DNA from: Elusimicrobiaceae bacterium | GTDB taxonomy: Bacteria; Elusimicrobiota; Elusimicrobia; Elusimicrobiales; Elusimicrobiaceae | Reading direction: 5' to 3' | Length of the DNA: 64,000 nucleotides | Assembly (NCBI GenBank): GCA_045129775.1 | Contig: JBGUOO010000041.1 | Location: forward strand, 1,545 to 65,544 | Part shown: positions 1 to 64,000 of the stretch, piece after piece | How positions within the stretch are numbered: the first letter of the stretch is position 1 | Layout: each line of letters opens with the position of its first letter | The notes under the pieces: generated by a model | Told to the model about the DNA's origin: nothing | Databases searched by the model: none | What the model saw: only the letters and a program-made list of their open reading frames with translations | Position numbers and translations under genes: made by a program

Positions 1-1
1 A

Positions 2-985
2 ACGCGCCTGTTGCCGCCGGAAATTGACAGCTTAATGTTTATGGCGTCGTTGCCGTCGGCCGATTTGGTGCTTAGCGGGGTAGTGGGTGCGGTGGGTTTT
101 ATGCCGCTAATTAGCGCCATTAAAGCCGGCAAAACCATTGCGCTAGCGAACAAAGAGCCCATGGTCATGGCCGGCAAAACCATTATGCAGGAGTGCGAAC
201 GCTGGCAAGCCGCCATCATCCCCGTGGATAGCGAGCCCTCGGCCATTTTCCAATGTTTGGGCGGCCTTGCCAACGAACATAGTTACGGTAAAATTTCCAA
301 AGATATTTCCCGCATTTTTTTAACCGCGTCCGGCGGGCCGTTTGCTAAGTATGACGGCAATTTGGACGACGTAACCCCACAGCAAGCATTAAATCACCCG
401 CGCTGGAAAATGGGTAAAAAAATTACGGTGGATTCGGCCACGCTGATGAACAAGGGGTTTGAGTCCATTGAGATTATGAATTTGTTTAATTTGCCCGAAG
501 AAAAGGTGCAAATTGTCATTCACCCGCAATCTATTGTACACTCGGCGGTGGAATTTTACGACGGTGCTATTTTGGCCCAACTGGGCGAGCCTGACATGCG
601 CGTGCCTATTCAGTACGCCATTACTTACCCCCAGCGCGCGCCCAGCCCGGTTAAAAAATTGAACTTGTTTGAAACCGCCAAACTGGAGTTTTTTAAGCCT
701 GATTTGTCGCGCTTTGTATGCTTGGACTTAGCCTTAGCGGCGGCCCGCACCGGCGGCGTTACCCCGGCCGTGCTTAGCGCCGCAGACGAAATTGCCGTGG
801 ATGCCTTTTTAAAAGGGCAAATTAAATTTACGGAAATTTCTAAACTCATTTACACCGTGCTTCGCAAAACGCCCGCCACCGGCGGCATAGCCACCATTAA
901 CCAGGCCTTAGAGGCCGACCAATGGGCGCGCGAAACGGCCGTAGCGGTGTTGCAAGACGGCTCGTACAAAACCGCTGTTATTTAG
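2..985 (+). CDS. dxr: 1-deoxy-D-xylulose 5-phosphate reductoisomerase (5'-truncated by window edge)
   Basis: Motifs LANKE, PVDSEPSAIFQ, HPRWKMGKKITVDSATLMNKGFE, IHPQSIVHS; in the typical dxr-rseP-ispG-proS order. Confidence 0.97.
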   Translation, partial: TRLLPPEIDSLMFMASLPSADLVLSGVVGAVGFMPLISAIKAGKTIALANKEPMVMAGKTIMQECERWQAAIIPVDSEPSAIFQCLGGLANEHSYGKISKDISRIFLTASGGPFAKYDGNLDDVTPQQALNHPRWKMGKKITVDSATLMNKGFESIEIMNLFNLPEEKVQIVIHPQSIVHSAVEFYDGAILAQLGEPDMRVPIQYAITYPQRAPSPVKKLNLFETAKLEFFKPDLSRFVCLDLALAAARTGGVTPAVLSAADEIAVDAFLKGQIKFTEISKLIYTVLRKTPATGGIATINQALEADQWARETAVAVLQDGSYKTAVI

Positions 986-992
986 GAGGAAT

Positions 993-2102
993 ATGTTACT
1001 ATCCGTTTTAGCTGTTTTAGTAGTGCTTAGCCCCATTGTGATCATTCACGAGTTTGGGCACTTTTTGGCGTGCCGATTGACGGGTATCCGCGTGAATGAA
1101 TTTTCGTTTGGGTTTGGTAAAATTTTGTGGCACAAAAAAAAGGGACATACCGATTATCAAATCCGCGCTATTCCGTTTGGCGGGTTTGTCGAGCCGGCCG
1201 GCCCCATGTTCCACCCCGAAGATGCCAAAGAACCGCCCAAGCCCTACGAATTTGCCGCTAAGCCGTGGTATGCTAAATTTTTTATGGTCATCAACGGCGC
1301 GCTATTTAACTATGTGCTGGCCGCGGCCATTTTTGCGGTGCTGATTTTCATTCAGGGTATGCCGCAAACCGACCCCGTAAAATTGGCCCCCGTGGTGGGA
1401 ACGGTCGTTAAAAATTATCCGGCGGCGGCTATCGGGTTGCAAGAAGGCGACGTGATTACCGCTATCAACGGCCAACAAATTACGTCTTGGAACGATTTGA
1501 CCGATGCGTTAAAAGCACGCGAAAACGGCGATTTAACTTTGTCCTACACACGCGAGGGCAAGGCTCTCACTGCCACAGTAACCGAGGACCAATTTAACCC
1601 CTCCTCCCCCAAAACCTTGGGCGTAAGCGTGCAAGCCGCGTATTACAAAGTGGCATGGTGGCAAGCTATCGGTTACGGCGTGTATGAGTGCTATTATTGG
1701 ACGAAATTTTCGTTAGAATCTATCGGCAAAAGTTTTGCCAAGAAAAAAGCACCCGAATTGGCTGGGCCGATTGGTATTGTCAACATTATTCACCAAGCCG
1801 CGCACCGCAATTTGTTGGACTTTGTGTTCTTAATTGCCATGCTTTCCGTAGCCGTAGGGATGTTTAATTTGTTCCCCATACCGGTATTGGACGGCGGGTA
1901 TGCGCTGGTGTTTTTGTGGGAAGGACTTACCCATAAATTGCCGACGGAAAAAACCTTAACCCGCGCTATTAACGTGGGCATGTATGTGCTGATTTTACTG
2001 GTGGTGTATGCGTCGTATTCGGACATTAAACGCATTTTCTTTAAACCCAAAACTGCGGTGGTACAAACCGCCGAAAATGAGGCCGCAAATGTACAAAAGT
2101 AG
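993..2102 (+). CDS. rseP: RIP metalloprotease RseP (M50 family, PDZ domain)
   Basis: HEFGH zinc motif, FSFGFG, NLFPIPVLDGG; RBS AGGAGG. Confidence 0.95.
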   Translation: MLLSVLAVLVVLSPIVIIHEFGHFLACRLTGIRVNEFSFGFGKILWHKKKGHTDYQIRAIPFGGFVEPAGPMFHPEDAKEPPKPYEFAAKPWYAKFFMVINGALFNYVLAAAIFAVLIFIQGMPQTDPVKLAPVVGTVVKNYPAAAIGLQEGDVITAINGQQITSWNDLTDALKARENGDLTLSYTREGKALTATVTEDQFNPSSPKTLGVSVQAAYYKVAWWQAIGYGVYECYYWTKFSLESIGKSFAKKKAPELAGPIGIVNIIHQAAHRNLLDFVFLIAMLSVAVGMFNLFPIPVLDGGYALVFLWEGLTHKLPTEKTLTRAINVGMYVLILLVVYASYSDIKRIFFKPKTAVVQTAENEAANVQK

Positions 2103-3174
2103 AGAAGTAAAAGTTGGCAATTTTACCCTAGGAACCGGGCACCCCGTGCGCGTGCAAAGTATGTGTAATACCGACACGCGCGACCCGATAAAAACCGCCG
2201 CGCAAATTTGCGCGCTGGAAGAAGCGGGCTGTGAAATCAACCGCGTGGCCGTGCCGGATATGGACGCCGCCAAAGCCATTGGCGAAATTAAAAAACGCAT
2301 AAAGACCCCCCTGGTGGCCGATATTCATTTTGATTATAAACTGGCGTTGGAAGCCATTAAACAAGGTGTGGATAAAGTGCGCATTAACCCCGGCAACATT
2401 GGCGCGGTGGAAAACACCAAAGCCGTGGTAAAAGCCGCACAAGATAACGGCGTGGCCCTACGCATTGGGGTCAATGCGGGCAGTGTAAAATACCTGAAAA
2501 GCGTACAAGGGCGCATGGAACTTTCCGACGAGAAATGGGCCGAAGTCATGGTCAATGAGGCCCTCGAACAAGCCAACATTTTAGAGCAGTTAAACTTTAA
2601 AAATGTGGTAGTGTCTTTGAAGTCAGATAATTTTAAACGCACGGTGCTAGCCAACGAACTATTTGCCAAACAGAGCGATATTCCCTTGCACATTGGACTA
2701 ACCGAAGCGGGCAGTTTTTTAAGCGGTACCGTTAAAAGTGCGGTAGCGCTGGGGACTCTCTTGCAAAAAGGAATCGGGGCCACGATACGCGTTTCTTTGA
2801 CGGAAGACCCGCGCTTACAGGTACGCACGGCGTATGAAATTTTAAAGGCACTGGGGCTACGCGAGTATGGGCCGAATTTGATTTCCTGCCCGACGTGCGG
2901 CCGCACGCAAGTAGATGTAACGGGCACCGTGCACGCCTTGGAAGAAAAGATTTATAACGACCGCGCCCTGCGCGAAAAAGCCACCGGGCTTAAAATTGCC
3001 GTGATGGGTTGCATTGTCAACGGCCCCGGCGAAGCGCGCGATGCCGACTTTGGCATTGCCGGCGGCCGCGGCGAAGGCTTATACTTTGAGCACGGGCAAA
3101 CCATGTTCAAACTGCCGCAAGAACAATGGGTAGAATTTTTACTAGACAAAATTAAAAACTGGAAGAAGGACTAA
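2089..3174 (+). CDS. ispG: (E)-4-hydroxy-3-methylbut-2-enyl-diphosphate synthase
   Basis: PVRVQSM, PLVADIHFD, RINPGNIG, CPTCGR, GCIVNGPGEA; start moved to ATG 2089 (MYKSRE). Confidence 0.97.
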   Translation: MYKSREVKVGNFTLGTGHPVRVQSMCNTDTRDPIKTAAQICALEEAGCEINRVAVPDMDAAKAIGEIKKRIKTPLVADIHFDYKLALEAIKQGVDKVRINPGNIGAVENTKAVVKAAQDNGVALRIGVNAGSVKYLKSVQGRMELSDEKWAEVMVNEALEQANILEQLNFKNVVVSLKSDNFKRTVLANELFAKQSDIPLHIGLTEAGSFLSGTVKSAVALGTLLQKGIGATIRVSLTEDPRLQVRTAYEILKALGLREYGPNLISCPTCGRTQVDVTGTVHALEEKIYNDRALREKATGLKIAVMGCIVNGPGEARDADFGIAGGRGEGLYFEHGQTMFKLPQEQWVEFLLDKIKNWKKD

Positions 3175-3177
3175 ACT

Positions 3178-4902
3178 ATGAAATTATCACAATACTATAT
3201 CCCCACTTTAAAAGAAGCACCCAAGGATGCTGATACACTTTCGGCCAAGCTGATGATACGCGCAGGCCTGGTGCGTAAAGTAGCCAGCGGGCTGTATGAA
3301 TGGCTCCCCTTGGGGCTTAAAGTGCTTAAAAAAGTAGAAACCATTGTGCGCGAAGAAATGGACCGCGCCGGTGCGTGCGAAGTGTGGTTACCCGTGGTGC
3401 AACCCAAAGAACTGTGGGAGCAAAGCGGACGCTGGACGTTTTACGGCAAGGAACTCTTGCGTTTTGAGGACCGCAAAAAAGCCGGATTCTGCATGGCCCC
3501 CACCGCCGAAGAAGTAATGACGGACCTTGTGAAAAAAGATACTACTTCTTACAAACAACTGCCGTTTTGCTTGTACCAGTTTGGAACAAAATTCCGCGAC
3601 GAAATCCGCCCCCGTTTTGGTGTGATGCGCGCGCGCGAATTTTACATGAAAGATGCCTATTCCTTTGCCGCTAACGACGAGCAAGCCAACCAGTGGTATC
3701 AAAAAATGTACGACGCCTATCAGCGCATTTTTTCGCGTTGCGGTTTTGAATTTAAAGCCGTGGAGGCCGACACGGGCGCCATTGGCGGGAATTTTTCGCA
3801 CGAGTTTATGGTGCTGGCCGCCACCGGCGAAGACGCCATTGCCAACTGCCCCTCGTGCGGGTATGCGGCTAATACCGAGAAAGCCGAAATTCAGGCCCCG
3901 GCCGACGTCAAAATCAATCCGGCTGAGCTAAAACCCATGGAAAACAAACCCACGCCCAAAGTATATACCGTGGAAGATGTGGCTAAATTGTTGGGTGTAA
4001 GCACCGATAAAATTATCAAGCTGTTGGTATTTACCGCCGACGGCAAACCCGTGGTGGCTCTGGTGCGCGGGGACCATGAGCTCAATGAATTTAAATTTAA
4101 AGCCCTCTTAAAATGTAATGAGCTTGAAAAAGCCAGCGAAGAAGTTTACACGAAAGTTACCGGCTCGTTTGTGGGCTTTGCGGGCGCGCAGGGCCTTAAA
4201 GAGAAAAACCCGTCCGTAATGATTTACGCCGATAATTATGTAAAAAACATAGTAAACGGCGTGTCGGGCGGGAACGAAAAAGATGTGCACACCGTAAACG
4301 TCACCCCCCAGCGCGATATTAAAGTAGATGTGTATGCCGACTTAAAAATGGCTACCGCCGGCGATAAATGTGCGCGGTGCGGCGCGGAGTTTAACTTCAC
4401 GCGCGGCATTGAAGCGGGCCACGTGTTTAAGCTGGGCACGAAATATTCCGCCGCGATGGGTGCCAACTTTTTAAACGAAAAACAGCAAACCGAACCCATG
4501 ATTATGGGGTGCTACGGCATTGGAATTTCGCGCGTGGTGGCGGCGGCCATTGAGCAATCGCACGACGATTTTGGCATTATTTGGCCAGAGCCCTTGGCGC
4601 CGTTTAATGTGGCGCTCGTAGCCATTGATTATGACTCCAACCCCGAAGTCAAAAAACACGCAGACGAAATTTGCTCCGCGTTAGAGGCAAAAGGGATTTC
4701 CGTGCTTTTAGATGACCGCGACGAACGCCCCGGCATTAAGTTTAAAGACATGGACCTTATCGGCCTGCCGCACCGCTTGGTGATTAGTTCGCGCACGGTG
4801 GCCGACGGACAATGCGAGTATAAGAGCCGACGGGAAAAAGATGCCGTGCGGTGGAGTTTGAGTGAAGCTGTTAGTAAGCTAAACGAAATTGTGAAAAAAT
4901 AG
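3178..4902 (+). CDS. proS: Proline--tRNA ligase
   Basis: Class II motifs KFRDEIRPRFGVMRAREF and GCYGIGISR; INS editing domain (LVRGDHELNE); C-terminal anticodon-binding domain. Confidence 0.97.
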   Translation: MKLSQYYIPTLKEAPKDADTLSAKLMIRAGLVRKVASGLYEWLPLGLKVLKKVETIVREEMDRAGACEVWLPVVQPKELWEQSGRWTFYGKELLRFEDRKKAGFCMAPTAEEVMTDLVKKDTTSYKQLPFCLYQFGTKFRDEIRPRFGVMRAREFYMKDAYSFAANDEQANQWYQKMYDAYQRIFSRCGFEFKAVEADTGAIGGNFSHEFMVLAATGEDAIANCPSCGYAANTEKAEIQAPADVKINPAELKPMENKPTPKVYTVEDVAKLLGVSTDKIIKLLVFTADGKPVVALVRGDHELNEFKFKALLKCNELEKASEEVYTKVTGSFVGFAGAQGLKEKNPSVMIYADNYVKNIVNGVSGGNEKDVHTVNVTPQRDIKVDVYADLKMATAGDKCARCGAEFNFTRGIEAGHVFKLGTKYSAAMGANFLNEKQQTEPMIMGCYGIGISRVVAAAIEQSHDDFGIIWPEPLAPFNVALVAIDYDSNPEVKKHADEICSALEAKGISVLLDDRDERPGIKFKDMDLIGLPHRLVISSRTVADGQCEYKSRREKDAVRWSLSEAVSKLNEIVKK

Positions 4903-4918
4903 AAAACACATTCTCACT

Positions 4919-4953
4919 AAAAATTCCCCGGCTTAATCAACCGGGGAATTTTT
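4919..4953. terminator. Bidirectional intrinsic terminator between proS and a convergent pilin gene
   Basis: AAAATTCCCCGG / CCGGGGAATTTT inverted repeat flanked by A/T runs. Confidence 0.8.
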
Positions 4954-5530
4954 AGTTATACTCCACAAAATAGTAATCATATTCGGAGTTATTGGTCGTT
5001 AATTTTTTACCGGATTCTTGCTCGCAAATTTTAGAATCCGGTGCTCCCAAATCTTTGGAATATGCACGACAAACAGTGTGCATAGAACCCGAAGAAGAAT
5101 GAGCAAAACGACGTACATAAGCCATATATGGCTCATTAGATTTAAACACAAAACAAACAGCCGCTTGCGTGTAACCAGCCCCGCTTATCAATTGACATTC
5201 CCCGCCATTAAACGTACACGTAGTGGTTGTACACGACATACCACCCGGCAAATCAATATCTAAGTTTCTAAAATCATCTGTATACGTGCCATTTGCCAAA
5301 TAATACACTTCCTCGGCCTCTTCCAATGTTTTGACAATAGATTTGATGGTAGCATAACGGCTTTTCCATACGGCTACTTGGTATTGTGGCACGGCTACCG
5401 CCGCCAAAATACCAATAATTAAAACAACTACTAAAAGCTCTATAAGCGTAAAACCTTGATGAGCCCCCCTTTTTGTCGGCAAGCCGACGTTTCCCCCGCA
5501 AGGGGGACAAATAACAGCATTATCTTTCAT
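4952..5530 (-). CDS. Type IV pilin (PilE-like), poly-T-promoter class, extended leader peptide
   Basis: G|FTLIELLVVVLIIGILAAVAVPQYQ prepilin motif; SD AGGAG before ATG 5530; in-frame upstream ATG at 5554. Confidence 0.92.
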   Translation of the reverse strand: MKDNAVICPPCGGNVGLPTKRGAHQGFTLIELLVVVLIIGILAAVAVPQYQVAVWKSRYATIKSIVKTLEEAEEVYYLANGTYTDDFRNLDIDLPGGMSCTTTTCTFNGGECQLISGAGYTQAAVCFVFKSNEPYMAYVRRFAHSSSGSMHTVCRAYSKDLGAPDSKICEQESGKKLTTNNSEYDYYFVEYN

Positions 5531-5560
5531 TTTAGTTTCTCCTGTGAACGACATACTAGG

Positions 5561-5588
5561 AGTGTACCAAAAAAAAAAAACAAGTCAA
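5561..5588 (-). promoter_or_regulatory. Sigma70-type promoter with a T12 tract in the spacer
   Basis: TTGACT-TG(T12)GG-TACACT, 16-nt spacer; near-identical copy at 48247-48273. Confidence 0.75.
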
Positions 5589-5684
5589 GCGTTTCCAAGC
5601 CACGGAATTTCCGCGCTGGCCATATACCTTAAATCTTTTAGTTAGTGACCGCGAGAAGCTCGGCAAAAAATGGGACCACGTTTT

Positions 5685-5742
5685 CCCCCTCTCTGCGGTG
5701 CTAACGCACTCGTTCTCCCCCTCCAGGGGGGAGAGAAACAAC
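5685..5742. repeat. BoxC/REP-like GC-rich palindromic element
   Basis: 58 nt identical to 58860-58917; related copies at 5464, 9905, 48322 and 54727. Confidence 0.85.
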
Positions 5743-5821
5743 TGCACCGCACGGGGGTTCAATTAACAACAAAAAAACCCCAAATTGGGGGCTGTTACAG
5801 ATTCAACAACAAGATTTTTAT

Positions 5822-6907
5822 TTATTTCCTTGGGTAGAGAACATCGGTAAATTTTTTAAATTCACTTTCCCCCCCGCGAATGTGCAAACTGACCGATAAT
5901 ACATATACGTCTTTGGTCAGAATTTCGCGCCAGTTATCGGGGAATTTGACAAAGTCTTTAAACGTAGTGATAAGCGGCAAACCCGCGCGCGTGGCTTCAA
6001 AGGTACGCAGGTTTTCTTCGGTGTAGAACTGGTGATCGGCAAAGCGCCATTTTTGACGCAGAACAAGCCCCAAATCTTTAAGCGTGCGCTCAAAACTTTC
6101 CGGGTGACCCAGCGCACTAAAGCACGCCACCGGGCCTTTAATGTCCGTCAGCGGCACTTGCTTGGTGGTGCAAATATCCATGTAATATTCGGGGCGGTGC
6201 TGGCTTTCTAAAATTTCCACGGTGTCGTTATACATACGCACTTGGTCGCGCACGTTTTCCAGCTCGCGCGCGGATACTTGGTCACAATGTGTTAAAATCA
6301 CTAAATCGGCACGTTTAAGGCCGGATAGCGGCTCGCGCAAGATGCCATAGGGCAATAATTCTTTATTGCCAAACGGGTTTTTGGCGTCCACCAATATAAT
6401 ATTGGCATCGCGTTTTAAGGCAAAATGTTGCAGGCCGTCATCTAGCAAAATGATTTGGCTTTTAAAACGGCGCAAGGCCTCGTTGGCGGCGTCCACGCGT
6501 TTGTTGGCAATTACAATGGGCACTTGATACTGGCTTAAAACGCGGCTCATCATAAAGGGCTCGTCGCCGGCTAGGCGCCAATCGGCATCTGGGTTGTCAA
6601 ACAAAATAACCGGGCCGGAAGATTTATGTTGCCGCTTATATCCGCGCGAAACAATCGCTACGCGCGTGCCTTGTTTGGCCAGCGTAGTAGCCGCTAATAA
6701 AACAGTGGTTGTTTTGCCCGTTCCCCCGGCGGTTAAATTGCCAATACATACCACGCGCGAGTTGACATTTTGGGCAGTTTTCCAACCGTTTTCATACAAC
6801 GCGCGGTGCAAATAGGCACCCGCGCCATACATTTTGCTGGCCACTTTTAAAAGCCCGCGCCCCCATGCGTTAGTTTGTAAATTTTCTTTCAAAGCCAGTA
6901 AATCCAT
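5822..6907 (-). CDS. lpxK: Tetraacyldisaccharide 4'-kinase
   Basis: CIGNLTAGGTGKT P-loop, SRGY, GDEP, LLDDGLQH. Confidence 0.93.
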   Translation of the reverse strand: MDLLALKENLQTNAWGRGLLKVASKMYGAGAYLHRALYENGWKTAQNVNSRVVCIGNLTAGGTGKTTTVLLAATTLAKQGTRVAIVSRGYKRQHKSSGPVILFDNPDADWRLAGDEPFMMSRVLSQYQVPIVIANKRVDAANEALRRFKSQIILLDDGLQHFALKRDANIILVDAKNPFGNKELLPYGILREPLSGLKRADLVILTHCDQVSARELENVRDQVRMYNDTVEILESQHRPEYYMDICTTKQVPLTDIKGPVACFSALGHPESFERTLKDLGLVLRQKWRFADHQFYTEENLRTFEATRAGLPLITTFKDFVKFPDNWREILTKDVYVLSVSLHIRGGESEFKKFTDVLYPRK

Positions 6908-6991
6908 GTTAAAACTCCTAAACAAACATGGCTATATTTTAGCAAAAAAAAAGCCCCGCGGGTGAGCGGGGCGACAACGTCGGGTAACAAC

Positions 6992-7942
6992 CTAAAAGAT
7001 TTTATGGTACATGTAACGTAAGGTATCCCCAAACGAACGGCTCTGATCCTCGGGTTTATTTTCCAAAATATTGGAAAGACGCACCCGCTCTTCAACAGAG
7101 TATTTTTCCCACACCCAGGCGTTTTGGTCTTGGTCCAACTGTTGCAAAACGGCCTTGCCATTGGCACCGCCTTTGAGGCACAGCTTAACTAATTTACGCG
7201 TGGTATCAAACGGTAAGTTAGAGGCCCCGTCATACATATTGGAAACGCGGCTTTGGGAAATGACGGTTTGCAACGTATCGTTGGATACTTTCACATGGGC
7301 ACTTACCAACTGGTTAATATTGGCCAGCCAGCGTTTTTGCGTATCTTGCGAGTTGATGCCCTGTTTATACGTTTCCCCCAAGGCAAACACGTGGTTTTGA
7401 CCGGAGTTTAACAAAATCATATCCTTTAAAAAGGCCGATTGATTGGTGCGCGTGGCAAAACAACGCTGGTTAACGGCCGCCAACATCTTAGAAGAAAGCG
7501 GATGCCACTGCGCACCGCGGTGGGCAGGCGTAAAGTCAAACGGGTCCGGGCAGGTAATACCGCGGTTGTCAACCATGAGGGCGTAAAATAAGTCCGTAAG
7601 GTCTTTTTTCATGACGTACTGCAAACGCTCTTCTACCGCTTGTTTCCAATTACAGCGGTCCTTATATTCCGACAACATTTCCACCCCGCGCACGTTGTTA
7701 GCAAACACCGCAAACGGCAAAACGCGGCATGGGTCGCCCCCTTGGTTAAGCAACTGGCGCAGTTGGCCTAAAGCGTTGGGATTACCGGCGGCCTTAATCA
7801 ACAAATTATTGCGTTGAGCTACAGAAAGCACGCGGCGGTTTACAGCGTGCGAAATACGGCGATTCTGGGCAGTAGCGGGCTGAGCAACGGCTTGCATCAG
7901 TGCTAAAGTGCTGAGTACAAAAATAACAAAGAATTTTTTCAT
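6992..7942 (-). CDS. Hypothetical secreted protein
   Basis: 316-aa ORF with Sec signal peptide (MKKFFVIFVLSTLALMQAVA); no recognised domain. Confidence 0.8.
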   Translation of the reverse strand: MKKFFVIFVLSTLALMQAVAQPATAQNRRISHAVNRRVLSVAQRNNLLIKAAGNPNALGQLRQLLNQGGDPCRVLPFAVFANNVRGVEMLSEYKDRCNWKQAVEERLQYVMKKDLTDLFYALMVDNRGITCPDPFDFTPAHRGAQWHPLSSKMLAAVNQRCFATRTNQSAFLKDMILLNSGQNHVFALGETYKQGINSQDTQKRWLANINQLVSAHVKVSNDTLQTVISQSRVSNMYDGASNLPFDTTRKLVKLCLKGGANGKAVLQQLDQDQNAWVWEKYSVEERVRLSNILENKPEDQSRSFGDTLRYMYHKIF

Positions 7943-8090
7943 AATCGTTTCCTTATAATATTATTGTAGAAAGTTTATCCGGCAAATACATGGGCCAAAA
8001 GACCTATTTCAAAAGTGGAACTATAGGGAACCGGTTTTCTTTCGTAATTAGATATGCTATAATAGCTATAAGAATTAAACACCGTTTTAC

Positions 8091-8163
8091 GGGCGTGTAG
8101 CTCAGCTGGGAGAGCGCCTCGTTCGCAACGAGGAGGTCGTCGGTTCGATCCCGATCACGTCCA
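8091..8163 (+). tRNA. tRNA-Ala(CGC)
   Basis: Cloverleaf; anticodon arm CCTCG-TTCGCAA-CGAGG; G3:U70 Ala identity pair; GTTCGATC T-loop; CCA not encoded. Confidence 0.95.
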
Positions 8164-8228
8164 AATTTGAAATTAAAATGCCCTACCTATGTGGGGCTTT
8201 TTTAACAAATATAAGAAGGTAACAACCT

Positions 8229-9527
8229 ATGTCTAGTAAAATTCGTGTCAGTGAAGTGGGCCAATACCTGGGCCAAGAAATTACGTTAAAAGGCTGGTTA
8301 TATAATAAACGCTCCAGCGGCAAGTTGCATTTCTTGCAACTGCGCGACGGGAGCGGCATTATCCAGTGCGTGATGTTTAAAGGCGAAGTAAGCCCCGAAC
8401 AATTTGACCTTGGCGACAAAGTAACGCAGGAATCTTCCATTATCGTAACCGGGACCGTGCGCGAGGATAAACGCTCGCCTTTGGGGTTTGAGCTCGGCGT
8501 GAAAAATTTGGAAGTGGTGCAAATGGCCAAAGATTACCCCATTACCCCCAAAGAACACGGGCCCGAATTTTTGATGCATAACCGCCACTTGTGGTTGCGC
8601 TCGGCCAAGCAAATGGCTATTTTGCGCGTGCGCGACGAAATTATTTTTGCCATTCGCGATTATTTCCACAAACACGGGTTTATTTTGTCCGACTCGCCGA
8701 TTTTGACCCCGGCCGCGTGTGAAGGCACCAGCACGCTGTTTGAGACCGATTATTTTGGCGAGAAAGCATTTTTATCCCAAAGCGGACAGTTATATGGGGA
8801 GGCCTCGGCCATGGCGCTGGGGCGCACGTTTTGCTTTGGGCCGACGTTCCGCGCAGAGAAGTCCAAAACCCGCCGGCACCTGACGGAATTTTGGATGGTA
8901 GAGCCCGAAGTAGCGTACAACGATTTGGATGATAACATGGACCTGGCCGAAGATTTCATTAAATATATCGTCGGGCAAGTGCTCAAAAACCGCGCCGCGG
9001 ACCTTAAAATTTTGGAGCGCGACACGTCTAAACTGCAAGCCACCGTGGAAAAGAAATTCCCGCGCATTGACTACACCGACGCCATTGAAATTTTGCATAA
9101 AAAAGGCAACAACACCCCCTGGGGCGGCGACATTGGCGGCGACGAAGAAACCCTTTTGGGTGAAGATTACGACACGCCCATTATGATTCACCGCTACCCG
9201 GCCGAAATCAAAGCGTTTTATATGAAGCGCGACCCGAAAAACCCCAAAGTGGTGTTGGCTGTGGACGTGATCGGCCCCGAAGGCGCCGGCGAAATTATCG
9301 GCGGTAGTGAAAGAGAGGCCGATTACGATACACTCGTTGCACGCATCAAAGAACAGGGGTTAGACCCGCAAAATTACGATTGGTACTTGGACTTGCGCCG
9401 CTACGGCAGTGTGCCACACGCTGGGTTTGGGATGGGTATTGAGCGCATGGTGCGATGGGTATGTGGGCTACAACACGTACGCGAAACAATCCCGTTCCCG
9501 CGTATGATGGATAAAATTAGACCGTAA
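8229..9527 (+). CDS. asnS: Asparagine--tRNA ligase
   Basis: N-terminal OB fold (FLQLRDGSG), [40 protein letters not shown]. Confidence 0.96.
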
Positions 9528-9544
9528 CAACACCTCTATTACCT

Positions 9545-9574
9545 AAAGCGCACATTGTAAAATGTGCGCTTTTT
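9545..9574 (+). terminator. asnS intrinsic terminator
   Basis: AAAGCGCACATT / AATGTGCGCTTT followed by a T run. Confidence 0.85.
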
Positions 9575-9600
9575 TATTATACTATAGGTACAATTTGATC

Positions 9601-9882
9601 CTGTTTTTGGAACCGTACGAAGAATACGGGGTAGCTTGAAATTTCAAGCACCGCACTACTCCAAAGACAGCCGAAATTAAGACGCAAAATGAACGGATTA
9701 ATTACCCGGTTGTTTTGCGTCGAATGTTTGCCACGCAAGTGGTAAACTACGGCTGTTGTATGGAGTACCGTAGTGCGGACTCTTGTATAGTCAGCCGTTT
9801 TTGTTGGTTTCATAAGCAGAAAATTGAAAATGTAAGTCAGGTGTAAACCTGACAATATAAGGAGAAAAACTTATGAAATCAA
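9601..9882 (+). ncRNA. Structured pilin leader, copy A (candidate cis-regulatory RNA)
   Basis: P1 9601-9610/9661-9670; P2 CCGTA-CGAAGAA-TACGG; terminator 9749-9802; start-codon hairpin 9804-9816/9870-9882. Confidence 0.85.
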
Positions 9883-10487
9883 GAAATGTAAGCTTATTAG
9901 ACAACCCCTCACCACGGTGCTGGCGCACTCGTCCTCTCCCACAAGGGGCGAGGAGTATAACCCGCGGGTTTACCCTTATTGAGCTGTTAGTCGTCGTACT
10001 AATTATCGGAATTTTGGCCGCGGTGGCGGTGCCGCAGTATAAACAGGCCGTACTCAAAAGCCGTATGAGTACCATGATGGCCAACGTTAAAACTATCGTC
10101 AATGCACTGGAAGTATATTATTTAGCCCATGGAGAATATCCCAATGATGATGTGACAGCATTAGATATTGAAATCGGCAATTGTTCTTCCGTGGGTAATG
10201 GCACATTTAATTGTACCCACGAAAGCTATGATTACCAGGGGGAATCTTCAAACGCAGTAGGTGGTTTCTTAAAAAACAACAATGGCCTAGCTTATTTACA
10301 ATATCCTTTACATGATATGAATACTGCCAAACAAGGAACCCGTGAATGTTGGGCGGACATAAACAATACGGCAGCTAATAATGTATGCAAATCGTTAGGA
10401 GGCACCCCAAATGGTACCTCTAGCTGGCGAAAAGAAAAGAAACAGAATCATACCACGGGTAACTGGACCATTTATAAACTTCCCTAA
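9873..10487 (+). CDS. Type IV pilin (PilE-like) with a palindromic insertion in the leader peptide
   Basis: G|FTLIELLVVVLIIGILAAVAVPQYK; SD AAGGAG. Confidence 0.92.
   Translation: MKSRNVSLLDNPSPRCWRTRPLPQGARSITRGFTLIELLVVVLIIGILAAVAVPQYKQAVLKSRMSTMMANVKTIVNALEVYYLAHGEYPNDDVTALDIEIGNCSSVGNGTFNCTHESYDYQGESSNAVGGFLKNNNGLAYLQYPLHDMNTAKQGTRECWADINNTAANNVCKSLGGTPNGTSSWRKEKKQNHTTGNWTIYKLP
9905..9953. repeat. BoxC/REP-like palindrome, in-frame inside the prepilin leader
   Basis: Matches 48322-48370 except at 2 positions; encodes PSPRCWRTRPLPQGAR. Confidence 0.85.
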
Positions 10488-10537
10488 TCCGGGTTATTAT
10501 GTTGGGGCCGCGTGGGATAAAATGCTAAAATATAGGT

Positions 10538-11221
10538 ATGAACGAAATTCCCCAACATATTGCCATTATTATGGACGGAAACGGACGCTGGGCCAAACAG
10601 CGCAGTCTGCCGCGCCTGGCGGGACATCGCGAGGGAGCTAACGCCGTCAAACGCACCATTGAGGCCGCCGCTGAGTTGGGCATTAAATTTATTACCTTGT
10701 ATGCGTTTTCCACCGAAAACTGGGCCCGCCCGCAAGACGAAATTGACGGACTCATGGACCTGTTGTGCAAAACGCTGGACACCTACACCGGCGAGGCCGG
10801 CAAAAAAAATTACCGTTTGCTGGTTAGCGGCGCACGCGGAAAACTCCCCCCCGCCGTATTGGAAAAAATAGACAAGGCCGTGAATAGCACCGCTAAAAAT
10901 ACGGGCCTTACCGTCAATTTGGCGCTGAACTACGGCGCGCGGCAGGAAATTGTGCACGCCGTTAATACCCTTATCGCGCAAGGCAAAAAAGAAATTTCTA
11001 TGGAAGACATTGCCGCCCATTTGTATCAACCCAGTGTGCCGGACCCGGAACTCATCATCCGCACGTCGGGCGAGGAGCGGCTTTCCAACTTCCTCTTATG
11101 GCAAGCCGCGTATAGCGAGTTTTATTTTACCCCCGTGTTGTGGCCCGATTTTAACGCCCAAGAACTGCAAAAAGCCTTAGATGCGTACGCCCAGCGCACG
11201 CGGCGCTTTGGGGGCGTATGA
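10538..11221 (+). CDS. uppS: Undecaprenyl diphosphate synthase (isoprenyl transferase)
   Basis: HIAIIMDGNGRWA, YAFSTENW, DPELIIRTSGEERLSNFLLWQ. Confidence 0.97.
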   Translation: MNEIPQHIAIIMDGNGRWAKQRSLPRLAGHREGANAVKRTIEAAAELGIKFITLYAFSTENWARPQDEIDGLMDLLCKTLDTYTGEAGKKNYRLLVSGARGKLPPAVLEKIDKAVNSTAKNTGLTVNLALNYGARQEIVHAVNTLIAQGKKEISMEDIAAHLYQPSVPDPELIIRTSGEERLSNFLLWQAAYSEFYFTPVLWPDFNAQELQKALDAYAQRTRRFGGV

Positions 11222-11922
11222 GCCACCCCACTGCTGCCGAAATTGTATGCCAAATTAAGGCGCTTTCTTCCCCCGCGTTTAAAACACAAATGCAAAAACG
11301 CTTTGGCATTAACACACAGTTTGCCGTCGGTACACCCGTCACACAGTTGCGTAAGTTAGCTAAAACACTTGCCAAGCCGGACCAACCCCTGGCCGGTGAG
11401 CTGTGGGCCAGCGGTATCCACGAGGCACGCATTTTGGCTTCTATGCTGGCCGACCCAGCTAAAATGACGCGCGAACAACTGAACACTTGGGTAAAAGATT
11501 TAAACTCGTGGGATATTTGCGATGCGTGTGCGCTTAATTTATTTTCAAAAGTAAAAAACCAACTTATCTTGGCCGAGCGCTGGATGCGCAAAGAAGAAGA
11601 ATTTGTCCGCCGCGCCGGGTTTGCCACGCTGGCGGTGCTGGCTATGCCGCGCGCCAAAACCGCCGACAAAGATTTAATTAAAATGCTCCCTTTTATTAAA
11701 AACCACGCCGCGGACCCGCGCCCCATGGTGTTTAAGGCCGTCAACTGGGCGCTACGCAACATTGGCAAAAAAAACCCGCACTTAACGCCTTATGCCATTG
11801 GATGTGCCCACGAAATTTTAGATTTGTACCCGGACAACCGCAACGCCGTGTGGGTAGCCAAAAATGCGCTGTGGGAGTTAAACTCCCCCAAGATTAAAAA
11901 GATGATTGCCGGGCGAAAGTAG
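11218..11922 (+). CDS. DNA alkylation repair protein (AlkD-like HEAT-repeat)
   Basis: SWDICD, VFKAVNWALRNIGKK; ATGA overlap with uppS. Confidence 0.85.
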   Translation: MSHPTAAEIVCQIKALSSPAFKTQMQKRFGINTQFAVGTPVTQLRKLAKTLAKPDQPLAGELWASGIHEARILASMLADPAKMTREQLNTWVKDLNSWDICDACALNLFSKVKNQLILAERWMRKEEEFVRRAGFATLAVLAMPRAKTADKDLIKMLPFIKNHAADPRPMVFKAVNWALRNIGKKNPHLTPYAIGCAHEILDLYPDNRNAVWVAKNALWELNSPKIKKMIAGRK

Positions 11923-11929
11923 AACAATC

Positions 11930-12400
11930 CTAGAACTTAATGGAGTTTTTGAACTGCTTTTCCATGTCGCGGTTGAGATCTTTTTTCTTCAAAGATTCGC
12001 GCTTATCGTAAGTATGTTTACCCTTGGCAAGTGCCAGTTTTAGTTTGGCCCAACCGTTTTTAAAATAGACTTCCAGCGGCACCAAAGCGTAACCTTTGAT
12101 TTGAGATTTACTTTCCAACTTGCGCAGTTCTTTTTTAGTCAGTAACAGCCGGCGCGGGCGCGTCGGGTCCAGCTCTGCCAAAGAATTGAATTTATAGGGT
12201 TTTATATGCATTTGATAGACGCGCGCTTGGCCGTTTTCCACACGCACAAAGCTCCCCTCCAGACTCAGCTCTTTTTGACGCAACGATTTGACTTCGGCGC
12301 CTAAAAGCTCCAGCCCGGCTTGGTACGTGTCTTCTACAAAATAGTCGTGGTAGGCCTTGCGGTTGGTGCACACGATTAAAATACTTTCCTTCTTCGGCAT
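11930..12400 (-). CDS. smpB: SsrA-binding protein
   Basis: NRKAYHDY, AGLELLGAEVKSLR, LAKGKHTYDKR. Confidence 0.97.
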   Translation of the reverse strand: MPKKESILIVCTNRKAYHDYFVEDTYQAGLELLGAEVKSLRQKELSLEGSFVRVENGQARVYQMHIKPYKFNSLAELDPTRPRRLLLTKKELRKLESKSQIKGYALVPLEVYFKNGWAKLKLALAKGKHTYDKRESLKKKDLNRDMEKQFKNSIKF

Positions 12401-12457
12401 GAGTATATTATAGCAAAATGCTACAAGCCCCCTCTAAAAGTAGTAAAATATAAGTAT

Positions 12458-13840
12458 ATGATTATCAATGACGAACAATTAAATAAAGCCCTGGAAAAAG
12501 GGAACTCTTATACCGAAGCGGACGTGGCCCGCATTTTGGCCAAAGCCCGCGAACTTAAAGGCATTTCGTTAGAAGATGCCGCCGTTTTACTTAACTTAAA
12601 AGACCGCAACTTGCTAGACCAACTGTTTGACACGGCAAAATACGTTAAAGAAGCCATTTACGGCAACCGCATTGTGCTGTTTGCGCCGCTGTATATTTCT
12701 AACATTTGCACGAATGAATGCGTGTATTGTGCGTTTCGCAAATCCAACACCGCACTTAAACGCCACGCCAGCACGCGCGAGGAAATCCACCAAGAAGTTA
12801 CCGCCCTACTGCAACAAGGCCACAAACGTATTTTAATGGTGGCCGGTGAGGCTTATCCCGGCGGAGGTTTGCAATATGTGTATGACAGCGTAGCCGCCAT
12901 TTACGAAACCCGTTGGAACGGCCAAAATATCCGCCGCGTAAACGTGAATATCGCCCCGCTGACGATCCCCGAATTTGAAGCCCTTAAAAAGTGCAACATT
13001 GGCACGTATCAGCTGTTCCAAGAAACGTACCACAAAGAAACGTACGAAAAGCTGCACCTGGCGGGCGCGAAGAAAGATTACCAGTTCCGCTTAGACGCGA
13101 TGGACCGCGCTTTGCAGGCCGGTATTAACGACGTGGGTATCGGGCCGCTACTGGGCCTGTATGACCATAAATACGAGATTTTGGCTACGCTTATGCACTC
13201 GTGGTATTTAGACGAGAAATACGGCGTAGGGCCGCATACCATTTCCATTCCGCGTATTGAGCCCGCTGAGGGAAGTGACTTTAGCCAACACCCCAACGAC
13301 GTACTGACCGACGACGAATTTAAACAATGTATTGCCGTCTTGCGCTTGGCCGTGCCTTATACGGGTATTATTTTAAGCACGCGCGAAAGCCCCGCCATGC
13401 GTAATGCGTGTTTGGAGTTAGGCGTATCGCAAATTTCGGCCGCGTCGCGCGTAAACCCGGGCGGATACTCTTACGATAAAGACAACGGTAGCCAATTTAC
13501 GCTGACCGATGAGCGTACACTTGCGCAAGTGATTGACGCGGTGGTGGACGCCAAGCACATGCCGTCTTTCTGTACGGGATGCTACCGCTTGGGGCGCGTT
13601 GGCAAAGATTTTATGGATATGGCTAAGCCGGGGCTTATTAAAACCCACTGCTTGCCTAACGCCATGTTTACGTTTGCCGAGTATTTAGAGGACTTTGCCC
13701 CCGCCCCCCTCAAGGCCAAGGGGTATGCGCTTATTGAAAGTACCGCCAAAGACGCATTTGCCGAGGGCACGCCGATCCGCAAGCTGATTGACGAGAATTT
13801 GGCAAAAATTAAAGCCGGCAAAAGAGATTTGTACTTCTAG
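12458..13840 (+). CDS. hydG: [FeFe]-hydrogenase H-cluster radical SAM maturase HydG
   Basis: CxxxCxxC (CTNECVYC), FQETYH, C-terminal auxiliary-cluster motif SFCTGCY...C, GKRDLYF end. Confidence 0.9.
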   Translation: MIINDEQLNKALEKGNSYTEADVARILAKARELKGISLEDAAVLLNLKDRNLLDQLFDTAKYVKEAIYGNRIVLFAPLYISNICTNECVYCAFRKSNTALKRHASTREEIHQEVTALLQQGHKRILMVAGEAYPGGGLQYVYDSVAAIYETRWNGQNIRRVNVNIAPLTIPEFEALKKCNIGTYQLFQETYHKETYEKLHLAGAKKDYQFRLDAMDRALQAGINDVGIGPLLGLYDHKYEILATLMHSWYLDEKYGVGPHTISIPRIEPAEGSDFSQHPNDVLTDDEFKQCIAVLRLAVPYTGIILSTRESPAMRNACLELGVSQISAASRVNPGGYSYDKDNGSQFTLTDERTLAQVIDAVVDAKHMPSFCTGCYRLGRVGKDFMDMAKPGLIKTHCLPNAMFTFAEYLEDFAPAPLKAKGYALIESTAKDAFAEGTPIRKLIDENLAKIKAGKRDLYF

Positions 13841-13916
13841 CCGGGAAGCGCGTTTCCTCATGATTTCCCCCGCCCTGCGGGGGATTTTTATGGGATGTTT
13901 GTGTCCGCCGTTTATA

Positions 13917-13954
13917 TAAAAAAACTCCCCCGGCTAAGCCGGGGGAGAAGTTTT
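13917..13954. terminator. Terminator between hydG and the convergent porin gene
   Basis: CTCCCCCGGC / GCCGGGGGAG hairpin flanked by A/T runs. Confidence 0.8.
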
Positions 13955-13967
13955 ATCTAATGTGGAA

Positions 13968-15182
13968 TTAGAATTTGATTAACATGCCCAGTTGACCTTT
14001 GACGTTGTCAGAGCCCAAGCGATCTTTGCTATAGGCGGTAAGATAACCATTGGTCTTGGTATATTTGGCATAACCAATACCGGCAAACAGTTCCACATAT
14101 TCGTTGTGGGCATATTTGGCGGTTAAGTCAGCTTCCAAGGTGGCCGAGTGGTCAAAGCGGTGATCTTGGAATGTATAGCCATCCAAGGCGAAGGTCCATT
14201 TTTCAAACGGTTTAAAATCAAAACCGAGGTTGAACATACCTACTCCGTCGTTGCTATAATTATAAATGTTACCACCTAAGCGGTGACCCACTAACAAGCC
14301 GGGAGTATAGTTGCCAAGTGCAAAAAAGTTATCATTGGCATACAAGAAAGTACCGCGGGCGGTTACTTTGTTCATGTCTAAAGCCAAGTCGGCTTTCAAC
14401 ATGTGGCCGGTGCCTTTGTGTTCTTTGATTAAGCGTTTACCGCCAAAGTTGCGGGCATATTCCACGCCGGCGCGGAAAGCTTCCACATCTGCGGCCAATT
14501 TGGCACCGTAGAAACCAGCATCGTCATCGCCGTTTAAATCACGCACATCATAGCCATATACTTGGGCTTTTACGGCGTCGGTTAAGTTTAATTTCAAATC
14601 AGCACCATATACGTCAAAGGTTCTAGTTACGCCACCCGTATAAGGAGCAGCCAAGGCCGTATTATTGGAACGACCACCGATTAAGGTGAAGGCTTTGAAA
14701 TCATCGGCATAGACCAATTTGGCGGCATCTAACGAGCGGACATAACCGTTAAATTCGGCGTTGTAGTGGTTGGGGCCAAAATACATGACGGCGCTGTCTT
14801 CATCACCGTAGAATTGGCGGCCGACCGTTACGTCAAACGCGCAGAACAGGTTATGCAACACCACATTGGCGTTCACTAAGCGGATGTTGTCTTCATAATT
14901 TTGCATCGTTCTGCCAGCGGCTTCATCTTGTCCCCATTCGTTAGCATATTGGAACAATAAGTTAGCGGTTACATCTTCCACCAAATCGGCAGATAAACCC
15001 GCTAATACACGAGCAGTGGTACCCGTATTATAGGTTCTAGCACCCGCTACGTCAATGTTATTCGTTCTTACATCAGAGGCGATGGTTTGAATTTCGCCGA
15101 TTACTTCCACATTTTTGAGTACAGTTGCGCCAGCAGGCCAAGACATCGCAATGGCGAGCAGCACGCCTAGTAATTTCTTCAT
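13968..15182 (-). CDS. Outer-membrane beta-barrel (porin-like) protein
   Basis: Signal peptide, alternating amphipathic beta segments, C-terminal Phe (QLGMLIKF); SD AGGAGG. Confidence 0.8.
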   Translation of the reverse strand: MKKLLGVLLAIAMSWPAGATVLKNVEVIGEIQTIASDVRTNNIDVAGARTYNTGTTARVLAGLSADLVEDVTANLLFQYANEWGQDEAAGRTMQNYEDNIRLVNANVVLHNLFCAFDVTVGRQFYGDEDSAVMYFGPNHYNAEFNGYVRSLDAAKLVYADDFKAFTLIGGRSNNTALAAPYTGGVTRTFDVYGADLKLNLTDAVKAQVYGYDVRDLNGDDDAGFYGAKLAADVEAFRAGVEYARNFGGKRLIKEHKGTGHMLKADLALDMNKVTARGTFLYANDNFFALGNYTPGLLVGHRLGGNIYNYSNDGVGMFNLGFDFKPFEKWTFALDGYTFQDHRFDHSATLEADLTAKYAHNEYVELFAGIGYAKYTKTNGYLTAYSKDRLGSDNVKGQLGMLIKF

Positions 15183-15393
15183 GGATACTCCTCCTGTTTA
15201 ATATATACTCCCTACATTTCTATTAAAACTCATTTGCGCAACCGCGTGCAAGTTTTTTTTTAAATAGGGCTTGACACAAAACTTTTTAAGTAGTATTCTA
15301 TTACGCTTTTAAAAATTTATTGTTATTTTCCCGACGAAAAACTCCCCTGCTTAACCGGCAGGGGAGTTATGGTTTTTTGAAAAAAGCACCTAT

Positions 15394-17031
15394 TTATTTT
15401 TTATCTTTACGTACCCGTTTGGCGGCTAAAAAGGTACGCTCTACCGCTTTGTCTTCCGCAATTTGTTGCTCGGCGGCGGCCTTAGCGGCCGCTTTTTCGG
15501 CTTTTTTGGCGGCCTTGGCCGCGCGCGCCGCAGCGGCACGTTCCATACACGCTTGCTTACCTACCAAGGCACGCAAGTTTTTACGCGTGGTTTTGTTAAT
15601 CACTTTGCGGAAACACCACAACGCCCATATATTAGGGATGGTCATCATGGTCATGGTCAAAATGACAAGCGCCCACATAAAACGCGTGGACATATTAGCC
15701 TCGGCCGTGCGTAACACGGACTGACCGACAAATAAATCCGTGGAGAAACTCGTACCGATGACCCCCCCCGCAAATACCAAGAGAATAAATAACACGCGCG
15801 AGGGTTTAATAAGGGCATTGGACCCTTTGCACAAAAACTGCAAAGATTTTTCGGTATAATATCCCCAACCGATAATGGTGGTGAACGAAAAAATCACCAG
15901 CGAGAACACCAAAATCGGCGTACCGATATAAGGTACCGTTTTAAAGGCACTGTTGCACAGGTTGGCGGCATAGACGTTGGGGTTGGTGTAATCCCCCGCC
16001 AGCACAATCACAATACCCGTTAAACTGCAAATGAAAATAGCCCAAAATACCGACGTGGCTGACACAATAGCCATTTGCGTGGCACTGCGCGTACGCGCGG
16101 CGGCCGCGGCCATAGAGGCACTACCTAACCCGGCTTCGGTAGCCAGTACGGCACGGGTTACCCCCGCCGTTACACCGGGGATCATGGCCTGCACGAAAGC
16201 CAAAATGCCAATCCCCATAGCACCGCCCGCGGCGGCTTTGCCCGTAAAAGCCCCTTTAAGCACAATCATAATTGCACCCGGAATGTGCGAAAAATTCATA
16301 ATAATGACGATAATGGCAATGAGTAAATACAAGCTGCCCATAATCGGCACCAGCCATTCGGAATAAGAGGCAATACGTTTGACGCCGCCCAAAATAACAA
16401 TGGCCGCCGCAAACGATACAAACAACGCCACATACCACGGGTTTAAGTTGTAACCTTCGCGCAAGGCGTCGGCAATGGAGTTGGTTTGCAACGCACTGCC
16501 CGCCGTAAGCCCCATTAAAAGAGTACCCACCGCAAAAGTAATGCCCAACCATTTAAATTTTAAAATGTTAGACAAATAATACATGGGGCCACCCACGTAT
16601 TCGCCGTCTGCCAAACGCACACGGTATTTGAAGGCCACCATACATTCGCTATACTTAATAGCAAAGTTGAAAAACCCGGCTACCACCATCCAAAACAGGG
16701 CGCCCGGGCCGCCTTCGGCTACGGCGGTAGTCACGCCGATAATACTGCCCGTTCCTACCGTGGCACCAATCATCACAGCCAGCGAGCCAAAACTGCTGAC
16801 CATGCCTTCACTTTCGGCCTTGGCTACGGAAAGTTTCATAGCGGGCCAAGTATATTTTTGGATAAAACGAAGTTTGACCGTGAAATAAATCCCCAAGAAC
16901 AAGAGCAGGAAAATCATCGGCGGGCCCCAAATCAGGGCGTTAAAACCATTCATTACGTCGTAAATACTTTGTAAAGACGGCTCGTGAAACAGCGCTGTAA
17001 AGGCGCCGGCAAGTTGATTTAATGCGTCCAT
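15394..17031 (-). CDS. Alanine/glycine:cation symporter (AlsT/AgcS family)
   Basis: GATVGTGSIIGV, GGPGALFWM, GGPMYYL, GGVKRIA, EAGLGSA; Ala/Lys-rich tail. Confidence 0.92.
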   Translation of the reverse strand: MDALNQLAGAFTALFHEPSLQSIYDVMNGFNALIWGPPMIFLLLFLGIYFTVKLRFIQKYTWPAMKLSVAKAESEGMVSSFGSLAVMIGATVGTGSIIGVTTAVAEGGPGALFWMVVAGFFNFAIKYSECMVAFKYRVRLADGEYVGGPMYYLSNILKFKWLGITFAVGTLLMGLTAGSALQTNSIADALREGYNLNPWYVALFVSFAAAIVILGGVKRIASYSEWLVPIMGSLYLLIAIIVIIMNFSHIPGAIMIVLKGAFTGKAAAGGAMGIGILAFVQAMIPGVTAGVTRAVLATEAGLGSASMAAAAARTRSATQMAIVSATSVFWAIFICSLTGIVIVLAGDYTNPNVYAANLCNSAFKTVPYIGTPILVFSLVIFSFTTIIGWGYYTEKSLQFLCKGSNALIKPSRVLFILLVFAGGVIGTSFSTDLFVGQSVLRTAEANMSTRFMWALVILTMTMMTIPNIWALWCFRKVINKTTRKNLRALVGKQACMERAAAARAAKAAKKAEKAAAKAAAEQQIAEDKAVERTFLAAKRVRKDKK

Positions 17032-17177
17032 AACAGACGTGTATTCCTCCTAAACGGTGTACCTCGTTATTTTACAAAATTTGCCAAGGGACGCACAGCT
17101 ATTTTTTAAAAGGGCCCACCCGCTATGTAGGTCTTTTGCCCCTGTTAAATAAATGTAATTTGTGTTACGCTATAAGT

Positions 17178-18740
17178 ATGAACAAACATACACTTACTAC
17201 ATGTATATACCTTTGTGTTTATTTGCTGGCTACCTGTGCAGGGTTGCCGGCACACGCCGGCAGTGAAAAAACCCTCCGGCATGTGGTCAAAGCCGCTACC
17301 GGCCAAGGCTTGACCTTACAAGTAGAACGTAAACTAGCCGGGCTTACCTATGCCCCTCATTTGTCCGTTCCTAATTCTTTCATCCAAAATCCACACCCAA
17401 ATTTCCAACCGGCTGTAGCTTCAACCGTTGTTACCGCGGCCCATACGATCCCGGTATTGGAAGATGAGGGCGTGTCCATTGCCGACGGCAAGGGGAAAGA
17501 AACCGGCAAACATTCCATTGTACCTTCCGCCATGACGGTGTTAGGTTCACCGGCAATTGTGCGTAGCGAAGAACGTAGCATTATGTATTTGCGTCAGCAA
17601 GCCCAAATAGCCAGCACAGCCGAATATATCCCGCCGTTGGAACGGGAACGTTGGAAAGAAGAATTTGAGGCTTTGCGTGTATTGTGGATTAAAGCAGACC
17701 CCAGCAACCTTGAGGATTTGCCGCGCTACTTAACCCACGAAGTTCCGCCTGACACCTTAGCCTATTTACAACGCGAATATACAACATTAACCCAACTTAT
17801 CCAAAAAAACTATGCTATCGTTATGCCAAAAGTCATCTATTCCTCTTTAACAAACGAGGGAAAACAACTGGGACTACAAGAAAAAGTGTACATCAATAAA
17901 ATTATTTTTCAAACGCGTTTAAAAGTATCGATTCTCTTAAAAGCTATTAACAAAGATCCGTACTTACTGGTGCAACAAAAATTTTGGGACCGTATGTTCG
18001 GTGCGTTCAACCCGCTAATCAAAGGCATGCTGGCCAAGCCGACCTCTATCTTCCGCCAAGATAACCGCACCTTTGTCATGGCCGAGTTTGCCCTGCACAA
18101 CCCGGATGGGACTTCCCCCTATTTACCCAATTCCAAAACCATGATTGCCGGCGAAGAAGAGGACGACGACTTTGACGAAGAACAATATGCGGGCACCCCG
18201 CAAGATTATCAACGCCGCGCCGCCCAAATGGCCCAAGAGAAACAACACAAAGCCGCTATGATGCAACTGGCCGAACAAGAGCGCGACGAGCTCTTAAAAA
18301 ATATCCCGGAAAATTTACGGATTGCGGTCATTAATGACGACCGTCTTCCCTTAGTCAATTTTGAATACTGGGCTAAAAACGGTTATTTAGGCAAAGGGGC
18401 GCGGGTGGCTACCTTTCGTAACGGACGTGATTTTTTGAAAGAAATCCGCAACGGTACCCGCTATCACATTGTCATTACCGATTTAGTGCTCGAAGACGGC
18501 GGTGTAGATATGATGGAAACCTTCCGCATTTTAGACTCAAACGCCGCGGTGTTTGCTTCCAGCAAGTTTTATCCCGGCGACGGGGACGACCATTCATCCC
18601 GAGATTTGTTCAACTTTGGGATGGACGGCTATATTTGGAATAATACCAACTTAAACGAAGGTGCCTTTGGTTACCTGCAATACTTGCGCCAACTCAACAA
18701 TTATTATTACTACAAAAACAAATACGGTTGGCAAAGATAA
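17178..18740 (+). CDS. Hypothetical exported protein with a C-terminal atypical receiver-like domain
   Basis: N-terminal signal-like segment; LRIAVINDD...IVITDL...FASS...GMDGYIW receiver pattern. Confidence 0.7.
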   Translation: MNKHTLTTCIYLCVYLLATCAGLPAHAGSEKTLRHVVKAATGQGLTLQVERKLAGLTYAPHLSVPNSFIQNPHPNFQPAVASTVVTAAHTIPVLEDEGVSIADGKGKETGKHSIVPSAMTVLGSPAIVRSEERSIMYLRQQAQIASTAEYIPPLERERWKEEFEALRVLWIKADPSNLEDLPRYLTHEVPPDTLAYLQREYTTLTQLIQKNYAIVMPKVIYSSLTNEGKQLGLQEKVYINKIIFQTRLKVSILLKAINKDPYLLVQQKFWDRMFGAFNPLIKGMLAKPTSIFRQDNRTFVMAEFALHNPDGTSPYLPNSKTMIAGEEEDDDFDEEQYAGTPQDYQRRAAQMAQEKQHKAAMMQLAEQERDELLKNIPENLRIAVINDDRLPLVNFEYWAKNGYLGKGARVATFRNGRDFLKEIRNGTRYHIVITDLVLEDGGVDMMETFRILDSNAAVFASSKFYPGDGDDHSSRDLFNFGMDGYIWNNTNLNEGAFGYLQYLRQLNNYYYYKNKYGWQR

Positions 18741-18869
18741 ATAAAACGGATCCCCCTGCCGCCCGCTACAACCCAGCGGGCGGTTTTTTGTCGGCCCCAG
18801 TATCAAAAGCCCAAATGCAAAATAAGAAGAAATTATGTAGAATGAGATGGTAGTAAATTAAAAATTGAA

Positions 18870-19109
18870 TTGTTTTTGGAACCGTATGTAGAATACGGAG
18901 GACTTTTGGAAACAAAAGTTTTATGCGAGTCCAAAAACAGCCGATTTAGGCACACAAAGGCGACGGCCCGCGTGTGCCGAATGTTTCCCGCACTTGTTGC
19001 GGGAACTACGGCTGTTCCCGTTGGGTTCACTCGCATAAACTCCGGTGGCGACAGCCGTTTTTGCATACACGTTTCCAAAAAAGAATAATAGGAAAAATGT
19101 ATGCAAAAA
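18870..19109 (+). ncRNA. Structured pilin leader, copy B
   Basis: P1 18870-18879/18931-18940; terminator 19008-19062; 12-bp start-codon hairpin 19058-19069/19098-19109. Confidence 0.85.
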
Positions 19110-19643
19110 AGAAATACCCGGCGGGGTTTTACGCTTATTGAGTTGTTAGTCGTTGTGCTTATTATTGGCATATTAGCCGCCGTAGCCGTGCCACAGTACC
19201 AAAAAGCCGTTTGGAAAAGCCGCTTTGCCACGATTAAAAACTTGGCCAAAAGTATTGCAAATGCCGAAGAAGTATATTATTTGGCTAACGGACAATATAC
19301 CAAAGATTGGGACGCGTTGGATATTGGGTTAGACAGCGCTACCTCCTGTACCAACGAAGAAGATGAACATAGTTACTGTTATTTTTCATGGGGATATTGC
19401 CGAATTAATAAAAATCTTACGCAAAACGAGTGTGATATATACCATAACGGCAATCCCATTTTAGGCTATAAATTGATGTTTAACAAGATAAACAGTAACG
19501 CGGCAGGCCAAGCACAGTGCTTTGCAAGGAGTTTCTCCAGCGCAGAAGATATACAAATTAAAATATGCCAAAGTGAAACAGGAAAACAGGAAAATGATTG
19601 GGGAAATATAACTACAGACTATATGGGTTGGAATTATCTTTAA
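19101..19643 (+). CDS. Type IV pilin (PilE-like)
   Basis: G|FTLIELLVVVLIIGILAAVAVPQYQKAV; Cys-containing variable C-terminus. Confidence 0.92.
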   Translation: MQKRNTRRGFTLIELLVVVLIIGILAAVAVPQYQKAVWKSRFATIKNLAKSIANAEEVYYLANGQYTKDWDALDIGLDSATSCTNEEDEHSYCYFSWGYCRINKNLTQNECDIYHNGNPILGYKLMFNKINSNAAGQAQCFARSFSSAEDIQIKICQSETGKQENDWGNITTDYMGWNYL

Positions 19644-19665
19644 AACATAATAGCACCTATTAAAC

Positions 19666-19695
19666 AAACGCCCCCGGCTTGCCGGGGGCGTTTTT
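19666..19695. terminator. Bidirectional terminator, pilin / SWIB gene
   Basis: AAACGCCCCCGGC / GCCGGGGGCGTTT. Confidence 0.85.
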
Positions 19696-19719
19696 ATTCA
19701 AAACTCTTACCAACTCAAA

Positions 19720-19974
19720 TTAGCTGAGGTGTTTGGAAAGATATTTGTTCATTTCAAACATGCTGATTTGGGTTTTGCCGTCAAACAACGGGGCTAGTTT
19801 AGCATCGGTATTGATCATGCGTTTGTTGGTTTTATCTTGCAAACCGTTGGTTTTAATGTAGGTCCACATTTTTTTCACTACTTCCGTGCGGGGAAGAGCG
19901 GTGGTACCAATCACAGCCGCCAAGGTGGTGCTGGGGGTTAAGGGTTTCATAAATTGAGCGTTAGCTTTTGCCAT
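19720..19974 (-). CDS. SWIB/MDM2 domain protein
   Basis: LAAVIG...PRTEVVKKMWTYIKTNGLQD...INTDAKL...MFEMNKYLSKHL; SD AGGAGG. Confidence 0.92.
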   Translation of the reverse strand: MAKANAQFMKPLTPSTTLAAVIGTTALPRTEVVKKMWTYIKTNGLQDKTNKRMINTDAKLAPLFDGKTQISMFEMNKYLSKHLS

Positions 19975-20113
19975 AAACAGGCCTCCTTTTGATTTAAGTT
20001 ACCTTTAGTATAGTATATTACAGCCAATTTGTATAGTGTATTTTAGGCCTAAATGCCAACGCCCCCTTTCTATAATAGAAAAGGGGCGTTATTGCTACAA
20101 CTTATCGGAAAGT

Positions 20114-21730
20114 TTATTTCACTTTCGGGGCGGCGCTTAGAATGGCTTTAGAGCAGCCCGCTTCGTATTTTTTGAAGTTCTCCACGAAAGACTTAGCAAG
20201 CGCCATGTATTTTTCCATATACGCTTTTTTGTCTTTCCAGGTTTTCTGCGGGTTTAAAATGTTCGCAGGAACGCCCGCGCAAGCGGTGGGGATTTGGAAG
20301 CCAAACACCGGGTCAGTCACAAATTTGCCTTTGGCAAGTTTACCGTCCAACGCCGCGTTGAGCAATGCGCGCGTATATTTAATGCTAATACGGCTGCCCA
20401 CGCCATAGGGGCCGCCAATCCAACCGGTGTTGACCAGCCAGCAGTTGACTTTGTGCTTTTGGATTTTCTTTTTCAAGAGTTCCGCATACACAGACGGGTG
20501 CAACGGCATAAACGGCCCGCCAAAGCAGGTAGAGAACGTGCTGGTGGGTTCTTTGACGCCTTTTTCGGTACCGGCCACTTTGGCGGTGTAACCGCTGATG
20601 AAGTGGTACAAGGCTTGGTCGGCCGAGAGTTTAGAGATAGGCGGCATTACCCCAAAGGCATCACAAGTTAAAAAGATAATGTTTTTGGGGTGGGTAGCGC
20701 GTTTAGATTCCACGGCGTTGTCAATAAAGTTCAAGGGATAGCACGCGCGGGTGTTTTCGGTCAGCGTGTCATCGTCCAGGTTGAGTTTGCCGGTTTCGGG
20801 GTCAAAGACCACGTTTTCCAAGACCGTGCCGAAGCGGCGGGTAGTGGAATAGATTTGCGGTTCGGCTTCTTCGTTAAGGCGGATCACTTTAGCGTAGCAG
20901 CCGCCTTCAAAGTTAAATACACCGTCGTCGTCCCAGCCGTGTTCGTCGTCGCCAATTAAACCGCGGGTAATATCGGCCGACAAGGTGGTTTTACCGGTGC
21001 CGGAAAGACCGAAGAAAATGGCGCTGTCGTTCTTTTTGCCGACGTTGGCCGAGCAGTGCATGGTCATAATGCCTTTTTGCGGCAAGAGGAAGTTCATAAC
21101 CGTGAACAGGGCTTTTTTGTTTTCGCCGCCGTATTCGGAGCCAATGACCAAAATCATTTTCTTTTTGAAGTTAATCAAAATAGCGGTTTCGGACACGGTA
21201 CCGTCGGTTTTCGGGTTTACTTTCATTTTGGGCACGCAGATTAAAGTAAACTGCGGCACAAATTTTTTCAGTTCCGCTTGGGCCGGCTCAATGAACATAT
21301 TTTTGACAAAAATGTTCGTCCAGGCACATTCGGTAATGGCGCGCACTTTCACGCGGGAAGCTTCGCTAGAACCCACATAGGCGTCGCGCACGAATAAATC
21401 TTTATTGGCTACATATTTTTGCACTTTGGCAAAAATTTGGTTGAAATATTTTTCTTTAATACCTTTGTTGCTTTTGTTGTAAAACAGTTTTCCGTCAATA
21501 TCTTTGGTTTCCACAAAGTAGCGGTCGTTGGGGCTGCGGCCGGTATGTTTGCCCGTGCTTACGCACAGCGGCCCGCCGTAAACGATATTGGCTTCATTGC
21601 GTTTTAACGCTTCTTGATACAAGGCCGGGGTGGAAAGGTTCCAATAGACGGTCTTGGTGGTTTTGATTCCGGCTTTGTCTAAACCGTAGGTCGGTTTAAA
21701 GAAGTCCGGCTTTGCATTCAATGTTTTCAT
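20114..21730 (-). CDS. pckA: Phosphoenolpyruvate carboxykinase (ATP)
   Basis: TGRSPNDR, FFGLSGTGKTTLS, LIGDDEHGW, FNFEGGCYAK, ENTRACYP. Confidence 0.97.
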   Translation of the reverse strand: MKTLNAKPDFFKPTYGLDKAGIKTTKTVYWNLSTPALYQEALKRNEANIVYGGPLCVSTGKHTGRSPNDRYFVETKDIDGKLFYNKSNKGIKEKYFNQIFAKVQKYVANKDLFVRDAYVGSSEASRVKVRAITECAWTNIFVKNMFIEPAQAELKKFVPQFTLICVPKMKVNPKTDGTVSETAILINFKKKMILVIGSEYGGENKKALFTVMNFLLPQKGIMTMHCSANVGKKNDSAIFFGLSGTGKTTLSADITRGLIGDDEHGWDDDGVFNFEGGCYAKVIRLNEEAEPQIYSTTRRFGTVLENVVFDPETGKLNLDDDTLTENTRACYPLNFIDNAVESKRATHPKNIIFLTCDAFGVMPPISKLSADQALYHFISGYTAKVAGTEKGVKEPTSTFSTCFGGPFMPLHPSVYAELLKKKIQKHKVNCWLVNTGWIGGPYGVGSRISIKYTRALLNAALDGKLAKGKFVTDPVFGFQIPTACAGVPANILNPQKTWKDKKAYMEKYMALAKSFVENFKKYEAGCSKAILSAAPKVK

Positions 21731-21746
21731 TTATTTTCCCTCTGTA

Positions 21747-22925
21747 CTAATTTATCCCCTCACGGGGCAGATTTTTTAGCGCGTCCGCAATGCGGCGCAC
21801 TCCTTCTATAATGGCGGTTTTATCCGCACAAAAACTGATACGCAAATACCCTTCGGCGCCAAAGGCCTTACCGGGTACGGTGGCCACGAGGGCTTTGTCC
21901 AATAAATACGCGGCCAACTTCTCAGAGCCCGCACAATAATGGCTAAAATCCACAAAGCTGTAAAAGGTCCCTTGCGGCTTTTCCACACGCAAATGCGGGA
22001 TGTTGGCCAGTTCGGCAAGGAGCGTGTTGCGGTTATCTTCCAATACGCGGCACAAATCTTGCACACAATCTTGCGGGCCGTTTAACGCGGCCGCTGCGGC
22101 CACTTCGCTCATGTCACTATTGCACGAGGTGCTTTGCGCCTGCATTTTGCCCATAGCGCTGATTAAATCTTTATTGGCACTGACGGCCCAACCGATACGT
22201 AGTCCCGTCAAGCCATAGAGTTTAGACACGCCGTTAATTAAAACTAAATTTTCAAAATTCTTCGCATACGCGCACGGATTAGGCGTTTTGGCACCGTCAA
22301 AAACGAGTTGGTGGTAAATATCATCCATGACGAGGAAAATTTGCTTTTGCTCGGCAAATTCCACTATTTTTTGAATAAAATCGGCACTGAAAATGTGCCC
22401 CGCCGGGTTGCACGGGCTGTTGATTAAAATGGCTTTGGTGCGCGGCGTAACAGCTTTTATCACTTCGTCCGCAGTTACGCGCAAACCCTGCGCGGGCTTG
22501 ACGATAACCGGGGTGCCCCCTGCCAGTTTGACCATCTCGGGGTAGCTGACCCAAAACGGCGCCGGGAAAACGACTTCGTCCCCCGCTTCCACGGCGGCCA
22601 GTAGAAAATTAAAAAGCGCTTGTTTGGCCCCGGCCGATACAATGACGTTGGCCGGCTCAAACGTGTGGCCGTAATGCGCGGCGGTATAGTTTAAAATAGC
22701 TTTTTTAAGTTCGGGCGTGCCGGACGAGGGCGTATATTTAATTTGGCGGGTTTGGGCTTTTTGAATAATGGCGTCTACGGCGCTTTGCGGGGCCGGATAG
22801 GTCGGCTCCCCCCCGCCCAAATGGATGACGGGTTTACCCGCAGCTTTTAACGCGCGGGCAGTAGCATTGATTTTAAGGGTGGGCGAATCGCCAATTTGAC
22901 GGGCCCGGGTACTTAAACAAATCAT
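21747..22925 (-). CDS. PLP-dependent class I/II aminotransferase (AspAT-like)
   Basis: GEPTYP, INSPCNPAG, DDIY, NGVSKLYGLTGLRIGW; start placed at ATG 22925. Confidence 0.92.
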   Translation of the reverse strand: MICLSTRARQIGDSPTLKINATARALKAAGKPVIHLGGGEPTYPAPQSAVDAIIQKAQTRQIKYTPSSGTPELKKAILNYTAAHYGHTFEPANVIVSAGAKQALFNFLLAAVEAGDEVVFPAPFWVSYPEMVKLAGGTPVIVKPAQGLRVTADEVIKAVTPRTKAILINSPCNPAGHIFSADFIQKIVEFAEQKQIFLVMDDIYHQLVFDGAKTPNPCAYAKNFENLVLINGVSKLYGLTGLRIGWAVSANKDLISAMGKMQAQSTSCNSDMSEVAAAAALNGPQDCVQDLCRVLEDNRNTLLAELANIPHLRVEKPQGTFYSFVDFSHYCAGSEKLAAYLLDKALVATVPGKAFGAEGYLRISFCADKTAIIEGVRRIADALKNLPREGIN

Positions 22926-23036
22926 TAGTATTATTTTATATAATTTCCACCCTTTTTGCACGAAAAATACCCTGAAATCCATTGAAAAAAGTTGTTATTT
23001 AACAAGTTTTTTATTATACTATAGATACAATTTAAC

Positions 23037-23254
23037 CTGTTTTTGGAACCGTATAAAGAATACGGACTCTTTTGATAGCAAAAGTTTGATTCGCGTCCGA
23101 AAACAGCTGTTATAGGCACAAAATAGTGGAACTTATAATCCCACCGTTTTGTGCCGAGTGTTTATCGTTTTGCGATAGGCCACGGCTGTTATTGTAGGGA
23201 GTGCGAATCAACCCGGCAGTAGTGGCCGTTTTTAAATGCGTTTTTCAAAGACAG
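23037..23254 (+). ncRNA. Structured pilin leader, copy C
   Basis: P1 23037-23046/23097-23106; terminator 23182-23233 with several G-U pairs; downstream P1-complement 23244-23254. Confidence 0.85.
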
Positions 23255-23283
23255 AAATTACAAATTGCAAAGGAGAAAGTCTT

Positions 23284-23787
23284 ATGAAAAACGTAAAAAA
23301 ACAGGGTTTTACCCTTATAGAGTTGTTAGTAGTAGTGCTCATTATCGGTATTTTGGCCGCAGTAGCCGTGCCGCAATATAAACAAGCCGTACTGAAAGCT
23401 CACTTCATAAAAGTGTTTCAAATAGCTCAAAATATGAAAAAAACCGCAGACTTATATTATTTACAAAACGGCCAATATAAAGACGGCCTGCTCACCGAAT
23501 TAGATATTGACTATAAAAAGATATGTAAAGGAGATAATAACGCACTCAAATGCGAGAAAGGATTTGTAATTGACCCAAATCCCACCAATCTTTTTCTCTA
23601 TTATAGCCCAGATATTACTTTTTCCATGGGCTATGTAGCAGCTATGCAAACTTACGAAAATACCCCTAAACAAAACCGTTTTGCGATGCATATCTATTTT
23701 AACCATACGGCACTTTCCAATCAAATAGTTTGTGCTAGTTCAGGGAATGTATCCCTCTGTAAAAAAATGTTAAGTGGAATAAAATAG
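23284..23787 (+). CDS. Type IV pilin (PilE-like)
   Basis: G|FTLIELLVVVLIIGILAAVAVPQYK; SD AAGGAG before ATG 23284. Confidence 0.92.
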   Translation: MKNVKKQGFTLIELLVVVLIIGILAAVAVPQYKQAVLKAHFIKVFQIAQNMKKTADLYYLQNGQYKDGLLTELDIDYKKICKGDNNALKCEKGFVIDPNPTNLFLYYSPDITFSMGYVAAMQTYENTPKQNRFAMHIYFNHTALSNQIVCASSGNVSLCKKMLSGIK

Positions 23788-23863
23788 CATAAAAAAATAA
23801 TAAGCAAACAGCCCTATTTTTAATAAGGCCGCCCTCATTATCCATAAAACGAAATGCTCTTTT

Positions 23864-25717
23864 CTATTTTTCTTTGACAATCCGGTCTTGCACCTGTTCG
23901 GTAAATGTCAGGCGGTCGCGGTGGACAAAACCCGCGTGGGTTAACACTTCTTTGCGGATAAAGTGTGTAGGCACCCACTCCCATTTGCCGTCCACTTTTT
24001 TCAAAAGCCGCACGGTTTTAATCGGGTAAAAATCAGGCGTAAAAAGCGCCAAATACGCGGCTAAGCCACCGCCTTTCATATACGGTACGTCGCCCGCGTT
24101 TTGTACGCGGTTTTGCGGGTAAATCGTAGCGCGCAGGTGCGGAATATCGCGCAGGGCACGCTCGGCACGGCCGACGGTAAGCACGTCGCGCGAGGCATCT
24201 AACCCGTCGCCCACCATGGAGCTAGCACGCACCCGGTCAATATCGGGTTTTTTCAAATCTTTGACGTAGGAAACTTTCCCCAACGTGACTACCCGCGGCT
24301 CTAATGTTTCCATATCAAACGTTACTACACGCACGTTATCAAACACCACCGGCTCAAACCGGGCAACAGTTGAAGTGCCATCATAGCCTTCGTGCACACG
24401 GCCCATATAGCCACCGTCACTAAAGGCCATTTGGCATACGCCGCCCACTTTGTCAAAATTATTGACTTGAATGGTGGTAGATGTAGGCGTTTGTGCTTTT
24501 AACCCAAGCATCGGGTCATTTTGCATAGATACTGCGGCTTGAGAACGGCTGGCCATTTCACGTAAAGCGCCATATTTATCTTTATAAGGGGCCGTCATCA
24601 TGTGTCCAAATTGTTCCAAGGTTAAGTATTTATCCGGGTTGCCCAACGCCCAGCGTTCCTGTAATTTGTTAAAGGCACTGGCATCCTGCGGGGTAAAAGG
24701 ATAATCCTTGGCAATTAAGTTGCGCCGTTCGTTTTCCAACGCTACCCATTTGGGGCTGTTTAAGTAAAATTCCGGCACGGCTTCTTCGTAAAAAGCTGTT
24801 TTGCGCCGCTGGGTAAAGTAGTCCTTTAAACTCACTTGTGTACCGTCGGCAAGTTGAACCGGCTCATTCCATAATTTATTGATAAGTGCGCGGTTGGTGC
24901 TGGTGATGCCGGGTTTGCTGATTTCAGCGTACATGGCTTCCCAATTTTTACGAAGGCCTGACGAAAGCTCCGGCGAGTTTTTATACGAAAACCCTTGCTT
25001 AAACGTATAATCTTTCATCGCACTCATCAACTCTTTGAGTTGGGCATTATGCGTAAAAATAGTGCCGTCTTCTTCGGCCAGTTTTACAAAAATATCTACG
25101 TTTTGGTTAAATTTATTTTTATAATACTGGGCGGGCAAACGCTTGGTGCCAGGAATCAGTTTGTTGGCATACATAAAGTCCGGCAGGCGGCCCGTATCGC
25201 GCAGGGGGTTTAAAATAATTTCCTGCGCCTCTTCCATAGGCATCCAGTACAAATACTCAATGATGTTATTCATTTGGCGCGGGGTCATCCCTTCAATGGC
25301 TTCTACCTGGTCGCGCGGTTTAAAATAACCGTTTTTAAAATATTCCAACCAATCGTTAATCAGTTGTTCTTCTTCCAACAATCCCGACGGGTAACGCTTG
25401 TTAATAAAATTGCGTTTGGGTTGCACATTGTGGGAAGTTGCCAAATCCATAAACGGCAACCCGGCGTATAAGTAGCCACTGCGCGACGAAGCACGTACCG
25501 CTTGCTGACTAACGCCGTGAGGTACTGTGGCTTGCGCGGCGGCCCGCTCCACTTGCGCCGCCAGTTGCGAAGTAGCCGGCGGCACATATTTGACCCCTTG
25601 CAGGGCGGTGCGGCTAGACACTGCTTTTTTGGCACCGTTTAACACCATTTTGCCCCCTTGGGCAGATGCGGCAAACGGCACACATACAACAAGTAAAGTT
25701 ACAATAGATTTGTTCAT
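23864..25717 (-). CDS. Hypothetical secreted protein
   Basis: Signal peptide MNKSIVTLLVVCVPFAASA; about 617 aa; no recognised domain. Confidence 0.8.
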   Translation of the reverse strand: MNKSIVTLLVVCVPFAASAQGGKMVLNGAKKAVSSRTALQGVKYVPPATSQLAAQVERAAAQATVPHGVSQQAVRASSRSGYLYAGLPFMDLATSHNVQPKRNFINKRYPSGLLEEEQLINDWLEYFKNGYFKPRDQVEAIEGMTPRQMNNIIEYLYWMPMEEAQEIILNPLRDTGRLPDFMYANKLIPGTKRLPAQYYKNKFNQNVDIFVKLAEEDGTIFTHNAQLKELMSAMKDYTFKQGFSYKNSPELSSGLRKNWEAMYAEISKPGITSTNRALINKLWNEPVQLADGTQVSLKDYFTQRRKTAFYEEAVPEFYLNSPKWVALENERRNLIAKDYPFTPQDASAFNKLQERWALGNPDKYLTLEQFGHMMTAPYKDKYGALREMASRSQAAVSMQNDPMLGLKAQTPTSTTIQVNNFDKVGGVCQMAFSDGGYMGRVHEGYDGTSTVARFEPVVFDNVRVVTFDMETLEPRVVTLGKVSYVKDLKKPDIDRVRASSMVGDGLDASRDVLTVGRAERALRDIPHLRATIYPQNRVQNAGDVPYMKGGGLAAYLALFTPDFYPIKTVRLLKKVDGKWEWVPTHFIRKEVLTHAGFVHRDRLTFTEQVQDRIVKEK

Positions 25718-25802
25718 ATTTTTATTATGCCTATTGTACGCGTGCAATACAAGGGCCCTTGGGCCTATACGCCCCTAGGCCCTAAAAAGCTATAATATAA
25801 GT

Positions 25803-26606
25803 ATGAATTACGTCGTCATCTTACTGGGGATAGGGGTTATTTGGTACGTGCTGGCATGTATAGGCGGGCGTATTATTTTCCGCCCGAAAAAAAAGCGCTG
25901 GCCTTTAAAATTGCCGTTTACCGCCGTGCATTGCGGGCCGTTGGTGGGCGTTTATTTGGCGGCCCAATCCGGTAAACCCACGCTTGTATTTTTCCACGGG
26001 CGGGGCGGAAATATATCCCACTTTGAAAATTTTGCCCAAGCGTATGTAGCGCTAGGCTATGGCGTGCTAATGCTGGACTACCGCGGCTTTGGCCTTTCTA
26101 AAGGAACCCCCAGCCAAAAGCACTTGCAACAAGATGCGTTGTCCACCGTTCATTATGCGCTGGACGCTTTGCAAATCCCCCCGCAAAACGTAGTATTATA
26201 TGGCCATTCGTTAGGCAATGCCTGCGCGTTATACGCCGCACAAGCGTTCAAAAATTTGCCGTTCAAAGCCTTGATTTTGCAAAGCCCGTTTTTAAGTACG
26301 CCCGACATGGCCGCCAGCTGGGCCACGCACGGCTATCAACCCAAGGCGTGGAATTACCGCCTAATTCGTGCGGTTGTAACCCCGTTTTTGTGGTTTAATC
26401 TTTTTGATAACACCCGCTTAACGCCCGGGCTTACAGGGCCGGTGTTGCTGTGCACCAGCAAGGCCGACGTTACTTTACCGTGGCAACAAAGTGCCAAGCT
26501 GGTTGACGGTATTTCACAGGTGCAACGCTTTTTATCACCAACGGGCGGGCACGACGAATTTGCTTGGGCCGCCGCAGCCGTGAATGAGTTTCTATCTTCT
26601 TTGTAA
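25803..26606 (+). CDS. Alpha/beta hydrolase (ABHD13/YfhR-like)
   Basis: N-terminal TM segment, FFHGRGG, DYRGFGLS, GHSLG nucleophile elbow, GGHDE. Confidence 0.9.
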   Translation: MNYVVILLGIGVIWYVLACIGGRIIFRPKKKRWPLKLPFTAVHCGPLVGVYLAAQSGKPTLVFFHGRGGNISHFENFAQAYVALGYGVLMLDYRGFGLSKGTPSQKHLQQDALSTVHYALDALQIPPQNVVLYGHSLGNACALYAAQAFKNLPFKALILQSPFLSTPDMAASWATHGYQPKAWNYRLIRAVVTPFLWFNLFDNTRLTPGLTGPVLLCTSKADVTLPWQQSAKLVDGISQVQRFLSPTGGHDEFAWAAAAVNEFLSSL

Positions 26607-26679
26607 ACTAGCTTAGTAGGTAGAAGTTTGATATAATAGAGATAGATATCTGCGCCTGCCACTCGGCAACGATATAATT

Positions 26680-26764
26680 GGAGAGGTGTGTGAGTGGTTG
26701 AAACAGCAGGTCTCGAAAACCTGTAAACCGCAAGGTTTCGAGGGTTCAAATCCCTCCCTCTCCG
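26680..26764 (+). tRNA. tRNA-Ser(CGA)
   Basis: GGAGAGG/CCTCTCC acceptor stem, G73, anticodon arm CAGGT-CTCGAAA-ACCTG, long variable arm. Confidence 0.95.
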
Positions 26765-26817
26765 TAGCAATTTAAAAGCCCCCAAACCGGGGGCTTTTAA
26801 GTTATATTTAAATCAAT

Positions 26818-28338
26818 TTATTTATTAAGCCACTTCCAAAACGCATCTTCAAAAGCCGATATGTTTCTATAATGGTAAGCGCGTTCTAACGCTTTTTCCA
26901 CGGAATAGGGCTCATAGACTTGTTTGCCGCGGGAATCTTTGACTAAAAAACCGGTAGAAGGGTCGCGCACGGCCTCTCCGTCGGCCACCAGGCGGGTAAA
27001 TTGTTCAAATTGCATACGGTTAGAAGGAGACATTCCCCCCGCCGGATTCAGCAAAAAACGAACCATTAAATAGGCTTGCAAATACCAATTTTGCACGTCT
27101 GCCTTGCCTTCGGCCGCCTCCAGCGAGCCTTCCTGCATAAAATCTTCAAACGGCATTAAACGCACGGGTTTGCCGCGGCGGTTTATATTTTTGTTTCCGC
27201 GTTGGGAAATGGGCGTGAACGGTTTGGGCTCAAATCCGCTAAACATAGATTTAGAACCAAAATTAGCCGGCATGGTGCTGGGGTCCCGCTCAAAACGTAA
27301 GGTGCGGTAATCATGATCCCACGGGCCGCCTTGTTTGCCGGCAAACATTTGGTCTTCCACCAGCACGGCTAACCCTTCGTCTAACCAAGTGGGCGTCATA
27401 ATACGCCCGGTTTGGTGCTTGTCAAAAAATTGTTGGGTAAAAATGTGGGTGAGCTCGTGTGCAAACACTTCTTTAAGTTCTTGTGTTTTGCCGGGCTCGT
27501 CATAGACGACAATTTCCCCGCGGGTTGGGTAGGCTACGGCACGCGTCCAAGCTTTGGCATTGGGCTCATAGCGCAAGTAGGAATTATGGTCCTGATATAC
27601 AAACACCCGCACCCGGCCGGACATCATCCACGGAATAAAGCGCCTAAGCGTATCGTAAGCGGTTTCAAAAGTCATGGCCATATTAGCCGAGCCAATGGAA
27701 CCGTTGGGCTTTTGGGTATAAATATCAAAATGGGTACTCTTAGACGGCATCCACTGTACCCCGGGGCGGAAAGCATTTGGGTTAAACGCTTTTTTGGCAG
27801 AAGGCACCTTAGAAGGTTTGTTTTTGGCGGCAGAAGGCGGAATAGCGCGGCCCGTTTGGGCTTCTTTTTTAGATTCTTCCAACATTTTTACGGCATATTC
27901 CAGCTCCGCGTCGGCCGCATCTTCTTCCTCGGTATTTTCCACCGGTTCCGACGTAATGGTTGCGGTAGAAGGGGCCGTAGTAACTGCAGAGGTTTTGGGT
28001 TGAACGGTTTTAGGTTTAGGGGCCGGGGCTACCGTAGTTTGCACGGTAGTAGTAGAACCCCCCACCGCTAAAGGGATATCCAACGTATGGGCCGAAGACC
28101 GGGCCGTGGCGGCAGGGGTAGAAGTAACTGTCGGGCGCGGCGCACGCACCACCCGCGGCGGTTTTTTGGACCCCGGCGCGGCGAACGGAGAATTTTGTTT
28201 GGCAGATTCTTTAAGTAAATCTACAGAAGAAGACGGCGCCACTACCGCAGTGGGAACCTGAATATTCGGGTCCGCCGAGGTCTGCCCCCATGCGTTTACA
28301 CCCCCTACCAGTAAAATAATTGCCGCCCATTTATACAT
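26818..28338 (-). CDS. Secreted gluzincin-type metallopeptidase-like protein with a Pro/Thr/Ser-rich linker
   Basis: Signal peptide; HELTH...WLDEGLA motif; 3 nt downstream of the last pilin-operon gene. Confidence 0.75.
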   Translation of the reverse strand: MYKWAAIILLVGGVNAWGQTSADPNIQVPTAVVAPSSSVDLLKESAKQNSPFAAPGSKKPPRVVRAPRPTVTSTPAATARSSAHTLDIPLAVGGSTTTVQTTVAPAPKPKTVQPKTSAVTTAPSTATITSEPVENTEEEDAADAELEYAVKMLEESKKEAQTGRAIPPSAAKNKPSKVPSAKKAFNPNAFRPGVQWMPSKSTHFDIYTQKPNGSIGSANMAMTFETAYDTLRRFIPWMMSGRVRVFVYQDHNSYLRYEPNAKAWTRAVAYPTRGEIVVYDEPGKTQELKEVFAHELTHIFTQQFFDKHQTGRIMTPTWLDEGLAVLVEDQMFAGKQGGPWDHDYRTLRFERDPSTMPANFGSKSMFSGFEPKPFTPISQRGNKNINRRGKPVRLMPFEDFMQEGSLEAAEGKADVQNWYLQAYLMVRFLLNPAGGMSPSNRMQFEQFTRLVADGEAVRDPSTGFLVKDSRGKQVYEPYSVEKALERAYHYRNISAFEDAFWKWLNK

Positions 28339-28341
28339 AGT

Positions 28342-28788
28342 TTATAATGTATCCCGGCTGTTTAAAATGGTATAGGTAATTTTACAAGGCTGAGAAGCCC
28401 CTGCTACGCTTTCCATTTTAGCTTCTACCGTGTATGTAATATTATGTTGTTTGGAAATTTCTACATAACAAGTATGTTTTTGCTTTTTAGGGAATCCATT
28501 GGCATCATTGCCCGATTCGCACCCATAACCGGAATCCGTTGAAGAATCACACATTTGACAAGCCGCTAAATCCCGCGCATAGGCAACCGGCGTTTTAGTG
28601 GCCCAAATAGCGTTTACTTCCGCCATGCAAGACTCAATGACCGATTGCGCCATCATGGTGTGACGTGTTTGGCGGGAAGTAATCGTGCGGGAAAGAGACA
28701 ACCGCAAAATCATAGCAGACATACCGGCTAAAATAGCCGCTACAATCAATACCTGTAACAAAGCCGCACCCCGTTTATTTAACAACAT
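28342..28788 (-). CDS. Minor pilin, PilX/GspK-like
   Basis: RG|AALLQVLIV atypical prepilin motif lacking Glu5. Confidence 0.75.
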   Translation of the reverse strand: MLLNKRGAALLQVLIVAAILAGMSAMILRLSLSRTITSRQTRHTMMAQSVIESCMAEVNAIWATKTPVAYARDLAACQMCDSSTDSGYGCESGNDANGFPKKQKHTCYVEISKQHNITYTVEAKMESVAGASQPCKITYTILNSRDTL

Positions 28789-28802
28789 GGTATTTTCTCC
28801 CT

Positions 28803-29336
28803 TTAGCTGCCTACCGGCTTTATAGCAAAACCGTGCGGCAATATAATTGTTTCGTCCACAATTTCTTTAATGGCCGGGTTTGTATTCATCCCTACCACTA
28901 GTTGTATGTGCAAGATAGCCCCTACATTGTCACTTCCCCCAGCCGATTCGGTATAAAACGAAGGGGAAGCCCAAGAAGAAGTCCCGGATTGGACATAATT
29001 GAGTACTGTTTCGCCGTTACGGGTACAGGTAGCGTTGGCCTGGCAAGTGTATGAAATCTCAGATGTTATCTGATGATCCGGCCCCAACTTAGAGGTACCA
29101 CTTTGCCTTAACGTAATTCCCGTACCGCTTACACTGGCCGATTCCGATTCCCGGATATCTTGGCGAAGCTGACGTAAAAACAAAGAAACTTGGTTGCGCA
29201 ACATAAGCCGCACCCGGCCTACCCCGCTTTCACGCAAAGCGGCGGTGCTCAGGGCCGCCAACGCTACCCCGATAATCCCCACAATCATAACGGCCAGTAA
29301 AATTTCCGTTAATGTAAAACCTTTTTTATTCTTCAT
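28803..29336 (-). CDS. Minor pilin, PilW/GspJ-like
   Basis: KG|FTLTEILLAV. Confidence 0.8.
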   Translation of the reverse strand: MKNKKGFTLTEILLAVMIVGIIGVALAALSTAALRESGVGRVRLMLRNQVSLFLRQLRQDIRESESASVSGTGITLRQSGTSKLGPDHQITSEISYTCQANATCTRNGETVLNYVQSGTSSWASPSFYTESAGGSDNVGAILHIQLVVGMNTNPAIKEIVDETIILPHGFAIKPVGS

Positions 29337-29857
29337 AATTCATACCCGTTACATTTAATGGTAAAAGTAACTTTCAAAGTAGATGTTTCCGCGGAGGTGC
29401 CCGAACAATTATTACATAGCTTGGCTACACGGTTGTCACCACCTTCCCGGTGTTTGGTATAGTCCAAATTAGTAGCAAAGGAGTTCCCGCTACTTATTTT
29501 ATAAGAAAATGCACTTTGCGACGAAGAAGCATCGCAAATTTTTGGCAATAAGCATTTAATATTATGATCTGTTCCAGCCTGCAGTGGGTTGGAATCCCCC
29601 CCGCACAAACCATTGGCCAAACCGCTGGGAAGGCGTGCCTTGGCAAATGAATCATTATTGGTATTAATATAAATTTGCAGTTTATCTTTGGCTTTTTCAA
29701 CGGCCAGGGCCATTTCTTCGCGCATGTCGGGCTGGGTAGATTTACGCGCGGCCGACAGCAATACCCCAAATGCCCCGACGGTCACTACGGCCAAAAGCCC
29801 CAAGGCAATGATACCTTCCAATACGGTTACACCTTTTTTATTGTTTAAAATTTTCAT
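29333..29857 (-). CDS. Minor pilin, PilV/GspI-like
   Basis: KG|VTVLEGIIAL. Confidence 0.78.
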   Translation of the reverse strand: MKILNNKKGVTVLEGIIALGLLAVVTVGAFGVLLSAARKSTQPDMREEMALAVEKAKDKLQIYINTNNDSFAKARLPSGLANGLCGGDSNPLQAGTDHNIKCLLPKICDASSSQSAFSYKISSGNSFATNLDYTKHREGGDNRVAKLCNNCSGTSAETSTLKVTFTIKCNGYEL

Positions 29858-29872
29858 AATCAGTTCCTATGT

Positions 29873-30346
29873 TTAGTCGTCCTCGGTAATTGTCATATCC
29901 CGGTTGACAATAAAAGAACGGGCCGTTTCCGAGCCGGAAACATTTTCGGTCCCCGTTACAAAAACGCCGTCGGTGCGCGGGTCCGACACGGCAAACGTAT
30001 AAGGCAAATCTACAAACATTTTGGGCGAAATATATCCACATCCGAATACAACCGTTGCGCCCCCGCTACAACTGCCCGGAATCCCGGTTAACACTGAATG
30101 CCCCGCCGGACAAGTCACCCCGGATGCATCCGAGCCCGAAAAACTACCCGACGCTAAACAGCCTTTTGTGTCCGTATAAAAAGAGCGCACCGCCTCCGCT
30201 AGTTGCACGGCCGCCGCTTTGGCTTTTTGATAGCGCATTTCACGCCGTACAGACTTAATCAACGGCACCGCAAACGAAGCCACTACGGCAATGACTAACA
30301 ATACAGCTAAAATTTCCATTAACGTAAAACCTTGTTTATTTTTCAT
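29873..30346 (-). CDS. Pilin/pseudopilin
   Basis: QG|FTLMEILAV. Confidence 0.85.
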   Translation of the reverse strand: MKNKQGFTLMEILAVLLVIAVVASFAVPLIKSVRREMRYQKAKAAAVQLAEAVRSFYTDTKGCLASGSFSGSDASGVTCPAGHSVLTGIPGSCSGGATVVFGCGYISPKMFVDLPYTFAVSDPRTDGVFVTGTENVSGSETARSFIVNRDMTITEDD

Positions 30347-30354
30347 AACAATTC

Positions 30355-30846
30355 CTAATTTGGGGTTTTATCAAAACCATCCCCGTTGATTTTTGTACAA
30401 TACGTAAATCCGTCATTGGCACGGCCTTTTCCCTCAAAACATACCCTCACGTTATCTTTGCCGGCGCTTGTAAACCACATATCTACCGAACCGGTACGAG
30501 TGCCGTCGGTATTTTTGGTATCGTACGCCACTTGACGGTATTCCAAAAACCCGCAATCCACCAAATTCTGCACAGCGCCGGGACTCGTAAAACACTTATC
30601 GCGCGGTACCAACAACACAGGTATTTTATTGCTTGACCCGGTTGGGAAAGAGGCAGCACCCGGATATTCCGTATAATAGCGTTGCGCGGCACTTACCAGT
30701 AATAGCGCACGGGACTTAGCATCTTCAATGCGAATATCCGAGGCCGATGCACGGAACGCCTGCGTGGCAAACATGGCCAGTACCCCAATTAAAGCCGCCG
30801 CAATTAACAATTCCATTAACGTAAAACCTTTGTGATTGGCTATCAT
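30355..30846 (-). CDS. Pilin/pseudopilin
   Basis: KG|FTLMELLIAA. Confidence 0.85.
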   Translation of the reverse strand: MIANHKGFTLMELLIAAALIGVLAMFATQAFRASASDIRIEDAKSRALLLVSAAQRYYTEYPGAASFPTGSSNKIPVLLVPRDKCFTSPGAVQNLVDCGFLEYRQVAYDTKNTDGTRTGSVDMWFTSAGKDNVRVCFEGKGRANDGFTYCTKINGDGFDKTPN

Positions 30847-30859
30847 ATATACACCCCGG

Positions 30860-31453
30860 TTATTTACAATCCGTCCCTTTTAAGCGCTCTACACTGCCTT
30901 CTTCCAACATAACCGCCCCTAAATAACAATCTTTTTTAGTACCCGATTTAAGCATACAACCAATCGGCTTTTTAGCACTATTGGTGGGCGATTTACATTG
31001 TTTGACAGCGGCGCTAGTAGAAGTTCCGTTTAATAAGTAAAAACTATACCCTTTGGTATTGGTTAAGGGTTTTAAATATTCAAACTCCGTCAGCGCCCAT
31101 ATAAAAGCTTTGCGTGTATTAGCGTCCGTCCCTTGAGACACTACATATTGATTCCAAGATTGCTTTTTTTCTGCGGTGGTACTGGGGGCCTTGGTTGCCC
31201 AGTTTGTCCCTCCATATTGGATATATGAACCACTGGTAGGCACGGTTGTAATGGACACCCCGGTATTCAGTTTTAAATCCCGCTTTAAGGAGTTAACCGC
31301 ATTACCCAGCGCCAACAGATTACCCAAAGCAGCATGATAATCCCCGCGTTCCTGCATGCGCTTATACGCCGGCACGGCAAATGCAAGCACGCCCCCGGCA
31401 ATGAGCACTACAAACAATACTTCCACTAACGTAAAACCGTATTTCCTACGCAT
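30860..31453 (-). CDS. Pilin/pseudopilin
   Basis: YG|FTLVEVLFVV. Confidence 0.85.
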   Translation of the reverse strand: MRRKYGFTLVEVLFVVLIAGGVLAFAVPAYKRMQERGDYHAALGNLLALGNAVNSLKRDLKLNTGVSITTVPTSGSYIQYGGTNWATKAPSTTAEKKQSWNQYVVSQGTDANTRKAFIWALTEFEYLKPLTNTKGYSFYLLNGTSTSAAVKQCKSPTNSAKKPIGCMLKSGTKKDCYLGAVMLEEGSVERLKGTDCK

Positions 31454-31535
31454 ACAAACTCCTTTGGCACTTACTTAAGTATGGGCCAAAAACAGGCATT
31501 TGTCAAGGGAATTTCCCCTTGTATTTTCCACCCCT

Positions 31536-32756
31536 TTAACCGCCGATTTGAGACAGTTTGAAAATAGGTAAGAAAATAGATGCCACAATAATACCGATCA
31601 GCACACCGACCCCAACAATTAAAATTGGGTCAATAACCGCGGAGAAACGGGCAATAAACTGGTCCACGTTATCGGCATAGAATTTTGCCAATGTTTGAAT
31701 AATGCTGGGCAACTTACCAGATTCTTCACCCATTCTCATCATTTCGGTCATTAGGCCGGGGAAGACCCCCGTTGCCGCAAACGAATCCGAAATGGCCTTA
31801 CCGGCCGCTACGTCCGCACGTACTTGCTTAAGCGCGTTTTGGATAATGACGTTACCGTCAAATGATTCTTCCAGTACGCCTAAAGCATTTAAAATGGTTA
31901 CACCACTGCGTAGCAACGTAGCCATGGTAGAAAGCAAGCGGTCATAGTAAATGTTCTTCAAAAAATTACCGAAAATCGGCATGGTCAGCAAGAACGAATG
32001 CCAGCGTTTGCGGCCGTTGGGAGTGCGAATGTAAAAACGGAACGCAAAGAACAACCCCACCATGGTTAAAATAAGGGCTACCGCATGGTTGGTAATGGCA
32101 CTGGATACTTTTAACACAATAATGGTTAAAAGCGGTAAGGTTAAGTTGAAGTCTTCAAAAATTTGTGCAAACGTAGGCACGATACCCACAATAAAGTAAA
32201 TCAACACGCCCACAGACGCTATACACAAAATGGTCGGGTAGGTAATGGCCGTAATGATTTTGCTTTTCATCCCTTCCTGGGTTTTGGTATAGATAGACAA
32301 CTGCATCAGCGTATCGGCAATTTGCCCGCCAACTTCCCCCGCCTGTACGAGCGACAGCCACACATGGCTAAATGTGCGGGGATGCTGGGCCAACGCCTCG
32401 TGCAAAGATTGACCGCCCGAAATATCGTGCGTTACTTGCATAAGTACCATACCTAACGTCGGGTTAGAAGAATACTGCCCCAACAGGGATACGGCACGCA
32501 CTAACGGCACACCCCCGGCAATCAGGGTGGAAAGTTGTTCGGCAAAAAATGCGAGCACATGCCCCGGTACTTTACCCCCGCGTTTACGGGTGGTCTGCTT
32601 AGAAGAAAAGAGTCCCCCCGTCGCTTCTGTAATATCCAGTACCAAATAACCCTTGTTTTGCAAGGCGGCACGCAAACGGTCTTTACTGTCCGTTGTATAA
32701 GACCCGGTAAAGGTCTTTCCCTGTTCATCTCTTACTTTATATGTATATTTAGGCAT
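31536..32756 (-). CDS. pilC: Type IV pilus/T2SS inner-membrane platform protein (PilC/GspF)
   Basis: QLSTLIAGGVPL, GEVGGQI, YPTIL, GEESGKL, IFLPIF. Confidence 0.93.
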   Translation of the reverse strand: MPKYTYKVRDEQGKTFTGSYTTDSKDRLRAALQNKGYLVLDITEATGGLFSSKQTTRKRGGKVPGHVLAFFAEQLSTLIAGGVPLVRAVSLLGQYSSNPTLGMVLMQVTHDISGGQSLHEALAQHPRTFSHVWLSLVQAGEVGGQIADTLMQLSIYTKTQEGMKSKIITAITYPTILCIASVGVLIYFIVGIVPTFAQIFEDFNLTLPLLTIIVLKVSSAITNHAVALILTMVGLFFAFRFYIRTPNGRKRWHSFLLTMPIFGNFLKNIYYDRLLSTMATLLRSGVTILNALGVLEESFDGNVIIQNALKQVRADVAAGKAISDSFAATGVFPGLMTEMMRMGEESGKLPSIIQTLAKFYADNVDQFIARFSAVIDPILIVGVGVLIGIIVASIFLPIFKLSQIGG

Positions 32757-32780
32757 ATTTTCATCCTTTGCAAACTAATT

Positions 32781-34517
32781 TTATTCGTCGGAAGTTGTAA
32801 TACTTAAAATCTCATCAATCGTCGTCAAGCCACGCACCACTTTATGCCAACCGTTAGCACGCAGATTGAGCGCCCCCGAAGCATTGGCCGCCTTTTTCAA
32901 GGCCACCAAATCTTGCGTTTTATAGATAATATTACGCATTTCTTCCGTCATACGATACACTTCGTAAATAGCACGCCGGCCACTAAAACCGGTGCCAAAA
33001 CATTTGGGGCAACCTACCGCTTTAAAGAAGGTCCAGGCGTTTTGGTCGCGCGGGTTGAGGTGCCCTTCCCGAATGATACGTTCTAAAGAAGCAGAATCGG
33101 GCATATGGGGCACTTTGCAATAGGGACACAAAATACGTACCAAACGCTGGGCCGCCACAAGCGCCATAGAGCTGGCCAATAAGAACGGTTCCATCCCCAT
33201 ATCAATTAAACGCGGAATAGCCCCTAACGCTTCGTTGGTGTGTAAGGTGGAAAGCACTAAGTGACCCGTTAAAGCCGCTTTTAAGCACGCTTCGGCAGTT
33301 TCGTTATCGCGGACCTCCCCTACCAGGATGACGTCCGGGTCCTGACGTAAGAAGGAACGCAACCCCGCCGCAAAGGTAAGCCCGATGGCGGGTTTTACCT
33401 GCACTTGGCTGATACCGGCCAATTTGTATTCTACCGGGTCTTCCAAGGTCATAAAGTTGAGCTCGCTGGTACGGATAGAGGTAAGCACCGCGTTTAACGT
33501 AGTAGATTTACCCGAACCGGTAGGCCCTGTTAAGAAAATCAGGCCGTGGGGCAAGTTGGCGGCTTCCAAGAAAGCTTTTTTCTGGGCCGGTTCAAAACCC
33601 AGTTTATCAATATTCATTTCACCGGTACCTTTATCCAAAATACGAAGCACCAGTTTTTCCCCATATACGGCCGGGCAGACAGACACACGGACCTCAATGG
33701 AGCGGTTTTGATAACGAATGGTAAAACTGCCGTCTTGCGGTAAACGCTTTTCGGCAATATCCAATTTTGACAAAATTTTAATACGGGAAATAATAGCATT
33801 TACCGCATCTTTAGCAGGCGCCGTGCGTTCATACAACGAACCGTCAATACGGAAACGCAAACTTACACGTTCGTCAAATAGTTCCAAGTGAATATCACTG
33901 GTACGCTCGGAAATGGCTTGACGTAAAATAGCGTTTACTTGCTTGACATATTGCGATGCATTGGGGTTCATGCGATCCAGGTCCAACACGCCGGTTACTT
34001 CTACTTCTTCGTCGCTGGCGGCTTGGGCGGCCGGGTCCACCGCTTGCATTGTTTCGTTCATGACTTCTTCCAATAAGTTTTTATTGGAATAAAAAGCGTC
34101 AATAACCCCTAATAACTGTGACTTGCTGGTGATGAACGGCTGCACTTGCTTGCCGGACATCATTTTGATATTTTCAATTAAAAACAGGTTGGTAGGGTCT
34201 AACAGGGCAATAGCGAGGGAGTCGTCTTCCATAAACAATGGAACGACCATGTTTTCACGCGCAAACTTTTCGGAAATAATTTCTTGTAAATTTTGCTCCC
34301 GTTCTGGTACTAAAATACCGTTCTCACGGGAAGCATATGGAATAGCAAAATGTTTGGAAAGAGCAATTGTTACCTGTTCTTCGGTAGCAAAACCAAAGCG
34401 CAAAATAGCTTCGGCAATAGAGATATTGTTTTGCTTGGCGTAAAGCTGAGCTTGTTTATCTTGCTCGGCTGTAATTTTCCCTTGTTCGACTAAAATTTCA
34501 TTTAACTGTTTGGCCAT
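32781..34517 (-). CDS. pilB: Type IV pilus assembly ATPase (PilB/GspE)
   Basis: LDIAEKRLPQDG, TGPTGSGKSTTL Walker A, LRQDPDVILVGEVRD, TGHLVLSTLH, CxxC...CxxC; N-terminal MshEN/GSPE-N-like region. Confidence 0.95.
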   Translation of the reverse strand: MAKQLNEILVEQGKITAEQDKQAQLYAKQNNISIAEAILRFGFATEEQVTIALSKHFAIPYASRENGILVPEREQNLQEIISEKFARENMVVPLFMEDDSLAIALLDPTNLFLIENIKMMSGKQVQPFITSKSQLLGVIDAFYSNKNLLEEVMNETMQAVDPAAQAASDEEVEVTGVLDLDRMNPNASQYVKQVNAILRQAISERTSDIHLELFDERVSLRFRIDGSLYERTAPAKDAVNAIISRIKILSKLDIAEKRLPQDGSFTIRYQNRSIEVRVSVCPAVYGEKLVLRILDKGTGEMNIDKLGFEPAQKKAFLEAANLPHGLIFLTGPTGSGKSTTLNAVLTSIRTSELNFMTLEDPVEYKLAGISQVQVKPAIGLTFAAGLRSFLRQDPDVILVGEVRDNETAEACLKAALTGHLVLSTLHTNEALGAIPRLIDMGMEPFLLASSMALVAAQRLVRILCPYCKVPHMPDSASLERIIREGHLNPRDQNAWTFFKAVGCPKCFGTGFSGRRAIYEVYRMTEEMRNIIYKTQDLVALKKAANASGALNLRANGWHKVVRGLTTIDEILSITTSDE

Positions 34518-34593
34518 ATAAACCCTATTACAACCGCCTTATAGCGTACATACCTGCCCCCAGGGAACTGGGGGCAGGTAAAAACTCTCACAC

Positions 34594-36207
34594 TTATTCC
34601 GCCAAAATAGTCGGCGTGATAAAGATGACTAAGTCCGTCGTGCTCTTGGATTTAGAGCGGCTGGTAAACAACCAACCTAACAGCGGGATGTCCCCAAGCA
34701 GCGGTACTTTGCGCGTTTGATCCGTTTCGCGCGAAGTGAGTAAGCCGCCGATGACAACCGTTTGTCCGTTTTTCACACGCACCAGCGTAGAAGCGGCACG
34801 CGTGATGGTATCCAAAGCAAAGTCAAACCCCGAAGCTACTACATCGGAATACGTAGGTTGTATGTACAAGGTTACGTAGCCTTCGCGGTTGACTTGCGGG
34901 GTTACCTGCAAGGTCAAACCCACCCGTTTACGTTCGGCGGATGTAGTAGTCGTCGCCGTAGCAGTTGTGCTGCCGGAATCGGTTACCGTACGGCCTACGG
35001 TAGCATCCGTAGAGGTGGTAATCGTTGCGGTTTTGTTGTTGAGCGTTACTACTTTGGGTTTACCCAAGTATTTGGCTTCCCCGCGGGTTAACAACGCTTT
35101 GAGGACAATGTTAAATGCGTTAAGGTTGAGTACCCCGGCTTGGTTATCGCTGTTACCGGTGGTAGTGGTAGTCGTCGTCCCGCCGGAAGAGGAAGAACTT
35201 TCGTTTTCCAATTCTTTGGAGCTGGGGAAGATCCAATCCCAACCGTGTAATTTTTGGCTACCATCGTACGTTTTACCATGGAAAAATTCCGAAGTGAGCG
35301 TACGGGAAGGAGCCGTTATCTGCGCCAGTGTACCGTCAGAACCACCATATTCAAACCCAAGGCTTAAACCGCTGGTCTTGCTGACTTCCACAATTTGCGC
35401 TTCAATTAAAATCTGCGGAGGCTTGATATCCAATTCCGCTAAGATGTTTTCCACTTGCGGAAATACTTCCGGCACGTCTGTAATAATCAATTTGTTCGTG
35501 CGCGGGTCAACGGCAATTTTACCCACAGGGGATAACATGCTGCCCACAATGCCCGTAATCGTAGAGCCGGTAGCATACGAATCGCCACCGCCCATACGCA
35601 GATTGTTGGTCATGCCAGATGAATCATAAGAGGTAGACCCACTGGAAAAACCACCGGAGGAATTCCCAGTAGACACATCTTGCGGCATAATGCTGTTCAG
35701 TTCGTTTTGCGCAGAGCCTACCCCTTGCAACGAGATATAGCTAAGCGTATAAATTTTGGTAATCGTGTCCGGCGCATCATTGGAACGCTTGGTTACGACA
35801 TAGCTGTCACTCTTACCAATGCGTTGGTACGCCAACCCATGTACCCGAAGCAGGGTATCTAACGCTTCACGCACCGTTACGCGCGTAAGCGAGGCGGTCA
35901 CTTTCTTATTCGCGAATTCTTCGCTCATAATAAAGTTAATCTTGGCCTGGGTAGTAATACTGTTTAAGAACGCCGATATCGGCACATTCGCTACCCGAAT
36001 GGACACTTTTCTGTCTAAGGGAGAAGAAGTTTCCACTTCCTTATACAGGTCCGTAGCGGTGGACGGAGCAGCTGTTACTTTCACGTCCTCCGTTAAAGCA
36101 ATGGCACCATCACTGGGAATCATTTGGCGTTCCTGCTGGGCAACTGCCGGAACCGTAATCCCCAACGTGACAATACCTGCCAACATTACTGCTAAACGAT
36201 TTGTCAT
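34594..36207 (-). CDS. Secretin (PilQ/GspD family)
   Basis: DPRTNKLIITD, QILIEAQIVEV, VTPQVN, TVVIGGL, KVPLLGDIPLLGWLF. Confidence 0.93.
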   Translation of the reverse strand: MTNRLAVMLAGIVTLGITVPAVAQQERQMIPSDGAIALTEDVKVTAAPSTATDLYKEVETSSPLDRKVSIRVANVPISAFLNSITTQAKINFIMSEEFANKKVTASLTRVTVREALDTLLRVHGLAYQRIGKSDSYVVTKRSNDAPDTITKIYTLSYISLQGVGSAQNELNSIMPQDVSTGNSSGGFSSGSTSYDSSGMTNNLRMGGGDSYATGSTITGIVGSMLSPVGKIAVDPRTNKLIITDVPEVFPQVENILAELDIKPPQILIEAQIVEVSKTSGLSLGFEYGGSDGTLAQITAPSRTLTSEFFHGKTYDGSQKLHGWDWIFPSSKELENESSSSSGGTTTTTTTGNSDNQAGVLNLNAFNIVLKALLTRGEAKYLGKPKVVTLNNKTATITTSTDATVGRTVTDSGSTTATATTTTSAERKRVGLTLQVTPQVNREGYVTLYIQPTYSDVVASGFDFALDTITRAASTLVRVKNGQTVVIGGLLTSRETDQTRKVPLLGDIPLLGWLFTSRSKSKSTTDLVIFITPTILAE

Positions 36208-36259
36208 CTATCCTCCTGTGTGAGTATACTTCAAATGAACTAAATACTGCAAATCCGTT

Positions 36260-36805
36260 TTAAATTTTCACTTTCTTTACAAAGCGGTGCCCCTTATATA
36301 CAAAGGTAACCGAATCCGGCCCGACGGCCACAATTTTAGCCCCTTTATACGTATGCCCTACTGTGTAAAGTTTCCCTTCTATCAATACTTCTTTATCAAT
36401 CAACCCGCTGATATGAATTTGGTTGCGGATGATAATAGTAGGGTCTTTAATCAAAGCCAGCTCCCATTGGCGGCGGCGTTCTTCTTCGGCCAGGCGTTTT
36501 TTCTCAGCTTCGGCTTGGCGGCGGCGCTCGGCGGCTTCGGCAGCCATGCGTTGCTGTTCACGGTGCCGAATTAACAATATATCATCCGGGGAAAGCATAG
36601 GGTCACGCTGATTTTGCAAAGAAAATGAAACCTGCGGTTTTACAATCGCTTCCCGCGGCGCGGACATTTCCGACTCTTCCCCTGCGCGGTCAAACCCGTC
36701 CATCATGCCATCGTCTTCCGCAAAATTCCCCTGGGCATATACAGCCGGGGCCGCACATAAGATAATTCCCACCCATCCAATGACTAAAAATGTATACTTT
36801 CTCAT
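36260..36805 (-). CDS. Pilus assembly protein, PilP-like position
   Basis: Signal segment, RDPMLSP, C-terminal beta domain; lies between PilO-like gene and secretin. Confidence 0.6.
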   Translation of the reverse strand: MRKYTFLVIGWVGIILCAAPAVYAQGNFAEDDGMMDGFDRAGEESEMSAPREAIVKPQVSFSLQNQRDPMLSPDDILLIRHREQQRMAAEAAERRRQAEAEKKRLAEEERRRQWELALIKDPTIIIRNQIHISGLIDKEVLIEGKLYTVGHTYKGAKIVAVGPDSVTFVYKGHRFVKKVKI

Positions 36806-37575
36806 TTGGCTCCCTCCGTGGGATTCGTAGCCGGTGCTGCCACAGGCTGTTTTTGGGCATTGATTTTTTCCATTTGCTGGGCATAGTCCTTAAATAATTT
36901 CGGACCATATTTCTCTTTGGGAAATACGGTATTAAATTTAACCGTTATCGCATTGTTACCCAAATCTTCTTTTCCGGTCAGCTTGGAAATAGAAATCTCA
37001 GACACCCGCAAAAAAGCATCTCCGTTTTCCATATCTGCTAACATTTTCCCTAAATCTTTATAGCTTTGTTGCCACGAAACCGGCTGTGACACCACCATAA
37101 ATACCTTTTGGTCATTTTCCGCAAAGTTACCATCTATTTTGGGGGATAAATCATGCTTCCCAAATAAGCTCATCAAGGTGCTGGGCATCCAGTCACTTTT
37201 TTGTTCCATACCGGGGAACAACGGCTCTAGCCGTAACAAATGGTCTTTATTATCCAAATAATCTTCTTTATTGGTTTGTTGGATGGTAATAGCAGACATT
37301 TGGTCTTTGAGCTCTGCCTTATGCTCCGACAGTTTACCGTTAGCCATTTTGACCACCAAAAATACAGCTGCAAGCACCACAAACTGTTTTACAAATAAGG
37401 TAAATTTACCTTCTGCACAAACATTTTTGATATTTTGCAACCCTTCTTTAAATTCCACTAATTTGGAATTTTGTCTGGCCCAGCTGGGCAACTGCCCATC
37501 CTCTGTTTTGGAGAAGATCCCTTTTAGTTTTTGGGCTGATAAGTTATTTTTAAATTTTTCTAAATCAAATGCCAT
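36802..37575 (-). CDS. Pilus assembly protein, PilO/GspM-like
   Basis: Single TM segment, coiled coil, C-terminal ferredoxin-like pattern (YKDLGKMLADME...LRVSEISI). Confidence 0.65.
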   Translation of the reverse strand: MAFDLEKFKNNLSAQKLKGIFSKTEDGQLPSWARQNSKLVEFKEGLQNIKNVCAEGKFTLFVKQFVVLAAVFLVVKMANGKLSEHKAELKDQMSAITIQQTNKEDYLDNKDHLLRLEPLFPGMEQKSDWMPSTLMSLFGKHDLSPKIDGNFAENDQKVFMVVSQPVSWQQSYKDLGKMLADMENGDAFLRVSEISISKLTGKEDLGNNAITVKFNTVFPKEKYGPKLFKDYAQQMEKINAQKQPVAAPATNPTEGAK

Positions 37576-37578
37576 AGC

Positions 37579-39183
37579 TTAGCGCCCCCTTCCTTTGTTC
37601 TCATTGCTACATGTGAGCACAAACTTAGTTTCGTTATCCGCTTTTGTTGCCGTACCCCGGTTGCGCGTATTTGAACTGGCAATGCTGGGATACTTAATAT
37701 CCGTATTGCGGCACAACCGTTTTAAAGCAGGCTGACGGGTTACAGAATCTTTAAATTTACCGCCAATTACCAAATCTTCACTACCGTCTTTACCGGAATG
37801 GATAGTACCTTCCAGTACTAAGTTCCCTTCCCCCGGGCGCGTAGCCGGGAAAGGCGTTGTATAAACTACTTTCGTTAACCACATGTCATCAATTACGGCA
37901 TGGCCTATCCCATCTAAAACGGGGGTTACAATCGGGCTGTTTACATAGGCTTGCGTCAACGAATCATTTTGATTTTTAATATTATTTAAATTCGTCTGCA
38001 ACTGGGTAGAAGAAAGCCCTCTAAAATCATCCAAGGTTTGGCTGGCTACCGCTTGTTTTTTCTTCAGCTGATAGTTAGTAAATAACATGCCTACATAACT
38101 TTTGAACAAGAACAGTAACATCAATACTACTAAGACTATTACAATTTTCCACAAGGTCCAGCTGGCATTAAATTCATACGAGCTTAAGCGTTTGCCTTTG
38201 GTAAAATCAATATCCGGGGCGTTATCATCAAAAAACTTCCCGCTGGCCCCGATAGCAGCCACTTCACCGGCAGATTTGGTTTCAATCCCAAACACTTCAC
38301 TTAAATTCCATTTACGCACAGGCTTGCGGGAATCGGCTTCCAACGCCGGGACCCACTGGTCTATGTTATACCCCATGATAACGGCTTCTTCAAACGGGTC
38401 TTTTTCCAACTGTTTGGCAATAAATTCCGCACTATTGGTAATTTCAAAACGGCGGCGTTCGGCCGGGATAGAACCTGAAATTTCCACATCCCGTTCCAAT
38501 ACCGGCACGGAACCGTTCATAAACACAAAATTGGCCATTTCTTTGCCAAAGAATGAATAAATACGGCCTCCGTCTCCTACGGCTTCTTTGTCGTTATCAC
38601 AAAAAGTGCGCCCTAAAGATAAGCACGAAGGCTCTACGGATACTAACTCCAACCCCACCGCCTTGAGACCTTTTTCCAAGCTGGCGATAATGGCTTTGGT
38701 CGTCATAGCAAACACAACACCCAAGCGTTTTTGTTTGGTAGCCGCCGTTTCAAACTCGTACACATGATAGGCATAAACGGCTTTATCAAAAGAAAAATGA
38801 ATGTATTTGCGCGCTTCGTTAGGGATCCCTTCCGCCCATTCCTGACGTTTGAGGGGAATTGAAATCACAAAATGCCGCAATAAACAAAACTCGGGGGCTA
38901 AGCTGACAACTACTTTGGTAATATTCCAAGATTTTTTAGCCGTTACTTTGGCTAAAGCATCTTGCCAATACTCCATGGTAAAGAAAGATTCATTCAAATC
39001 TAACGGTTTTAACTTGCTTCTATCCACCAAGTTGACAGGAACACGAATTAAAGATTCAAGCGCAACACCTCCGTCCCGTTTGACGCTTTGGGCAACATAG
39101 AGTTCATCTATGCCAATATAGATACCCAAGCAATCCGGGTGCGCTTGCATGTTATTGCCAACTAAAACTTCAGACAAATTCAT
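37579..39183 (-). CDS. PilM-PilN-like fusion (GspL-like architecture)
   Basis: N-terminal actin-like region (LGIYIGID), TM segment, PilN-like DDMWLTKV...LVLEGTI. Confidence 0.65.
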   Translation of the reverse strand: MNLSEVLVGNNMQAHPDCLGIYIGIDELYVAQSVKRDGGVALESLIRVPVNLVDRSKLKPLDLNESFFTMEYWQDALAKVTAKKSWNITKVVVSLAPEFCLLRHFVISIPLKRQEWAEGIPNEARKYIHFSFDKAVYAYHVYEFETAATKQKRLGVVFAMTTKAIIASLEKGLKAVGLELVSVEPSCLSLGRTFCDNDKEAVGDGGRIYSFFGKEMANFVFMNGSVPVLERDVEISGSIPAERRRFEITNSAEFIAKQLEKDPFEEAVIMGYNIDQWVPALEADSRKPVRKWNLSEVFGIETKSAGEVAAIGASGKFFDDNAPDIDFTKGKRLSSYEFNASWTLWKIVIVLVVLMLLFLFKSYVGMLFTNYQLKKKQAVASQTLDDFRGLSSTQLQTNLNNIKNQNDSLTQAYVNSPIVTPVLDGIGHAVIDDMWLTKVVYTTPFPATRPGEGNLVLEGTIHSGKDGSEDLVIGGKFKDSVTRQPALKRLCRNTDIKYPSIASSNTRNRGTATKADNETKFVLTCSNENKGRGR

Positions 39184-39211
39184 AGTTTCCCATTCCCCCC
39201 AACTGCCTTAT

Positions 39212-41140
39212 TTAATAGGTAGTCGTTGCTGTATATTCCTCTTCGTATGGCATATCATACGGATTATTGGTTACGGCTGCCGGAGCATATCCCCCCGCAT
39301 CAGCCGGTAACGGGGCATATTCTTCCGAAGAAGAAGCCACGGTATTGCTTGAGGTATCGTCTGTTACTACGTTACGTACGGTTTTGGTAACCGAGTAAGA
39401 ACTGCTGGAAGTAGACGAAGCCTGGGCTTGATCCGCCATAGATACTTCTACCGGTTGTACTACTGTTTGCTCCGTTTGAGACGACGCTTGATACATTTTG
39501 CGGGCCGGTTTGGTCCACAAACGGGCCGCTTTATAGTTTAAAGTACCGGTAGCAGTTTGCGTGGTTTTTTCGGCCGTTTTGCAGGTGCCCATTTGACAAG
39601 CCGGGGCCGGATCCGCCGCACATTTTACAACTACACGACGGCGCAACGTTTGTTTATTTCCTTTTAAATCCACCCCACTCAGTACCAGGGTATATTTGCC
39701 ACAAGGCAATTCCGGGCCGATAATTCCTTTACGCCCATTCCATAAAATTTGGTGATACACGGGAGAAAAACCCTCCAACTGGCGTACTATATAATAGTTA
39801 CCGTCACGCCCGTGTTGAATGACTTGCAACATCCAGTTATCTAAGGTATTTACAGTCTCTAAAACGGAAAAATCAACGGCATACGCTTCCCCCAAAGAGC
39901 GGTCAATCGCGTGGCATTGGGGCACAATGGCCATGCTGAGTAACGGTGCGGTTTCGTCTCCTTCATTTTCCAGCAACCGAGTCGGCAATTTGGCATTATA
40001 ATCAAAAACAATGGAAAGACCTTTTAAATTAGAAAATTGTGCGGGCACTTCTTTATCTACTAAGCCCATGTTATAGTAAAGTTTACCTTGGGAAATACCC
40101 CGTTTAACTAAATACGACTTAAGTGCCATAGCCTGGCGGATGCCGGACAACGTTACATCATCGGTATAAGAACCGGCGGGCAAAATGACAAATTGCGCGC
40201 CTTGGGTTAACGCTAAAAGCTCATAAATACTGTTGAGGGTACCTAGCGATTCCGTACGAAAAGCATTGCCTTTAAATAATACCCCTTCGTCAATATCAAG
40301 GGCATCGGGTTGCCCGTCAGGGCGCATATACAGGTGAACACCTTTATCGGCTGAGAGCTCTGCTACGGCGGCATCTTGCAAGCTTTGCAATTTTTGACGG
40401 GTGTAAAGGTTGCGGGCCTCAATTGCCGCCGGGCTGGTTAAATCGGTAAAAGTAGAGGAAGCGCTGGGAACCGAAGAAACCGTCAAAGCCGAAGCGGCCG
40501 CTTGTGTATCCGCCGGTTTGACAGTGGCGGCAGGAGCCTGCTGGGTGGCTTGATTAAATTCCTGGGTAATGGCCTTGAGGTCTTGTTGCGTAGTAGCTAC
40601 CCCGTTGGCGGCTTTTTCGCTGGCTACGGCCGCTTTATCTAAGGCCGCACCTTGCGCCTCGGTAAGCGGGGCCATACCGTCTTGCACATAACCGGCTAAT
40701 TGACGTTCTTCAATTTGTTCGGTTAACGTCTTAGGGGTATTCAACGCGGCGGCCGCTTGTTTAGAAACGGTTTCGCCTTGTGTAGCTAAGGTATCTAATT
40801 TCTCAGTACCATAGTTAGCCAAATTTTCGGTTTTATCCAAGATCGTTTGGGTGGGTTGATTGGGGAACGAAACGTCCACTTCCACCGGGGTTTTAATACC
40901 GCCAATTTGGTTATGGATTGCGTCAATGTACTTATTGGCGGTGGACACTTGTTCGTTGTCCCCGTTCATCAGCACATCCACAAAGTAATCCATAGCTTTG
41001 TCGGTATCGTTTTTTTGGTAGGCTTCAATACCTTTTTGCAGTTGCTTCTCTGCAGAGGCGGCCTGCACGGTTTGTACCGTTACCAGTAAACCGCCCGTTA
41101 AAACCAGCACACACAACCAAGTTTTATTCTTTTTGCTCAT
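39212..41140 (-). CDS. Exported multidomain protein (TPR-like, degenerate OmpA-like, FlgD-Ig-like segments)
   Basis: Signal peptide; QLQKGIEAYQKNDTDKAMDYF; QAMALKSYLVKRGIS; ILWNGRKG...GKYTLVL. Confidence 0.55.
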   Translation of the reverse strand: MSKKNKTWLCVLVLTGGLLVTVQTVQAASAEKQLQKGIEAYQKNDTDKAMDYFVDVLMNGDNEQVSTANKYIDAIHNQIGGIKTPVEVDVSFPNQPTQTILDKTENLANYGTEKLDTLATQGETVSKQAAAALNTPKTLTEQIEERQLAGYVQDGMAPLTEAQGAALDKAAVASEKAANGVATTQQDLKAITQEFNQATQQAPAATVKPADTQAAASALTVSSVPSASSTFTDLTSPAAIEARNLYTRQKLQSLQDAAVAELSADKGVHLYMRPDGQPDALDIDEGVLFKGNAFRTESLGTLNSIYELLALTQGAQFVILPAGSYTDDVTLSGIRQAMALKSYLVKRGISQGKLYYNMGLVDKEVPAQFSNLKGLSIVFDYNAKLPTRLLENEGDETAPLLSMAIVPQCHAIDRSLGEAYAVDFSVLETVNTLDNWMLQVIQHGRDGNYYIVRQLEGFSPVYHQILWNGRKGIIGPELPCGKYTLVLSGVDLKGNKQTLRRRVVVKCAADPAPACQMGTCKTAEKTTQTATGTLNYKAARLWTKPARKMYQASSQTEQTVVQPVEVSMADQAQASSTSSSSYSVTKTVRNVVTDDTSSNTVASSSEEYAPLPADAGGYAPAAVTNNPYDMPYEEEYTATTTY

Positions 41141-41297
41141 CTAAATATTCCTTGCGCTAGGATTTTAGGCTCATTGCATTATACGCCGATACAGCTATTA
41201 TAGCAATTTCGCACGATTTGTAAAGAGCTTTTTTATTTTTTTTCCAATTTATTTTTTTCCCCGTCCATATAACTTCCTACAAATTGTAGCAAAATTA

Positions 41298-43925
41298 TCA
41301 TTTTTTTTCATTCTTTTTATTTAATTCTTCCAACCGTTTTCGGGCAGAAAGATTATCCGGGTAATAAAATAATACATTTTCCAAAGCCCGGCGCGCGCCA
41401 GCCCAATCTTCGGCTTTATAGTACAAGCTGGAAAGTGCCAACCCGGCCCATACATCGTCGGGGTGGGCCCGCAAAACGCGGCGCAAAACTTCTTCGGCTT
41501 TTAAGTCGTTGCCGCTTAAAGAAAGCACCCGCGCCAACAAAATTTTACCGTTTGTATCGGCGGGAAATTGTTTCACATAGGCTTCTATATTCTCACGCAA
41601 TTTATGTTGGTAAAACGGCGCCATTTTGTTAAACTTAATTACTTTTTCGTGATAATTTTGCAACGTGCGCGCTTGGGCCAGCAGGGTTGGTTTATCGTCG
41701 ACACTTGCAAATAATTTATCCAGGCGTTTTAATAAATCGGTGTCCAACGTATCCACCGCAAGCCCGCGCAAGTACACATTTTTAGCGTTTTCGCTGTCGC
41801 CTTGTTTTTCGTAAATTTCCCCCACCACGCGCCACAAATCCGGCTCGTAAGCAAACAGGGTAAGGCCGCGCTCTAACATATTCATCTCGTCGGACATTGC
41901 ATAAATGGTGTTGTCATGCAACAGCTGTGCCAACAATTTGTATGCCTGTAAATGATACGGGTTTAACCGCAGATGTTCCATCAGATAATGAATCGTTTTT
42001 TTAATATCTTGTGTGCCTAATGCGGCCAGTGCCGCGTGGTAGTAAACTTCTTCATAATACGACGCGGCCGCTAAACTTTTTTCAAAAACTTGAAGCGCTT
42101 TTTTGTACTCACGCTGTGCCAAAAGCACTTGGCCTAACCGGAAACCGGCCTCGGTATTAGCGGGGTAAAGTGTAAGCGCGGCCGACAAATTTTTCACAGC
42201 CCCTTCGGTATTTTGCGCGGCTAATTTTTTCTGCCCGATAAACGATTCATACTCGCTGGCAAACCATACCCCTTGCCACAAGAAAATCCCCACGCAACAG
42301 GCCAGCACAAACAAGGCCACCGTCTTAGTTACCGGGTTGGCCGTAAGCACTATTTTGCCTTCTTCTTTCCCCACGCCGCTGACTTCCGCACCGACGAACC
42401 ACCAAAATAAAAAGGCCGGCACTACCGCATGTAACGAAATATTAAACATGTTATCTACCAGCATCCCCAAAATGCCGCAGAAAATGGCTTGTAAAAGTTG
42501 TTTTTTATCGCCTTCTTTTTTATGGGCGGCAAAATCTTTTACTTCTAAAAAAAGCACCATAAACATAAACAAAAATAACCCTACCCCGACAATACCCCCC
42601 TGTGCTAACTGAAATAAAATCTCGTTATGTGGGGCGTTGGTAGTTGTTCTTAAACCGCGCAATTCGGGGTATTTGAGTAAGGTTTGCGGTTGATATTTTG
42701 CAAACGCCAGTTGATAATTGCCCACCCCGCTACCCAGCACGGGGCGCGCCAAAAAAATTTCTTTAGACGTATGCCACATAAGTAACCGCTGATGTAACGA
42801 TTGAAAAATGCGTTCCTTTTTTACGTCTAACGCCAAGTCGCTCAGTTCCAGCGGGCGCATTTCCAAGATGCGGTTTTTAACGGGGCTAATGGCATTGCCC
42901 GGCCCGGGCATATAGATGGAACTGTACGCCACGCCCACCGCCAACAAAGCCAGCAAAAACACGCGCCCTTTGCGCTTCCAAATCAAACTGCGTAACGTGC
43001 CGAACATCCACATCATAATCAGCCCGCACACCGCCCCAATCCAACACGACCGCGCCAACCCAAACGACAAATACAACACATACACCAGCACCAACAACCC
43101 ATACACCACAAAATCTTTTTTACTGTCCGTGCGCATAAAATACACCAGGAGTGCCGGCAATAACATAACAACTGCCGACGATAAAAAGTTTGGGTTTCCG
43201 AATGTGGAAAATGCTTTGGTAGCAAACTGGTTGATTTCAAACGGCCACAAAAAATCAAGCCCCAATGCCTGAAGCACGCCATAACAACACGCCAAAAATA
43301 CGGCTACAAAAATCAGTACAAAAATATTTTCCTGCGTGAGTTTTTTAAGCACCCGTACGCCTAAATAAATGCCAATGCCCCACAACAACACGCCGTACCA
43401 ATCCCACAAGGCGGCTAAAAAAGTTTCCGAAGTGGTTGTCGTTTTTAATACCGGATATAAATACCACAACCCGCCCCACAAAAAGAACAACAAAATGTAA
43501 TTGGTTTTGCTTTCAATCGTACCCGAAAACACCACATTTTTGCTAATCATATACGCGCCCACGGCTACTACCAAAAGGAGTGTGCCGTAGTTGAGCAAAT
43601 TAAAAAACAATGTTTGGCGCAGGGCTTGCGGCGCGCCGGACACGGCAGACAGCCACCCCATGGCACACGAAAGAACATAAATAAAAAATGCTAAATCAAA
43701 AAATGTTTTGGTGAAATCAATCGTTTGGGTACGCAAAAATTTGACGGCCAGCGTGCCGTAAATCAGCGCAAGGAGCACATACAAAAGCACGTTTTGTGCA
43801 AAGAACGGGTTTTGGGTAAGGTCCGTAAAAAACACAAGCGGCACGACAAGAAACGTGGCCGACAGCAGCACGCGGATCACTTTCATGTAAACGGTTTCTT
43901 TTTGGGGTTTGGTTAAATTGAGCAT
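41298..43925 (-). CDS. O-antigen ligase/O-oligosaccharyltransferase family membrane protein with C-terminal TPRs
   Basis: About 12 TM segments, STFGNPNFL, RLLMWH...RPVLGSGVGNY, APHNEILFQL (Wzy_C pattern), TPR tail. Confidence 0.85.
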   Translation of the reverse strand: MLNLTKPQKETVYMKVIRVLLSATFLVVPLVFFTDLTQNPFFAQNVLLYVLLALIYGTLAVKFLRTQTIDFTKTFFDLAFFIYVLSCAMGWLSAVSGAPQALRQTLFFNLLNYGTLLLVVAVGAYMISKNVVFSGTIESKTNYILLFFLWGGLWYLYPVLKTTTTSETFLAALWDWYGVLLWGIGIYLGVRVLKKLTQENIFVLIFVAVFLACCYGVLQALGLDFLWPFEINQFATKAFSTFGNPNFLSSAVVMLLPALLVYFMRTDSKKDFVVYGLLVLVYVLYLSFGLARSCWIGAVCGLIMMWMFGTLRSLIWKRKGRVFLLALLAVGVAYSSIYMPGPGNAISPVKNRILEMRPLELSDLALDVKKERIFQSLHQRLLMWHTSKEIFLARPVLGSGVGNYQLAFAKYQPQTLLKYPELRGLRTTTNAPHNEILFQLAQGGIVGVGLFLFMFMVLFLEVKDFAAHKKEGDKKQLLQAIFCGILGMLVDNMFNISLHAVVPAFLFWWFVGAEVSGVGKEEGKIVLTANPVTKTVALFVLACCVGIFLWQGVWFASEYESFIGQKKLAAQNTEGAVKNLSAALTLYPANTEAGFRLGQVLLAQREYKKALQVFEKSLAAASYYEEVYYHAALAALGTQDIKKTIHYLMEHLRLNPYHLQAYKLLAQLLHDNTIYAMSDEMNMLERGLTLFAYEPDLWRVVGEIYEKQGDSENAKNVYLRGLAVDTLDTDLLKRLDKLFASVDDKPTLLAQARTLQNYHEKVIKFNKMAPFYQHKLRENIEAYVKQFPADTNGKILLARVLSLSGNDLKAEEVLRRVLRAHPDDVWAGLALSSLYYKAEDWAGARRALENVLFYYPDNLSARKRLEELNKKNEKK

Positions 43926-44062
43926 AAAAAATCCTGTATAAAATTTTCTATATTTTAGAAAATTTCACACGGTCAAGCCAAGTAAAAAAACAGACTATTT
44001 CGCAAGCTAAAAAATTATGTTACAATGAAAATGAAGTAAAGAAGTAAAACAGAAAATTTAAT

Positions 44063-44303
44063 CTGTTTTTGGAACCGTACGAAGAATACGGCTTACTTTT
44101 GGAATACCAAAAGTTTGCGCAACGCCAAAGACAGCTGTTTGAGGCATGGAGTAGGTGGAATTGCAAGCCAACTATTTCATGCTTAGTGTTTGCTATCCGC
44201 AAGGATAGCAAGCCGCGGCTGTTATATGTGGGAAAGGTTGCGCAATTCCAGGTATGATAGCCGTATTTTTCGGTTTCTCCAAAAACAGCAAAAAGGAGAA
44301 ATC
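44063..44303 (+). ncRNA. Structured pilin leader, copy D
   Basis: P1 44063-44072/44125-44134; terminator 44215-44270; SD hairpin 44272-44280/44295-44303 overlapping TCCAAAAACAG. Confidence 0.85.
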
Positions 44304-44305
44304 AA

Positions 44306-44824
44306 ATGAAAAAAGTAGTAAGAGGTTTCACCCTCATTGAGTTGTTAGTTGTTGTTCTCATCATCGGCATATTAGCCGCAGTGGCCGTGCCGCAATATAA
44401 AATGGCCGCCGACAAATCCCGCCTTGCTAATCTGCGTTCAATGGCAAGTGCAGTAGCAAAAGCCCAAGAAGCCTATTATTTGGCTAATGGTACATATACC
44501 CGTAACTGGGAGGAACTGGCCATCTCTTTCCCGGGGAAATTAGGTAGTACCAGTGTTCAGAATAATGTCCTTTCATCAAATGAAGGCTGGATACTTACAC
44601 TTGGATCATATAACAATGTTACAGCAACAAATTCTCACCTTCCGGATATTACAATACATCATTTTTATCCCCACCACCCGGGTGCTCGATACCAAAACAA
44701 ACAGGCCTGCTATGCCTTAGCTACCAATTTGTACGCCGACAAATTATGTAAAAGCTTGTCCTCAAAAAACACATGGGACACTCAAGCAGGCTATGGCAAA
44801 GACAATGTTTACATATTAGACTAA
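44306..44824 (+). CDS. Type IV pilin (PilE-like)
   Basis: G|FTLIELLVVVLIIGILAAVAVPQYK; SD AAGGAG. Confidence 0.92.
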   Translation: MKKVVRGFTLIELLVVVLIIGILAAVAVPQYKMAADKSRLANLRSMASAVAKAQEAYYLANGTYTRNWEELAISFPGKLGSTSVQNNVLSSNEGWILTLGSYNNVTATNSHLPDITIHHFYPHHPGARYQNKQACYALATNLYADKLCKSLSSKNTWDTQAGYGKDNVYILD

Positions 44825-44837
44825 CCTATTTACCCAT

Positions 44838-44869
44838 AAAAATTCCCCGGCAATTACCGGGGAATCTTT
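44838..44869. terminator. Bidirectional terminator, pilin / OmpA gene
   Basis: ATTCCCCGG / CCGGGGAAT; same family as 4919-4953. Confidence 0.8.
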
Positions 44870-44886
44870 ATAGATACTACAAATTA

Positions 44887-45423
44887 CTAATAAATCGCTT
44901 TCCATTCACGCGTGGTCAGTTTCATATCTACACGGCGGTTGAGGCGCCGCCCTTCGGGGGAATTATCCAGCGTAATGGGCCGCGTGTTGCCATAAGCATG
45001 AATGCGAATGCGGTCCGCCTGAATCCCGCGGCTAACGATATAAGACTTCAGTGCCGCCGCACGCGAGCCCGAAAGCCAATAGTTATACTCATCCGAGCCC
45101 AGCACGTCCGAATTGCCTTCCAAAATCAAGTGAATGTTGCCTTTTTCTTTCATCAGCGTAACCACTTTATCCAAAATGGGGTACGCATACTCCGGCGGGC
45201 GGATAGAGTCAAAATCAAAGTTAATAGACGGCAATTTCATGGACTTATACATCTGCGTGATACTCTGTTTGGCCAGTTTATAATTTTGCCGTTCTACTCT
45301 TTCAATATTCGGGTCCTGTGCCGGCAAACGCGGGATATCATCCACTTCGTCTTTATTTTGGTGGGATGCACACGCACCCAGCGCCAGCACCACCCCCAGT
45401 AACCATAATTTGCGTAAATTCAT
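44887..45423 (-). CDS. OmpA-family lipoprotein
   Basis: Lipobox LALGAC; INFDFDS, EGNSD, NYWLSGSRA, NRRVD. Confidence 0.92.
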   Translation of the reverse strand: MNLRKLWLLGVVLALGACASHQNKDEVDDIPRLPAQDPNIERVERQNYKLAKQSITQMYKSMKLPSINFDFDSIRPPEYAYPILDKVVTLMKEKGNIHLILEGNSDVLGSDEYNYWLSGSRAAALKSYIVSRGIQADRIRIHAYGNTRPITLDNSPEGRRLNRRVDMKLTTREWKAIY

Positions 45424-45463
45424 AGTACCCTCCTACGCTGTATTATAAAAAAATACGGCGCAT

Positions 45464-45720
45464 TTGTAAACAAACTTATAAACAGCTGTTAATAAGTTGT
45501 GGATAACTACCTTTATATATATAAAATTATTACTTTTTGGGCCGCAACGGTTAATTTCGCAAGCACAGTTAAAGTAAGGGGTTGTGGATAAGTGGATATT
45601 TCTGTGGATAACTTGGCTTTTTACGGGATATAACCGGCGCTTCACGCCCATTTACCGACGGAGAGGCAAGCCTTTGTTAGTAAACTTACTTTGTCCACAA
45701 TTTATAAAAACTTGTTGACA
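45464..45720. promoter_or_regulatory. DnaA-box cluster with an AT-rich tract (possible oriC or DnaA-titration site)
   Basis: Perfect TGTGGATAA at 45498, 45583, 45603; TTGTCCACA at 45691; further degenerate boxes; AT-rich 45511-45538. Confidence 0.7.
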
Positions 45721-45847
45721 ACTTGTGCGTTTTGGGGTATAAAAGGGGCCTATAAGTGGGACCCAGGGTGAAAACAGGTCCAAATTCCGCTTGCATCCCC
45801 CCTAAAAATCAGGTTTAATAAGATATAGATTTTTTAAGGAGTTATTT

Positions 45848-46021
45848 ATGACAGTTAAACAATCCAATTTGCGTTTTTTACTTTCTTTAGGCGGAACGAA
45901 AATGGTCGTATTGCAGGATGAAGACGATTTGCATATCTACACCAATCAAACGGCCTCAAAATCGCACAAAAAAGCCACCATTGCGGCCGAACACGTAACT
46001 GAAGCACTGGTATCCAAATAA
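45848..46021 (+). CDS. Small hypothetical protein (57 aa; below the ORF-track cutoff)
   Basis: SD TAAGGAG, upstream TTGCAT-17-TTTAAT, downstream hairpin GCCCCC/GGGGGC plus T run. Confidence 0.7.
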   Translation: MTVKQSNLRFLLSLGGTKMVVLQDEDDLHIYTNQTASKSHKKATIAAEHVTEALVSK

Positions 46022-46100
46022 AAACCACGCTTTTTTGCCCCCCTTACCGGGGGGCTTGTTTTTTATACCGCCGCGGCCGAATAATTGTTATAATAGCAGT

Positions 46101-47102
46101 ATGAAAAAATTACTGATTCTTTGTGTTTTACTGTCTTTTTTCGCCGCGCCGTTAGCGGCCCAAAACACCTGGCCCACGTCAACACATACGCAACAAGCCT
46201 TAAATACCTTCCGCTTAGCGCAAGATCCGCAAACTACCTTTGCCGCCGCGGCACAGCTTGTTAAAAATCCGCCCGAAAAAGTCTATGAGCCGGCCCTTTT
46301 AAACCAAATTATCAGCGCCGCAGACCCGCTTAAAATGGCATTTTCGGCCATTATTTTAACGGCTATGGGCTCAGTATATGAAGAGCTAATCCCCTTACTC
46401 CAGGACACCTTACAAACAACGGACCCCGTTCTGCGCGCCTATGGGGCCGGTGCTTACGGGCTTGTCAATCCGGCCGACAAAACCCACACCCAAGACGTGG
46501 TGCGCCTGTATATTTTTGACCCGGCTTTTGCCCAACGCGCTATGAATATGCTCAGCGCCGACGCCAAAGACCAATTCAATATCCTTAAAAAAGCCGCCAC
46601 CGCGCCAGATCCGCAAGTGCGCGGCGCGGCCGCCGCGTGGCTGGGCTCTTTACACACGCCCGAAGCGTTGGCCTTGCTAACCAAACGCGCCAAAAAAGAA
46701 ACCGAAGTGACCGTGCAAACCCAACTGGCAATTGCCTTGGCCGCTAACCCCGACGTTTCCCTCCCGCAAGCCACCGAAGGCCTTAAACTAAGCTATAAAA
46801 AGCCCGCCGCCACCACGTATGCCCTGGCCTTGGCCTTTATGACGGGCAATAGCGTCAGTGCCCTTAAAACCGCTTTGTTATCCACCGACGCCAACCAACG
46901 CATCAATGCGTTGCGCGCCGCGGCGTATATGGCGGGCATTTTGTCCAACCCGGACGCTTTTGCCTACACGTCGGACCGCGCATTTGATACACATTTACTC
47001 AAAGGGCTCATCCCGCAAATAAGCGCCCTGGCCAAAAACGGCTCTAAGGACGAGCAAACTTACGCACAAAATGCGCTGAGTCAAATTGAAAAGTTAATGT
47101 GA
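46101..47102 (+). CDS. Secreted HEAT-repeat protein
   Basis: Signal peptide MKKLLILCVLLSFFAAPLAA; DPVLRAYGA, DPQVRGAAAAWLG, DANQRINALRA repeats. Confidence 0.8.
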   Translation: MKKLLILCVLLSFFAAPLAAQNTWPTSTHTQQALNTFRLAQDPQTTFAAAAQLVKNPPEKVYEPALLNQIISAADPLKMAFSAIILTAMGSVYEELIPLLQDTLQTTDPVLRAYGAGAYGLVNPADKTHTQDVVRLYIFDPAFAQRAMNMLSADAKDQFNILKKAATAPDPQVRGAAAAWLGSLHTPEALALLTKRAKKETEVTVQTQLAIALAANPDVSLPQATEGLKLSYKKPAATTYALALAFMTGNSVSALKTALLSTDANQRINALRAAAYMAGILSNPDAFAYTSDRAFDTHLLKGLIPQISALAKNGSKDEQTYAQNALSQIEKLM

Positions 47103-47109
47103 GGACGCT

Positions 47110-47523
47110 ATGAACGTAAAAAAACTAGACCCCCGCGCTAAACTCCCCTTACGTGCCCACCCGACGGATTCGGGCGCTGATTTATTTGCTTTAGAACGCA
47201 CCGTACTGCCGGGCCGCACCATTGTTAAAGTGCGCACCGGGGTGGCCGTGGAACTGCCGGAAAACACCTCGGGCATTATTTGGGGTAAAAGCTCGGTAGA
47301 AAGCAAAGGTATTAAAGCCATGGCGGGCCTGGTGGATGCGCCTTACCGCGGGGAACTACTCGTGTGTATGTATAATTTAAACGACAGCGAATTTGTATTT
47401 GAAGCCGGCCAAAAAGTGGCGCAACTGGTGGTCTTGCCTACCTTGTACCCGACGTTTGAAGAAGTGGAAGAACTCTCGGACACGGCGCGCGGCGACGGCG
47501 GTTTTGGTAGTACCGGCAAATAG
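47110..47523 (+). CDS. dut: dUTP diphosphatase
   Basis: DSGADL, KSSV, GLVDAPYRGE, RGDGGFGSTG. Confidence 0.96.
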   Translation: MNVKKLDPRAKLPLRAHPTDSGADLFALERTVLPGRTIVKVRTGVAVELPENTSGIIWGKSSVESKGIKAMAGLVDAPYRGELLVCMYNLNDSEFVFEAGQKVAQLVVLPTLYPTFEEVEELSDTARGDGGFGSTGK

Positions 47524-47592
47524 CTACTTACACGCATTAAATAAAATAGGGCCCCGACAAAGGCTCGTTTTACTAGCTATCAATTTCAAAAA

Positions 47593-48216
47593 TCAATTTA
47601 ATTTGTAATGCACCCAGTTTGAGTTTTCCCATGCCCAAGTTCCCCCCATACTTTGGCAAATTTCTTTTCCCAGTTTATTCTCCGGTTTTGAAGAACAGTA
47701 CCGGTCTCCTTTCTCATTATTAAAACCTGAATTCTCTTTTACAAAGTGCATATATGTAATTTGGCTCGTAGAATCAATAAACTGAACATTAGTAAAACCA
47801 TAATTAAGTACTATAGTGCCAAAATTACAAATATATTTTGCGGTACTTACATTTCCATCTTCTTCACATGATTCCAAAGAAGCAGAAACATCCAAAGAAT
47901 CAAAATCGGTTGCAAAAGTTCCGTTAGCCAAATAATAGGCCTGCTGAGCCTGATAAATACTTTCCACTAGCGAAATCCCTTGATGCAAACGCGCCTTTAA
48001 AACCGCTTTTTGGTACTGAGGCACGGCAATGGCCGCCAAAATACCAATAATCAGCACCACCACCAATAATTCAATGAGCGTGAAGGCGTTGTTGTGTAGG
48101 TTGGGCTTAGCCCAACAATAAACCGCCTCTTTGCCGGCTTGTTTATCAAAGGCCAAAAAGGCTCCTTTGGCGGGGCAACCCCGCCCTACATGGATTACAA
48201 CCTTGTTACTATTCAT
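47593..48216 (-). CDS. Type IV pilin (PilE-like), poly-T-promoter class, extended leader peptide
   Basis: A|FTLIELLVVVLIIGILAAIAVPQYQKAV; SD AGGAG; in-frame upstream ATG at 48240. Confidence 0.92.
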   Translation of the reverse strand: MNSNKVVIHVGRGCPAKGAFLAFDKQAGKEAVYCWAKPNLHNNAFTLIELLVVVLIIGILAAIAVPQYQKAVLKARLHQGISLVESIYQAQQAYYLANGTFATDFDSLDVSASLESCEEDGNVSTAKYICNFGTIVLNYGFTNVQFIDSTSQITYMHFVKENSGFNNEKGDRYCSSKPENKLGKEICQSMGGTWAWENSNWVHYKLN

Positions 48217-48246
48217 TTTATTTTCTCCTGTGAATGCCATAACAGG

Positions 48247-48273
48247 AGTGTACCAAAAAAAAAAAACAAGTCA
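48247..48273 (-). promoter_or_regulatory. Sigma70-type promoter with a T11 tract in the spacer
   Basis: TTGACT-TG(T11)GG-TACACT, 15-nt spacer. Confidence 0.75.
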
Positions 48274-48321
48274 AGTTTTTTTTAGTTACGACGAGAAATA
48301 ACAACAAATAAACAACGGCAA

Positions 48322-48376
48322 CCCCTCACCACGGTGCTGACGCACTCGTCCTCTCCCTCAAGGGGCGAGGGAAACA
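48322..48376. repeat. BoxC/REP-like palindromic element
   Basis: Near-identical to 9905-9953 and related to 5685-5742. Confidence 0.85.
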
Positions 48377-48439
48377 GCATACAACCTGTAGAGCTGCCCA
48401 CACTTCCCCAAACAACCGCGCAAGACTAAAAGTAAGCTG

Positions 48440-48827
48440 ATTTTTCAAATTCACATTTAGTTTGGCAAAGGGTTGGCAAGAAGCTCTCTTTGCCTTTGCG
48501 CCGCCGGACTTTTGCGCTTAGTACGCACTTTATTTTGTGCAGGCATAGTTACTATGCCAAACAAAAAAAGAAAGTAATAACCTAAAAGGACGCGGCCCGA
48601 AGGGTTTAGCCGTTTTTGAGTTCGGCTTTGTTAAAAAAGCTTGCCAATGACAGCATTGTCTGCACTTTTTTGCCGCGCCTCACCGTACAAAAACGGCTAA
48701 ACGCAAAGAGCAATTAGAACTTCTTGCCAACCCTCAGTTGGGCCGTAGCGTACGTCATTTCGCCCGCGCGTAGCGCGGCAAGTACGTAAGGCCCAAGTCA
48801 CCGCAAAATAAACTGAATTTGGAAAAT
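48440..48827. mobile_element. Nested MITE-like inverted-repeat element
   Basis: Outer imperfect IR related to 55463-55583; inner 264-bp unit 48470-48733 with perfect 14-bp TIR GGGTTGGCAAGAAG; further 14-bp IR 48604-48701. Confidence 0.65.
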
Positions 48828-48893
48828 TGTTGTCGGTGGAAAAAGTTACTTCGCGCCCGTTGTTTATTTTTGCTACAATGTGATAACCACTCT

Positions 48894-50033
48894 ATGAACC
48901 GCGATATTCTATCCCTTGATTTTTATGGCGAAGGCATTACCGCCGCGTTGGCCTCGTTGGATGAGGCCACCGACACGTTGCGTATCCGCCATATCGTGCG
49001 CCAACCGTGCAAAGCATTCACGGGCGCCTTCGTGCGCGATAAATTCGGCGCGCAAGAAGAGCTGGCTCACTTATTTAGCCAAATCAGCGCCTTTGTGTCG
49101 TCCACGCCGTCGGTTATAGTAGGGGTACGCGGTAGTTTTTTATCGTTCCAACACCGCACTGGGTTTGCTTATACATCGGCGCGTAGCCGTACCATCCGTG
49201 ACGAAAATATTGACGAAGCCATCCACGATTCGTTACCCGCCAATTTGGATGACTCCCTGGAAGTGCTGGATATTTTACCGCAATCTTACAGCATTGACGG
49301 CCAACACGGGGTTATTAACCCGAAGGGAATGTCGGGCTGTTGTTTGGGGGTAGAAACCTTTATTTCGTTGGGGGTAGCCACCCATTTAACCAATCTAAAA
49401 AACGTACTGGAAGCCTGCGGCTGTGAAGATTTTTTGTGGATGCCTACCTCGGTAGCACTGGGCGAAACGGCCCTTACCGCCGCCGAGCAAGCCGGCTCTT
49501 GCTTATTGGTGGACGTGGGCGAAAACAGCATTTCCGCCGCACTCTATCAGCGCGATTCCTTGTCGGAAGCGTGGGAAATACCCTTTGGGTTGGACCGGGT
49601 GGCCGACAGCGTGGCCGACCAACTCCAAAACGATTTCCAAACCGCCCGCAAATTGTTGCATGATTACGAGCCCGACCCGGTTATGGACGAGGTCATTGAA
49701 GATGCATCTGCCGGGTTGTTAACTGCGTTACATAAAGAGCTAATTCAATCATTAACCTATATTCAGCACCCCCCCACCCATGCGGTACTCTGTGGGCAAG
49801 GGGCTTGGCCGGTACTGCAAAAAGGGCTTAAAAACAAATTGGGGCTACGCAAAGTGCGCTTGTGCACATTTGATAAACTGATTGCCGATTGTGACCTTGA
49901 CCACCCGCAATACGACGGGGCTTTGGCCCTGTTGCAACACGCCTTAGTGCGCGAAGAAAGCCAGTTGGGTGTTACCCAAATTAAAGAAGAAGGGCTACTG
50001 GGTAAATTATTTACCAAACTGGGTTTTAATTGA
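48894..50033 (+). CDS. Divergent FtsA-like cell-division actin homologue
   Basis: SHS2-like insert (ILPQSYSIDGQHGVINPKGMSG), LLVDVGEN, IPFGLDRV; not in a dcw cluster. Confidence 0.75.
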   Translation: MNRDILSLDFYGEGITAALASLDEATDTLRIRHIVRQPCKAFTGAFVRDKFGAQEELAHLFSQISAFVSSTPSVIVGVRGSFLSFQHRTGFAYTSARSRTIRDENIDEAIHDSLPANLDDSLEVLDILPQSYSIDGQHGVINPKGMSGCCLGVETFISLGVATHLTNLKNVLEACGCEDFLWMPTSVALGETALTAAEQAGSCLLVDVGENSISAALYQRDSLSEAWEIPFGLDRVADSVADQLQNDFQTARKLLHDYEPDPVMDEVIEDASAGLLTALHKELIQSLTYIQHPPTHAVLCGQGAWPVLQKGLKNKLGLRKVRLCTFDKLIADCDLDHPQYDGALALLQHALVREESQLGVTQIKEEGLLGKLFTKLGFN

Positions 50034-50056
50034 TTGTACGACCTGCATTTTCCACC

Positions 50057-50085
50057 AAAAAGCCGCCCCCTTAGGGCGGCTTTTT
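50057..50085 (+). terminator. Terminator after the ftsA-like gene
   Basis: AAAAAGCCGCCC / GGGCGGCTTTTT. Confidence 0.85.
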
Positions 50086-50199
50086 AAATTAGACAGTTAC
50101 TTTACTATAACTTTTTTCCGGTTTTAAAAACAGGGTCTTGAGGCCTAGCCCCTGGCAACCAAAAGACCTAAAAAACCCCGCTTAAAGCGGGGTGTTAAA

Positions 50200-52032
50200 T
50201 TACTCTTCTTCTTCGGCACGTTCGGTACGCTTGCGTACCAGGTGCGATAAGATTTTTTTGCGAAGCCGCAGTGACTTAGGCGTAATTTCCACCAATTCAT
50301 CCGGTGCAATGTACTCCACCGCTTGCTCTAAACTCATTTGGCGCGGTGGCGTAAGCACGTAAGACTCGTCGCTGGCTTTACTGCGCATATTGCTTAAATG
50401 TTTGGCCTTACAGGGGTTGACCACCAAGTCATTGGCGCGGGAATTTTGCCCCACAATTTGCCCGGCATACACTTTTTCGCCGGGGCCTAAAAACAGCTCG
50501 CCGTTATTTTCAAGCGCATAGAGGGCATACGGCGTGGTTTCGCCGTCCTCCTTGGCAATCAGCACGCCGTTGTGGCGCAAGTCCGGCAAGTCCGCCTTGG
50601 GGTAATAGCCTTTAAAACTGTGGTGCATAATGCCCGTACCGCGTGTGCTGGTCAAAAGTTCATTTTTAAAACCGATTAAAGCGCGCGACGGAATTAAATA
50701 TTCCAGACGTAAGCGGTCCTCGCCTTCGGTGACCATATTTTCCAGTTGCGCGGCGCGCGTACCCAAAATGGTAAACACCGCACCCTGGTATTCGCTCTTA
50801 ATATCCAAGATTAAAGATTCCATCGGCTCTAAGAGTTTACCATTTTCTTCCTTATAAATAACTTCAGGGGAAGAAACGGCCAGCTCAAAGCCTTCGCGGC
50901 GCATATTTTCAATTAAAATCGTCAAGTGCAATTCGCCGCGGCCATATACTTTAAATTTGCCTTCGCCTTCCAGTTGTTCTACTTTAAGGCCCACATTGGT
51001 TTGGGCTTCTTTTTCCAAGCGGTTTTTAAGGTGACGGCTGGTGACAAATTTACCTTCGCGGCCGGAGAACGGGCTGTCGTTGACGAGAAAATCCATAGAC
51101 ATCGTTGGCGCATCAATGGTCAAAGGCGGCAACGGTTTTAAAGCGTCCGGGCGGCAAATCGTGTCGCCCACATCCACGCCTTCCAACCCGGCAATGGAAA
51201 CAATATCCCCCGCCGTGGCACTGTCCACTTCCACTTTACCCAGCCCCAAAAAGCGCTCAATTTTAGCGGCTTTGGCTTGGGTTGTTGTACCGTCGGGGTG
51301 AATTAAAGCCACCGTTTGACCTTTAGTAATGTTGCCAGCCAAAATGCGGCCAATACCCACATGGCCTAAAAAATTGTTGTAGTCCAGCATGGTTACTTGC
51401 ATTTGCAAGGGAGCGTCCGGCTCGGCCTGCGGCGCGGGCACGTGCGATAAAACCGTATCCAAAATCGGCGCGATATCTTTGCCTTGCTCTTCCATTTTGT
51501 AGCTGGCCCACCCGGCGCGGCCCGAGGCATAAATAATCGGGAAATCTAACTGTTCATCCGTCGCGCCCAATTCCATAAACAAGTTAAATACTTCGTCAAT
51601 CACTTCGCTGGGGCGGATATGTTCACGGTCCATTTTATTGATAACGACAATGGGTTTTAACCCTAGCGCCAACGCTTTACGCAACACAAAGCGGGTTTGC
51701 GGCATAGGTCCTTCCACGGCGTCCACCATTAGAATAGCACCGTCCACCATTTTGAGTACGCGCTCTACCTCGCTACCGAAATCGGCGTGGCCGGGGGTAT
51801 CTACAATGTTAATGGTGTGGCCTTTGTAGCCAATAGAGGTACACTTGGCTAAAATAGTAATGCCGCGTTCACGCTCCAAGGGGTTAGAATCCAGCACTGT
51901 ATCTTGGGCTTGGTCTTCTTTTACTTTAAATTCGCCTGCAAATTTTAAGAGGGAATCAACCACAGTAGTCTTGCCGTGGTCCACGTGGGCGATAATAGCC
52001 ACGTTGCGTACGTCTTGGCGGGTGTTATTCAT
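50200..52032 (-). CDS. typA: Translational GTPase TypA/BipA
   Basis: RNVAIIAHVDHGKTT, ERERGITI, DTPGHADFGSEVER, GRGELHL, YIAPDELVEITP. Confidence 0.97.
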   Translation of the reverse strand: MNNTRQDVRNVAIIAHVDHGKTTVVDSLLKFAGEFKVKEDQAQDTVLDSNPLERERGITILAKCTSIGYKGHTINIVDTPGHADFGSEVERVLKMVDGAILMVDAVEGPMPQTRFVLRKALALGLKPIVVINKMDREHIRPSEVIDEVFNLFMELGATDEQLDFPIIYASGRAGWASYKMEEQGKDIAPILDTVLSHVPAPQAEPDAPLQMQVTMLDYNNFLGHVGIGRILAGNITKGQTVALIHPDGTTTQAKAAKIERFLGLGKVEVDSATAGDIVSIAGLEGVDVGDTICRPDALKPLPPLTIDAPTMSMDFLVNDSPFSGREGKFVTSRHLKNRLEKEAQTNVGLKVEQLEGEGKFKVYGRGELHLTILIENMRREGFELAVSSPEVIYKEENGKLLEPMESLILDIKSEYQGAVFTILGTRAAQLENMVTEGEDRLRLEYLIPSRALIGFKNELLTSTRGTGIMHHSFKGYYPKADLPDLRHNGVLIAKEDGETTPYALYALENNGELFLGPGEKVYAGQIVGQNSRANDLVVNPCKAKHLSNMRSKASDESYVLTPPRQMSLEQAVEYIAPDELVEITPKSLRLRKKILSHLVRKRTERAEEEE

Positions 52033-52150
52033 AGTTTGTTACGGTGTCCTAAAATAAAGATAATATATATTTTACTAAATTATAACGTCGGGCGCTTGCT
52101 ACCTATCAACAGACCCAAAAATTCCCCCGGGTGTTTAGCCGGGGAATCTA

Positions 52151-53503
52151 TTAAAAATAGCGTTGTGGCTTAACTCCTAATACTTGCAATGCTTTTTGGG
52201 GTAAAATTTGATATTTTTGCCAAATCCACAAAAGCACTTCTAACTGTTCAGGATAACCTAAATCCGCAAAATCGACCCATTGCCGTTGGGAATTTTGGAA
52301 CCCGACAGTCAGCGGATAGGTAGCGGGATCTGCCAATATTTTGCCAAAATATTCTTCTTTATCCATCCCTACATGGCTAAACGGGGCACGTTTCTGCTCG
52401 GCAATCCATTTTTCCAAAGCCTTGTCATAATGAGCGGAAAAACCCACTGCCGTTGCATCTGCCACTTGCGGCAAATTTGGTGCTGAAAACAAAATAGCTT
52501 CTTTTTCCAACGGGGATAAAACATTATACACCTTATAAAAAGCATGCCCGAATGTTTTTTCCCAGTAGTCAGCCAAAGCATATTCAAAAGGATGTTCCTC
52601 TACCCAAAGACGTTGGTGTTGCACAAACTGCGCACGGGTCCATACCGGGAAATTTGGCTGGTGGATTCCATCTTGAATATGGGAATGGGGCAACCCTTCA
52701 AACAACGGGTCTGCCCGGCGCATGGCATAATAGGTGGTTACTTGATCAACTATTTGCTCCATGCCGGCAATTTTCCACGGATTCTTTTCCATGGGCACTT
52801 TATAAGCAGCGATGGCAAAAGCCAATTCTTCCCCGATGCTTACTTCATCATCCGTATATTTCCCTTCTTCGCTAATATAAGCACGGCTGGGAATCAAGCC
52901 GTAGGCTATCATATCTTGCACAATGGATAAAATTTCGTGCGGTGTACGCGCCTGGGAAGCGGCCCGTAAACGGATAATTTCCTGTTGTATGTAAATCACT
53001 TCCACAGACGGGTTTTCCGCTTCCATAAAATTAGAAATCCGTTTAAGGATGTTGGCCTCTTGGGAATGGGGCTCATACACAGGCCACACATTTTGGTGCG
53101 TCTTTAAATATTGCACAATAAATTGGGTCTGCCATTGGGCTTGGGTACGTAATTGTTCGTGGGATAACGAAGTTTTATGCCATACTTCTCCCAATTTTGG
53201 CGCCGCGATTTCCTGCGCTACAGCTGCTTGGCGTTGGGCCTGGGCGGCTTTAATCGCTTGGCGTTCAAGGCCCATATTGATTCCGTCTAACACCGCATTT
53301 TGAAAATTGCTTTGCCGTATTTCCGTCAGTTCATTTACTTGGGCATATTTGGACGGCACCCTGGTTATATTTTGTAAGGTTTTACGTACATTCTGCTTAG
53401 GATTTAAGTATTTAATAATAACGGTTTTATTTTGGGCAAACGCCACCGGGGCCAACATACACACGCACGCCAACACCGCACTACTTTTACAAATAACAGA
53501 CAT
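52151..53503 (-). CDS. Hypothetical secreted protein
   Basis: Signal peptide ending APVAFA; 450 aa; no recognised domain. Confidence 0.8.
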   Translation of the reverse strand: MSVICKSSAVLACVCMLAPVAFAQNKTVIIKYLNPKQNVRKTLQNITRVPSKYAQVNELTEIRQSNFQNAVLDGINMGLERQAIKAAQAQRQAAVAQEIAAPKLGEVWHKTSLSHEQLRTQAQWQTQFIVQYLKTHQNVWPVYEPHSQEANILKRISNFMEAENPSVEVIYIQQEIIRLRAASQARTPHEILSIVQDMIAYGLIPSRAYISEEGKYTDDEVSIGEELAFAIAAYKVPMEKNPWKIAGMEQIVDQVTTYYAMRRADPLFEGLPHSHIQDGIHQPNFPVWTRAQFVQHQRLWVEEHPFEYALADYWEKTFGHAFYKVYNVLSPLEKEAILFSAPNLPQVADATAVGFSAHYDKALEKWIAEQKRAPFSHVGMDKEEYFGKILADPATYPLTVGFQNSQRQWVDFADLGYPEQLEVLLWIWQKYQILPQKALQVLGVKPQRYF

Positions 53504-53527
53504 TTCTTTCTCCTTCTTTATTTCAAC

Positions 53528-54223
53528 TTAATCTTGCACCGGGGAATGCTGTTTCATCCACGCTTCCCCGATACTTTGTCCTACTGAAATAAACTTTGTA
53601 TTTTTTAAATCGAGTAACAGCACATCATGTTCGTGCTCCTCGGTTTTATGGACGGTAATTACAAAAAAACCGCTCTTTTTTTGACGGGCTTGCGCCAGGG
53701 CTTGCTTTAACGCGCCCAAAGCGGCCCATGAGTTGTTTTCTTTCTGTAGCAATTCCAGTACTTCGCGGTAAGAGGTTACAAACGCTCCGTCAAACCGGGT
53801 TTCTTCGCCATAGGCGGCTTCTAAAATTACTTCTAGGTGGCGCAGATTGATCTGCGTTTTTTCTTTGGCTTGTTCCCAGGCTTTTTCAAAATCCATATAA
53901 TACGCCGGGAACGGAATTCTAACGAATTGATTTTCAACCAACCGCTCCAACATAGCCGGGGATAAATGCTTTTGGCTGATTTCATACGCTTTGTATTTAA
54001 ATTTATCTTTGGTTGTTAAAGGCACTCTCCCCACTGAGGAGCGCATCCCCGCACTTAACGCTTCCTGCCCCACCCGTAAATTAGGTACCATATAGGCTTG
54101 CCCGCCGGCGCGCAAACGGCTGATAAACCCATCGGGCTTGATACTCAAACGTTGAGCCCAAACCGGGCCGGTAATTCCAACTAAAAGCAACACAAAAACC
54201 GTTATTTTTTTGGATAAACGCAT
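53528..54223 (-). CDS. Hypothetical secreted protein
   Basis: Signal peptide MRLSKKITVFVLLLVGITGPVWA; start placed at ATG 54223. Confidence 0.78.
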   Translation of the reverse strand: MRLSKKITVFVLLLVGITGPVWAQRLSIKPDGFISRLRAGGQAYMVPNLRVGQEALSAGMRSSVGRVPLTTKDKFKYKAYEISQKHLSPAMLERLVENQFVRIPFPAYYMDFEKAWEQAKEKTQINLRHLEVILEAAYGEETRFDGAFVTSYREVLELLQKENNSWAALGALKQALAQARQKKSGFFVITVHKTEEHEHDVLLLDLKNTKFISVGQSIGEAWMKQHSPVQD

Positions 54224-54418
54224 GTTTTGGCTCCTTACTTTTTCCGTCGGACAAAAACTACTTGTTATATTATACAAAATCTCGTCGGTAGTCCGGCAAG
54301 GGCCAAAGGACCCAATTAGTTTATAGGCCCGCACAAAACCGCTTGTATTGGGGTACCATAACACCTTATCAAGAAATTATGTTAAAATAGAAAAGAAGTA
54401 AAGAAATAAAAATTTAAT

Positions 54419-54664
54419 CTGTTTTTGGAACTATATGTAGAATATAGAGCGCTTTGGAAGAAACCAAGCACAAAGAAAGTCCAAAAATAGTCGTTAAAAG
54501 GCACGAACGGGTCTCGAGCCCCGCTCGTGCCGAATGTTTCCCTTTTTGCCTAGGCAAAAAGGGAGATTACGGCTGTTTTGCGGGGTTACTTTCTTTGGCT
54601 CTGTATTCCAGCCGTTTTGCATATACTCCAAAAGCAGATATGAAGGAGAAAAGTATATGCAAAA
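54419..54664 (+). ncRNA. Structured pilin leader, copy E
   Basis: P1 54419-54428/54481-54490; P2 with two compensated pairs CTATA/TATAG; terminator 54569-54618; 12-bp start-codon hairpin 54615-54626/54653-54664. Confidence 0.85.
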
Positions 54665-55355
54665 CAAAAATCAAAAGTTGTTTCCTGTCCCCCTTGCAGG
54701 ATGCTTAGCGCACAATGTCGCTTTTACCTCGCCCCTTGTGGGAGAGGATGCCCGCAGGGCAGGTGAGGGGTTAGCCGTTATAGGTCAGACACTTCCTAAC
54801 AGTGTCCCGGTTAAGGGGCATACAGCCGCATTCACCTTAATTGAGCTCTTAGTGGTTGTGCTTATTATCGGCATATTAACGGCGGTAGCCGTCCCGCAAT
54901 ACCAAAAAGCCGTCTGGAAAAGCCGCTATGCCACTATCAAAAATCTAACCAAAAGTTTAGCTGATGCCGAGGGAGTATATTATTTGGCTAATGGGAGCTA
55001 TACCCTCGATATCAGCAAGCTAGACCTAAATATGCCGACGCCTACTTCTTCGGATTCAAATGATCGGTATAGTGTCTTTTATTACCCTTGGGGATTTTGT
55101 GCATTAGAAATAGTAGAAAATACAACAGCAGATGTTCAATGTATATTAAAAGATGAACATCTTTCAACAGATTATTATGACCAACGGTTCCTTGGTTATT
55201 TTACCTATTTTAGCCATTCCAACCGTCTCCCCGGGCAAACTACTTGTGTGTCGTATGGACCGCATACCGCTCTACCTTATATGATTTGTAAAAGTGAAAC
55301 CGGACTATCCGAACCTTCTTACACGCATACCAATTACCTACGTTGGTATTATTAG
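54657..55355 (+). CDS. Type IV pilin (PilE-like) with a palindromic insertion in the leader peptide
   Basis: A|FTLIELLVVVLIIGILTAVAVPQYQKAV; SD AAGGAG before ATG 54657. Confidence 0.92.
   Translation: MQNKNQKLFPVPLAGCLAHNVAFTSPLVGEDARRAGEGLAVIGQTLPNSVPVKGHTAAFTLIELLVVVLIIGILTAVAVPQYQKAVWKSRYATIKNLTKSLADAEGVYYLANGSYTLDISKLDLNMPTPTSSDSNDRYSVFYYPWGFCALEIVENTTADVQCILKDEHLSTDYYDQRFLGYFTYFSHSNRLPGQTTCVSYGPHTALPYMICKSETGLSEPSYTHTNYLRWYY
54727..54770. repeat. BoxC/REP-like palindrome (inverted), in-frame in the prepilin leader
   Basis: Reverse complement CCCCTCACC...CCTCTCCCACAAGGGGCGAGG shares both ends with 9905-9953; encodes SPLVGEDARRAGEG. Confidence 0.8.
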
Positions 55356-55462
55356 TAAAAACTTGAAAAAGCCCGCAAGAGAAATTCTCTTACGGGCTTT
55401 TAAAGTGCGGGCAAGTTGTTTTGCCGTTCACAACATCACCGGGTAAAATAGCCAGTACCCTG

Positions 55463-55583
55463 ATTTGTCAAAATCAAACCAGTTTGCGGCGTAAGTTGAG
55501 CGTGGCGTACGTCCTGCGGACGGCGCGTAGCGCCGCAGGTACGCAAGCGAAAGTCGACGCAAAATGGAAAGATTTTGGCAAAT
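55463..55583. mobile_element. MITE/REP-like long hairpin element
   Basis: Imperfect IR ATTTGTCAAAATC / GATTTTGGCAAAT with inner GCGTAC..GTACGC and GGCGC-GTA-GCGCC; homologous to the outer element at 48440-48827. Confidence 0.6.
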
Positions 55584-55648
55584 GGTTGGTCCACGAAAAA
55601 CCCACCCTTAAAAGGGTGGGTTAAAACATAACATCACAGGGGTCGTTT

Positions 55649-56644
55649 TTATTTAGCCTCAGCTACGGCTACTGCAACTGCCACCGTCGCCCCCACCATC
55701 GGGTTATTCCCCATCCCAATTAAACCCATCATTTCCACGTGGGCCGGAACGGAGGAAGATCCCGCAAACTGGGCATCGCTATGCATGCGGCCCATGGTGT
55801 CGGTCATCCCGTACGAAGCGGGACCCGCGGCCATATTGTCCGGGTGCAAGGTGCGCCCCGTACCGCCGCCGGAAGCTACGGAGAAATATTTTTTGCCGTT
55901 TTCGGTCGCCCATTTTTTATAGGTACCGGCTACCGGGTGCTGAAAGCGCGTCGGGTTGGTGGAGTTACCGGTAATGGACACGTCCACCCCTTCGTGGCGC
56001 ATAATGGCTACGCCTTCGTTCACGTCGTCGGCACCGTAGCATTTTACTTTGGCGCGGTCGCCGTTAGAGAAGGCTTTTTCGCTCACAATGTTGAGCTTGC
56101 CGGTTTTGTAGTCATAGGCAGTTTCTACCGACGTAAAACCGTTAATGCGCGAAATGATATACGCCGCATCTTTACCTAAACCGTTTAAAATCACGCGCAA
56201 GGGTTCTTTGCGCACTTTGTTGGCGGTGCGGGCAATACCAATGGCACCTTCGGCGGCGGCAAAACTTTCATGCCCGGCCAAAAAGCAGAAACATTTGGTA
56301 TTTTCGGACAAGAGCATAGCGCCCAAGTTCCCGTGGCCAAGGCCCACGGCACGTTGGTCGGCTACCGAGCCAGGAATGCAGAAGCTTTGCAAACCGATAC
56401 CGATTTTTTCAGCCGCTTCGGCGGCAGATTTTACACCGGTTTTAAACGCAATGGCGGCACCAACGGTGTAAGCCCACACGGCGTTTTCAAAAGCAATGGG
56501 TTGGATGCCTTTTACAATGGCTTCCACGTCCACACCCTTTTTGGTGCAGATTTCTTTGGCTTCTTCCAAAGAGCCAATGCCGTATTCTTTTAACGTGGCA
56601 TTGATTTTTTCAATTCTTCTTTCGTATCCTTCAAACGTTACCAT
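55649..56644 (-). CDS. GGGtGRT protein (function unknown)
   Basis: Signature SGGGTGRTLHPD; AFENAVWAY; GHESFAAAEGAIGIA. Confidence 0.93.
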   Translation of the reverse strand: MVTFEGYERRIEKINATLKEYGIGSLEEAKEICTKKGVDVEAIVKGIQPIAFENAVWAYTVGAAIAFKTGVKSAAEAAEKIGIGLQSFCIPGSVADQRAVGLGHGNLGAMLLSENTKCFCFLAGHESFAAAEGAIGIARTANKVRKEPLRVILNGLGKDAAYIISRINGFTSVETAYDYKTGKLNIVSEKAFSNGDRAKVKCYGADDVNEGVAIMRHEGVDVSITGNSTNPTRFQHPVAGTYKKWATENGKKYFSVASGGGTGRTLHPDNMAAGPASYGMTDTMGRMHSDAQFAGSSSVPAHVEMMGLIGMGNNPMVGATVAVAVAVAEAK

Positions 56645-56662
56645 AAAATTTTTCTCCTTGGG

Positions 56663-57364
56663 TTACTCTTTACGGGGGTCAATTACTTTGACGGCTTCGT
56701 CAAAGCGGCCGTATTTGTTGACGTTTTTCTCAAACGCGGTTTTGGGGTCTTCGCCTTTTTTAATAGCGTCCATCATTTTGCCTAAGTTGACAAACTGATA
56801 ACCAATAATTTCGTTGTTTTTATCTAAACCGATTTTGAGTACATACCCTTCGGCCATTTCCAAATAGCGCGCACCTTTGGCTTCGGTACCGTACATGGTA
56901 CCTACTTGGCTGCGGTGGCCTTTGCCCAGGTCCTCCATGCCGGCGCCAATCGGCAGCCCGTCGTCGGAGAAAGCACTCTGCGTGCGGCCATAGACAATTT
57001 GCAAGAAAAGCTCGCGCATGGCGGTGTTAATCGCGTCGCAAACGAGGTCGGAATTTAAAGCCTCTAAAATGGTTTTGCCGGGCAAAATTTCGGCGGCCAT
57101 GGCGGCGGAATGGGTCATGCCCGAGCATCCCAACGTTTCCACCAGGGCTTCTTTAATCACGCCGTTTTTGACGTTTAAGGTCAGTTTGCACGCACCTTGT
57201 TGGGGGGCGCACCAGCCTACGCCGTGCGTAAGGCCGCTAATATCGGTAATTTGTTTGGCTTTGACCCATTTCCCTTCTTCGGGGATAGGGGCCGGCTCAT
57301 GCTTAGCGCCTTTGCAGACGCAGCACATGGCTTGTACTTCGGGGGTGCATTTTTCGCAACTCAT
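56663..57364 (-). CDS. NifU/IscU-like Fe-S scaffold protein (usual partner of GGGtGRT)
   Basis: GWCAPQQGACKLTL, ETLGCSGMTHS, LVCDAINTA; SD AGGAG. Confidence 0.88.
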   Translation of the reverse strand: MSCEKCTPEVQAMCCVCKGAKHEPAPIPEEGKWVKAKQITDISGLTHGVGWCAPQQGACKLTLNVKNGVIKEALVETLGCSGMTHSAAMAAEILPGKTILEALNSDLVCDAINTAMRELFLQIVYGRTQSAFSDDGLPIGAGMEDLGKGHRSQVGTMYGTEAKGARYLEMAEGYVLKIGLDKNNEIIGYQFVNLGKMMDAIKKGEDPKTAFEKNVNKYGRFDEAVKVIDPRKE

Positions 57365-57547
57365 TGTACGTCTCCTATAATAGATTTGTTAGGTATATTT
57401 TAGCATTTTTTAACCCCCCCGCCAAATGCGTGTTAAAAAAGGGCCCCAATCTCCCCTATACTTGGATAATTATTCCCCCCATACCTGGGTAATCATAGCC
57501 CTAATTACCCCTGTAATGCCCTTAAAATAGCGTTTAACATTACTAAC

Positions 57548-57569
57548 AAAGTTTTCACGTGAAAACTTT
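57548..57569. promoter_or_regulatory. Perfect 22-bp palindrome (candidate operator)
   Basis: AAAGTTTTCACGTGAAAACTTT is self-complementary; lies upstream of the nifU-like gene. Confidence 0.5.
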
Positions 57570-57630
57570 TTAACTAACCTAAAAAAATTACCCCCTGTCT
57601 AGGCAGGGGGTAACTTGAAACCGTCTTTGC

Positions 57631-58695
57631 TTATTTTTTAAGTCTTTCCCGGATTCTTTCTCTCACTCCTTGTTTGATAGCTTTCCATTGGTTGGTGGTT
57701 AAACCTGCCATACTGGGAATAGGCCGTTCTACCGCAAATTTTCTATCGGGCCTACCACCGGATAACCAAAGATACATATCCGGCTTTTCAAAGCTAGAGC
57801 GTTGCGTGATGAAAGCAAATTTCCCATTTGATCCGACATTTGGATTCGGACTAAAGAAAATAACTTGGGTTTGCGGGTCCAACACTTGTTGGGTGCCATC
57901 TTCCCCCACAATTTTTATACCTGAGGTGGGGATCTCGATCACATACCCAATGTTATCTGAAATAGCGATATCCAAAAAACACGGCGGAGCGGATACTTCC
58001 GGCACCAGGGAGCTGAATAACGCCACATCTTCCGCTAATTCCAAAGCCGAATGATATGTTTTCTCCCGGTATGCATGGAAACCGTCTTCACCACCGAATT
58101 TTTCCACGCGCTCTTTTCTTGCTTGCAAGGCGTCGCGTACGGCTTGGCGATAAGCCTCATATTCTTCGCGCCCGGGCAAGGGTTCTTCTACATAAGGCTC
58201 CCCTGTAGCCATATCAATTCCATCTACAATATCGTCGGAGTCTTGCGTATGAAGGACCGCTTCGCGCACTTTGAGCCGTTCTTTTTCGGCTTGCTCTGCC
58301 AAAAAATCTACCGCGAACTCTTGAACGGGAACAAAAGCTAGGCCACTTTCGTTTTCAGTGGCTTCCACGCGGGCAGGAGTAAGGTCCATCCCGCGGGCGG
58401 CTTTCATTTGCCCGGCCAGTTTAGACGCGGAAACGGGTGGCGGTAATTTGCCGGCCCTTGCCGCCGTGGGCGCCATGGTTTTAACCGTGGGAACACGCGG
58501 CGCTACCGGTACTTTGGGGGCGGACACTGCCGCCTTTGGAACACGCGGTGCTTTGGCGGCACCGGCCACCGGAACTTTTTTCGTTACAGCGGCCTCTACG
58601 GCCTTAGTAACGTTTTTTCCTTTGTTTTGCGCATAAACACAACTGCCGCTTACTATAAGTAAACCTAGCGCAAACACGAATGATTTGTAGTTCAT
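57631..58695 (-). CDS. Hypothetical secreted protein with a Pro/Ala/Lys-rich N-terminal region
   Basis: Signal peptide ending SCVYA; SD AGGAGG; promoter with T12 tract. Confidence 0.8.
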   Translation of the reverse strand: MNYKSFVFALGLLIVSGSCVYAQNKGKNVTKAVEAAVTKKVPVAGAAKAPRVPKAAVSAPKVPVAPRVPTVKTMAPTAARAGKLPPPVSASKLAGQMKAARGMDLTPARVEATENESGLAFVPVQEFAVDFLAEQAEKERLKVREAVLHTQDSDDIVDGIDMATGEPYVEEPLPGREEYEAYRQAVRDALQARKERVEKFGGEDGFHAYREKTYHSALELAEDVALFSSLVPEVSAPPCFLDIAISDNIGYVIEIPTSGIKIVGEDGTQQVLDPQTQVIFFSPNPNVGSNGKFAFITQRSSFEKPDMYLWLSGGRPDRKFAVERPIPSMAGLTTNQWKAIKQGVRERIRERLKK

Positions 58696-58821
58696 AACTA
58701 CCTCCTTTGCAAAATAGGGATACTTATAGTATAGCTAACAAAAAAAAAAAACAAGTCCCAATTTTCCGGGGGCACTTTTCCCGACGAAAAACAGCCCAAA
58801 AATAAAGGCAACAAGCGTGGA

Positions 58822-58847
58822 AGATCCCAAATCAAGTTTGGGATGAC
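58822..58847. repeat. Second REP-type palindrome (GTCATCCC...GGGATC family)
   Basis: Minus strand GTCATCCCAAACTTGATTTGGGATCT; adjacent to the BoxC-like copy. Confidence 0.6.
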
Positions 58848-58859
58848 ATTTTTTTGATA

Positions 58860-58917
58860 CCCCCTCTCTGCGGTGCTAACGCACTCGTTCTCCCCCTCCA
58901 GGGGGGAGAGAAACAAC
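58860..58917. repeat. BoxC/REP-like palindromic element
   Basis: Identical to 5685-5742 over 58 nt. Confidence 0.88.
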
Positions 58918-58932
58918 CGAAGGGAAAAGAAA

Positions 58933-59817
58933 TTACTGCATAATTTGGCGGGCTTTGGCGTCGTCGGGTAAGACCAGTTGGGTGGCTAAATCCGCGAGCC
59001 ACACGCCGCACGGGAAGTCCGACGCGTTTAAGTGTTTTTCATCAATGCCGGTGCGGGCCTTGGCGTGGCAAGTTATTTGGTAGGTGCCGTCGGGCAGGCG
59101 TTTAGGAACTAACAAGCGCGCGCTGAGCAAAAACAGCGAGCCCGCGGCCTGATAGGTTTTATTCATATGATAAAAATACGTATCAATTTGGGTGCCCACT
59201 TTGCGTTGCACCAGGGCTTTGGCACGCCGTAAACCGATATCCTCTACCGGTTTGGCCGGGGTGGGCGATTTTTGGGCACTGGCCGGGCGGGCCGCCGGGG
59301 TTTGGACTTGCTCTTCGGGCGTAAATTCTTCCTGCAATGCCAGTTCACGCTCAATTTCGGCCAGGCGTTTTTCGTCGCGCACCGTCGTATAAGAAAGTTT
59401 AATAAGCCCGCTGTTCTTAACCGCGCCGCGCGGGTCCGTGGTGACCTTGGTCACATTGACTAAATTGGAGTGGGTGACTTTAAGGGTAATTTTTTCGGGC
59501 GAATACTTGCGCGCCACGCCATAGGTGCGAAGTTCGCGCTCAAAATTTTTATTAAAATCCAGCGAGATTTCTTCGTGCTCGCTACGCCAGCAACAGGCCG
59601 AAATACAGCTCTCTTGTAAGTCCAGGCGGTCGGCGGCTTCTTGCGGCCAAAAACGCAACTTAAACTGCACGCATGAGTCGTACTGTTTGCCGTCAAAATC
59701 TACACGCTTGGCGGGTACTTCCAGCCACGGCTTGGTGGTGCTGACGCCCGAGTTATTAAGCGGTGTGTAACACCCGGCTAACCATAACGCTATTGCGCCC
59801 AAAATCACTTTTTTCAT
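58933..59817 (-). CDS. Hypothetical lipoprotein
   Basis: MKKVILGAIALWLAGC lipobox. Confidence 0.8.
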   Translation of the reverse strand: MKKVILGAIALWLAGCYTPLNNSGVSTTKPWLEVPAKRVDFDGKQYDSCVQFKLRFWPQEAADRLDLQESCISACCWRSEHEEISLDFNKNFERELRTYGVARKYSPEKITLKVTHSNLVNVTKVTTDPRGAVKNSGLIKLSYTTVRDEKRLAEIERELALQEEFTPEEQVQTPAARPASAQKSPTPAKPVEDIGLRRAKALVQRKVGTQIDTYFYHMNKTYQAAGSLFLLSARLLVPKRLPDGTYQITCHAKARTGIDEKHLNASDFPCGVWLADLATQLVLPDDAKARQIMQ

Positions 59818-59853
59818 ACACTTTATTATATAAGTTTTACGCAAGGAGTTTTT

Positions 59854-61101
59854 ATGAAGACCATTTTGTATTATGTGCAGCAAATCCCCAACTATCCGGC
59901 GCACTACCACACCTTAACCGCGCAGGTCATTTCCGCCGTGGTATTTATCCTTTTACTGATATTATTAGTAAAAGTATTTACCTATATTTGCAATAATTAT
60001 TTGGCACGCGTGGTCAAATTTTTTAAGGCTGAAAAATGGTTTAACACGCTGACCGAAAAGCGGTTTTTTACGGCACTGGGCATTGTGATTGCCGCCATGG
60101 CCGCCATTGATTTCCACCCGATTTTCATCTCCGAGCAAGTGAATTGGATTGCCACTTTTATGGGCAAGCTGACCGGTACTTTTGTGCTGCTGAGCTTTTC
60201 CTACCTGGGGTTTACGTTCTTAAATACGCTGGATAAACTCTATGGTCGCAACCCCAAAATACCGATAAAGGGCCTGGTGCAAGTATTTAAAATTATTTTG
60301 TTTTTGGCCACCGCGCTATTCTTAATTTCCATTTTACTGGGCCGCAAACCGCTCTACATTATTACTGGGTTGTCCGCGTTGGCGGCGGTGTTTTCGTTAA
60401 TTTTTAAGGACCCGATTTTAGGTTTTGCCGCCAGCATTCAGCTAACGACTAATAACCTCATTAAAATTGGGGACTGGATTACCGTGGACTCGGCCGGGGC
60501 CGACGGGAACATTTTGGATATTTCGCTTACCAGCGTACGTGTGCAAAACTTTGATATGACCATTGTCAGCGTGCCGACGTATGACCTGATTTCCAAACCG
60601 TTTAAAAACTGGAACGGTATGTACGAAGCTAAAGCGCGGCGCATCCAACGCAGTATTTTAATTGATGTGGACACCGTTAAATTTTTGGACGAAGAAATGC
60701 TCAAACGGCTTAAAAAAATTGAGCTCTTAAAAGATTATTTGGAAAGCAAAGAAAAAGAAATCAACGATTTTAATGCCAAGCACAACGTGCACGAAAACGT
60801 GATTAACGGCCGGCACTTAACCAACATTGGCACATTTAGACATTATGCCGAGGAATATTTAAAATCGCGCCCGTTTGTGACGCAGGACGACCCCGGTTTT
60901 ACCTTAATGGTGCGCCAGTTGCCACCCAACGCGCAAGGCATTCCGCTGGAAGTGTACTGCTTTGTAAACACGACGGTGTGGACGGCGTATGAGAGTTTAC
61001 AGTCCGACATTTTTGACCATTTATTCTCGGTACTGCCGGAATTTGGGTTGTATGCGTATCAACAACCCAGTGGAAGGAATTTGAGCAAACTGGTGAAGTA
61101 A
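59854..61101 (+). CDS. Small-conductance mechanosensitive channel (MscS family, YbdG-like)
   Basis: FKDPILGFAASIQL, IGDWI, ADGNILDISLTSVRVQNFD, FKNWNGM, LTNIGTFR, QSDIFDHL. Confidence 0.93.
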   Translation: MKTILYYVQQIPNYPAHYHTLTAQVISAVVFILLLILLVKVFTYICNNYLARVVKFFKAEKWFNTLTEKRFFTALGIVIAAMAAIDFHPIFISEQVNWIATFMGKLTGTFVLLSFSYLGFTFLNTLDKLYGRNPKIPIKGLVQVFKIILFLATALFLISILLGRKPLYIITGLSALAAVFSLIFKDPILGFAASIQLTTNNLIKIGDWITVDSAGADGNILDISLTSVRVQNFDMTIVSVPTYDLISKPFKNWNGMYEAKARRIQRSILIDVDTVKFLDEEMLKRLKKIELLKDYLESKEKEINDFNAKHNVHENVINGRHLTNIGTFRHYAEEYLKSRPFVTQDDPGFTLMVRQLPPNAQGIPLEVYCFVNTTVWTAYESLQSDIFDHLFSVLPEFGLYAYQQPSGRNLSKLVK

Positions 61102-61164
61102 TTTTGTTATAATAAATTATCTTACGGATAGGAGGAAATACCTTAACGTAACTACAATTTGAAA

Positions 61165-61350
61165 CTATTTTTGAACCGTATGTGGAATACGGGAATGCTT
61201 CGCAAGGAGCTTCGGACAAGCCAAAAATAGCCGCTTGAGGCACAACAAGGAACGCGTCTTTGTTGTGCCGAATGTTTCCTATTTTTAAATAGGAAACTAC
61301 GGCTATTTATGGGGTTTTCCTTGTCCGAAGCCCGGTAAACAGCCGTTTTT
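61165..61350 (+). ncRNA. Structured pilin leader, copy F
   Basis: P1 CTATTTTTG 61165-61173 / CAAAAATAG 61222-61230 (compensated A-T pair); terminator 61299-61350. Confidence 0.85.
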
Positions 61351-61394
61351 GTTTGCTTGCCGGGCTCTACCTAGTAAACTAAAGGACAAGAAAA

Positions 61395-61898
61395 ATGAAA
61401 AATAAACAAGCGTTTACGCTGATTGAGTTATTAGTAGTGGTGTTAATTATCGGCATATTGGCGGCGGTAGCCGTGCCACAGTACCGAGTAGCTGTTCGCA
61501 AAGCAGATTTGTCGCGCTATATGGCTTTGGTAAGCGCCGTTTATGAAGCACAACAAGTTTATTATCTTGCTCATGGAAAATATTCTAATAAACTTACAAA
61601 TTTGGATATATCTATGCCCATTACAGAGGAATGTACTCTTTCTACAACCAAAGACAGTGAAGATACCTACTATTGTAACTCTGCAAAGATGGGAATATCT
61701 GATTTAGGAACTAGTATCCAGGCGGGTTCTGATGAAATTCGATATGTAAAATTTTTACAAGACCGAACTGCACATGAAATTACTTTTAAACAAGGAACCA
61801 CCTACTGTTTTGCAAAAGGTGATATTTCCAAAAAAGCATGCCAAGCGTTCGGCGGCAACTTCTTAGGTGAAGCTACGTGGGCCTATTATCAACTGTAA
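61395..61898 (+). CDS. Type IV pilin (PilE-like)
   Basis: A|FTLIELLVVVLIIGILAAVAVPQYR; SD AAGGA. Confidence 0.92.
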   Translation: MKNKQAFTLIELLVVVLIIGILAAVAVPQYRVAVRKADLSRYMALVSAVYEAQQVYYLAHGKYSNKLTNLDISMPITEECTLSTTKDSEDTYYCNSAKMGISDLGTSIQAGSDEIRYVKFLQDRTAHEITFKQGTTYCFAKGDISKKACQAFGGNFLGEATWAYYQL

Positions 61899-61917
61899 CT
61901 TGTGTTAGGCCCGTTGT

Positions 61918-62847
61918 TTATTTTCTATGCAAATTGACAAAGGCGGCGGCCTCTATGCCCGCCTTCGCCCCACTGCCCGCGGCAATAATCGCTTGGCGGT
62001 AATACTTGTCGGCGCAGTCCCCGGCGGCAAAAATGCCGTCAATGGTGGTGTGCGTGCGCTCGTCAGCCAGCACCAGGCCGTTATCGGCCAGGGCCACTAA
62101 AGAATCTTTCAAAAATGCGGTTTGCGGGTCCGCTCCGATTGCCACAAATACGCCTTGGCACTCAATATCTTGCGTGGCCCCGGTTTGCACGTTTTTCACA
62201 CGCATGCCCGTGACAGCGCTGTCACCCAATAAGGCTTCGGGCACGCTGTTAAGCACAAATTTAATGTGCGGGTTTTTTTGCGCTTGTTCTACGGTTACTT
62301 GGTCGGCGCGGAACGCGTCGCGGCGGTGGATTAAATTCACTTCGGGGCAGAACTGCGCCAGGAAAAGCGCGTCTTCAAACGCGGTGTTCCCCCCGCCCAC
62401 TACGCACACTTTTTTACCGCGCATAAAAAAACCGTCACACGTGGCACAGGCCGAAAGACCGTGACCTTTAAATTTATCTTCGCCGGGCAGACCCAGCCAC
62501 CGCGCCTTGGCACCCGTGGCAATAATGACCGCCACCGCACTATATTGTTTGCCGCCCGTGGTGGTCAGCGTAAAAGGCGAGTGTTCGCCCTCAATTTTAG
62601 AAATTTCGTCGGTAGAAAATTCCACACCCAGGCGTTTGCACTGCTTGTGCATATTGTCCATAATTTCAAAACCGCCCACGGGGTTTACAAAGCCCGCGTA
62701 GTTTTCCAATTCGCTGGTCTGCAAAAGTTGACCGCCCGGCACCGCACCACCGCAAATAAGCGGCTTTAGCCCGGCACGCACGGCATAAATGGCCGCACTG
62801 CACCCGGCAGGGCCGGCCCCAATGATAATTAAATCGCGTTCGTTCAT
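61918..62847 (-). CDS. trxB: Thioredoxin reductase
   Basis: IIGAGPAG, SACATCDG CxxC, VVGGGNTA, FAAGDC. Confidence 0.96.
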   Translation of the reverse strand: MNERDLIIIGAGPAGCSAAIYAVRAGLKPLICGGAVPGGQLLQTSELENYAGFVNPVGGFEIMDNMHKQCKRLGVEFSTDEISKIEGEHSPFTLTTTGGKQYSAVAVIIATGAKARWLGLPGEDKFKGHGLSACATCDGFFMRGKKVCVVGGGNTAFEDALFLAQFCPEVNLIHRRDAFRADQVTVEQAQKNPHIKFVLNSVPEALLGDSAVTGMRVKNVQTGATQDIECQGVFVAIGADPQTAFLKDSLVALADNGLVLADERTHTTIDGIFAAGDCADKYYRQAIIAAGSGAKAGIEAAAFVNLHRK

Positions 62848-63395
62848 TTGTTAAACTCCTTTTGTAATTGTTGGTAAAATTCTACCGGAAAGCCCACCAC
62901 GTTGGTTTTGCTACCCACTATACGCTCAATGAAAGGGTCCTCGTCATCTTGCACGGCGTACGCGCCGGCTTTGTCCATGTGTTTGCCTGCATAATGGGCC
63001 AGCTCTTGCGCGGGCAGGCGGCGGGCTTTGCAATGGCTGACATCGTAACCATAGACAATTTGGTGCGTGTTTTTGCACACAATACACACACCCGTGTAAA
63101 CGCTTTGCCACGCACCGTTTAATTTTTTTAAGATGCGCAAGGCGTCTTGCTTGTCGCGCGGTTTGCCGATAATTTCCCCTTTGCAAAAAACCAGTGTATC
63201 CGCGCCGATAACCGTGGCGGCGGGGTATTTGTTGGCTACGTCAAAGGCCTTTTGGGTGGCCAGTTCCACCACGCGCGCCGAGGGGCGCTTTTTAGTGCTG
63301 TGCTCCGCGCATTGGGAAGGGATAATTTCAAATTTTTTCCCTAAACTTTTTAAGATTTCAATGCGCCGCGGCGACTTGGAAGCTAAAATGAGCAT
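62844..63395 (-). CDS. maf: Maf-family nucleoside triphosphate pyrophosphatase
   Basis: LILASKSPRR, IGADTLV, IIGKP, DKAGAYAVQ, NVVGFP. Confidence 0.93.
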   Translation of the reverse strand: MLILASKSPRRIEILKSLGKKFEIIPSQCAEHSTKKRPSARVVELATQKAFDVANKYPAATVIGADTLVFCKGEIIGKPRDKQDALRILKKLNGAWQSVYTGVCIVCKNTHQIVYGYDVSHCKARRLPAQELAHYAGKHMDKAGAYAVQDDEDPFIERIVGSKTNVVGFPVEFYQQLQKEFNK

Positions 63396-63397
63396 AC

Positions 63398-63616
63398 TTA
63401 TTTTTTCACAAATTTGGCGATAATGACGTAGCCGATAATCAGCCCTAAAAGACCGCAAATGCTAAGCGTAGCACTAATCGGGTGGATACCCACCGTGTAA
63501 GTGCGCGTAAACACCCAGCCGATTTTATCGGGCAAGAAATTACAGCAATACTCCAGGCCCAGGGCAATCACGCCGCCTAAGATAAAGGTTAAAAGGGCAA
63601 AAACAATACCTTTCAT
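63398..63616 (-). CDS. Small membrane protein (DUF4321-like)
   Basis: 72 aa, two hydrophobic helices; position upstream of maf. Confidence 0.65.
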   Translation of the reverse strand: MKGIVFALLTFILGGVIALGLEYCCNFLPDKIGWVFTRTYTVGIHPISATLSICGLLGLIIGYVIIAKFVKK

Positions 63617-63644
63617 AAGAAAACTCCTATAAAATTCCGTTTTT

Positions 63645-64000
63645 CTAACTTAATGTTATTGTATCTTTTTTAATGGGGATTGGGGCGTTTTGTTTGCCGT
63701 CTTCCCGGTCCGTTAAACTGCGGCGCATGGCAAAAAACCCCAGCCCGGCAAGTACCGCCACCGCGCCCACTACGAGCCACGGCAAGGCTAGCCACGTGGG
63801 GGCTAAAGCGTCACTTAACACCCCCGCCATAAAAAACCCGGCCGCCGAGCCAAAGTTGTAAAACACCATGAGCATGCCTAAGTAGCGGCCGCGGGTTTCG
63901 CGGCTGGCGATATTGGAAACGAGGGTCTGCTCGCCGGGGGATACAATAAGTTCCCCCACCCCGGCTAAAAATACACCCAGGCCAATTAAATAAAACGAAT
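63645..64000 (-). CDS. MFS transporter, C-terminal part (truncated by window edge)
   Basis: GELIVSP, RGRYLGM, hydrophobic helices typical of the MFS C-domain. Confidence 0.85.
   Translation of the reverse strand, partial: SFYLIGLGVFLAGVGELIVSPGEQTLVSNIASRETRGRYLGMLMVFYNFGSAAGFFMAGVLSDALAPTWLALPWLVVGAVAVLAGLGFFAMRRSLTDREDGKQNAPIPIKKDTITLS

Follow-up and report, generated by a model that had tools for sequence, protein, structure and literature searches.

Dispersed intact pilin genes of a gut Elusimicrobiaceae bacterium mostly carry either a structured leader RNA or a poly-T promoter, never both

Several bacterial systems are known in which surface genes, or pilin genes in particular, are controlled from their own 5′ regions. 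In the vlp genes of Mycoplasma hyorhinis, in fim2/fim3 of Bordetella pertussis and in porA, opc and nspA of Neisseria meningitidis, a homopolymer located between the −35 and −10 elements reportedly sets expression. Leaders with alternative terminator and antiterminator folds include the trp-type attenuator with its 1:2, 2:3 and 3:4 helices, the PyrR- and T-box-type leaders and the expression platforms of riboswitches. c-di-GMP riboswitches precede pilin genes, as in pilA1 of Clostridioides difficile and the multicopy GEMM-I elements of Geobacter. The capsular promoters of Bacteroides are inverted by site-specific recombinases, with locus-encoded proteins enforcing exclusivity. Pilin-like proteins are also expanded in other phyla.

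The region described here is a window of 64,000 nucleotides (contig JBGUOO010000041.1, positions 1,545 to 65,544, assembly GCA_045129775.1) from a gut Elusimicrobiaceae MAG of 1.51 Mb and ~48% GC, distinct from E. minutum. An earlier note on the window listed eight stand-alone pilin genes, and motif matches and translations show all of them to be present. The FTLIEL motif occurs eight times (0.03 expected), with its F codon at 5452 (−), 9969 (+), 19128 (+), 23308 (+), 44327 (+), 48084 (−), 54831 (+) and 61413 (+). All eight products lie above the cut-off of Pfam N_methyl (PF07963), as do the four scanned with TIGR02532 for that model; they carry the cleavage/methylation motif of class III signal peptides (G/A followed by F-x-x-x-E), and E5 of the N-terminus is invariant. 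The common N-terminus is joined to divergent Cys-bearing C-terminal domains, as had been claimed; these are 19–45% identical (median 27%) and contain 2, 4 or 6 Cys. The synonymous divergence reported for the N-terminal codons is likewise real, a median of 14.5 of the first 72 nt being different and 0 amino acids changed. An AlphaFold2 model of the 19101 pilin (pLDDT 89.7) has a helix at residues 12–63 and then a beta sheet; its best PDB fold matches are gonococcal pilin structures 1ay2 and 5vxx (probability 0.99 and 0.94), with TM-scores of only 0.36–0.44. This model and the even Cys counts give a long hydrophobic α1 helix followed by a globular alpha–beta domain with disulfides.

Table 1. Coordinates of pilin genes, 5′ elements and assembly genes in the window.
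Feature	Position	Strand	Remarks
Pilin, poly-T class	4952..5530	−	26-aa leader peptide with hairpin-forming DNA; mature part from F codon 5452
Pilin, leader class	9873..10487	+	REP-like palindrome within 32-aa leader peptide
Pilin, leader class	19101..19643	+	protein modelled with AlphaFold2
Pilin, leader class	23284..23787	+	PF07963
Pilin, leader class	44306..44824	+	PF07963
Pilin, poly-T class	47593..48216	−	43-aa leader peptide, hairpin-forming DNA, Ala at −1
Pilin, leader class	54657..55355	+	58-aa leader peptide with inverted REP-like element
Pilin, leader class	61395..61898	+	PF07963
Poly-T promoter of pilin 4952	5561..5588	−	TTGACT, 16-nt spacer (TG + T12 + GG), TACACT, extended −10 TG
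T12 tract	5569..5580	−	in promoter of pilin 4952
Poly-T promoter of pilin 47593	48247..48274	−	TTGACT-16-TACACT, T12 spacer tract, TG before −10
T12 tract	48255..48266	−	in promoter of pilin 47593
Structured leader RNA copy A	9601..9802	+	P1, P1a, P1b, X, P2, P3, X′ and intrinsic terminator
Structured leader RNA copy B	18863..19072	+	C41:20407-20616
Structured leader RNA copy C	23030..23243	+	C41:24574-24787
Structured leader RNA copy D	44056..44278	+	C41:45600-45822
Structured leader RNA copy E	54412..54628	+	C41:55956-56172
Structured leader RNA copy F	61157..61360	+	C41:62701-62904
Pilus/T2SS-type machinery operon	28342..36207	−	secretin, GspE/PilB, GspF/PilC, pilin-like genes
Secretin	34594..36207	−	machinery operon
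GspE/PilB ATPase with MshEN domain	32781..34517	−	machinery operon
GspF/PilC platform protein	31536..32756	−	machinery operon
Four operonic N_methyl pilin-like genes and two small ORFs without Pfam match	28342..31453	−	behind secretin/GspE/GspF operon

The count of eight applies to stand-alone genes; the window additionally holds four N_methyl pilin-like genes in the machinery operon (Table 1). The genome has one Peptidase_A24 gene and so encodes a prepilin peptidase as well as assembly machinery. The stand-alone pilins do sit between unrelated genes, the neighbours being of housekeeping type: ProRS, LpxK, a class II aminoacyl-tRNA synthetase (Asn/Asp/Lys type), UppS, PEPCK and an aminotransferase. 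A convergent downstream ORF is apparently present at seven of the eight according to the ORF list (with Pfam-backed neighbours at 4952 and 19101 only), and uppS is co-directional downstream of pilin 9873. A strict hairpin with a T-run past the stop codon is found at three of the eight.

The observation of eight pilins in two control classes is confirmed. The leader precedes the pilins at 9873, 19101, 23284, 44306, 54657 and 61395, the poly-T promoter those at 4952 and 47593, and none of the eight has both, the same split as first described. Genome-wide, the FTLIELLVV pilin N-terminus is found in 197 ORFs, 193 of them full length and 4 cut by contig ends. The ~205-nt structured leader RNA stands ahead of 94 ORFs and a TTGAYT-TG-T12-G(G/T)-TAnnnT promoter ahead of 71; another 18 lie at contig edges and 14 have neither element, although a leader variant without P2 precedes 5 of these 14. 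Orphan elements at contig ends (7 leaders and about 10 promoters) approximately match the number of edge genes. At least 170 of the 197 ORFs thus carry one element and none carries both, contrary to the possibility, allowed for in the earlier note, that most pilins would lack either.

The genes lie scattered at a median spacing of 5.4 kb, and their mature coding parts make up 6.3% of the genome. The 24-aa N-terminus is identical in 124 copies, all 124 of which differ in DNA sequence (median 14 synonymous differences over 72 nt); judged from these values, the pilin genes are strongly diverged and under purifying selection. Among congeners, pilin counts range from 5 to 190; of 19 related contigs, 18 lack the pilin next to LpxK. 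Exact-protein look-ups and a metagenome scan found no same-species strain or contig.

Regulatory class is distributed at random on the pilin tree, with 52 class changes vs 51.7 ± 3.2 for shuffled labels. Since the tree is poorly resolved at such divergence, this lack of signal rests mainly on the closest pairs, only 4 of 10 of which share a class. In pairs of paralogues comprising one leader and one poly-T gene, identity rises from about 30% to 63–83% at the F codon and drops again past the stop codon. Homology therefore starts exactly at the prepilin cleavage site, and the 5′ cassettes have been swapped as modules.

In an alignment of 60 leader copies, 92% of cells are paired. All nine pairs of the X:X′ helix covary, each showing 14–35 double changes, as do P2 and P3 over their whole length; the pairing and covariation values were reached by 0 of 500 shuffles. 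The pairing belongs to the sense strand, since 328 G-U cells stand against 44 A-C cells. Helices 1:2, 2:3 and 3:4 are mutually exclusive and 90–98% paired, and the antiterminator helix 2:3 (90% of cells paired, about 97% in 8 core pairs) stacks under X:X′; as these three helices are nearly invariant, the switch itself is beyond proof by covariation. Terminator and antiterminator folds are nearly isoenergetic, with a difference, antiterminator minus terminator, of −1.7 ± 3.7 kcal/mol. The 3:4 stem and its U-run are conserved among leaders, which places an intrinsic terminator between promoter and ORF and leaves no space for another promoter; the leader ends a median of 78 nt before the F codon. 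A simple terminator scan does not call this terminator, whose stem closes a large loop that is itself structured.

The leader has no match in Rfam and belongs to no known riboswitch class, GEMM-I and GEMM-II included. A conserved ORF within it is not apparent, because the length of P3 varies. The P2 loop contains a self-complementary hexamer in a layout like that of the HIV-1 dimerisation loop. Conservation of the leader core extends over ~100 copies and to 21 of 24 congeners. One conserved core in all leaders suggests that the leader genes may be regulated as a block; a common signal and co-regulation are therefore predicted, rather than the choice of one gene.

An independent promoter scan recovered the TTGACT-16-TACACT promoter with its TG. 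The tract is exactly T12 in 71 of 82 promoters (87%) and T8–T11 or T13 in the other 11, the observed variation being between paralogues. In the 71, the uninterrupted T12 between TTGAYT and TAnnnT exceeds the minimum of 9 set for the homopolymer of a phase-variable promoter of the simple-sequence-repeat kind. In a second species, about 85% of the promoters listed, among 104, have T12, with a range of T10–T15. Genome-wide there are 74 A/T runs of exactly 12, 71 of them inside pilin promoters, for comparison with 11 runs of length 9 and 2 of length 10; runs of 10, 11 and 13 are all within poly-T pilin promoters. Both tract purity and T12 length are kept although the flanks have diverged by 20–60%, and a selected length is therefore indicated: the uniformity points to one common length and not to lengths spread between ON and OFF states. 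Because the last T and the following G form the extended −10 TG, slippage by one base is expected to modulate promoter activity without abolishing it. This TG may also free the promoter from dependence on −35 spacing, and the uniform tract length can be taken as an argument against frequent switching.

Other sources of pilin diversity were sought throughout the genome. A tblastn search of the masked genome with 193 C-domains revealed no pilS-like silent cassettes; the roughly 6 additional loci that it hit were all full-length genes or genes at contig edges. The reverse transcriptase family RVT_1 (PF00078) had 0 matches genome-wide, with positive controls. The recombinase search covered the tyrosine family and found only two Phage_integrase-family ORFs of 293 and 319 aa, the size of XerC/D. 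Those two aside, the absence of truncated silent copies, reverse transcriptase and recombinase, first noted for the window, thus extends to the genome within these searches. Gene conversion of the pilE/pilS type was rejected for want of promoterless 5′-truncated silent cassettes, a diversity-generating retroelement (DGR) for want of PF00078, and invertible-promoter variation of the shufflon or fim-switch type for want of dedicated site-specific recombinases, the tyrosine family having only the two members.

The best explanation, with a probability of roughly 60%, is that ~200 dispersed intact pilin genes with two interchangeable cassettes are differentially transcribed. Each gene is a separate transcription unit set among housekeeping genes, an old diverged pilin body being joined exactly at the prepilin cleavage site to one of two 5′ cassettes. 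The leader cassette comprises an extended −10 type promoter and then the ~205-nt RNA, predicted to fold either as P1 with the intrinsic terminator or as a long antiterminator in which 2:3 is stacked under the gene-specific X:X′. Because about 45–80 nt separate the terminator from the coding start, pilin would be made only when RNA polymerase reads through, and readthrough would presumably be set by a trans signal acting on the core common to all leaders. The poly-T cassette supplies a sigma-70-type promoter with a 16-nt spacer (TG, uninterrupted T12, G(G/T)) and a short 5′ UTR. T12 would be its selected working length; since it is a pure 12-mer, it should slip at an appreciable rate, which would give occasional up- or down-shifted alleles. 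The likeliest purpose would be block regulation of the leader genes together with poly-T genes that are on for the most part, some stochastic variation being superimposed; a strict choice of one pilin at a time is less likely.

Stochastic switching of each gene, with bistable leaders, T tracts acting as ON/OFF devices and one or a few of ~200 pilins displayed per cell for antigenic or phage-receptor variation, is an unlikely alternative. It would draw on the uninterrupted T12 in 71 promoters, the off-modal lengths in both species, the confinement of A/T runs of 10, 11 and 13 to these promoters, and tract purity amid diverged flanks, a feature characteristic of contingency loci. A constant assembly helix bearing hypervariable, disulfide-bonded C-domains would also suit it, as would the near-isoenergetic leader folds with their wide gene-to-gene spread (3.7 kcal/mol). 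However, if selection holds the tract at exactly T12, then T12 is a functional state and about 70 genes share it at once; the single leader core should answer one signal, an element enforcing exclusivity by feedback was not found, and MutS is encoded. The earlier note's view that surface variation works by switching intact genes, not by pilS-type conversion, stands as regards intact, individually promoted genes and the lack of pilS-like cassettes; switching by the two elements is a hypothesis. Somewhat less probable still is block regulation with no role in variation, in which co-expressed pilin-like adhesins or secretion substrates broaden gut binding, the leader acts as an ordinary riboswitch or protein-dependent attenuator responding to one physiological signal (e.g. 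c-di-GMP), and T12 is a structural promoter element, either a rigid spacer or a factor-binding site. The conserved leader core, the retention of T12 in two species, T-rich spacers of other lengths in the pilin promoters of a third, the GGDEF proteins and the MshEN-domain assembly ATPase that the genome encodes, and the pilin-like expansions of other phyla are all consistent with it. Yet a spacer-length or bending role needs no perfectly pure homopolymer, about 13% of loci have off-modal tracts, and the leader matches no known riboswitch class. The pilin turnover among congeners, seen in the counts and in the LpxK-adjacent gene, is typical of arms-race families and therefore also counts against it.

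More speculative, and improbable, is an RNA-level network of the ~100 leaders, in which nascent leaders of the same loop class would kiss through their P2-loop hexamers and couple termination between genes. Together with T12 slippage, this would amount to pilin choice comparable to allelic exclusion, achieved without recombination or protein. Recombination as in Neisseria pilE/pilS, invertible promoters or a DGR, with the copies as donors, is very improbable and largely refuted. The common N-terminal coding segment could in principle act as a recombination site, and the cassette swaps at the F codon do reflect recombination there over evolutionary time. Against this, every copy is full length and has a start, a promoter and a signal peptide of its own, and neither 5′-truncated cassettes, reverse transcriptase nor more than two tyrosine recombinases were found in the genome; ongoing gene conversion is excluded by N-terminal codons that are near synonymous saturation, with no two copies identical. 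In the preferred explanation, pilus diversity would therefore come from differential transcription of intact genes, and neither recombination into an expression site nor inversion of promoters nor retro-mutagenesis would contribute.

The family shares with Neisseria pilE/pilS a large repertoire of variant pilins on a constant N-terminal assembly helix, whereas its copies are complete and promoter-bearing, with neither silent cassettes nor a single expression locus. An analogy may also be drawn with the capsular polysaccharide loci of Bacteroides (UpxY/UpxZ), where a gut commensal likewise has many alternative surface loci with their own promoters and a long 5′ leader governing readthrough; unlike these, no invertase (among tyrosine recombinases) or locus-encoded factor was found here. 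As in C. difficile pilA1 and the Geobacter GEMM-I elements, a cis-acting RNA lies upstream of pilins in many copies per genome, but it matches neither GEMM-I nor GEMM-II and its copy number is several-fold higher.

Three mutually exclusive helices, a hairpin with a U-run directly before the ORF and energy-balanced folds are common to the leader and to trp, PyrR, T-box and riboswitch platforms. In contrast to them, it has no leader peptide, known ligand or protein, or Rfam match; its ~100 copies per genome all precede pilin genes, a hypervariable long-range X:X′ helix locks the antiterminator, and the P2 loop bears its hexamer. As with vlp, fim2/fim3 and porA/opc/nspA, every poly-T gene is served by a promoter of its own in which a homopolymer lies between −35 and −10. 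Tract length sets expression in those systems; here such an effect is a prediction. About 80 such promoters occur in a 1.5-Mb genome, as against 2–7 there, with T12 in 87% and the tract running into the extended −10 TG; and, unlike in those systems, a second, RNA-based cassette serves as an alternative within the same gene family.

The two upstream classes that the earlier note had described for a handful of genes extend over the whole genome, a 94% complete metagenome-assembled genome (MAG) of 1,508,883 bases in 49 contigs (48% GC). It holds 197 motif-bearing ORFs. A leader copy (Cassette L, a structured RNA with a terminator) lies at most 400 nt upstream of 94 of these pilins, and 71 are preceded by the poly-T promoter (Cassette T); 18 lie at contig edges and only 14 have neither element. 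The situation that the earlier note named as refuting its reading, a majority of pilins genome-wide without either element, thus does not hold. None of the 197 carries both, and no poly-T promoter was found upstream of any leader genome-wide. The leader was counted 102 times with nhmmer and 103 times with a covariance model; the other eight copies are situated at contig ends (seven) or before a pilin with a variant N-terminus (one). The relaxed promoter pattern TTGNNN-(0–3 nt)-T≥8-(1–3 nt)-TAnnnT has 82 sites, nearly all of those not assigned to pilins being at contig ends. Orphan cassettes at other contig ends are roughly equal in number to the contig-edge pilins. All these counts are lower bounds, because the 49-contig assembly breaks inside pilin cassettes. 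Among the 14 pilins with neither element, five follow a leader variant, two have had the poly-T promoter moved off by an inserted repeat and the remaining ones mostly combine divergent N-termini with plain promoters. This arrangement is best read as modular two-cassette transcriptional control of the pilins, with a probability of about 0.6.

The eight stand-alone pilins reported for the window, six with a leader and two (4952 and 47593, named by their start positions) with a poly-T promoter, were all recovered. A degenerate pattern of the FTLIE motif matches the window at exactly eight sites (chance expectation 0.03), each in an ORF whose mature part begins FTLIELLVVVLIIGIL(A/T)A(V/I)AVPQY and is, in translation, 159–174 residues long. 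Pfam N_methyl is passed by all eight, and TIGR02532 is above its cut-off in the four scanned against NCBIfam. Sequence matches among solved structures are type IVa pilins, geopilin and GspG, and are confined to the first ~60 residues. The AlphaFold2 model of the 19101 protein (pLDDT 89.7) has a 52-residue α1 helix on a β-sheet domain; its best fold matches are gonococcal pilin 1ay2 and 5vxx, with low TM-scores. The C-terminal domains share 19–45% identity and contain two, four or six cysteines. Neighbouring genes encode ProRS, LpxK, a class II aminoacyl-tRNA synthetase, UppS, PEPCK and an aminotransferase; in the ORF list, a convergent ORF faces every pilin except 9873, which is located upstream of uppS. 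The window further encodes a secretin, a GspE/PilB ATPase bearing an MshEN domain and a GspF/PilC protein; it has four N_methyl pilin-like genes in operonic arrangement as well, and two more small ORFs.

In four of the eight prepilins the leader peptide is long (26–58 aa), as the stretch from the start codon to the cleavage site contains in-frame GC-rich REP-like palindromes or hairpins; repeats of the same type occur upstream of poly-T promoters, and many contig breaks of the assembly fall in such repeats. Ala immediately precedes the cleavage site in three window pilins and in about 30 genes genome-wide (roughly 15% of the family), Gly being near-universal otherwise. Pilin O-oligosaccharyltransferases (PglL/TfpO) contain a Wzy_C domain; by analogy, the 875-aa protein listed in the table could glycosylate the pilins.

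Features of the window that bear on the pilin cassettes
Feature	Position in window	Strand	Detail
Pilus/T2SS assembly ATPase	32781–34517	minus	MshEN domain
875-aa protein	41298–43925	minus	Wzy_C (O-antigen ligase-like) domain and TPR repeats
Third T12 tract	58740–58751, in 58728–58757	minus	GGGACTTG flank and TATACT
Example of P2 apical loop of the leader	9694–9708		CGGATTAATTACCCG
REP-like palindromes/hairpins in prepilin leader peptides	9905–9953, 54727–54770, 5464–5509, 48100–48200		
Same REP type upstream of poly-T promoters	5685–5742, 48322–48376, 58860–58917		
Pilins with pre-cleavage Ala instead of Gly	47593–48216, 54657–55355, 61395–61898		

The pilin genes are overwhelmingly complete: contig ends truncate four of the 197, and the remaining 193 are full length. 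The mature proteins have 132–186 aa, cysteine counts are overwhelmingly even and a C-terminal domain is at most 72% identical (median 42%) to that of its best paralogue. The synonymous divergence of the shared N-terminus noticed in the window (median 14.5 differing positions in the first 72 nt, zero amino-acid changes) recurs on a larger scale; an identical 24-residue N-terminus is present in 124 copies, the DNA differs in all 124 and the median is 14 synonymous differences per 72 nt. With the protein sequence so strongly constrained, these codons are nearly saturated with synonymous change, which implies that each copy is kept by selection and excludes recent gene conversion. Assembly artefacts or recent duplicates were rejected as a source of the family since every copy's DNA differs, and decaying pseudogenes were rejected given the intact genes and the strong purifying selection on the N-terminus. 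The genes are dispersed, with a median spacing of 5.4 kb; distances below 1.5 kb occur in just four pairs, all of them divergent. Mature pilin coding sequence occupies 6.3% of the genome and the leaders a further 1.3%.

Recombination-based schemes are very improbable against the all-different N-terminal DNA of the 124 copies. The C-terminal domains, searched against the genome with the known pilins masked, found only about six extra loci, which are full-length or at contig edges, and thus no silent cassette arrays. No RVT_1 domain was detected in the genome. The earlier proposal that intact genes are expressed, without Neisseria-type conversion from truncated silent copies, is therefore well supported; its statements on reverse transcriptase, recombinase and silent copies hold genome-wide, only two tyrosine recombinases, both of XerC/D size, being present (the search covered tyrosine recombinases). 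MutS and PilD are also encoded.

The cassettes behave as swappable modules. A weakly resolved tree of the 162 classified pilins has 52 changes of class, where shuffled labels give 51.7 ± 3.2, and of the ten closest pairs (≥60% identity) only four share a class, the two closest (~72%) being leader/poly-T pairs. By both measures, the possibility that the two classes are simply two pilin subfamilies was rejected. In three leader/poly-T pairs, the upstream nucleotide identity is at random level, rises to 63–83% in the segment starting at the F codon (the first codon of the mature pilin) and drops after the stop codon. The exchanged unit thus comprises promoter, 5′ UTR and signal peptide, with its junction where the conserved helix begins.

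The poly-T promoters of the two window genes read CTTGACTTG-T12-GGTACACT, and an independent promoter scan at 5588–5561 returned TTGACT-16-TACACT with TG before the −10. Across the genome, the −35 element is TTGACT (44), TTGATT (29) or TTGCAT (6); TG, the T run and G(G/T) then lead to a −10 element of varied TAnnnT form, and 70 promoters have a 16-nt spacer. The T run measures 12 in 71 of the 82 promoters, 13 in three, 11 in three, 10 in two, 9 in one and 8 in two. Genome-wide, there are 112 A/T runs of length 8, 11 of length 9 and two of length 10, but 74 of exactly 12; the pilin promoters hold 71 of these 74 and every run of 10, 11 or 13. Identity over the 45 downstream nt is only 80% within the largest subfamily (38% between subfamilies) and the 40 nt upstream are unrelated, so the pure T12 has been kept while its surroundings changed. 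We read T12 as a selected functional length, since selection cannot maintain an exact length in a silent state. Its purity exceeds what a 16-nt spacer needs, which suggests selected mutability or a sequence-specific role. The last T and the following G form the TG of an extended −10, so slips are predicted to tune the promoter, not to abolish it. An anti-SD hairpin in the 5′ UTR was discarded; CUCCU would lie upstream of the likely transcription start, as placed by −10 spacing only.

All three T tracts of the window, including 48255–48266, are exactly T12. The third precedes a 354-aa non-pilin ORF (57631–58695) with no Pfam or NCBIfam match, and its hexamers are spaced non-canonically; possibly this is a poly-T cassette that has decayed or been re-used.

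The leader was analysed in a MAFFT alignment of 60 copies; the median pairwise identity of all 102 is 58%. Pairing in stem P1 (CUGUUUUUGG:CCAAAAACAG) reaches 98% of cells; P1a forms a hairpin that shows compensatory CG-to-UA changes, and the hairpin P1b is variable. P2 (14 bp) and P3 (9 bp) covary throughout, as do all pairs of the 9-bp long-range helix X:X′, with 14–35 double changes and all four Watson–Crick types; P1b and P3 are capped by GNRA-type tetraloops, and the 3:4 stem is followed by U5. The observed values were reached by none of 500 shuffles, and pairing falls from 92% to about 40% when the 3′ partners are slid. With 328 G–U cells against 44 A–C cells, the structure belongs to the sense RNA strand. 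Region 2 pairs with region 1 or 3, and region 3 with region 2 or 4; with X immediately 5′ of region 2 and X′ within the terminator loop, X:X′ and 2:3 combine into one long antiterminator. In constrained folds, antiterminator and terminator differ by −1.7 ± 3.7 kcal/mol, the antiterminator being the stabler in 35 of 53 parseable leaders. The leader ends a median of 78 nt before the F codon, and pilin transcription must therefore pass the terminator. An independent sRNA gene was rejected, as the gap ahead of the pilin is too short for a second promoter. The five variants mentioned among the unclassified pilins (on C6, C19, C39, C18 and C46, outside the window), which covariance model R1 missed, have the same 1:2/2:3/3:4 and X:X′ layout and keep P1, P1a, P1b and the terminator logic, without P2.

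Surface variation by switching, with the leader as RNA switch and slippage in the T tract, is plausible. Truly stochastic or exclusive switching is nevertheless unlikely: the leader core is common to all copies and T12 is uniform in length, which disfavours a strict choice of one pilin at a time. If it proved true, this group of vertebrate-gut bacteria would possess a variation system without a recombinase. Pure block regulation with no role in variation appears less probable again; under block regulation, the leader would be a strong contender for a new class of riboswitch or attenuator. As to its input, MshEN is a c-di-GMP-binding module, and c-di-GMP control of piliation is likely; four GGDEF matches (two of them contig-edge fragments) together with the MshEN ATPase make c-di-GMP a candidate leader signal, nothing more. 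Two-cassette control remains the preferred reading.

The repertoire of roughly 200 pilins is the largest among the 41 relatives examined; congeners have 5–135 copies, with pilin numbers of 5–190 over the genus, and other genera of the order 1–3. E. minutum reportedly encodes dozens of pilE genes. The strict poly-T form occurs in two of 26 congeners, this genome (65 matches) and G008 (104 matches; about 85% of its listed sites T12, the others T10–T15), which has only two leaders. A third species, G019, has 104 pilins, four leaders and promoters with shorter T runs (T7–T11, one A11). The two-class split is thus a trait of this lineage, and the genus has several cassette types. A metagenome scan with a wobble-tolerant LpxK motif adjoining the 4952 pilin gave 19 contigs (L197–L215), none of the same species and at most 84% identical. 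The 4952 pilin and its cassette, found here between LpxK and ProRS (5561–5822), are absent downstream of LpxK in 18 of the 19; a poly-T promoter follows in only one and a pilin within 900 nt in none. Cassettes are therefore gained or lost at terminator-side junctions of housekeeping genes. Such fast turnover, seen in both copy number and the LpxK site, fits an arms-race family. An exact-protein look-up of four start-codon variants of the two poly-T pilins returned no contig record, and a literature search found no paper tying Elusimicrobia, pilins and an RNA element together.

Pilin genes and their control regions take up about 8% of a very small genome, in an uncommon layout of complete genes placed between housekeeping genes, each on one of two swappable cassettes. 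To our knowledge, the poly-T set is the densest homopolymer-spacer promoter set, and the Elusimicrobia of the vertebrate gut are abundant yet almost unstudied; the census provides a concrete locus list that makes the question of why they carry many pilins directly testable. The leader, present in about 100 copies per genome, constitutes a hitherto undescribed family of structured RNAs, and Rfam has no matching family in gathering or E-value scans. Its covariance model, home-made and with rough E-values, has hits in 21 of 24 congeneric species; 16 genomes representing other genera of the order gave none. The core motif occurs in named records that are MAGs of Elusimicrobiaceae, ‘Elusimicrobium sp.’ and ‘Ca. 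Avelusimicrobium’, obtained from rumen and from horse, deer, bird and human gut. Of 67 parsed leaders, 50 have a 6-nt palindrome (such as TAATTA, TTGCAA, TTATAA, TTCGAA or TCATGA) in the P2 loop; 4.0 would be expected, and shuffles gave 11 at most. This suggests that leader RNAs may kiss or dimerise via their P2 loops, whose layout (2–3 nt, palindrome, 1–2 nt) resembles the dimerisation loop of HIV-1.

Follow-up and report, generated by a model that had tools for sequence, protein, structure and literature searches.

Poly-T promoters in the window

The window, by which we mean the whole stretch of 64,000 nucleotides of Elusimicrobiaceae DNA analysed here, carries two minus-strand genes for type IV pilin-like proteins and one for a signal-peptide protein, each preceded by a run of 12 T's. 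The features of these three sites, in window coordinates, are the following.

5583-5588, minus strand: -35 box TTGACT of site 1 (in the logo of the family, TTG 100%, A 94%, last T 97%)
5569-5580, minus strand: T12 tract of site 1, the bulk of the 16-bp spacer TG + T12 + GG and one among 74 T12 runs genome-wide
5561-5569, minus strand: extended -10 of site 1, TGG + TACACT (TACACT at 5566-5561), whose T is the final tract base
5552-5554, minus strand: upstream in-frame ATG of site 1, 6 nt past the -10, the candidate leaderless start of the original prediction
5539-5543, minus strand: Shine-Dalgarno (SD) AGGAG of site 1, 8 nt 5' of the start codon at 5530-5528; the string CACAGGAGAAAATAAAATG is common to class-A copies
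4952-5530, minus strand: type IV pilin-like gene, 192 aa, with a long prepilin leader (Pfam N_methyl E = 3e-8)
5776-5793, minus strand: terminator-like hairpin and T-run closing lpxK, upstream of the site-1 promoter
48247-48274, minus strand: site-2 promoter, TTGACT (48274-48269), TG, T12 (48266-48255), GG, TACACT (48252-48247), spacer 16 bp
47593-48216, minus strand: type IV pilin-like gene, 207 aa, behind the site-2 promoter (Pfam N_methyl E = 5e-8)
58728-58759, minus strand: site 3, GGGACT (58759-58754), TG, T12 (58751-58740), GTTAGC, TATACT (58733-58728), an atypical copy
57631-58695, minus strand: signal-peptide protein, 354 aa, downstream of site 3, without a Pfam match

Site 1 proved to be as originally predicted, since its minus strand (5561-5588) reads TTGACT-TG-T12-GG-TACACT with a 16-nt spacer, and an independent consensus promoter scan likewise returned TTGACT-16-TACACT with a TG ahead of the -10. 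Site 2 had been credited with 11 T's and a 15-nt spacer, but this was a miscount, as the tract from 48266 to 48255 holds 12 T's and the spacer is 16. At both sites the homopolymer between the -35 and the -10 is at least 8 nt long (T12), and TTGACT matches TTGACA at five of six positions, a match that GGGACT at site 3 fails. The SD-led ATG of the site-1 pilin lies 38 nt past the tract, and because lpxK is terminated upstream by a hairpin and T-run, this pilin has its own promoter. Both pilins have an N-terminal methylation motif followed by a hydrophobic helix, and they exceed the Pfam N_methyl cut-off (E = 3e-8 and 5e-8). Their prepilin leaders are unusually long, with 24 residues (5464-5530) and 43 residues (48085-48216) before the G/FTLIELL cleavage motif. 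We also considered the tract as the terminator T-run of the upstream gene and rejected this, since lpxK has its own hairpin and T-run 190 bp upstream and since hairpins found near the tract stop 8-20 nt before it.

Site 3 had been proposed as a third promoter of the same kind, and here the prediction holds in part. The T12 tract and its GACTTG flank are present, but the promoter is not as described: the tract follows GGGACTTG, the -35 position reads GGGACT and so lacks the TTG that all 75 other copies share, the -10 in the register of the family is TAGCTA, and TATACT lies 20 nt away from GGGACT. The sequence past the tract resembles the GTTATCATACTACCGTA / GTTATCATACT class of the family with one base inserted, and site 3 is the sole T12 tract in the genome that stands before an intact non-pilin gene. 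It is probably a degenerate or captured copy of uncertain activity.

The in-frame ATG 6 nt past the -10, which had been put forward as a possible leaderless start, exists at 5554-5552 and 48240-48238. As a conserved start it was rejected, because only 17 of 38 copies of the same 5'UTR class carry an open in-frame ATG at this place, which reads TAT[G/A], and copies of the remaining UTR classes lack an ATG there. Upstream of all three window promoters lies a GC-rich palindromic repeat, CTCTCCCCCCTGGAGGGGGAGAACGAGTGCGTTAGCACCGCAGAGAGGGG (5685-5742, 48322-48376 and 58860-58917), which is one among about four interchangeable upstream modules preceding the core genome-wide.

A genome-wide promoter family

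The genome surveyed comprises 1.51 Mb in 49 contigs, with 48% G+C. Its A/T runs number 112, 11, 2, 3, 74 and 3 at lengths of 8, 9, 10, 11, 12 and 13, respectively. Besides one T18 at a contig end, all runs of at least 10 sit in a single motif, C-TTGAyT-TG-T12-G-n-TAnAnT, in which a -35 box is joined to an extended -10 by a spacer of 16 bp, and pilin-like genes start 38-66 nt past its tract. In agreement with the original claim that pilin genes are preceded by promoters whose spacer is filled by a homopolymer, 72 of the 82 motif sites have an ORF with the pilin N-terminal motif (FTLIELL...) within 420 nt. Eight further sites are cut by contig ends yet show pilin-type 5' ends, and the two non-pilin exceptions are site 3 of the window and a decayed T13 copy (C13:6169). 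The motif read backwards gave no match in 31 genomes, and the pattern of tract and promoter is far beyond chance.

The decayed copy (C13:6169-6181) has a mutated flank, TTGATTTC, and its pilin has lost the start codon, leaving a leader-peptide remnant. Ten contigs end in the repeat formed by the promoter and the 5' part of the gene, or within 150 bp of it (C1:1-12, C2:12079-12090, C4:28925, C8:76, C12:67, C14:101, C29:68, C39:9, C47:146 and C48:67), which leaves the copy number uncertain by about 5; this repeat is one of the chief reasons for breaks in the assembly. Two contig-end copies may in some cases belong to a single locus, and the true copy number is therefore about 75-82. The 69 sites that lie fully inside contigs comprise 61 with T12, three with T11, three with T13 and two with T10.

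In the logo of 68 T12 copies, the TTG of the -35, the G before the tract, the 12 T's, the G after the tract and the TA...T of the -10 are invariant. The boxes themselves vary: the -35 is TTGACT in 41 copies, TTGATT in 27 and TTGCAT in five, and the -10 is TACACT in 35 and TAGATT in 11, followed by TATAGT, TATCAT, TATATT and others. None of the roughly 80 family copies has an interrupted tract, and not one substitution occurs in the approximately 900 tract positions. The 5'UTRs joined to this core fall into at least five unrelated classes, and the sequences upstream of it into four types. The pilin paralogues are old. Their C-terminal domains have a median amino-acid identity of 25%, and ungapped identity is about 30% in their 5'UTR and upstream DNA, as compared with 81% for the 16 positions flanking the tract within the core and 100% for the tract. 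Thus the core, and the tract above all, is conserved against a diverged background.

The genome encodes three sigma-70-family proteins only, of 573, 372 and 192 aa. Behind a few tract promoters (C6:61489, C43:368, L095:11178 and L123:3277), a leader of about 100 nt, ..TTTTCCCAGGCCGGGT..GTATCAAAACGC.., precedes the pilin start, so that some pilin genes belong both to the class with poly-T promoters and to the class with leader RNAs. Tract promoters also have nearly all one orientation per contig over 50-200 kb (C6, C8, C9, C12 and C18; G009 and G014), which suggests a strong bias of the genes behind them relative to the direction of replication.

Spacer length across species

Fourteen of 18 other genomes sampled from the genus have at least three copies of the design, with a range from a handful to about 80, whereas 12 genomes that represent other genera of the order have none. 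The modal tract is T12 in the present genome (G000, 74/82, 90%), G007 (44/50, 88%), G008 (69/80, 86%) and G011 (23/33, 70%), as well as in G016 and G002; T11 in G014 (29/45, 64%) and G005 (10/13, 77%); and T10 in G001 (24/31, 77%). The length distributions are unimodal, the mode taking 64-90% per genome, and a broad spread with two common lengths is not seen in any of them.

Species with shorter modal tracts reach the same total spacing. Where the present genome has TTGACT-TG-T12-GG, G005 has TTGACT-TTG-T11-GC-TAGAAT (16 bp in all six T11 loci read), G014 has TTGTAA-TCG-T11-GA-TAAATT (16 bp) and G001 has TTGCCT-AATG-T10-GG-TAAATT (16 bp in all eight T10 loci read). In a copy from a close relative (L095), TTGACTTG-TTTCTTTTTTTT-GT-TACACT, a T-to-C substitution leaves the 16-bp spacing unchanged. 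Since extra non-T bases restore 16 bp where the tract is T10 or T11, 16 bp is the selected state. We rejected a mutational equilibrium at 12 T as the source of uniformity, because in other species the tract is 10 or 11 T long and the spacer still totals 16 bp.

Relatives differ in what lies downstream of lpxK, but a promoter in the orthologous position has T12 in six genomes or samples with LpxK identities of 77-100%: the present genome, L095 (LpxK 93%), L123 and L124 (one species, 87%) and the more distant L031 and L019. In L042 the promoter at this position has T11 plus TCG, which is again 16 bp. The fetched regions of species with LpxK P0010 or P0038 contained no tract promoter.

Tract-free promoter-like sites (TTGAC[AT]-N-TAnAnT) in the present genome peak sharply at a spacing of 17 bp, with 23 matches as compared with 4-9 at other spacings, and nine of these 23 precede SD-led genes, such as groES. 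The 16 bp of the tract family is one below this norm. The premise of the original prediction, that 17 bp is optimal, was therefore not unreasonable, and all tract copies may be deliberately sub-maximal.

In a group of sister-species contigs (L008-L010, L093, L094, L097-L116 and L142-L152), the -10 and the first transcribed bases make up an 11-bp inverted repeat, GATAAATTTTG-N7-CAAAATTTATC, followed by A5. This repeat, which is not obvious in the classes of the present genome, could be an operator or a 5' RNA hairpin.

Variation in tract length

The original prediction that the tract is the part that changes length is borne out among paralogous copies, which differ by 1-3 T; in each genome, 10-35% of them are off the mode by this amount. 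In the deviant loci read, the flanks are unchanged and the spacers are 14, 15, 17 or 18 bp. For example, the main class of G014 comprises 29 T11, nine T10, three T12 and one T9, all behind TTGTAATCG, and G001 and G005 behave alike. There are three T13 copies in the present genome, and G008 and G007 have five and two, respectively. Of the eight deviant copies in the present genome, seven have intact genes.

At the strain level, we compared contigs from eight samples with identical LpxK of one sister species. The promoter TTGACTCG-Tn-GATACACT is found in five of the eight, four with T12 and one with T11. The T11 contig and one T12 contig are 99.87% identical over 15.6 kb with the tract as the sole indel, in metagenome assemblies in which the T11 may be an assembly error. 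Assemblies of this kind do keep ordinary short runs stable, as a control with coding T8 and T9 runs showed: their lengths did not differ between 4-5 samples of another sister species. To a degree, then, the tract appears to be the least stable part of the promoter, slipping occasionally by a base between strains. A search with the pilin of the sister species returned no new samples, exact look-ups of three pilins for strains of the same species gave no match, and LpxK-anchored metagenome loci included no contig of the same species. The lone Logan contig of the same species (L096) stops 109 bp past lpxK, short of the promoter. An LpxK identical to that of this species occurs in Logan run SRR25030083. 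The genome encodes both MutS and MutL.

The same near-identical sister-species samples (L125-L132) differ in gene content as well. The pilin cassette downstream of lpxK is present in five and missing from three. It is flanked by direct repeats, TTTGCTTGACTCGTTTTT, which consist of the -35 box and the first 5 T (L127:11247-11275 and 11935-11953), and where the cassette is missing, a single repeat is left, behind which lies a 5'UTR in decay. The promoter core may thus serve as homology for the loss or gain of pilin cassettes.

A working model and its alternatives

We consider it likely, with a probability of roughly 0.75, that the tract is the spacer of a family-specific core promoter and that T12 with 16 bp is its standard working (ON) state. 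Promoter function is assigned from consensus and position. A sigma-70-type factor, most likely the primary one, would recognise the -35 TTGAyT together with the extended -10 TGnTAnAnT across a spacer of TG + T12 + Gn, 16 bp in all. Transcription would presumably begin about 7 nt past the -10, and the SD-led pilin start would follow 38-66 nt past the tract. The same core fronts about 75-80 highly divergent pilin-like genes here and 12-80 in most species of the genus. Selection would hold the constant 16-bp distance and an uninterrupted oligo(dT) that enters the TG of the extended -10. A homopolymer of this length would occasionally slip by one or more bases, and the slipped copies, with spacers of 14, 15, 17 or 18 bp, would probably be retuned, mostly downward. 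Variants in tract length are thereby expected to change expression. Since an extended -10 lessens the dependence on the -35, the effect of slippage would be a graded dial, as in sabA, rather than a clean switch.

An optimum of 16 bp can be reconciled with a norm of 17. Poly(dA:dT) has about 10.0 bp per turn, being overwound, as compared with about 10.5 for mixed DNA. By this measure, the rotational offset from a generic 17-bp spacer would be smaller for a 16-bp spacer with T12 (about -11 degrees) than for a 17-bp spacer with T13 (about +25 degrees), so that A-tract twist is a plausible bridge between the two values.

The consensus of the -10 and 5'UTR is species-specific, which points to concerted evolution, so the roughly 80 copies are not 80 independent observations. 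The within-genome uniformity is, it appears, partly a product of concerted evolution. In addition, a tract without interruptions is also expected from selection for mutability.

This last point leads to the alternative that fares best, namely that the tract is kept for its mutability as a contingency system. Slipped-strand mispairing would move pilins between ON (16 bp) and reduced or OFF states (15 or 17 bp), and a population would carry a combinatorial mix of pilins. Such an adaptive role, which would be compatible with the working promoter set out above and would add to it, we regard as possible but tentative, and the same holds for adaptive phase variation by tract slippage in general. It would account for the T11/T12 difference as the only indel in 15.6 kb between 99.87% identical strains, for the 10-35% of copies per genome that deviate by 1-3 T with identical flanks, for the intact genes behind seven of eight deviants here, for the lack of any interrupted tract in about 80 copies, and for the invariance of coding T8/T9 runs in 4-5 samples of another sister species. 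On the other hand, the lengths are narrow and unimodal with 64-90% at the mode, whereas classical contingency loci spread broadly; six genomes or samples agree in having T12 at the orthologous promoter behind lpxK; MutS and MutL are present, unlike in Mycoplasma, Helicobacter or Campylobacter; and the T11, seen once and in a metagenome assembly, could have arisen as an error of assembly.

It is unlikely that the T-tract and its flanking G's form the binding site of a dedicated trans-acting factor that co-regulates the pilin bank, whether this be one of the two alternative sigma-70-family factors, a nucleoid protein or some other regulator, and that the tract is conserved for recognition. The boxes are canonical for a primary sigma (TTGACT and TGnTAnAnT), tracts of T10, T11 and T12 are interchangeable across species at 16 bp, which argues for spacing and not for recognition of a site of fixed length, and no candidate factor was identified. 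Such a factor would nevertheless explain why conservation is higher in the tract than in the two hexamers and why the motif is almost exclusive to pilin genes, and the 372-aa and 192-aa sigma-70-family proteins besides the 573-aa one, as well as the 11-bp inverted repeat overlapping the -10 in the sister species, would fit it too.

The original prediction placed these copies in low or OFF states awaiting a thirteenth T, which would mean that nearly all pilin genes are silent and that a few are switched on by one T gained. We find this very improbable, even though ordinary promoters of the genome favour a 17-bp spacer and T13 copies exist (three here, five in G008 and two in G007). T12 with 16 bp is the modal state in about 90% of some 80 copies, and selection would not hold silent copies at exactly 16 bp. 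Moreover, the species with T10 or T11 use their extra non-T bases to restore 16 and not 17 bp, which speaks against T13 and 17 bp as the optimum. Deviants are also shorter as often as longer, with five T10 and T11 copies as compared with three T13 here and nine T10 as compared with three T12 in the main class of G014, and of the three T13 copies here, one (C13:6169) belongs to a gene that has decayed.

Least probable of all is that the tract is functionless, inherited with a promoter cassette by duplication and gene conversion, with the deviants as sequencing or assembly errors: promoter cores that are species-specific in detail do indicate concerted evolution and many contigs do break in the promoter repeat, but with coding regions about 25% identical and 5'UTR and upstream DNA unalignable, conversion would have to be confined to the 28-bp core, 16 bp is kept across species by differing base combinations, and about 900 tract positions show zero substitutions while the -35 and -10 boxes vary.

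Comparison with known systems

Only a small number of genes, in a few pathogens, are known to carry a homopolymer in the promoter spacer. A close parallel to the working promoter proposed here is vlp of Mycoplasma hyorhinis, in which a poly(A) tract reportedly lies between the -35 and -10 of each paralogue. ON clones and OFF clones reportedly have tracts of widely differing length, and experiments are reported to have shown switching. In both systems, an A/T homopolymer fills the spacer, each surface-protein paralogue has its own copy, and spacer length is expected to set activity. However, the lengths here are 64-90% uniform, and switching is at most a possibility. Mycoplasmas are without MutS and MutL whereas this genome has both, and vlp comprises 3-7 copies for lipoproteins whereas the present family has about 80 copies for pilins, in Elusimicrobiota.

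Further examples are the promoter-spacer tracts of porA (poly-G) and opc (poly-C) in Neisseria meningitidis and the C-stretch of fim2/fim3 in Bordetella pertussis. They likewise place a homopolymer between upstream promoter elements and the -10 of a gene for a surface structure, where one base is expected to alter output, and the Bordetella genes also encode fimbrial subunits. In contrast to the present family, these are G/C tracts of single or few genes with length polymorphism demonstrated among isolates, and in Bordetella it is the site of an activator, BvgA, that lies on the other side of the tract from the -10. The tract described here consists of oligo(dT) and occurs throughout the genus, and stabilising selection evidently favours one length of it.

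In Helicobacter pylori, a promoter-proximal T-tract of sabA acts as a "rheostat" in which slippage alters DNA geometry to give graded output, and several other genes share this design (Aberg et al. 2014, PMC4081817). As in the present family, an oligo(dT) lies near the core promoter of an adhesin gene. In sabA, however, the tract adjoins the -35 on its upstream side, where it aligns UP-like elements with the core promoter, and its length is highly variable among clones (PMC4081817), whereas here the tract is inside the spacer and its length is mostly fixed. A constitutive relative may be seen in Campylobacter jejuni, which has a T-rich "-16 region" with the consensus TTTTTTTG before TATAAT, alongside the Gram-positive TRTG (cited in PMC3824568). 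There a T run also leads straight into the TG of an extended -10 as a constitutive promoter feature and with no switch, but it has 7 T's, belongs to the general promoter consensus and accompanies a weak, non-canonical -35. In contrast, 10-12 T's here fill the spacer between a canonical -35 and the TG, in one gene family only, and other promoters of the genome have 17-bp spacers of mixed sequence.

Biological implications

A spacer homopolymer in surface-protein paralogues is a kind of feature that is already known (vlp, porA, opc and fim). What is new is the phylum, the scale (about 80 copies in a 1.5-Mb genome, and genus-wide among uncultured gut bacteria), the 16-bp optimum shown by compensation across species, and the conservation of length alongside residual slippage; our literature search found no description of a poly-T spacer pilin promoter. 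The comparative data part two things that are usually confounded, spacing under stabilising selection and the tract as the main source of indels, and they offer a natural series of how an A-tract spacer shifts the optimal distance between -35 and -10. In practical terms, the motif is a ready marker for annotating independently transcribed pilin genes, and the promoter repeat explains assembly breaks at pilin 5' ends in these genomes.

The finding also raises two questions, how a bank of roughly 180 pilin genes is deployed, and whether a commensal with intact mismatch repair uses slippage as an expression dial. One speculative answer is a genus-wide "pilin phasome" of gut Elusimicrobia, in which 12-80 divergent pilins stand behind slippage-prone oligo(dT) promoters, each a single step away from detuning, whose shared core would also provide the homology for cassette loss and gain. 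If so, commensal populations proficient in mismatch repair would continuously generate cells with differing combinations and doses of pilins.

What the first reader, a model, noticed from the sequence alone, without database searches (positions are those of the whole stretch)
9601..9802. Six-copy structured RNA leader upstream of stand-alone pilin genes (candidate novel riboswitch/attenuator family)
Seen: the same ~185-200 nt element precedes all six + strand pilins, starting at 9601, 18870, 23037, 44063, 54419 and 61165. Its order is P1-5' (YTRTTTTTGG)-AA-P2 (5 bp, 7-nt loop YRWRGAA)-variable P3 hairpin-P1-3' (CCRAARAYAG)-P4 (mostly GGCAC..GTGCC)-KARTG-P5 hairpin-CGGCTRT..RGCCGT-T run. Sequence and stem lengths vary but pairing is kept. 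P2 is CCGTA/TACGG in five copies and CTATA/TATAG in copy E. P1 is CTGT/ACAG, changing to CTAT/ATAG in copy F. P4 is GACGC/GCGTC in copy A. Non-Watson-Crick positions in P1 and in the C and D terminator stems are mostly G-U on the sense strand, which points to selection on RNA and not on DNA. A -10-like hexamer (TATACT, TACAAT, TAAAAT, TAGAAT, TATAAT) lies just upstream of each copy. Inference: a cis-acting RNA regulon controls the pilin repertoire. It does not match the riboswitch consensuses I know (c-di-GMP-I/II, c-di-AMP, T-box, purine, TPP, SAM, cobalamin). Known cyclic-dinucleotide riboswitches do control pilins in other bacteria, so a signalling ligand is plausible but unproven.
Basis: partly seen in the sequence, partly recalled or inferred. 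Interest (0 to 1): 0.95.

Follow-up and report, generated by a model that had tools for sequence, protein, structure and literature searches.

The report
Switch-like leader RNA before pilin genes
Each of the six pilin genes is preceded by a copy of an undescribed 205-nt folded leader RNA (102 copies in this 1.5 Mb gut Elusimicrobia genome) that can fold either into a transcription stop signal or into a competing read-through shape; what flips it is unknown.

Summary
The six copies belong to a family with 102 copies in this genome. All of them point the same way as a type IV pilin gene that starts 27-65 nt downstream. The family is confined to Elusimicrobiota (Elusimicrobiaceae and an Endomicrobia-like family) and has no Rfam match.

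Covariation is strong: about 95% of cells are paired and 44-49 of 58 pairs show compensatory changes, in two separate alignments. G.U outnumbers A.C 11-13 to 1, so the structure belongs to the sense RNA.

Two mutually exclusive folds are conserved:
- Terminator state: the P1-P2-P3 three-way junction plus a terminator hairpin and a U-run.
- Antiterminator state: ACAGCCG pairs with CGGCUGU, and a copy-specific 9-10 bp helix (X:X') joins the P3/P1 junction to the terminator loop.

The two states are nearly equal in energy. Before the terminator's 3' arm is made, the antiterminator is favoured by about 7.5 kcal/mol.

The closest known architecture is the zipper-type attenuator of plasmid pLS20.

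The P4 loop carries a self-complementary 4-6 nt palindrome in about 90% of copies, laid out like the HIV-1 dimerisation loop, which suggests RNA-RNA kissing. In other genomes the leader also precedes restriction-modification, lipopolysaccharide and outer-membrane genes.

A small-molecule riboswitch is possible but poorly supported. The trigger remains unknown.

The parts
9595..9809 (+). Leader copy A (whole element, covariance-model match)
   Evidence: 165.9 bits; sub-features
18864..19069 (+). Leader copy B. X is at 18920-18930 and X' at 19029-19039 (11 bp).
   Evidence: 184.5 bits
23031..23240 (+). Leader copy C. X is at 23086-23094 and X' at 23203-23211. The P4 loop palindrome TTATAA is at 23133-23138.
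   Evidence: 163.5 bits
44057..44275 (+). Leader copy D. X is at 44115-44123 and X' at 44237-44245. The P4 loop palindrome TTGCAA is at 44161-44166.
   Evidence: 182.8 bits
54413..54626 (+). Leader copy E. X is at 54471-54480 and X' at 54588-54597. The P4 loop palindrome CTCGAG is at 54513-54518.
   Evidence: 161.2 bits
61159..61357 (+). Leader copy F. X is at 61209-61220 and X' at 61320-61331 (12 bp). The P4 apex palindrome ACGCGT is at 61252-61257.
   Evidence: 174.1 bits
9578..9583 (+). Copy A: -10-like TATACT, with TTGTAA 17 nt upstream. A second -10-like hexamer, TACAAT, lies at 9589-9594. The transcription start site is not mapped.
   Evidence: upstream logo. Consensus match only.
9601..9611 (+). 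Copy A P1 5' strand, CTGTTTTTGGA. It acts as the anti-antiterminator strand.
9613..9629 (+). Copy A P2 hairpin, with a GNR(N)A-type loop (GAAGA). The loop is a GAAA tetraloop in the Endomicrobia-like family.
   Evidence: all 6 pairs covary
9635..9648 (+). Copy A P3, a variable hairpin
9651..9659 (+). Copy A X (J3/1), CCGCACTAC. This copy-specific strand pairs with X'.
9661..9673 (+). Copy A P1 3' strand plus CCG (CCAAAGACAGCCG). It pairs either with P1-5' or with the terminator 5' arm.
9681..9721 (+). Copy A P4 long hairpin. The 9-nt apical loop ATTAATTAC (9697-9705) holds the palindromes ATTAAT and TAATTA.
9726..9747 (+). Copy A P5 hairpin, preceded by the conserved J4/5 sequence GAAT (9722-9725)
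9749..9757 (+). Copy A terminator 5' arm, which is also the antiterminator 3' strand (ACGGCTGTT)
9770..9778 (+). Copy A X' (GTAGTGCGG), in the apical loop of the terminator hairpin. It is flanked by stem 7 (9763-9767 and 9779-9783).
9790..9803 (+). Copy A terminator 3' arm (GTCAGCCGT) and U-run
9804..9884 (+). Copy A post-terminator hairpin. It buries the Shine-Dalgarno sequence (SD; AGGAG, 9860-9864) and the start codon (9873).
   Evidence: -23.7 kcal/mol here; family mean z = -3.4
9873..10487 (+). Pilin gene downstream of copy A (204 aa, PF07963 N_methyl)
19101..19643 (+). Pilin gene downstream of copy B
23236..23787 (+). Pilin ORF downstream of copy C. The likely start codon is at 23284.
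44306..44824 (+). Pilin gene downstream of copy D
54534..55355 (+). Pilin ORF downstream of copy E. Its listed start lies inside the leader; the likely real start is near 54657, giving a long prepilin leader peptide.
61395..61898 (+). Pilin gene downstream of copy F

Best explanation
The element is a cis-acting 5' leader RNA of about 205 nt. It belongs to a new family restricted to Elusimicrobiota and works as a terminator/antiterminator ('zipper-type') transcription attenuator.

Shown from sequence:
1. The RNA has two mutually exclusive, conserved folds.
2. In the terminator state, P1 (CUGUUUUUGG/CCAAAAACAG) closes a three-way junction with P2 and P3. P4 and P5 are separate hairpins. ACGGCUGUU...AACAGCCGU forms a terminator followed by UUUUU.
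3. In the antiterminator state, the P1 3' strand and the three bases after it (ACAGCCG) pair with the terminator 5' arm (CGGCUGU). The helix is extended outward by CC:GG and by a copy-specific 9-10 bp helix between the P3/P1 junction (X) and the terminator loop (X').

Inferred:
1. P1 acts as an anti-antiterminator.
2. While the polymerase has not yet made the terminator 3' arm, the antiterminator is the favoured fold, so read-through is the default.
3. Anything that holds P1 and the three-way junction together causes termination 30-55 nt before the start codon. That could be a protein, an RNA contact, docking of the GNRA-like P2 loop, or fast transcription.
4. A second hairpin after the terminator covers the Shine-Dalgarno (SD) sequence and the start codon, which would add translational control.

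The physiological trigger is not identified.
For: Family size and placement:
- 102 copies, all co-oriented with a pilin ORF that starts 27-65 nt downstream.

Structure:
- About 95% of cells paired, with 49/58 and 44/58 pairs showing compensatory changes, in two alignments; slid controls give 38-49%.
- G.U versus A.C is 11-13:1, so the fold is on the sense strand.

The switch:
- The antiterminator core is 97% paired. The CCG after P1 is conserved although it is unpaired in the terminator state.
- X:X' has an own-copy Watson-Crick run of mean 9.6 (>=7 in 112 of 113 copies), against 3.95 for non-self pairs. It is 7-11 bp (8-11 in 61) in all 62 copies from other MAGs.
- Constrained folding gives E(T) = -82.1 and E(AT) = -80.1 kcal/mol, a difference of -2.1 +/- 4.1. 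The minimum-free-energy (MFE) fold equals one of the two states in 93 of 113 copies.
- Before the terminator 3' arm is made, the antiterminator is favoured by 7.5 +/- 4.0 kcal/mol in 107 of 112 copies.
- X:X' stability is tuned: the spread of energies is 2.94, against 3.73 +/- 0.24 for random 10-mers, and 0 of 300 random sets were as narrow.

Second layer:
- The post-terminator hairpin over SD/ATG has mean z = -3.4, and z < -1.5 in 82% of copies.

Precedent:
- The architecture and the near-equal energies match the experimentally studied zipper-type attenuator cATTpLS20 (PMC13401043).
Against: - There are no transcript data.
- P1, the terminator stem and the antiterminator core are nearly invariant in sequence. 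Their support comes from conservation, G.U tolerance and a few double changes, not from rich covariation.
- X:X' could instead be a pseudoknot that coexists with the terminator state. Covariation cannot tell a cis antiterminator helix from a pseudoknot or from pairing in trans.
- The energy calculations ignore tertiary contacts and folding kinetics.
- No regulator or ligand was identified.
Confidence: 0.75

Rival explanations
1. It is a small-molecule riboswitch. A metabolite or signalling nucleotide (for example a cyclic dinucleotide) binds one of the two three-way junctions and shifts the terminator/antiterminator balance.
For: - It has a junction-plus-expression-platform layout.
- The few conserved unpaired bases (UA before P4, G-A-R-Y between P4 and P5, YA after P5) cluster at the junction formed in the antiterminator state. 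That could be a binding pocket.
- Pilins are under c-di-GMP riboswitch control in Clostridioides difficile (PMC6366702, listed).
Against: - The junctions of P1-P2-P3 are hypervariable or only 'AA'.
- Only about 10 unpaired bases are conserved.
- No known riboswitch model matches at E<=10.
- Downstream genes are heterogeneous, with no shared substrate: pilins, restriction-modification (R-M) methylases, GmrSD, lipopolysaccharide (LPS) transferases and outer-membrane proteins (OMPs).
- About 100 copies per cell would be a large sink for a ligand.
Confidence: 0.2
2. It is an attenuator gated by RNA-RNA contact. Leader transcripts touch each other through the self-complementary P4 loop, and possibly through X/X' in trans. 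The outcome would then depend on the concentration of leader RNA from the same gene or the same loop class.
For: - The P4 apical loop holds a palindrome of at least 4 nt in 134 of 143 copies, and a 6-nt palindrome in 99 of 143, against 4.8% in shuffled loops. This was replicated in 54 of 62 copies.
- About 20 different palindromes occur, so what is kept is self-complementarity, not sequence.
- The commonest layout is 2 + 6 + 1 nt in a 9-nt loop, as in the HIV-1 dimerisation initiation site (from my own knowledge).
- There is no second copy of the palindrome in the same leader: 0.015 per copy.
- No two of the 102 X sequences are identical, and no cross-pairing reaches 8 bp.
Against: - The commonest palindrome, UAAUUA, would make a weak kiss.
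- P4 is not part of the alternative pairing, so there is no direct route from kissing to termination.
- X divergence is at saturation, like other free stem positions, once an independent clock is used. The 'barcode' may therefore be neutral drift.
- There are no dimer data.
Confidence: 0.2
3. It is a stand-alone small RNA gene with its own promoter and terminator that merely sits upstream of pilin genes and does not control them in cis.
For: - It has its own -10-like hexamers and a strong terminator.
- Terminated leaders could accumulate as about 200-nt RNAs.
Against: - The orientation and the 27-65 nt spacing to the downstream start codon are fixed in about 100 copies.
- There is no room for a separate promoter, and none is conserved in the 30-55 nt spacer.
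- A conserved antiterminator alternative that disables the terminator has no purpose in a stand-alone sRNA.
Confidence: 0.07
4. It is a DNA-level repeat: a REP or MITE-like element, a recombination or inversion site (X and X' as inverted repeats), or a palindromic protein-binding site.
For: - It is multi-copy and dispersed.
- X and X' are inverted repeats about 110 bp apart.
- The P4 loop palindromes look like restriction or operator sites.
Against: - G.U outnumbers A.C 11-13:1, so the pairing exists on one strand only.
- Every copy is co-oriented with its gene, irrespective of the upstream gene.
- No copy was found with the X-to-X' segment inverted among more than 200 copies.
- X and the palindromes differ between copies, which does not fit a site-specific recombinase or a single repressor.
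- All paralogues are old: the minimum pilin divergence is 27%.
Confidence: 0.03

Closest known systems
Zipper-type transcriptional attenuator cATTpLS20, in the leader of the Bacillus subtilis plasmid pLS20 conjugation operon (PMC13401043)
   Same: - Stable central stem-loop(s) are flanked by an upstream weaker structure and a downstream intrinsic terminator.
- The 3' arm of the upstream structure is complementary to the 5' arm AND the loop of the terminator, so the central helix can zip outward into an antiterminator.
- The two conformations have similar calculated free energies.
- The antiterminator is the default.
- The trigger is unknown; those authors propose a protein that stabilises the upstream stem, or an antisense RNA.
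   Different: - Similarity to cATTpLS20 was not tested here.
- Here the upstream structure is a three-way junction and the centre is two hairpins (P4, P5).
- It is chromosomal, with up to about 100 copies per genome, in Elusimicrobiota, in front of single pilin, surface or defence genes rather than one conjugation operon that begins with conAn1.
- It carries a palindromic loop and a hypervariable long-range helix.
c-di-GMP-II riboswitch Cdi2_4 upstream of pilA1 in Clostridioides difficile (PMC6366702, PMC6200980)
   Same: A structured 5' leader with an intrinsic terminator that controls a type IV pilin gene.
   Different: - No match to the c-di-GMP-I or c-di-GMP-II covariance models at E<=10.
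- There is no conserved ligand pocket.
- It is multi-copy.
- In related genomes the family also precedes non-pilin genes.
T-box leaders
   Same: - Long (more than 200 nt) terminator/antiterminator leaders.
- Many copies per genome.
- A copy-specific short sequence sits inside an otherwise conserved scaffold.
   Different: - In T-boxes the variable specifier pairs with a tRNA in trans. Here the variable strand X pairs with X' in the same leader.
- There is no T-box model match.
- The downstream genes are not amino-acid related.
HIV-1 dimerisation initiation site, and the palindromic kissing loops of multimeric bacterial RNAs (OLE, ROOL, GOLLD). This comparison is from my own knowledge.
   Same: A hairpin loop of about 9 nt with a central self-complementary hexamer flanked by 2 + 1 unpaired bases. 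Palindromy is kept while the sequence varies.
   Different: - The context is a bacterial mRNA leader.
- Most palindromes are A/U-rich.
- Dimerisation has not been shown.

Membership tests
Any Rfam 15 family (including c-di-GMP-I/II, c-di-AMP, T-box, purine, TPP, SAM, cobalamin) | A covariance-model match at or above the gathering score | tested here: not met
   The whole window at gathering score gives two tRNAs only. At E<=10, no hit overlaps a copy on the sense strand. Copies A and B searched alone with lax filters give nothing, or miRNA-hairpin noise on the minus strand.
Intrinsic-terminator attenuator / riboswitch expression platform | A G+C-rich stem followed directly by a U-run, upstream of and co-oriented with the regulated ORF | tested here: met
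   ACGGCUGUU/AACAGCCGU plus UUUUU is present: 93-95% paired and seen in the individual folds. It lies 27-65 nt before the ORF in about 100 copies.
Intrinsic-terminator attenuator / riboswitch expression platform | A conserved alternative pairing that sequesters the terminator 5' arm | tested here: met
   ACAGCCG:CGGCUGU is 97% paired. X:X' extends it. The two folds are nearly equal in energy.
Intrinsic-terminator attenuator / riboswitch expression platform | Both terminated and read-through transcripts are observed | not testable with these tools
Zipper-type attenuator (cATTpLS20) | The 3' arm of the upstream structure is complementary to the 5' arm and loop of the terminator, extending a central stem-loop into an antiterminator | tested here: met
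   P1-3' plus X is complementary to T-5' plus the terminator loop X', and together they enclose P4 and P5. The family is defined in PMC13401043.
Zipper-type attenuator (cATTpLS20) | Similar free energies of the two conformations, with the antiterminator as the default | tested here: met
   The energy difference is -2.1 +/- 4.1 kcal/mol. The antiterminator is favoured by 7.5 kcal/mol before the 3' arm is made. This is calculation only.
Zipper-type attenuator (cATTpLS20) | Homology to the pLS20-family leaders, or a position ahead of conAn1 and a conjugation operon | tested here: not met
   The downstream genes are pilins and surface or defence genes. Sequence similarity to cATTpLS20 itself was not tested. 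The resemblance is in mechanism, not in family membership.
Small-molecule riboswitch aptamer (generic) | A set of highly conserved unpaired junction nucleotides that form a pocket | tested here: inconclusive
   The P1-P2-P3 junctions are variable apart from 'AA'. About 8 semi-conserved bases lie at the junction of the antiterminator helix with P4 and P5.
DIS-type kissing-loop dimerisation element | A hairpin loop with a central self-complementary 4-6-mer flanked by unpaired bases; palindromy is conserved while the sequence varies | tested here: met
   134 of 143 and 54 of 62 loops qualify. A 6-nt palindrome occurs in 69%, against 4.8% in shuffled loops. The commonest layout is 2 + 6 + 1.
DIS-type kissing-loop dimerisation element | Physical dimer formation | not testable with these tools
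   This needs native gels, SEC or cryo-EM.
REP / MITE-like DNA repeat or invertible element | Occurrence in either orientation relative to genes, and pairing that is symmetric between the two strands | tested here: not met
   All copies are co-oriented with the downstream gene. G.U versus A.C is 11-13:1. No inverted variants were found.
Control by a specialised NusG paralogue (RfaH/UpxY/LoaP-type) | A second NusG-family gene in genomes that carry the element | tested here: not met
   PF02357 gives one match in almost every genome sampled in the phylum, two in two genomes, with or without the element.

The most novel reading that the evidence does not exclude
The leaders recognise one another. 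The HIV-DIS-like palindromic P4 loop brings leader transcripts together. The copy-specific X and X' strands are both exposed in the terminated fold, so an accumulated terminated leader could pair in trans with the nascent transcript of the same gene. That would block its antiterminator and shut the gene off. The result would be gene-by-gene RNA feedback, or mutual exclusion, across about 100 pilin paralogues: an RNA-barcode system for choosing which pilins are expressed.
Probability: 0.1. Interest if true: 0.95.

Novelty: new variant of a known kind. Interest (0 to 1): 0.8.

Why it matters
- This is a well-supported, apparently undescribed cis-regulatory RNA family. It is absent from Rfam 15, and nothing turned up in four full-text searches.
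- It has more copies in one genome than any cis-regulatory leader I know of: 102 copies in 1.5 Mb, about 1.4% of the DNA.
- It governs about half of an extraordinary repertoire of roughly 200 pilin-like genes in a gut Elusimicrobia bacterium.
- In related genomes it precedes restriction-modification, lipopolysaccharide-modification and outer-membrane genes. These are the gene classes that other bacteria vary by phase variation. The family may therefore be how this poorly studied phylum controls its surface and its phage defence.
- It would extend the recently described zipper-type attenuator principle to another phylum and to chromosomal genes.
- More than 200 natural sequence variants are in hand, which gives a rich test bed for co-transcriptional RNA switching and possible RNA-RNA kissing.

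Tried and rejected
1. Faster evolution of X than of other free stem positions. This appeared when leader distance was used as the clock, but that test was circular. With pilin protein distance as an independent clock, all variable positions are saturated and every paralogue is old. Rejected.
2. A cross-pairing network between X of one copy and X' of another. The maximum run is 7, and the distribution equals the parallel-orientation control. Rejected.
3. A specialised NusG paralogue as regulator. There is one NusG match in almost every genome sampled. Rejected.
4. A leader peptide starting at the 'GAATG' between P4 and P5. The ATG is not conserved (J4/5 is GAGT, GAAT, GAGC and so on), and the frames differ between copies. 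Rejected.
5. Inversion between X and X'. No inverted copies were seen. Rejected.
6. The mean run is 8.06 against 7.49 in shuffles. Only a tail of copies stands out: 16 of 78 have a run of at least 10, against 4.4% expected. This is weak and applies to a subset only.
7. A trans locus carrying the conserved strands elsewhere in the genome. Only a handful of scattered matches lie outside the leaders, with no shared locus.
8. A second intramolecular partner for the P4 palindrome. None was found.
9. A degenerate pattern scan of 185,579 genomes. It gave many chance hits outside the phylum. None of these was confirmed by the covariance model; the confirmed ones are labelled Elusimicrobia or Endomicrobia, bar one labelled Spirochaetes.
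10. Public RNA-seq.
Full report
**1. The observation**

MAFFT aligns them with 60% mean column identity and long invariant blocks. A covariance model built from them scores each at 161-185 bits. The P1 5' strands start at 9601, 18870, 23037, 44063, 54419 and 61165. The one after copy A matches PF07963.

**2. Scale**

A profile of the six copies finds 102 copies in the window's own 1.51 Mb draft genome at E<1e-8.
- Every copy with an assembled downstream region is co-oriented with a pilin-like ORF. The gap is typically 27-65 nt, with four outliers at 10-170 nt.
- The distance from the U-run to the start codon has a median of 44 nt.
- Upstream genes lie in either orientation, so the element belongs to the downstream gene.
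- The genome holds about 197 pilin-type N-termini. About 95 of them have the leader and about 102 do not, and some of the latter sit at contig ends.
- The type IV pilus/T2SS machinery operon in the window has no leader. It comprises the secretin (34594-36207), the ATPase (32781-34517), the platform protein (31536-32756) and pseudopilins, all on the minus strand.

**3. Distribution**

The model finds the family in 20 of 25 genomes of the same genus.
- With a 113-sequence model it is found in 97 of 301 genomes sampled across the phylum. These comprise nearly all of genus g1 and genus g12 of the same family, plus five genera of a second, distant family (f15).
- It is not found in the other families of the same order.
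- Copy number ranges from 1-7 in most genomes to 28, at least 45, and 102.
- Record titles name Elusimicrobiaceae, Elusimicrobium and Candidatus Avelusimicrobium from gut and rumen. Weaker matches are in Candidatus Ruminimicrobiellum and Endomicrobia.
- Pattern hits in other phyla were chance. The model confirmed none of them, apart from one MAG labelled Spirochaetes.

**4. It is an RNA structure on the sense strand**

- On 113 copies, 94.7% of cells form standard pairs, against 81.1% in shuffles and 38-48% when partners are slid. Compensatory changes occur at 49 of 58 pairs.
- An independent set of 62 copies from about 35 other MAGs gives 94.6% and 44 of 58.
- P2, P3, P4, P5 and the inner terminator stem covary at every pair.
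- G.U outnumbers A.C 759:69 and 425:33. The opposite strand could not form these helices.
- No Rfam 15 family matches, even at E<=10 on single copies.
- Four full-text searches found no description of the family.

**5. Two mutually exclusive folds**

RNAalifold and single-sequence folding return two structures.

*Terminator state.*
- P1 (CUGUUUUUGG/CCAAAAACAG) closes a three-way junction with P2 and P3.
- P4 and P5 are free hairpins.
- ACGGCUGUU pairs with AACAGCCGU and is followed by UUUUU.

*Antiterminator state.*
- ACAGCCG (the end of the P1 3' strand plus three more bases) pairs with CGGCUGU, the terminator 5' arm. This core is 97% paired.
- The CCG is conserved although it has no partner in the terminator state.
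- The helix continues outward through CC:GG (73% paired, not covarying) and through X:X'.

*The X:X' helix.* The 9-10 nt between P3 and the P1 3' strand (X) are perfectly Watson-Crick complementary to the apical loop of the terminator hairpin (X').
- The own-copy run averages 9.6 and is at least 7 in 112 of 113 copies. Non-self pairs average 3.95.
- The run is 7-11 bp (8-11 in 61) in all 62 copies from other MAGs.
- X is close to random in sequence. No two of the 102 copies share it.
- Orthologues in different species keep it: L004 and L031:14692 both read CCAGAGCAAGT.

*Energies.*
- Constrained folding gives -82.1 kcal/mol for the terminator state and -80.1 for the antiterminator state, a difference of -2.1 +/- 4.1. 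The unconstrained MFE fold equals one of the two states in 93 of 113 copies.
- For transcripts cut just before the terminator 3' arm, the antiterminator is favoured by 7.5 +/- 4.0 kcal/mol in 107 of 112 copies.
- X:X' stability is more uniform than chance: the spread is 2.94, against 3.73 +/- 0.24, with 0 of 300 random sets as narrow. This is what a balanced switch would need.

**6. A second layer**

The spacer after the U-run folds into a hairpin that includes the Shine-Dalgarno sequence and the start codon. Mean z is -3.4 against shuffles, and z is below -1.5 in 82% of copies. Examples are GCAU...AUGC and UUUCAU...AUGAAA.

**7. The P4 loop**

- The apical loop of P4 is most often 9 nt long. 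It contains a self-complementary sequence of at least 4 nt in 134 of 143 copies. It contains a hexamer in 99 of 143, against 4.8% in shuffled loops. This was replicated in 54 of 62 copies.
- About 20 different palindromes occur, including TAATTA, GATC, TTGCAA, TTCGAA, TTATAA, TCATGA and AGCT.
- The commonest layout is 2 + 6 + 1.
- There is no second copy of the palindrome in the same leader. The only partner is therefore the same loop of another molecule.
- This layout matches retroviral dimerisation loops (from my own knowledge) and suggests RNA-RNA kissing. Its link to termination is unknown.
- The P2 loop is GNRGA in this family and GAAA in f15. That fits a GNRA-type tertiary contact better than a sequence-specific protein site.

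**8. What is controlled**

In this genome the downstream genes are pilins only. Elsewhere they also include:
- EcoRI-type, N6/N4 and type III DNA methyltransferases
- GmrSD (twice)
- HSDR_N proteins
- a NERD-UvrD helicase and an SNF2 helicase
- a dynamin-like GTPase
- an OMP beta-barrel
- a zinc-ribbon/bPH protein
- a heptosyltransferase and a sulfatase-type (PEtn-transferase-like) enzyme.

From N-terminal sequence only, with no Pfam scan: GT2 and GT8 glycosyltransferases, an acyltransferase and a thermonuclease.

The common theme is cell surface and defence, not one metabolic pathway.

**9. Mechanism**

The best reading is a zipper-type attenuator, as recently shown for the pLS20 conjugation leader (PMC13401043). 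In that system:
- central stem-loops are flanked by an upstream structure and a terminator;
- the 3' arm of the upstream structure is complementary to the 5' arm and the loop of the terminator;
- the two folds are nearly equal in energy;
- the antiterminator forms by default.

Here P1 would be the anti-antiterminator. A factor that stabilises the three-way junction would turn the gene off. These steps are inferred, not shown. The trigger is unknown.

What can be said about the trigger:
- A specialised NusG paralogue is excluded.
- A small ligand is not excluded, but it lacks a conserved pocket in P1-P2-P3.
- RNA-RNA contact through P4 and X/X' is the most novel option that remains open.

**10. 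Limits**

- Alignments made by the model lean towards its own structure. The alignment-free tests do not share that bias.
- The energies ignore kinetics and tertiary structure.
- Earlier AI notes from this scan describe the same family in other genomes. They are not independent evidence.

Noticed in passing
whole genome (window = C41:1545-65544); window examples at 4952-5554(-) and 47593-48240(-): The 1.5 Mb genome encodes about 197 pilin-type N-termini. About half of them lack the leader, so there are at least two regulatory classes of pilin gene.
   Followed up: partly
window 9885-9975, and many downstream ORFs listed: Many prepilins have unusually long N-terminal leader peptides built from recurring motifs (NPSPRCWRTRPLPQGAR, VVSCPPCGENV...SPSIGPADHFLRKGGR, FTSPLEGEDARRAGEG). 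These look like a repeat element inserted in frame, in different frames or orientations.
   Followed up: no
window 9545-9572, and the upstream regions of other copies: One promoter class shares a conserved upstream unit: a hairpin terminator (GCGCACATTGTAAAATGTGCGC) + T-run + TATACT + ATAGGTACAATTT. A second class has TGTAGAAT about 25 nt further upstream. The cassettes therefore carry their own insulating terminator.
   Followed up: partly
window 28342-36207 (-): A type IV pilus/T2SS machinery operon (secretin, GspE/PilB ATPase, GspF/PilC platform, N_methyl pseudopilins) has no leader element.
   Followed up: partly
L101-L110 (genome G099): In another MAG, many contigs end within 100-250 nt after a leader copy. 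Assemblies apparently break at the repeated pilin N-terminal coding sequence, so copy numbers in MAGs are probably underestimates.
   Followed up: no
window 54536-54567: In copy E the apex of P5 also holds a palindrome (GCCUAGGC). This was not examined across the family.
   Followed up: no
post-terminator spacers, e.g. window 44272-44290 (CTCCAAAAACAGC): A subset of spacers carries a further CCAAAAACAG-like motif complementary to the P1 5' strand: 16 of 78 copies have a run of at least 10 nt, against 4.4% expected. It overlaps the 5' arm of the SD hairpin and could couple read-through to opening of the ribosome-binding site.
   Followed up: partly
window 41298-43925 (-): An 875-aa protein combines a Wzy_C O-antigen-ligase-like domain with TPR repeats. 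It is divergent from leader copy D.
   Followed up: no

Follow-up and report, generated by a model that had tools for sequence, protein, structure and literature searches.

A candidate two-state leader RNA upstream of Elusimicrobia pilin genes, with a putative long-range helix that may couple translation to antitermination

The window analysed here is a stretch of 64,000 nucleotides of DNA from an Elusimicrobiaceae bacterium, and it carries several copies, designated A to F, of a structured leader. In copy D, positions 44263-44310 separate the leader's terminator from a type IV pilin-like gene, which has its ATG at 44306 and starts MKKVVRGFTLIELLVV. The transcript of this copy would start about 30 nt 5′ of the first leader strand, P1-5′, as predicted from a promoter-like site upstream. 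In some copies, TATACT/TACAAT is the only promoter-like element. From 5′ to 3′, copy D contains the following features.

43999..44026, + strand: promoter-like site (TTCGCA, 16 nt, TACAAT, with TG before the −10), from a consensus scan only
44063..44073, + strand: P1-5′ strand, CTGTTTTTGGA, with P1-3′ and the downstream complement as alternative partners
44124..44134, + strand: P1-3′ strand, GCCAAAGACAG, the 3′ end of which overlaps the antiterminator strand
44215..44270, + strand: terminator in the P1-forced fold, with 5′ arm GCGGCTGTTATA and 3′ arm TATGATAGCCG, then TATTTTT
44266..44280, + strand: anti-RBS strand, the 5′ arm of hairpin H (TTTTTCGGTTTCTCC / UUUUUCGGUUUCUCC), which begins inside the terminator U-tract
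44278..44288, + strand: exact reverse complement of P1-5′, TCCAAAAACAG, which occupies the loop of H together with the upper end of its 5′ arm
44295..44313, + strand: 3′ arm of H, comprising the SD GGAG (44295-44298), GGAGAAATC, the ATG (44306-44308) and the first codons

Within copy D, the arms GGTTTCTCC and GGAGAAATC pair, and the partners of the 5′ arm of H are GGAGAAAUC (SD at 44295) and the first codons of the gene. The terminator, ACGGCUG...CAGCCGUUUUU, is conserved in all copies and forms in folds in which the helix P1 (P1-5′ with P1-3′) is forced; a simple terminator scanner misses it because its loop is longer than 8 nt. An antiterminator, in which AACAGCCG at the end of P1-3′ pairs with CGGCUGUU, is found in minimum-energy folds or in folds in which P0, the long-range helix between P1-5′ and its downstream complement, is forced.

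The same elements were located in the other copies in the window.

9804-9816 / 9870-9882, + strand: copy A hairpin H, which covers the ATG at 9873 with 13 pairs, one of them G-U and 12 Watson-Crick
9808-9819 and 9821-9826, + strand: loop of copy A hairpin H, with TTTCATAAGCAG and AAATTG, respectively
19058-19069 / 19098-19109, + strand: copy B hairpin H, 12 pairs plus TTTCC/GGAAA
19073-19081, + strand: copy B partial complement, TTCCAAAAA
23244..23254, + strand: copy C complement, TTCAAAGACAG, which pairs with all of P1-5′ if G-U is allowed; the gene starts at 23284
54615-54626 / 54653-54664, + strand: copy E hairpin H, 12 pairs plus CTCC/GGAG
54627-54637, + strand: copy E complement, TCCAAAAGCAG
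61165..61397, + strand: copy F, with the variant P1-5′ CTATTTTTGA and with neither H nor complement, a member of a subfamily that lacks both

An earlier note on this DNA had described a hairpin over the translation start, and on recheck that hairpin and all the coordinates quoted for copies A, B, C, D and E proved exact. The complements of P1-5′ reported for copies D, E and C lie where they had been placed (TCCAAAAACAG, TCCAAAAGCAG and TTCAAAGACAG, respectively), and copy F, which had been called degenerate, is indeed so, having a variant P1-5′ and no complement.

An nhmmer profile built from five window copies identified 102 leader copies in the 1.5-Mb, 49-contig Elusimicrobiaceae MAG. A gene start lies 3′ of every evaluable copy on the same strand, and nearly all of these genes are pilin-like, with GFTLIELLVVVLIIGILAAVAVPQY. 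The genome contains 194 pilin-type N-termini, of which about half are leaderless; most of the leaderless pilin genes have a poly-T promoter. With a covariance model, the 5′ domain of the leader was detected in 89 of 96 genomes of the genus, and the same model also found it in another genus of the family and in a distant family within the phylum. In genomes with sparse copies, the leader is also found 5′ of genes for DNA methylases, an HSDR_N protein, an SNF2/PLD protein and sulfatase-family membrane, BamE, TM2 and zinc-ribbon proteins. When the window was searched against Rfam 15, only two tRNAs reached the gathering threshold, and copy D gave nothing relevant at E <= 10, including GEMM-I/II (c-di-GMP-I/II). 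No Elusimicrobia pilin leader RNA was found in the literature searched. The leader is thus an undescribed RNA family, absent from Rfam and from the literature searched. A leader peptide was considered and rejected: the ATG inside P2 is not conserved, and there is no conserved leader ORF.

Hairpin H was evaluated across the family. None of 200 shuffles reached the stability predicted for it in copy D, −12.2 kcal/mol (z = −3.83). For the segment from the terminator to ATG+12 in 94 copies from this genome, the mean z score is −3.1, with z < −2 in 72%, and the SD or the AUG is paired in 82%. The two halves of H match copy by copy, cognate halves giving −14.2 kcal/mol versus −9.6 kcal/mol with the halves of other copies (z = −20.6; median rank 9 of 154). 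The arms vary between copies yet are complementary, as in GCAUACGUUCUCC/GGAGAACUGUAUGC, UAUACUCC/GGAGUAUA and GUUUCAUAAG/CUUAUGAAAC. H is a conserved structure with a variable sequence. Two leaderless pilin genes in the window also carry a small anti-SD hairpin, CUCCU/AGGAG, in which the motif described below is absent.

In most copies, the anti-SD sequence (UCC or CUCC) is followed by AAA(N)CAG and often then by (A/U)AAAUUGAAA. The number of A residues between UCC and CAG ranges from 3 to 5, and bulges are therefore forced. The duplex between P1-5′ (CUGUUUUUGGA) and the post-terminator segment is predicted at −7.8 kcal/mol, compared with −5.4 kcal/mol for dinucleotide shuffles and −4.9 kcal/mol for permuted P1-5′, and both the CAG/UAG end and the ACC extension are enriched over shuffles. 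The fair control for this complementarity is provided by other 5′ UTRs of the same genome, and a comparison using the 14-nt strand CUGUUUUUGGAACC gave the following values.

Leader-bearing UTRs (n = 92): mean duplex with CUGUUUUUGGAACC −10.1 kcal/mol; motif YC-R(3-5)-YAG in 38%
Leaderless pilin UTRs (n = 76): mean duplex −5.2 kcal/mol; motif in 1.3%
Other SD-bearing UTRs (n = 712): mean duplex −5.9 kcal/mol; motif in 1.4%

The complement is specific to leader-bearing 5′ UTRs, and the downstream partner of P1-5′ that the earlier note had reported is real in that it is stronger there than in both control sets. The 5% background threshold is passed by 54% of the pilin-associated copies in this genome and by 69% of such copies in relatives; a strong complement is absent in about 40% of copies. 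The complement is conserved beyond this genome, both across the genus, where it is seen in leader copies sampled from other genomes and is often a perfect UUUUCCAAAAACAG in the sparse ones, and in the distant family. In the latter, (A/U)UCCAAAAAC(A) recurs 10-55 nt 5′ of non-pilin genes, and the mean duplex is −8.0 kcal/mol versus −5.3 kcal/mol in background windows (p = 1.4e-7), with 5 of 18 copies passing the 5% level. The enrichment is weaker in the distant family than across the genus.

A second pair of complementary sequences flanks these strands. The sequence (A)CAAUUU lies 3-4 nt upstream of P1-5′ in nearly all copies, and RAAUUG lies 1-2 nt 3′ of CAG in 33 of 91 copies, which is 7.7-fold over its genome-wide density. 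In 32 of these 33 copies, the downstream RAATTG is accompanied by the upstream CAATTY (Fisher p = 5e-4, which is indicative only, the copies being paralogous). This second block of complementarity, in the correct register, supports the putative long-range helix.

To compare the two states, full 5′ UTRs were folded with either P1 or P0 enforced, the energies being nearest-neighbour predictions. P0 excludes both P1 and H, forms jointly with the antiterminator when enforced, and is nearly isoenergetic with the fold that combines P1, the terminator and H. With a 14-nt P0, the difference from P1 averages +1.6 kcal/mol over 96 copies with a strong complement, and P0 is the more stable in 33 of the 96; enforcing a 24-nt P0 costs 5.4 kcal/mol on average, in folds of about −98 kcal/mol. 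On going from P1-forced to P0-forced folds (154 copies), the unpaired fraction rises from 0.24 to 0.82 for the AUG and from 0.51 to 0.79 for the SD, and both elements are fully open in 3% of P1-forced versus 53% of P0-forced folds. The unconstrained minimum-energy fold contains P0 and the antiterminator in 36 of the 154 copies, D and E included. In both the minimum-energy and the centroid structure of copy D, 44063-44073 pairs with 44278-44288, the antiterminator forms, and the last 32 nt, which contain the SD and the AUG, are single-stranded. As far as modelling goes, these results support a bistable design.

We propose that the segment between terminator and start codon would serve as the second output module of a two-state leader RNA. 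In the OFF state, P1 (CUGUUUUUGGA : UCCAAAAACAG) and the terminator would form, and in transcripts that leak through, the local hairpin H would fold, its anti-RBS 5′ arm pairing with the SD and the AUG. In the ON state, the 5′ arm of the terminator would capture the 3′ end of P1-3′ to make the antiterminator, and the freed P1-5′ would pair about 200 nt downstream with ..UCC-AAA(N)-CAG, that is, with the top of the anti-RBS arm and the adjacent loop. In many copies, this pairing could extend inward to ACC(G) and outward as the putative CAAUUU / AAAUUG pair. P0 would thereby strip the anti-RBS strand from H and expose the SD and the AUG upon antitermination, so that one refolding decision would set both read-through and translation. 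The kinetic order would suit such a switch: P1 would form first during transcription, favouring termination, and if P1-3′ were captured by the terminator 5′ arm, P1-5′ would be free as the anti-RBS strand emerges. We infer that P0 forms in vivo and acts in cis, and that a signal biases P1. One RNA refolding probably gates both transcription and translation, and we put at about even chances the specific reading that translation is tied to the antitermination decision by a long-range helix in cis, formed by the first leader strand with the anti-RBS strand.

Covariation lends the long-range pair little help. P1-5′ is invariant in 158 of 186 copies, with CTGTTTTTGGA present in 75 of 102 copies from this genome and in 83 of 84 from its relatives; because it hardly varies, a covariation analysis of the pair is without power, and the cognate advantage of P1 itself is only 0.25 kcal/mol. 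Strands with several partners freeze sequence in this way, limiting covariation tests. Among 22 copies with a variant P1-5′, the variant is a better partner than the consensus strand for the downstream segment of the same copy in 5 and a poorer one in 12. In a P1 subfamily with UGA(A) for GGA, the change is compensated in P1-3′ (GUCA), the downstream complement is lost, and H is lost in 7 of 8 members. One clean three-way compensation was found, in L052_3529, which has UUUAGGA, CCUAAAAACAG in P1-3′ and CUCCUAAAACC downstream. Covariation across the pair, the check put forward in the earlier note, is therefore almost nil, P1-5′ being near-invariant and its variants mostly uncompensated.

Pairing extended into P2 was also tried as a source of covariation and rejected. 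RNAduplex gave −15 to −25 kcal/mol over 24 nt, with apparent compensations in C20_880, C21_24711 and C15_52789; no covariation is claimed for this extension because the 15 nt after P1-5′ favour cognate pairing by only 0.5 kcal/mol (−6.56 versus −6.02 kcal/mol). In the 15-nt test past P1-5′, rare variants rank at the median, and the pairing is largely generic rather than copy-specific. To tell RNA pairing from a DNA-level repeat, duplex energies of the two strands were compared. Complementarity is 4.4 kcal/mol better on the sense than on the antisense RNA, a large asymmetry that is partly compositional, and the sense/antisense test was for that reason replaced by counts of transitions and transversions. 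Substitutions in the motif comprise 129 transitions and 81 transversions, a far looser wobble restriction than at P1-3′ positions 2-11, where they are almost exclusively wobble-compatible (82:3); these counts favour RNA pairing only mildly. P values throughout are inflated because the copies are paralogues. Support for P0 is conservation and energetics, not covariation.

The proposal in the earlier note that the freed P1-5′ opens the RBS therefore stands in part: in silico, P0 excludes P1 and H and frees the SD and the AUG, whereas neither covariation nor an association between H and the complement (Fisher p = 0.27 for presence of one against presence of the other) bears it out. The weak covariation, this lack of association and similar limits lower our confidence in RBS opening as the selected function. 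P0 might instead lock the ON fold or stabilise the 5′ end, or a trans factor might recognise the repeated word. In the distant family, moreover, a clear RBS hairpin is not evident beside the complement, which suggests that RBS opening may not be the sole or primary role.

The first of these alternatives holds that P0 does form, that its main job is to lock the read-through fold or to bury the 5′ end for mRNA stability, and that H is an independent, constitutive damper of pilin translation. It would accommodate the distant-family complements, which persist at variable distances from the start codon with no evident RBS hairpin, the independence of H and complement across copies, and the two leaderless window pilins, in which an anti-SD hairpin occurs without the motif. 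However, the complement sits exactly at the loop-proximal end of the anti-RBS arm in most pilin-associated copies, enforcing P0 frees the AUG in silico, and the GA(A) P1 subfamily lacks H and the complement together. We regard this explanation as possible but doubtful.

A somewhat fainter possibility is that a trans factor binds the word UCCAAAAACAG, which occurs in P1-3′ and a second time close to the RBS, and thereby coordinates antitermination with translation at many loci. Such a factor might be a protein, or it might be the abundant terminated leaders themselves, roughly 100 in number, acting through CUGUUUUUGGA. P1 is invariant in sequence across two families of the phylum, which is unusual for a helix that needs only pairing, although such invariance is also to be expected of strands that have two partners to fit. 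The motif's substitutions are not strongly wobble-restricted, and about 100 near-identical P1-5′ strands would be available per cell. Against this, no candidate factor was identified, and base pairing accounts for the CAAUUU/AAAUUG block and for wobble-type variants such as UUCAAAGACAG more readily than a factor reading one fixed word would.

Inverted repeats acting at the DNA level, either as sites of an invertible switch or as relics of the terminal repeats of a miniature transposon, are a very improbable explanation. The C. difficile cwpV and E. coli fimS leaders are invertible switches, and one orientation of cwpV creates a terminator. The likeness lies in inverted repeats around a leader of about 200-300 bp 5′ of genes for surface structures; here, CTG...CAG inverted repeats flank a terminator-carrying segment of about 215 bp 5′ of surface-protein genes. 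In sparse genomes, the leaders also precede genes of typically phase-variable kinds, encoding DNA methylases and surface-modifying enzymes, and some 100 loci that are mostly OFF would leave one orientation in assemblies. Unlike in cwpV and fimS, however, the repeats tend to be short and degenerate, averaging 11.2 nt and 90% identity, and their A-run ranges from 3 to 5, although copy D is exact over 11 nt; H arms that match within each copy accompany an antiterminator, which would be idle in a pure DNA switch. All 181 evaluable copies (181/181) lie in the sense orientation, between promoter and gene start, and face their own gene, with no flipped copy in the assemblies. The better complementarity on the sense RNA (4.4 kcal/mol, partly compositional) also argues against DNA repeats. 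An invertible DNA switch is thus unlikely. A MITE was also rejected as the main explanation: the mean identity of about 62% among the five aligned window copies, the copy-matched H arms, the uniform orientation and the short, degenerate repeat do not support a transposon origin, and the flanks are not direct repeats.

Coincidence of composition, whereby an anti-SD (UCC/CUCC) followed by an A-rich loop resembles the complement of a U-rich strand ending in GGA, can scarcely be credited: the U-run of P1-5′ does find A-rich partners even in shuffles (model positions 7-13), but the complementarity is absent from the genome's leaderless pilin UTRs and from its 712 other SD-bearing UTRs, the CAG/UAG end and ACC extension exceed shuffles, and the complement is conserved in other genera.

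The coupling of antitermination to translation by P0, which remains our preferred reading, has precedents in its logic. In strand-relay attenuators (the trp type, with helices 1:2 / 2:3 / 3:4, and erm/cat translational attenuation), mutually exclusive helices relay a decision to a terminator or to an SD. The leader shares with them a chain of exclusive helices; unlike them, it has no leader peptide, and its relay would involve six strands and two outputs. The earlier note had called the relay unusual, which overstates the case, given that the B. subtilis trp leader, an experimentally established precedent, follows the same logic (PMC11602163, citing Du & Babitzke 1998). TRAP acts on the trpEDCFBA leader through both transcription attenuation and control of trpE translation, the latter by long-distance RNA refolding. 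Both leaders have a hairpin just after the terminator to hide the first gene's SD once a transcript has escaped termination, and in both the SD-masking strand has an upstream leader segment as an alternative partner (PMC11602163). Because that upstream partner is also the segment of the termination decision, one event would set both levels. There are also differences: the RNA fold is unrelated, and the leader occurs in about 100 copies per genome 5′ of pilin genes. A search of this genome for TRAP (MtrB, PF02081) gave 0 matches, with the B. subtilis control positive, and (G/U)AG triplets spaced 2-3 nt apart with at least 5 repeats were found in 0 of 102 leader copies. The resemblance is one of the way of working and not of family membership.

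A second parallel is the B. subtilis fmnP FMN riboswitch, which combines an SD-sequestering hairpin with an intrinsic terminator (PMC11602163). In both systems, one sensor domain would rule the intrinsic terminator and the accessibility of the SD. Unlike in fmnP, the SD hairpin of the leader is a separate module after the terminator, its proposed opener is the 5′-most strand acting over about 200 nt, and no Rfam family matches the leader. A terminator-controlled structured leader before a type IV pilin gene is also known from Clostridioides difficile, in which a c-di-GMP-II riboswitch lies 5′ of pilA1 (PMC6366702); the leader described here differs in having no GEMM-I/II or other Rfam match at E <= 10. 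Given the analogues of the trp-leader and fmnP types, the leader is best regarded as a new variant of a known regulatory logic.

If P0 acts as proposed, the leader would provide a second, unrelated example of the long-distance refolding logic, for which the B. subtilis trp leader is otherwise the best-known case. A bolder extension, to which we attach little probability, treats the leader as a riboswitch-like device found throughout the phylum, with a built-in RBS mimic (an anti-anti-RBS) as its 5′ strand, and supposes that in genomes with about 100 copies the leaders also pair in trans with the anti-RBS motif of other loci. If true, pairing in trans would link some 100 pilin genes that share the 11-nt strand and its complement into one post-transcriptional network, and such a network would choose which pilins are translated, by mutual exclusion or by co-activation. 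In Elusimicrobia of the gut and rumen, 1.5 Mb of genome can hold up to about 190 type IV pilin-like genes, and this leader precedes about half of them. Coupling of RBS masking to termination, as two outputs of one leader, would explain how so large a set of surface-protein genes might stay tightly off until a single signal releases them.

P2, the hairpin within the 5′ domain of the structured leader, has a loop and 3′ arm complementary to the 3′ arm and U-tract of the terminator (consensus GAAUACGG versus CCGUUUUU).

Window 44080–44093 versus 44259–44272: P2/terminator complementarity in leader copy D

The minimum-energy structure of copy D pairs CGAAGAAUACGGCU on the P2 side with AGCCGUAUUUUUCG on the side of the terminator 3′ arm and U-tract. 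Given this pairing of P2, the ON (antiterminated) fold would re-pair all of the 5′ domain with the leader's 3′ end. Separately, the antiterminator predicted for copy B far exceeds 9 bp (window ~18918–18945 versus ~19005–19040), and the terminator loop of this copy, ACUCGCAUAAA, is complementary to UUUAUGCGAGU, the variable linker upstream of the P1-3′ strand.

Between the terminator and the SD, some leader copies carry GC-rich palindromic insertions of 80–140 nt, sometimes 5′ of the complement of the P1-5′ strand, which resemble small mobile repeats inserted into the 5′ UTR.

Own genome, contigs C37 ~3969, C4 ~15730 and C28 ~20669: leader copies with palindromic insertions
Relatives' genomes L055 and L050: leader copies with palindromic insertions

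Two genomes of a distant family of the phylum, L126 and L150, have the P1-5′ complement UCCAUAAACAG past the terminator, with its perfect partner CUGUUUAUGGA immediately after it; the two constitute a stand-alone 12-bp hairpin that mimics P1.

The whole genome (for example window 5552–5590 and 48247–48273, minus strand) encodes 194 pilin-type N-termini (FTLIELLVV) per 1.5 Mb. The structured leader precedes ~95 of the 194, leaving ~99 without it. The majority of these leaderless genes have the promoter TTGAYTTG-T(10–13)-GGTACACT / GTTATCAT, in which the spacer is a long poly-T, followed by multiple different types of short 5′ UTR. A few pilin genes are preceded by a different structured leader, with the stem CUUUCCAGU...ACUGGAAAG and the terminator GACGA...CGUC; one copy also carries UUCCGAAACAG immediately 5′ of the SD.

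C19 ~11.6–11.8 kb, plus strand: different leader type
C39 ~19.8–20.0 kb, plus strand: different leader type
C6, minus strand: different leader type

Many prepilins have long N-terminal extensions that are made of the repeated peptide blocks NNPSPALPGILSHKGRGKQ, CPPCGENVGLPTKRGAYKAFSLMSPSIGPADHFLRKGGR and FTSPLEGEDARRAGEG and resemble the translation products of REP-like palindromes that have inserted downstream of the start codon and ahead of the prepilin cleavage motif.

Window 9873–9975 and 54657–54800, and numerous other contigs: prepilin extensions with recurring peptide blocks

Ten same-genus relatives are sparse in leaders, with 1–15 copies each (L016, L032, L010, L005, L031, L036, L018, L011, L021 and L039). 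In these genomes, the leader is also found upstream of genes for two N6/N4 DNA methylases, an HSDR_N protein, an SNF2 + PLD helicase-nuclease, two sulfatase-family membrane proteins, and BamE-like, TM2 and zinc-ribbon proteins. This non-pilin set resembles a typical phase-variable or defence/surface gene set.
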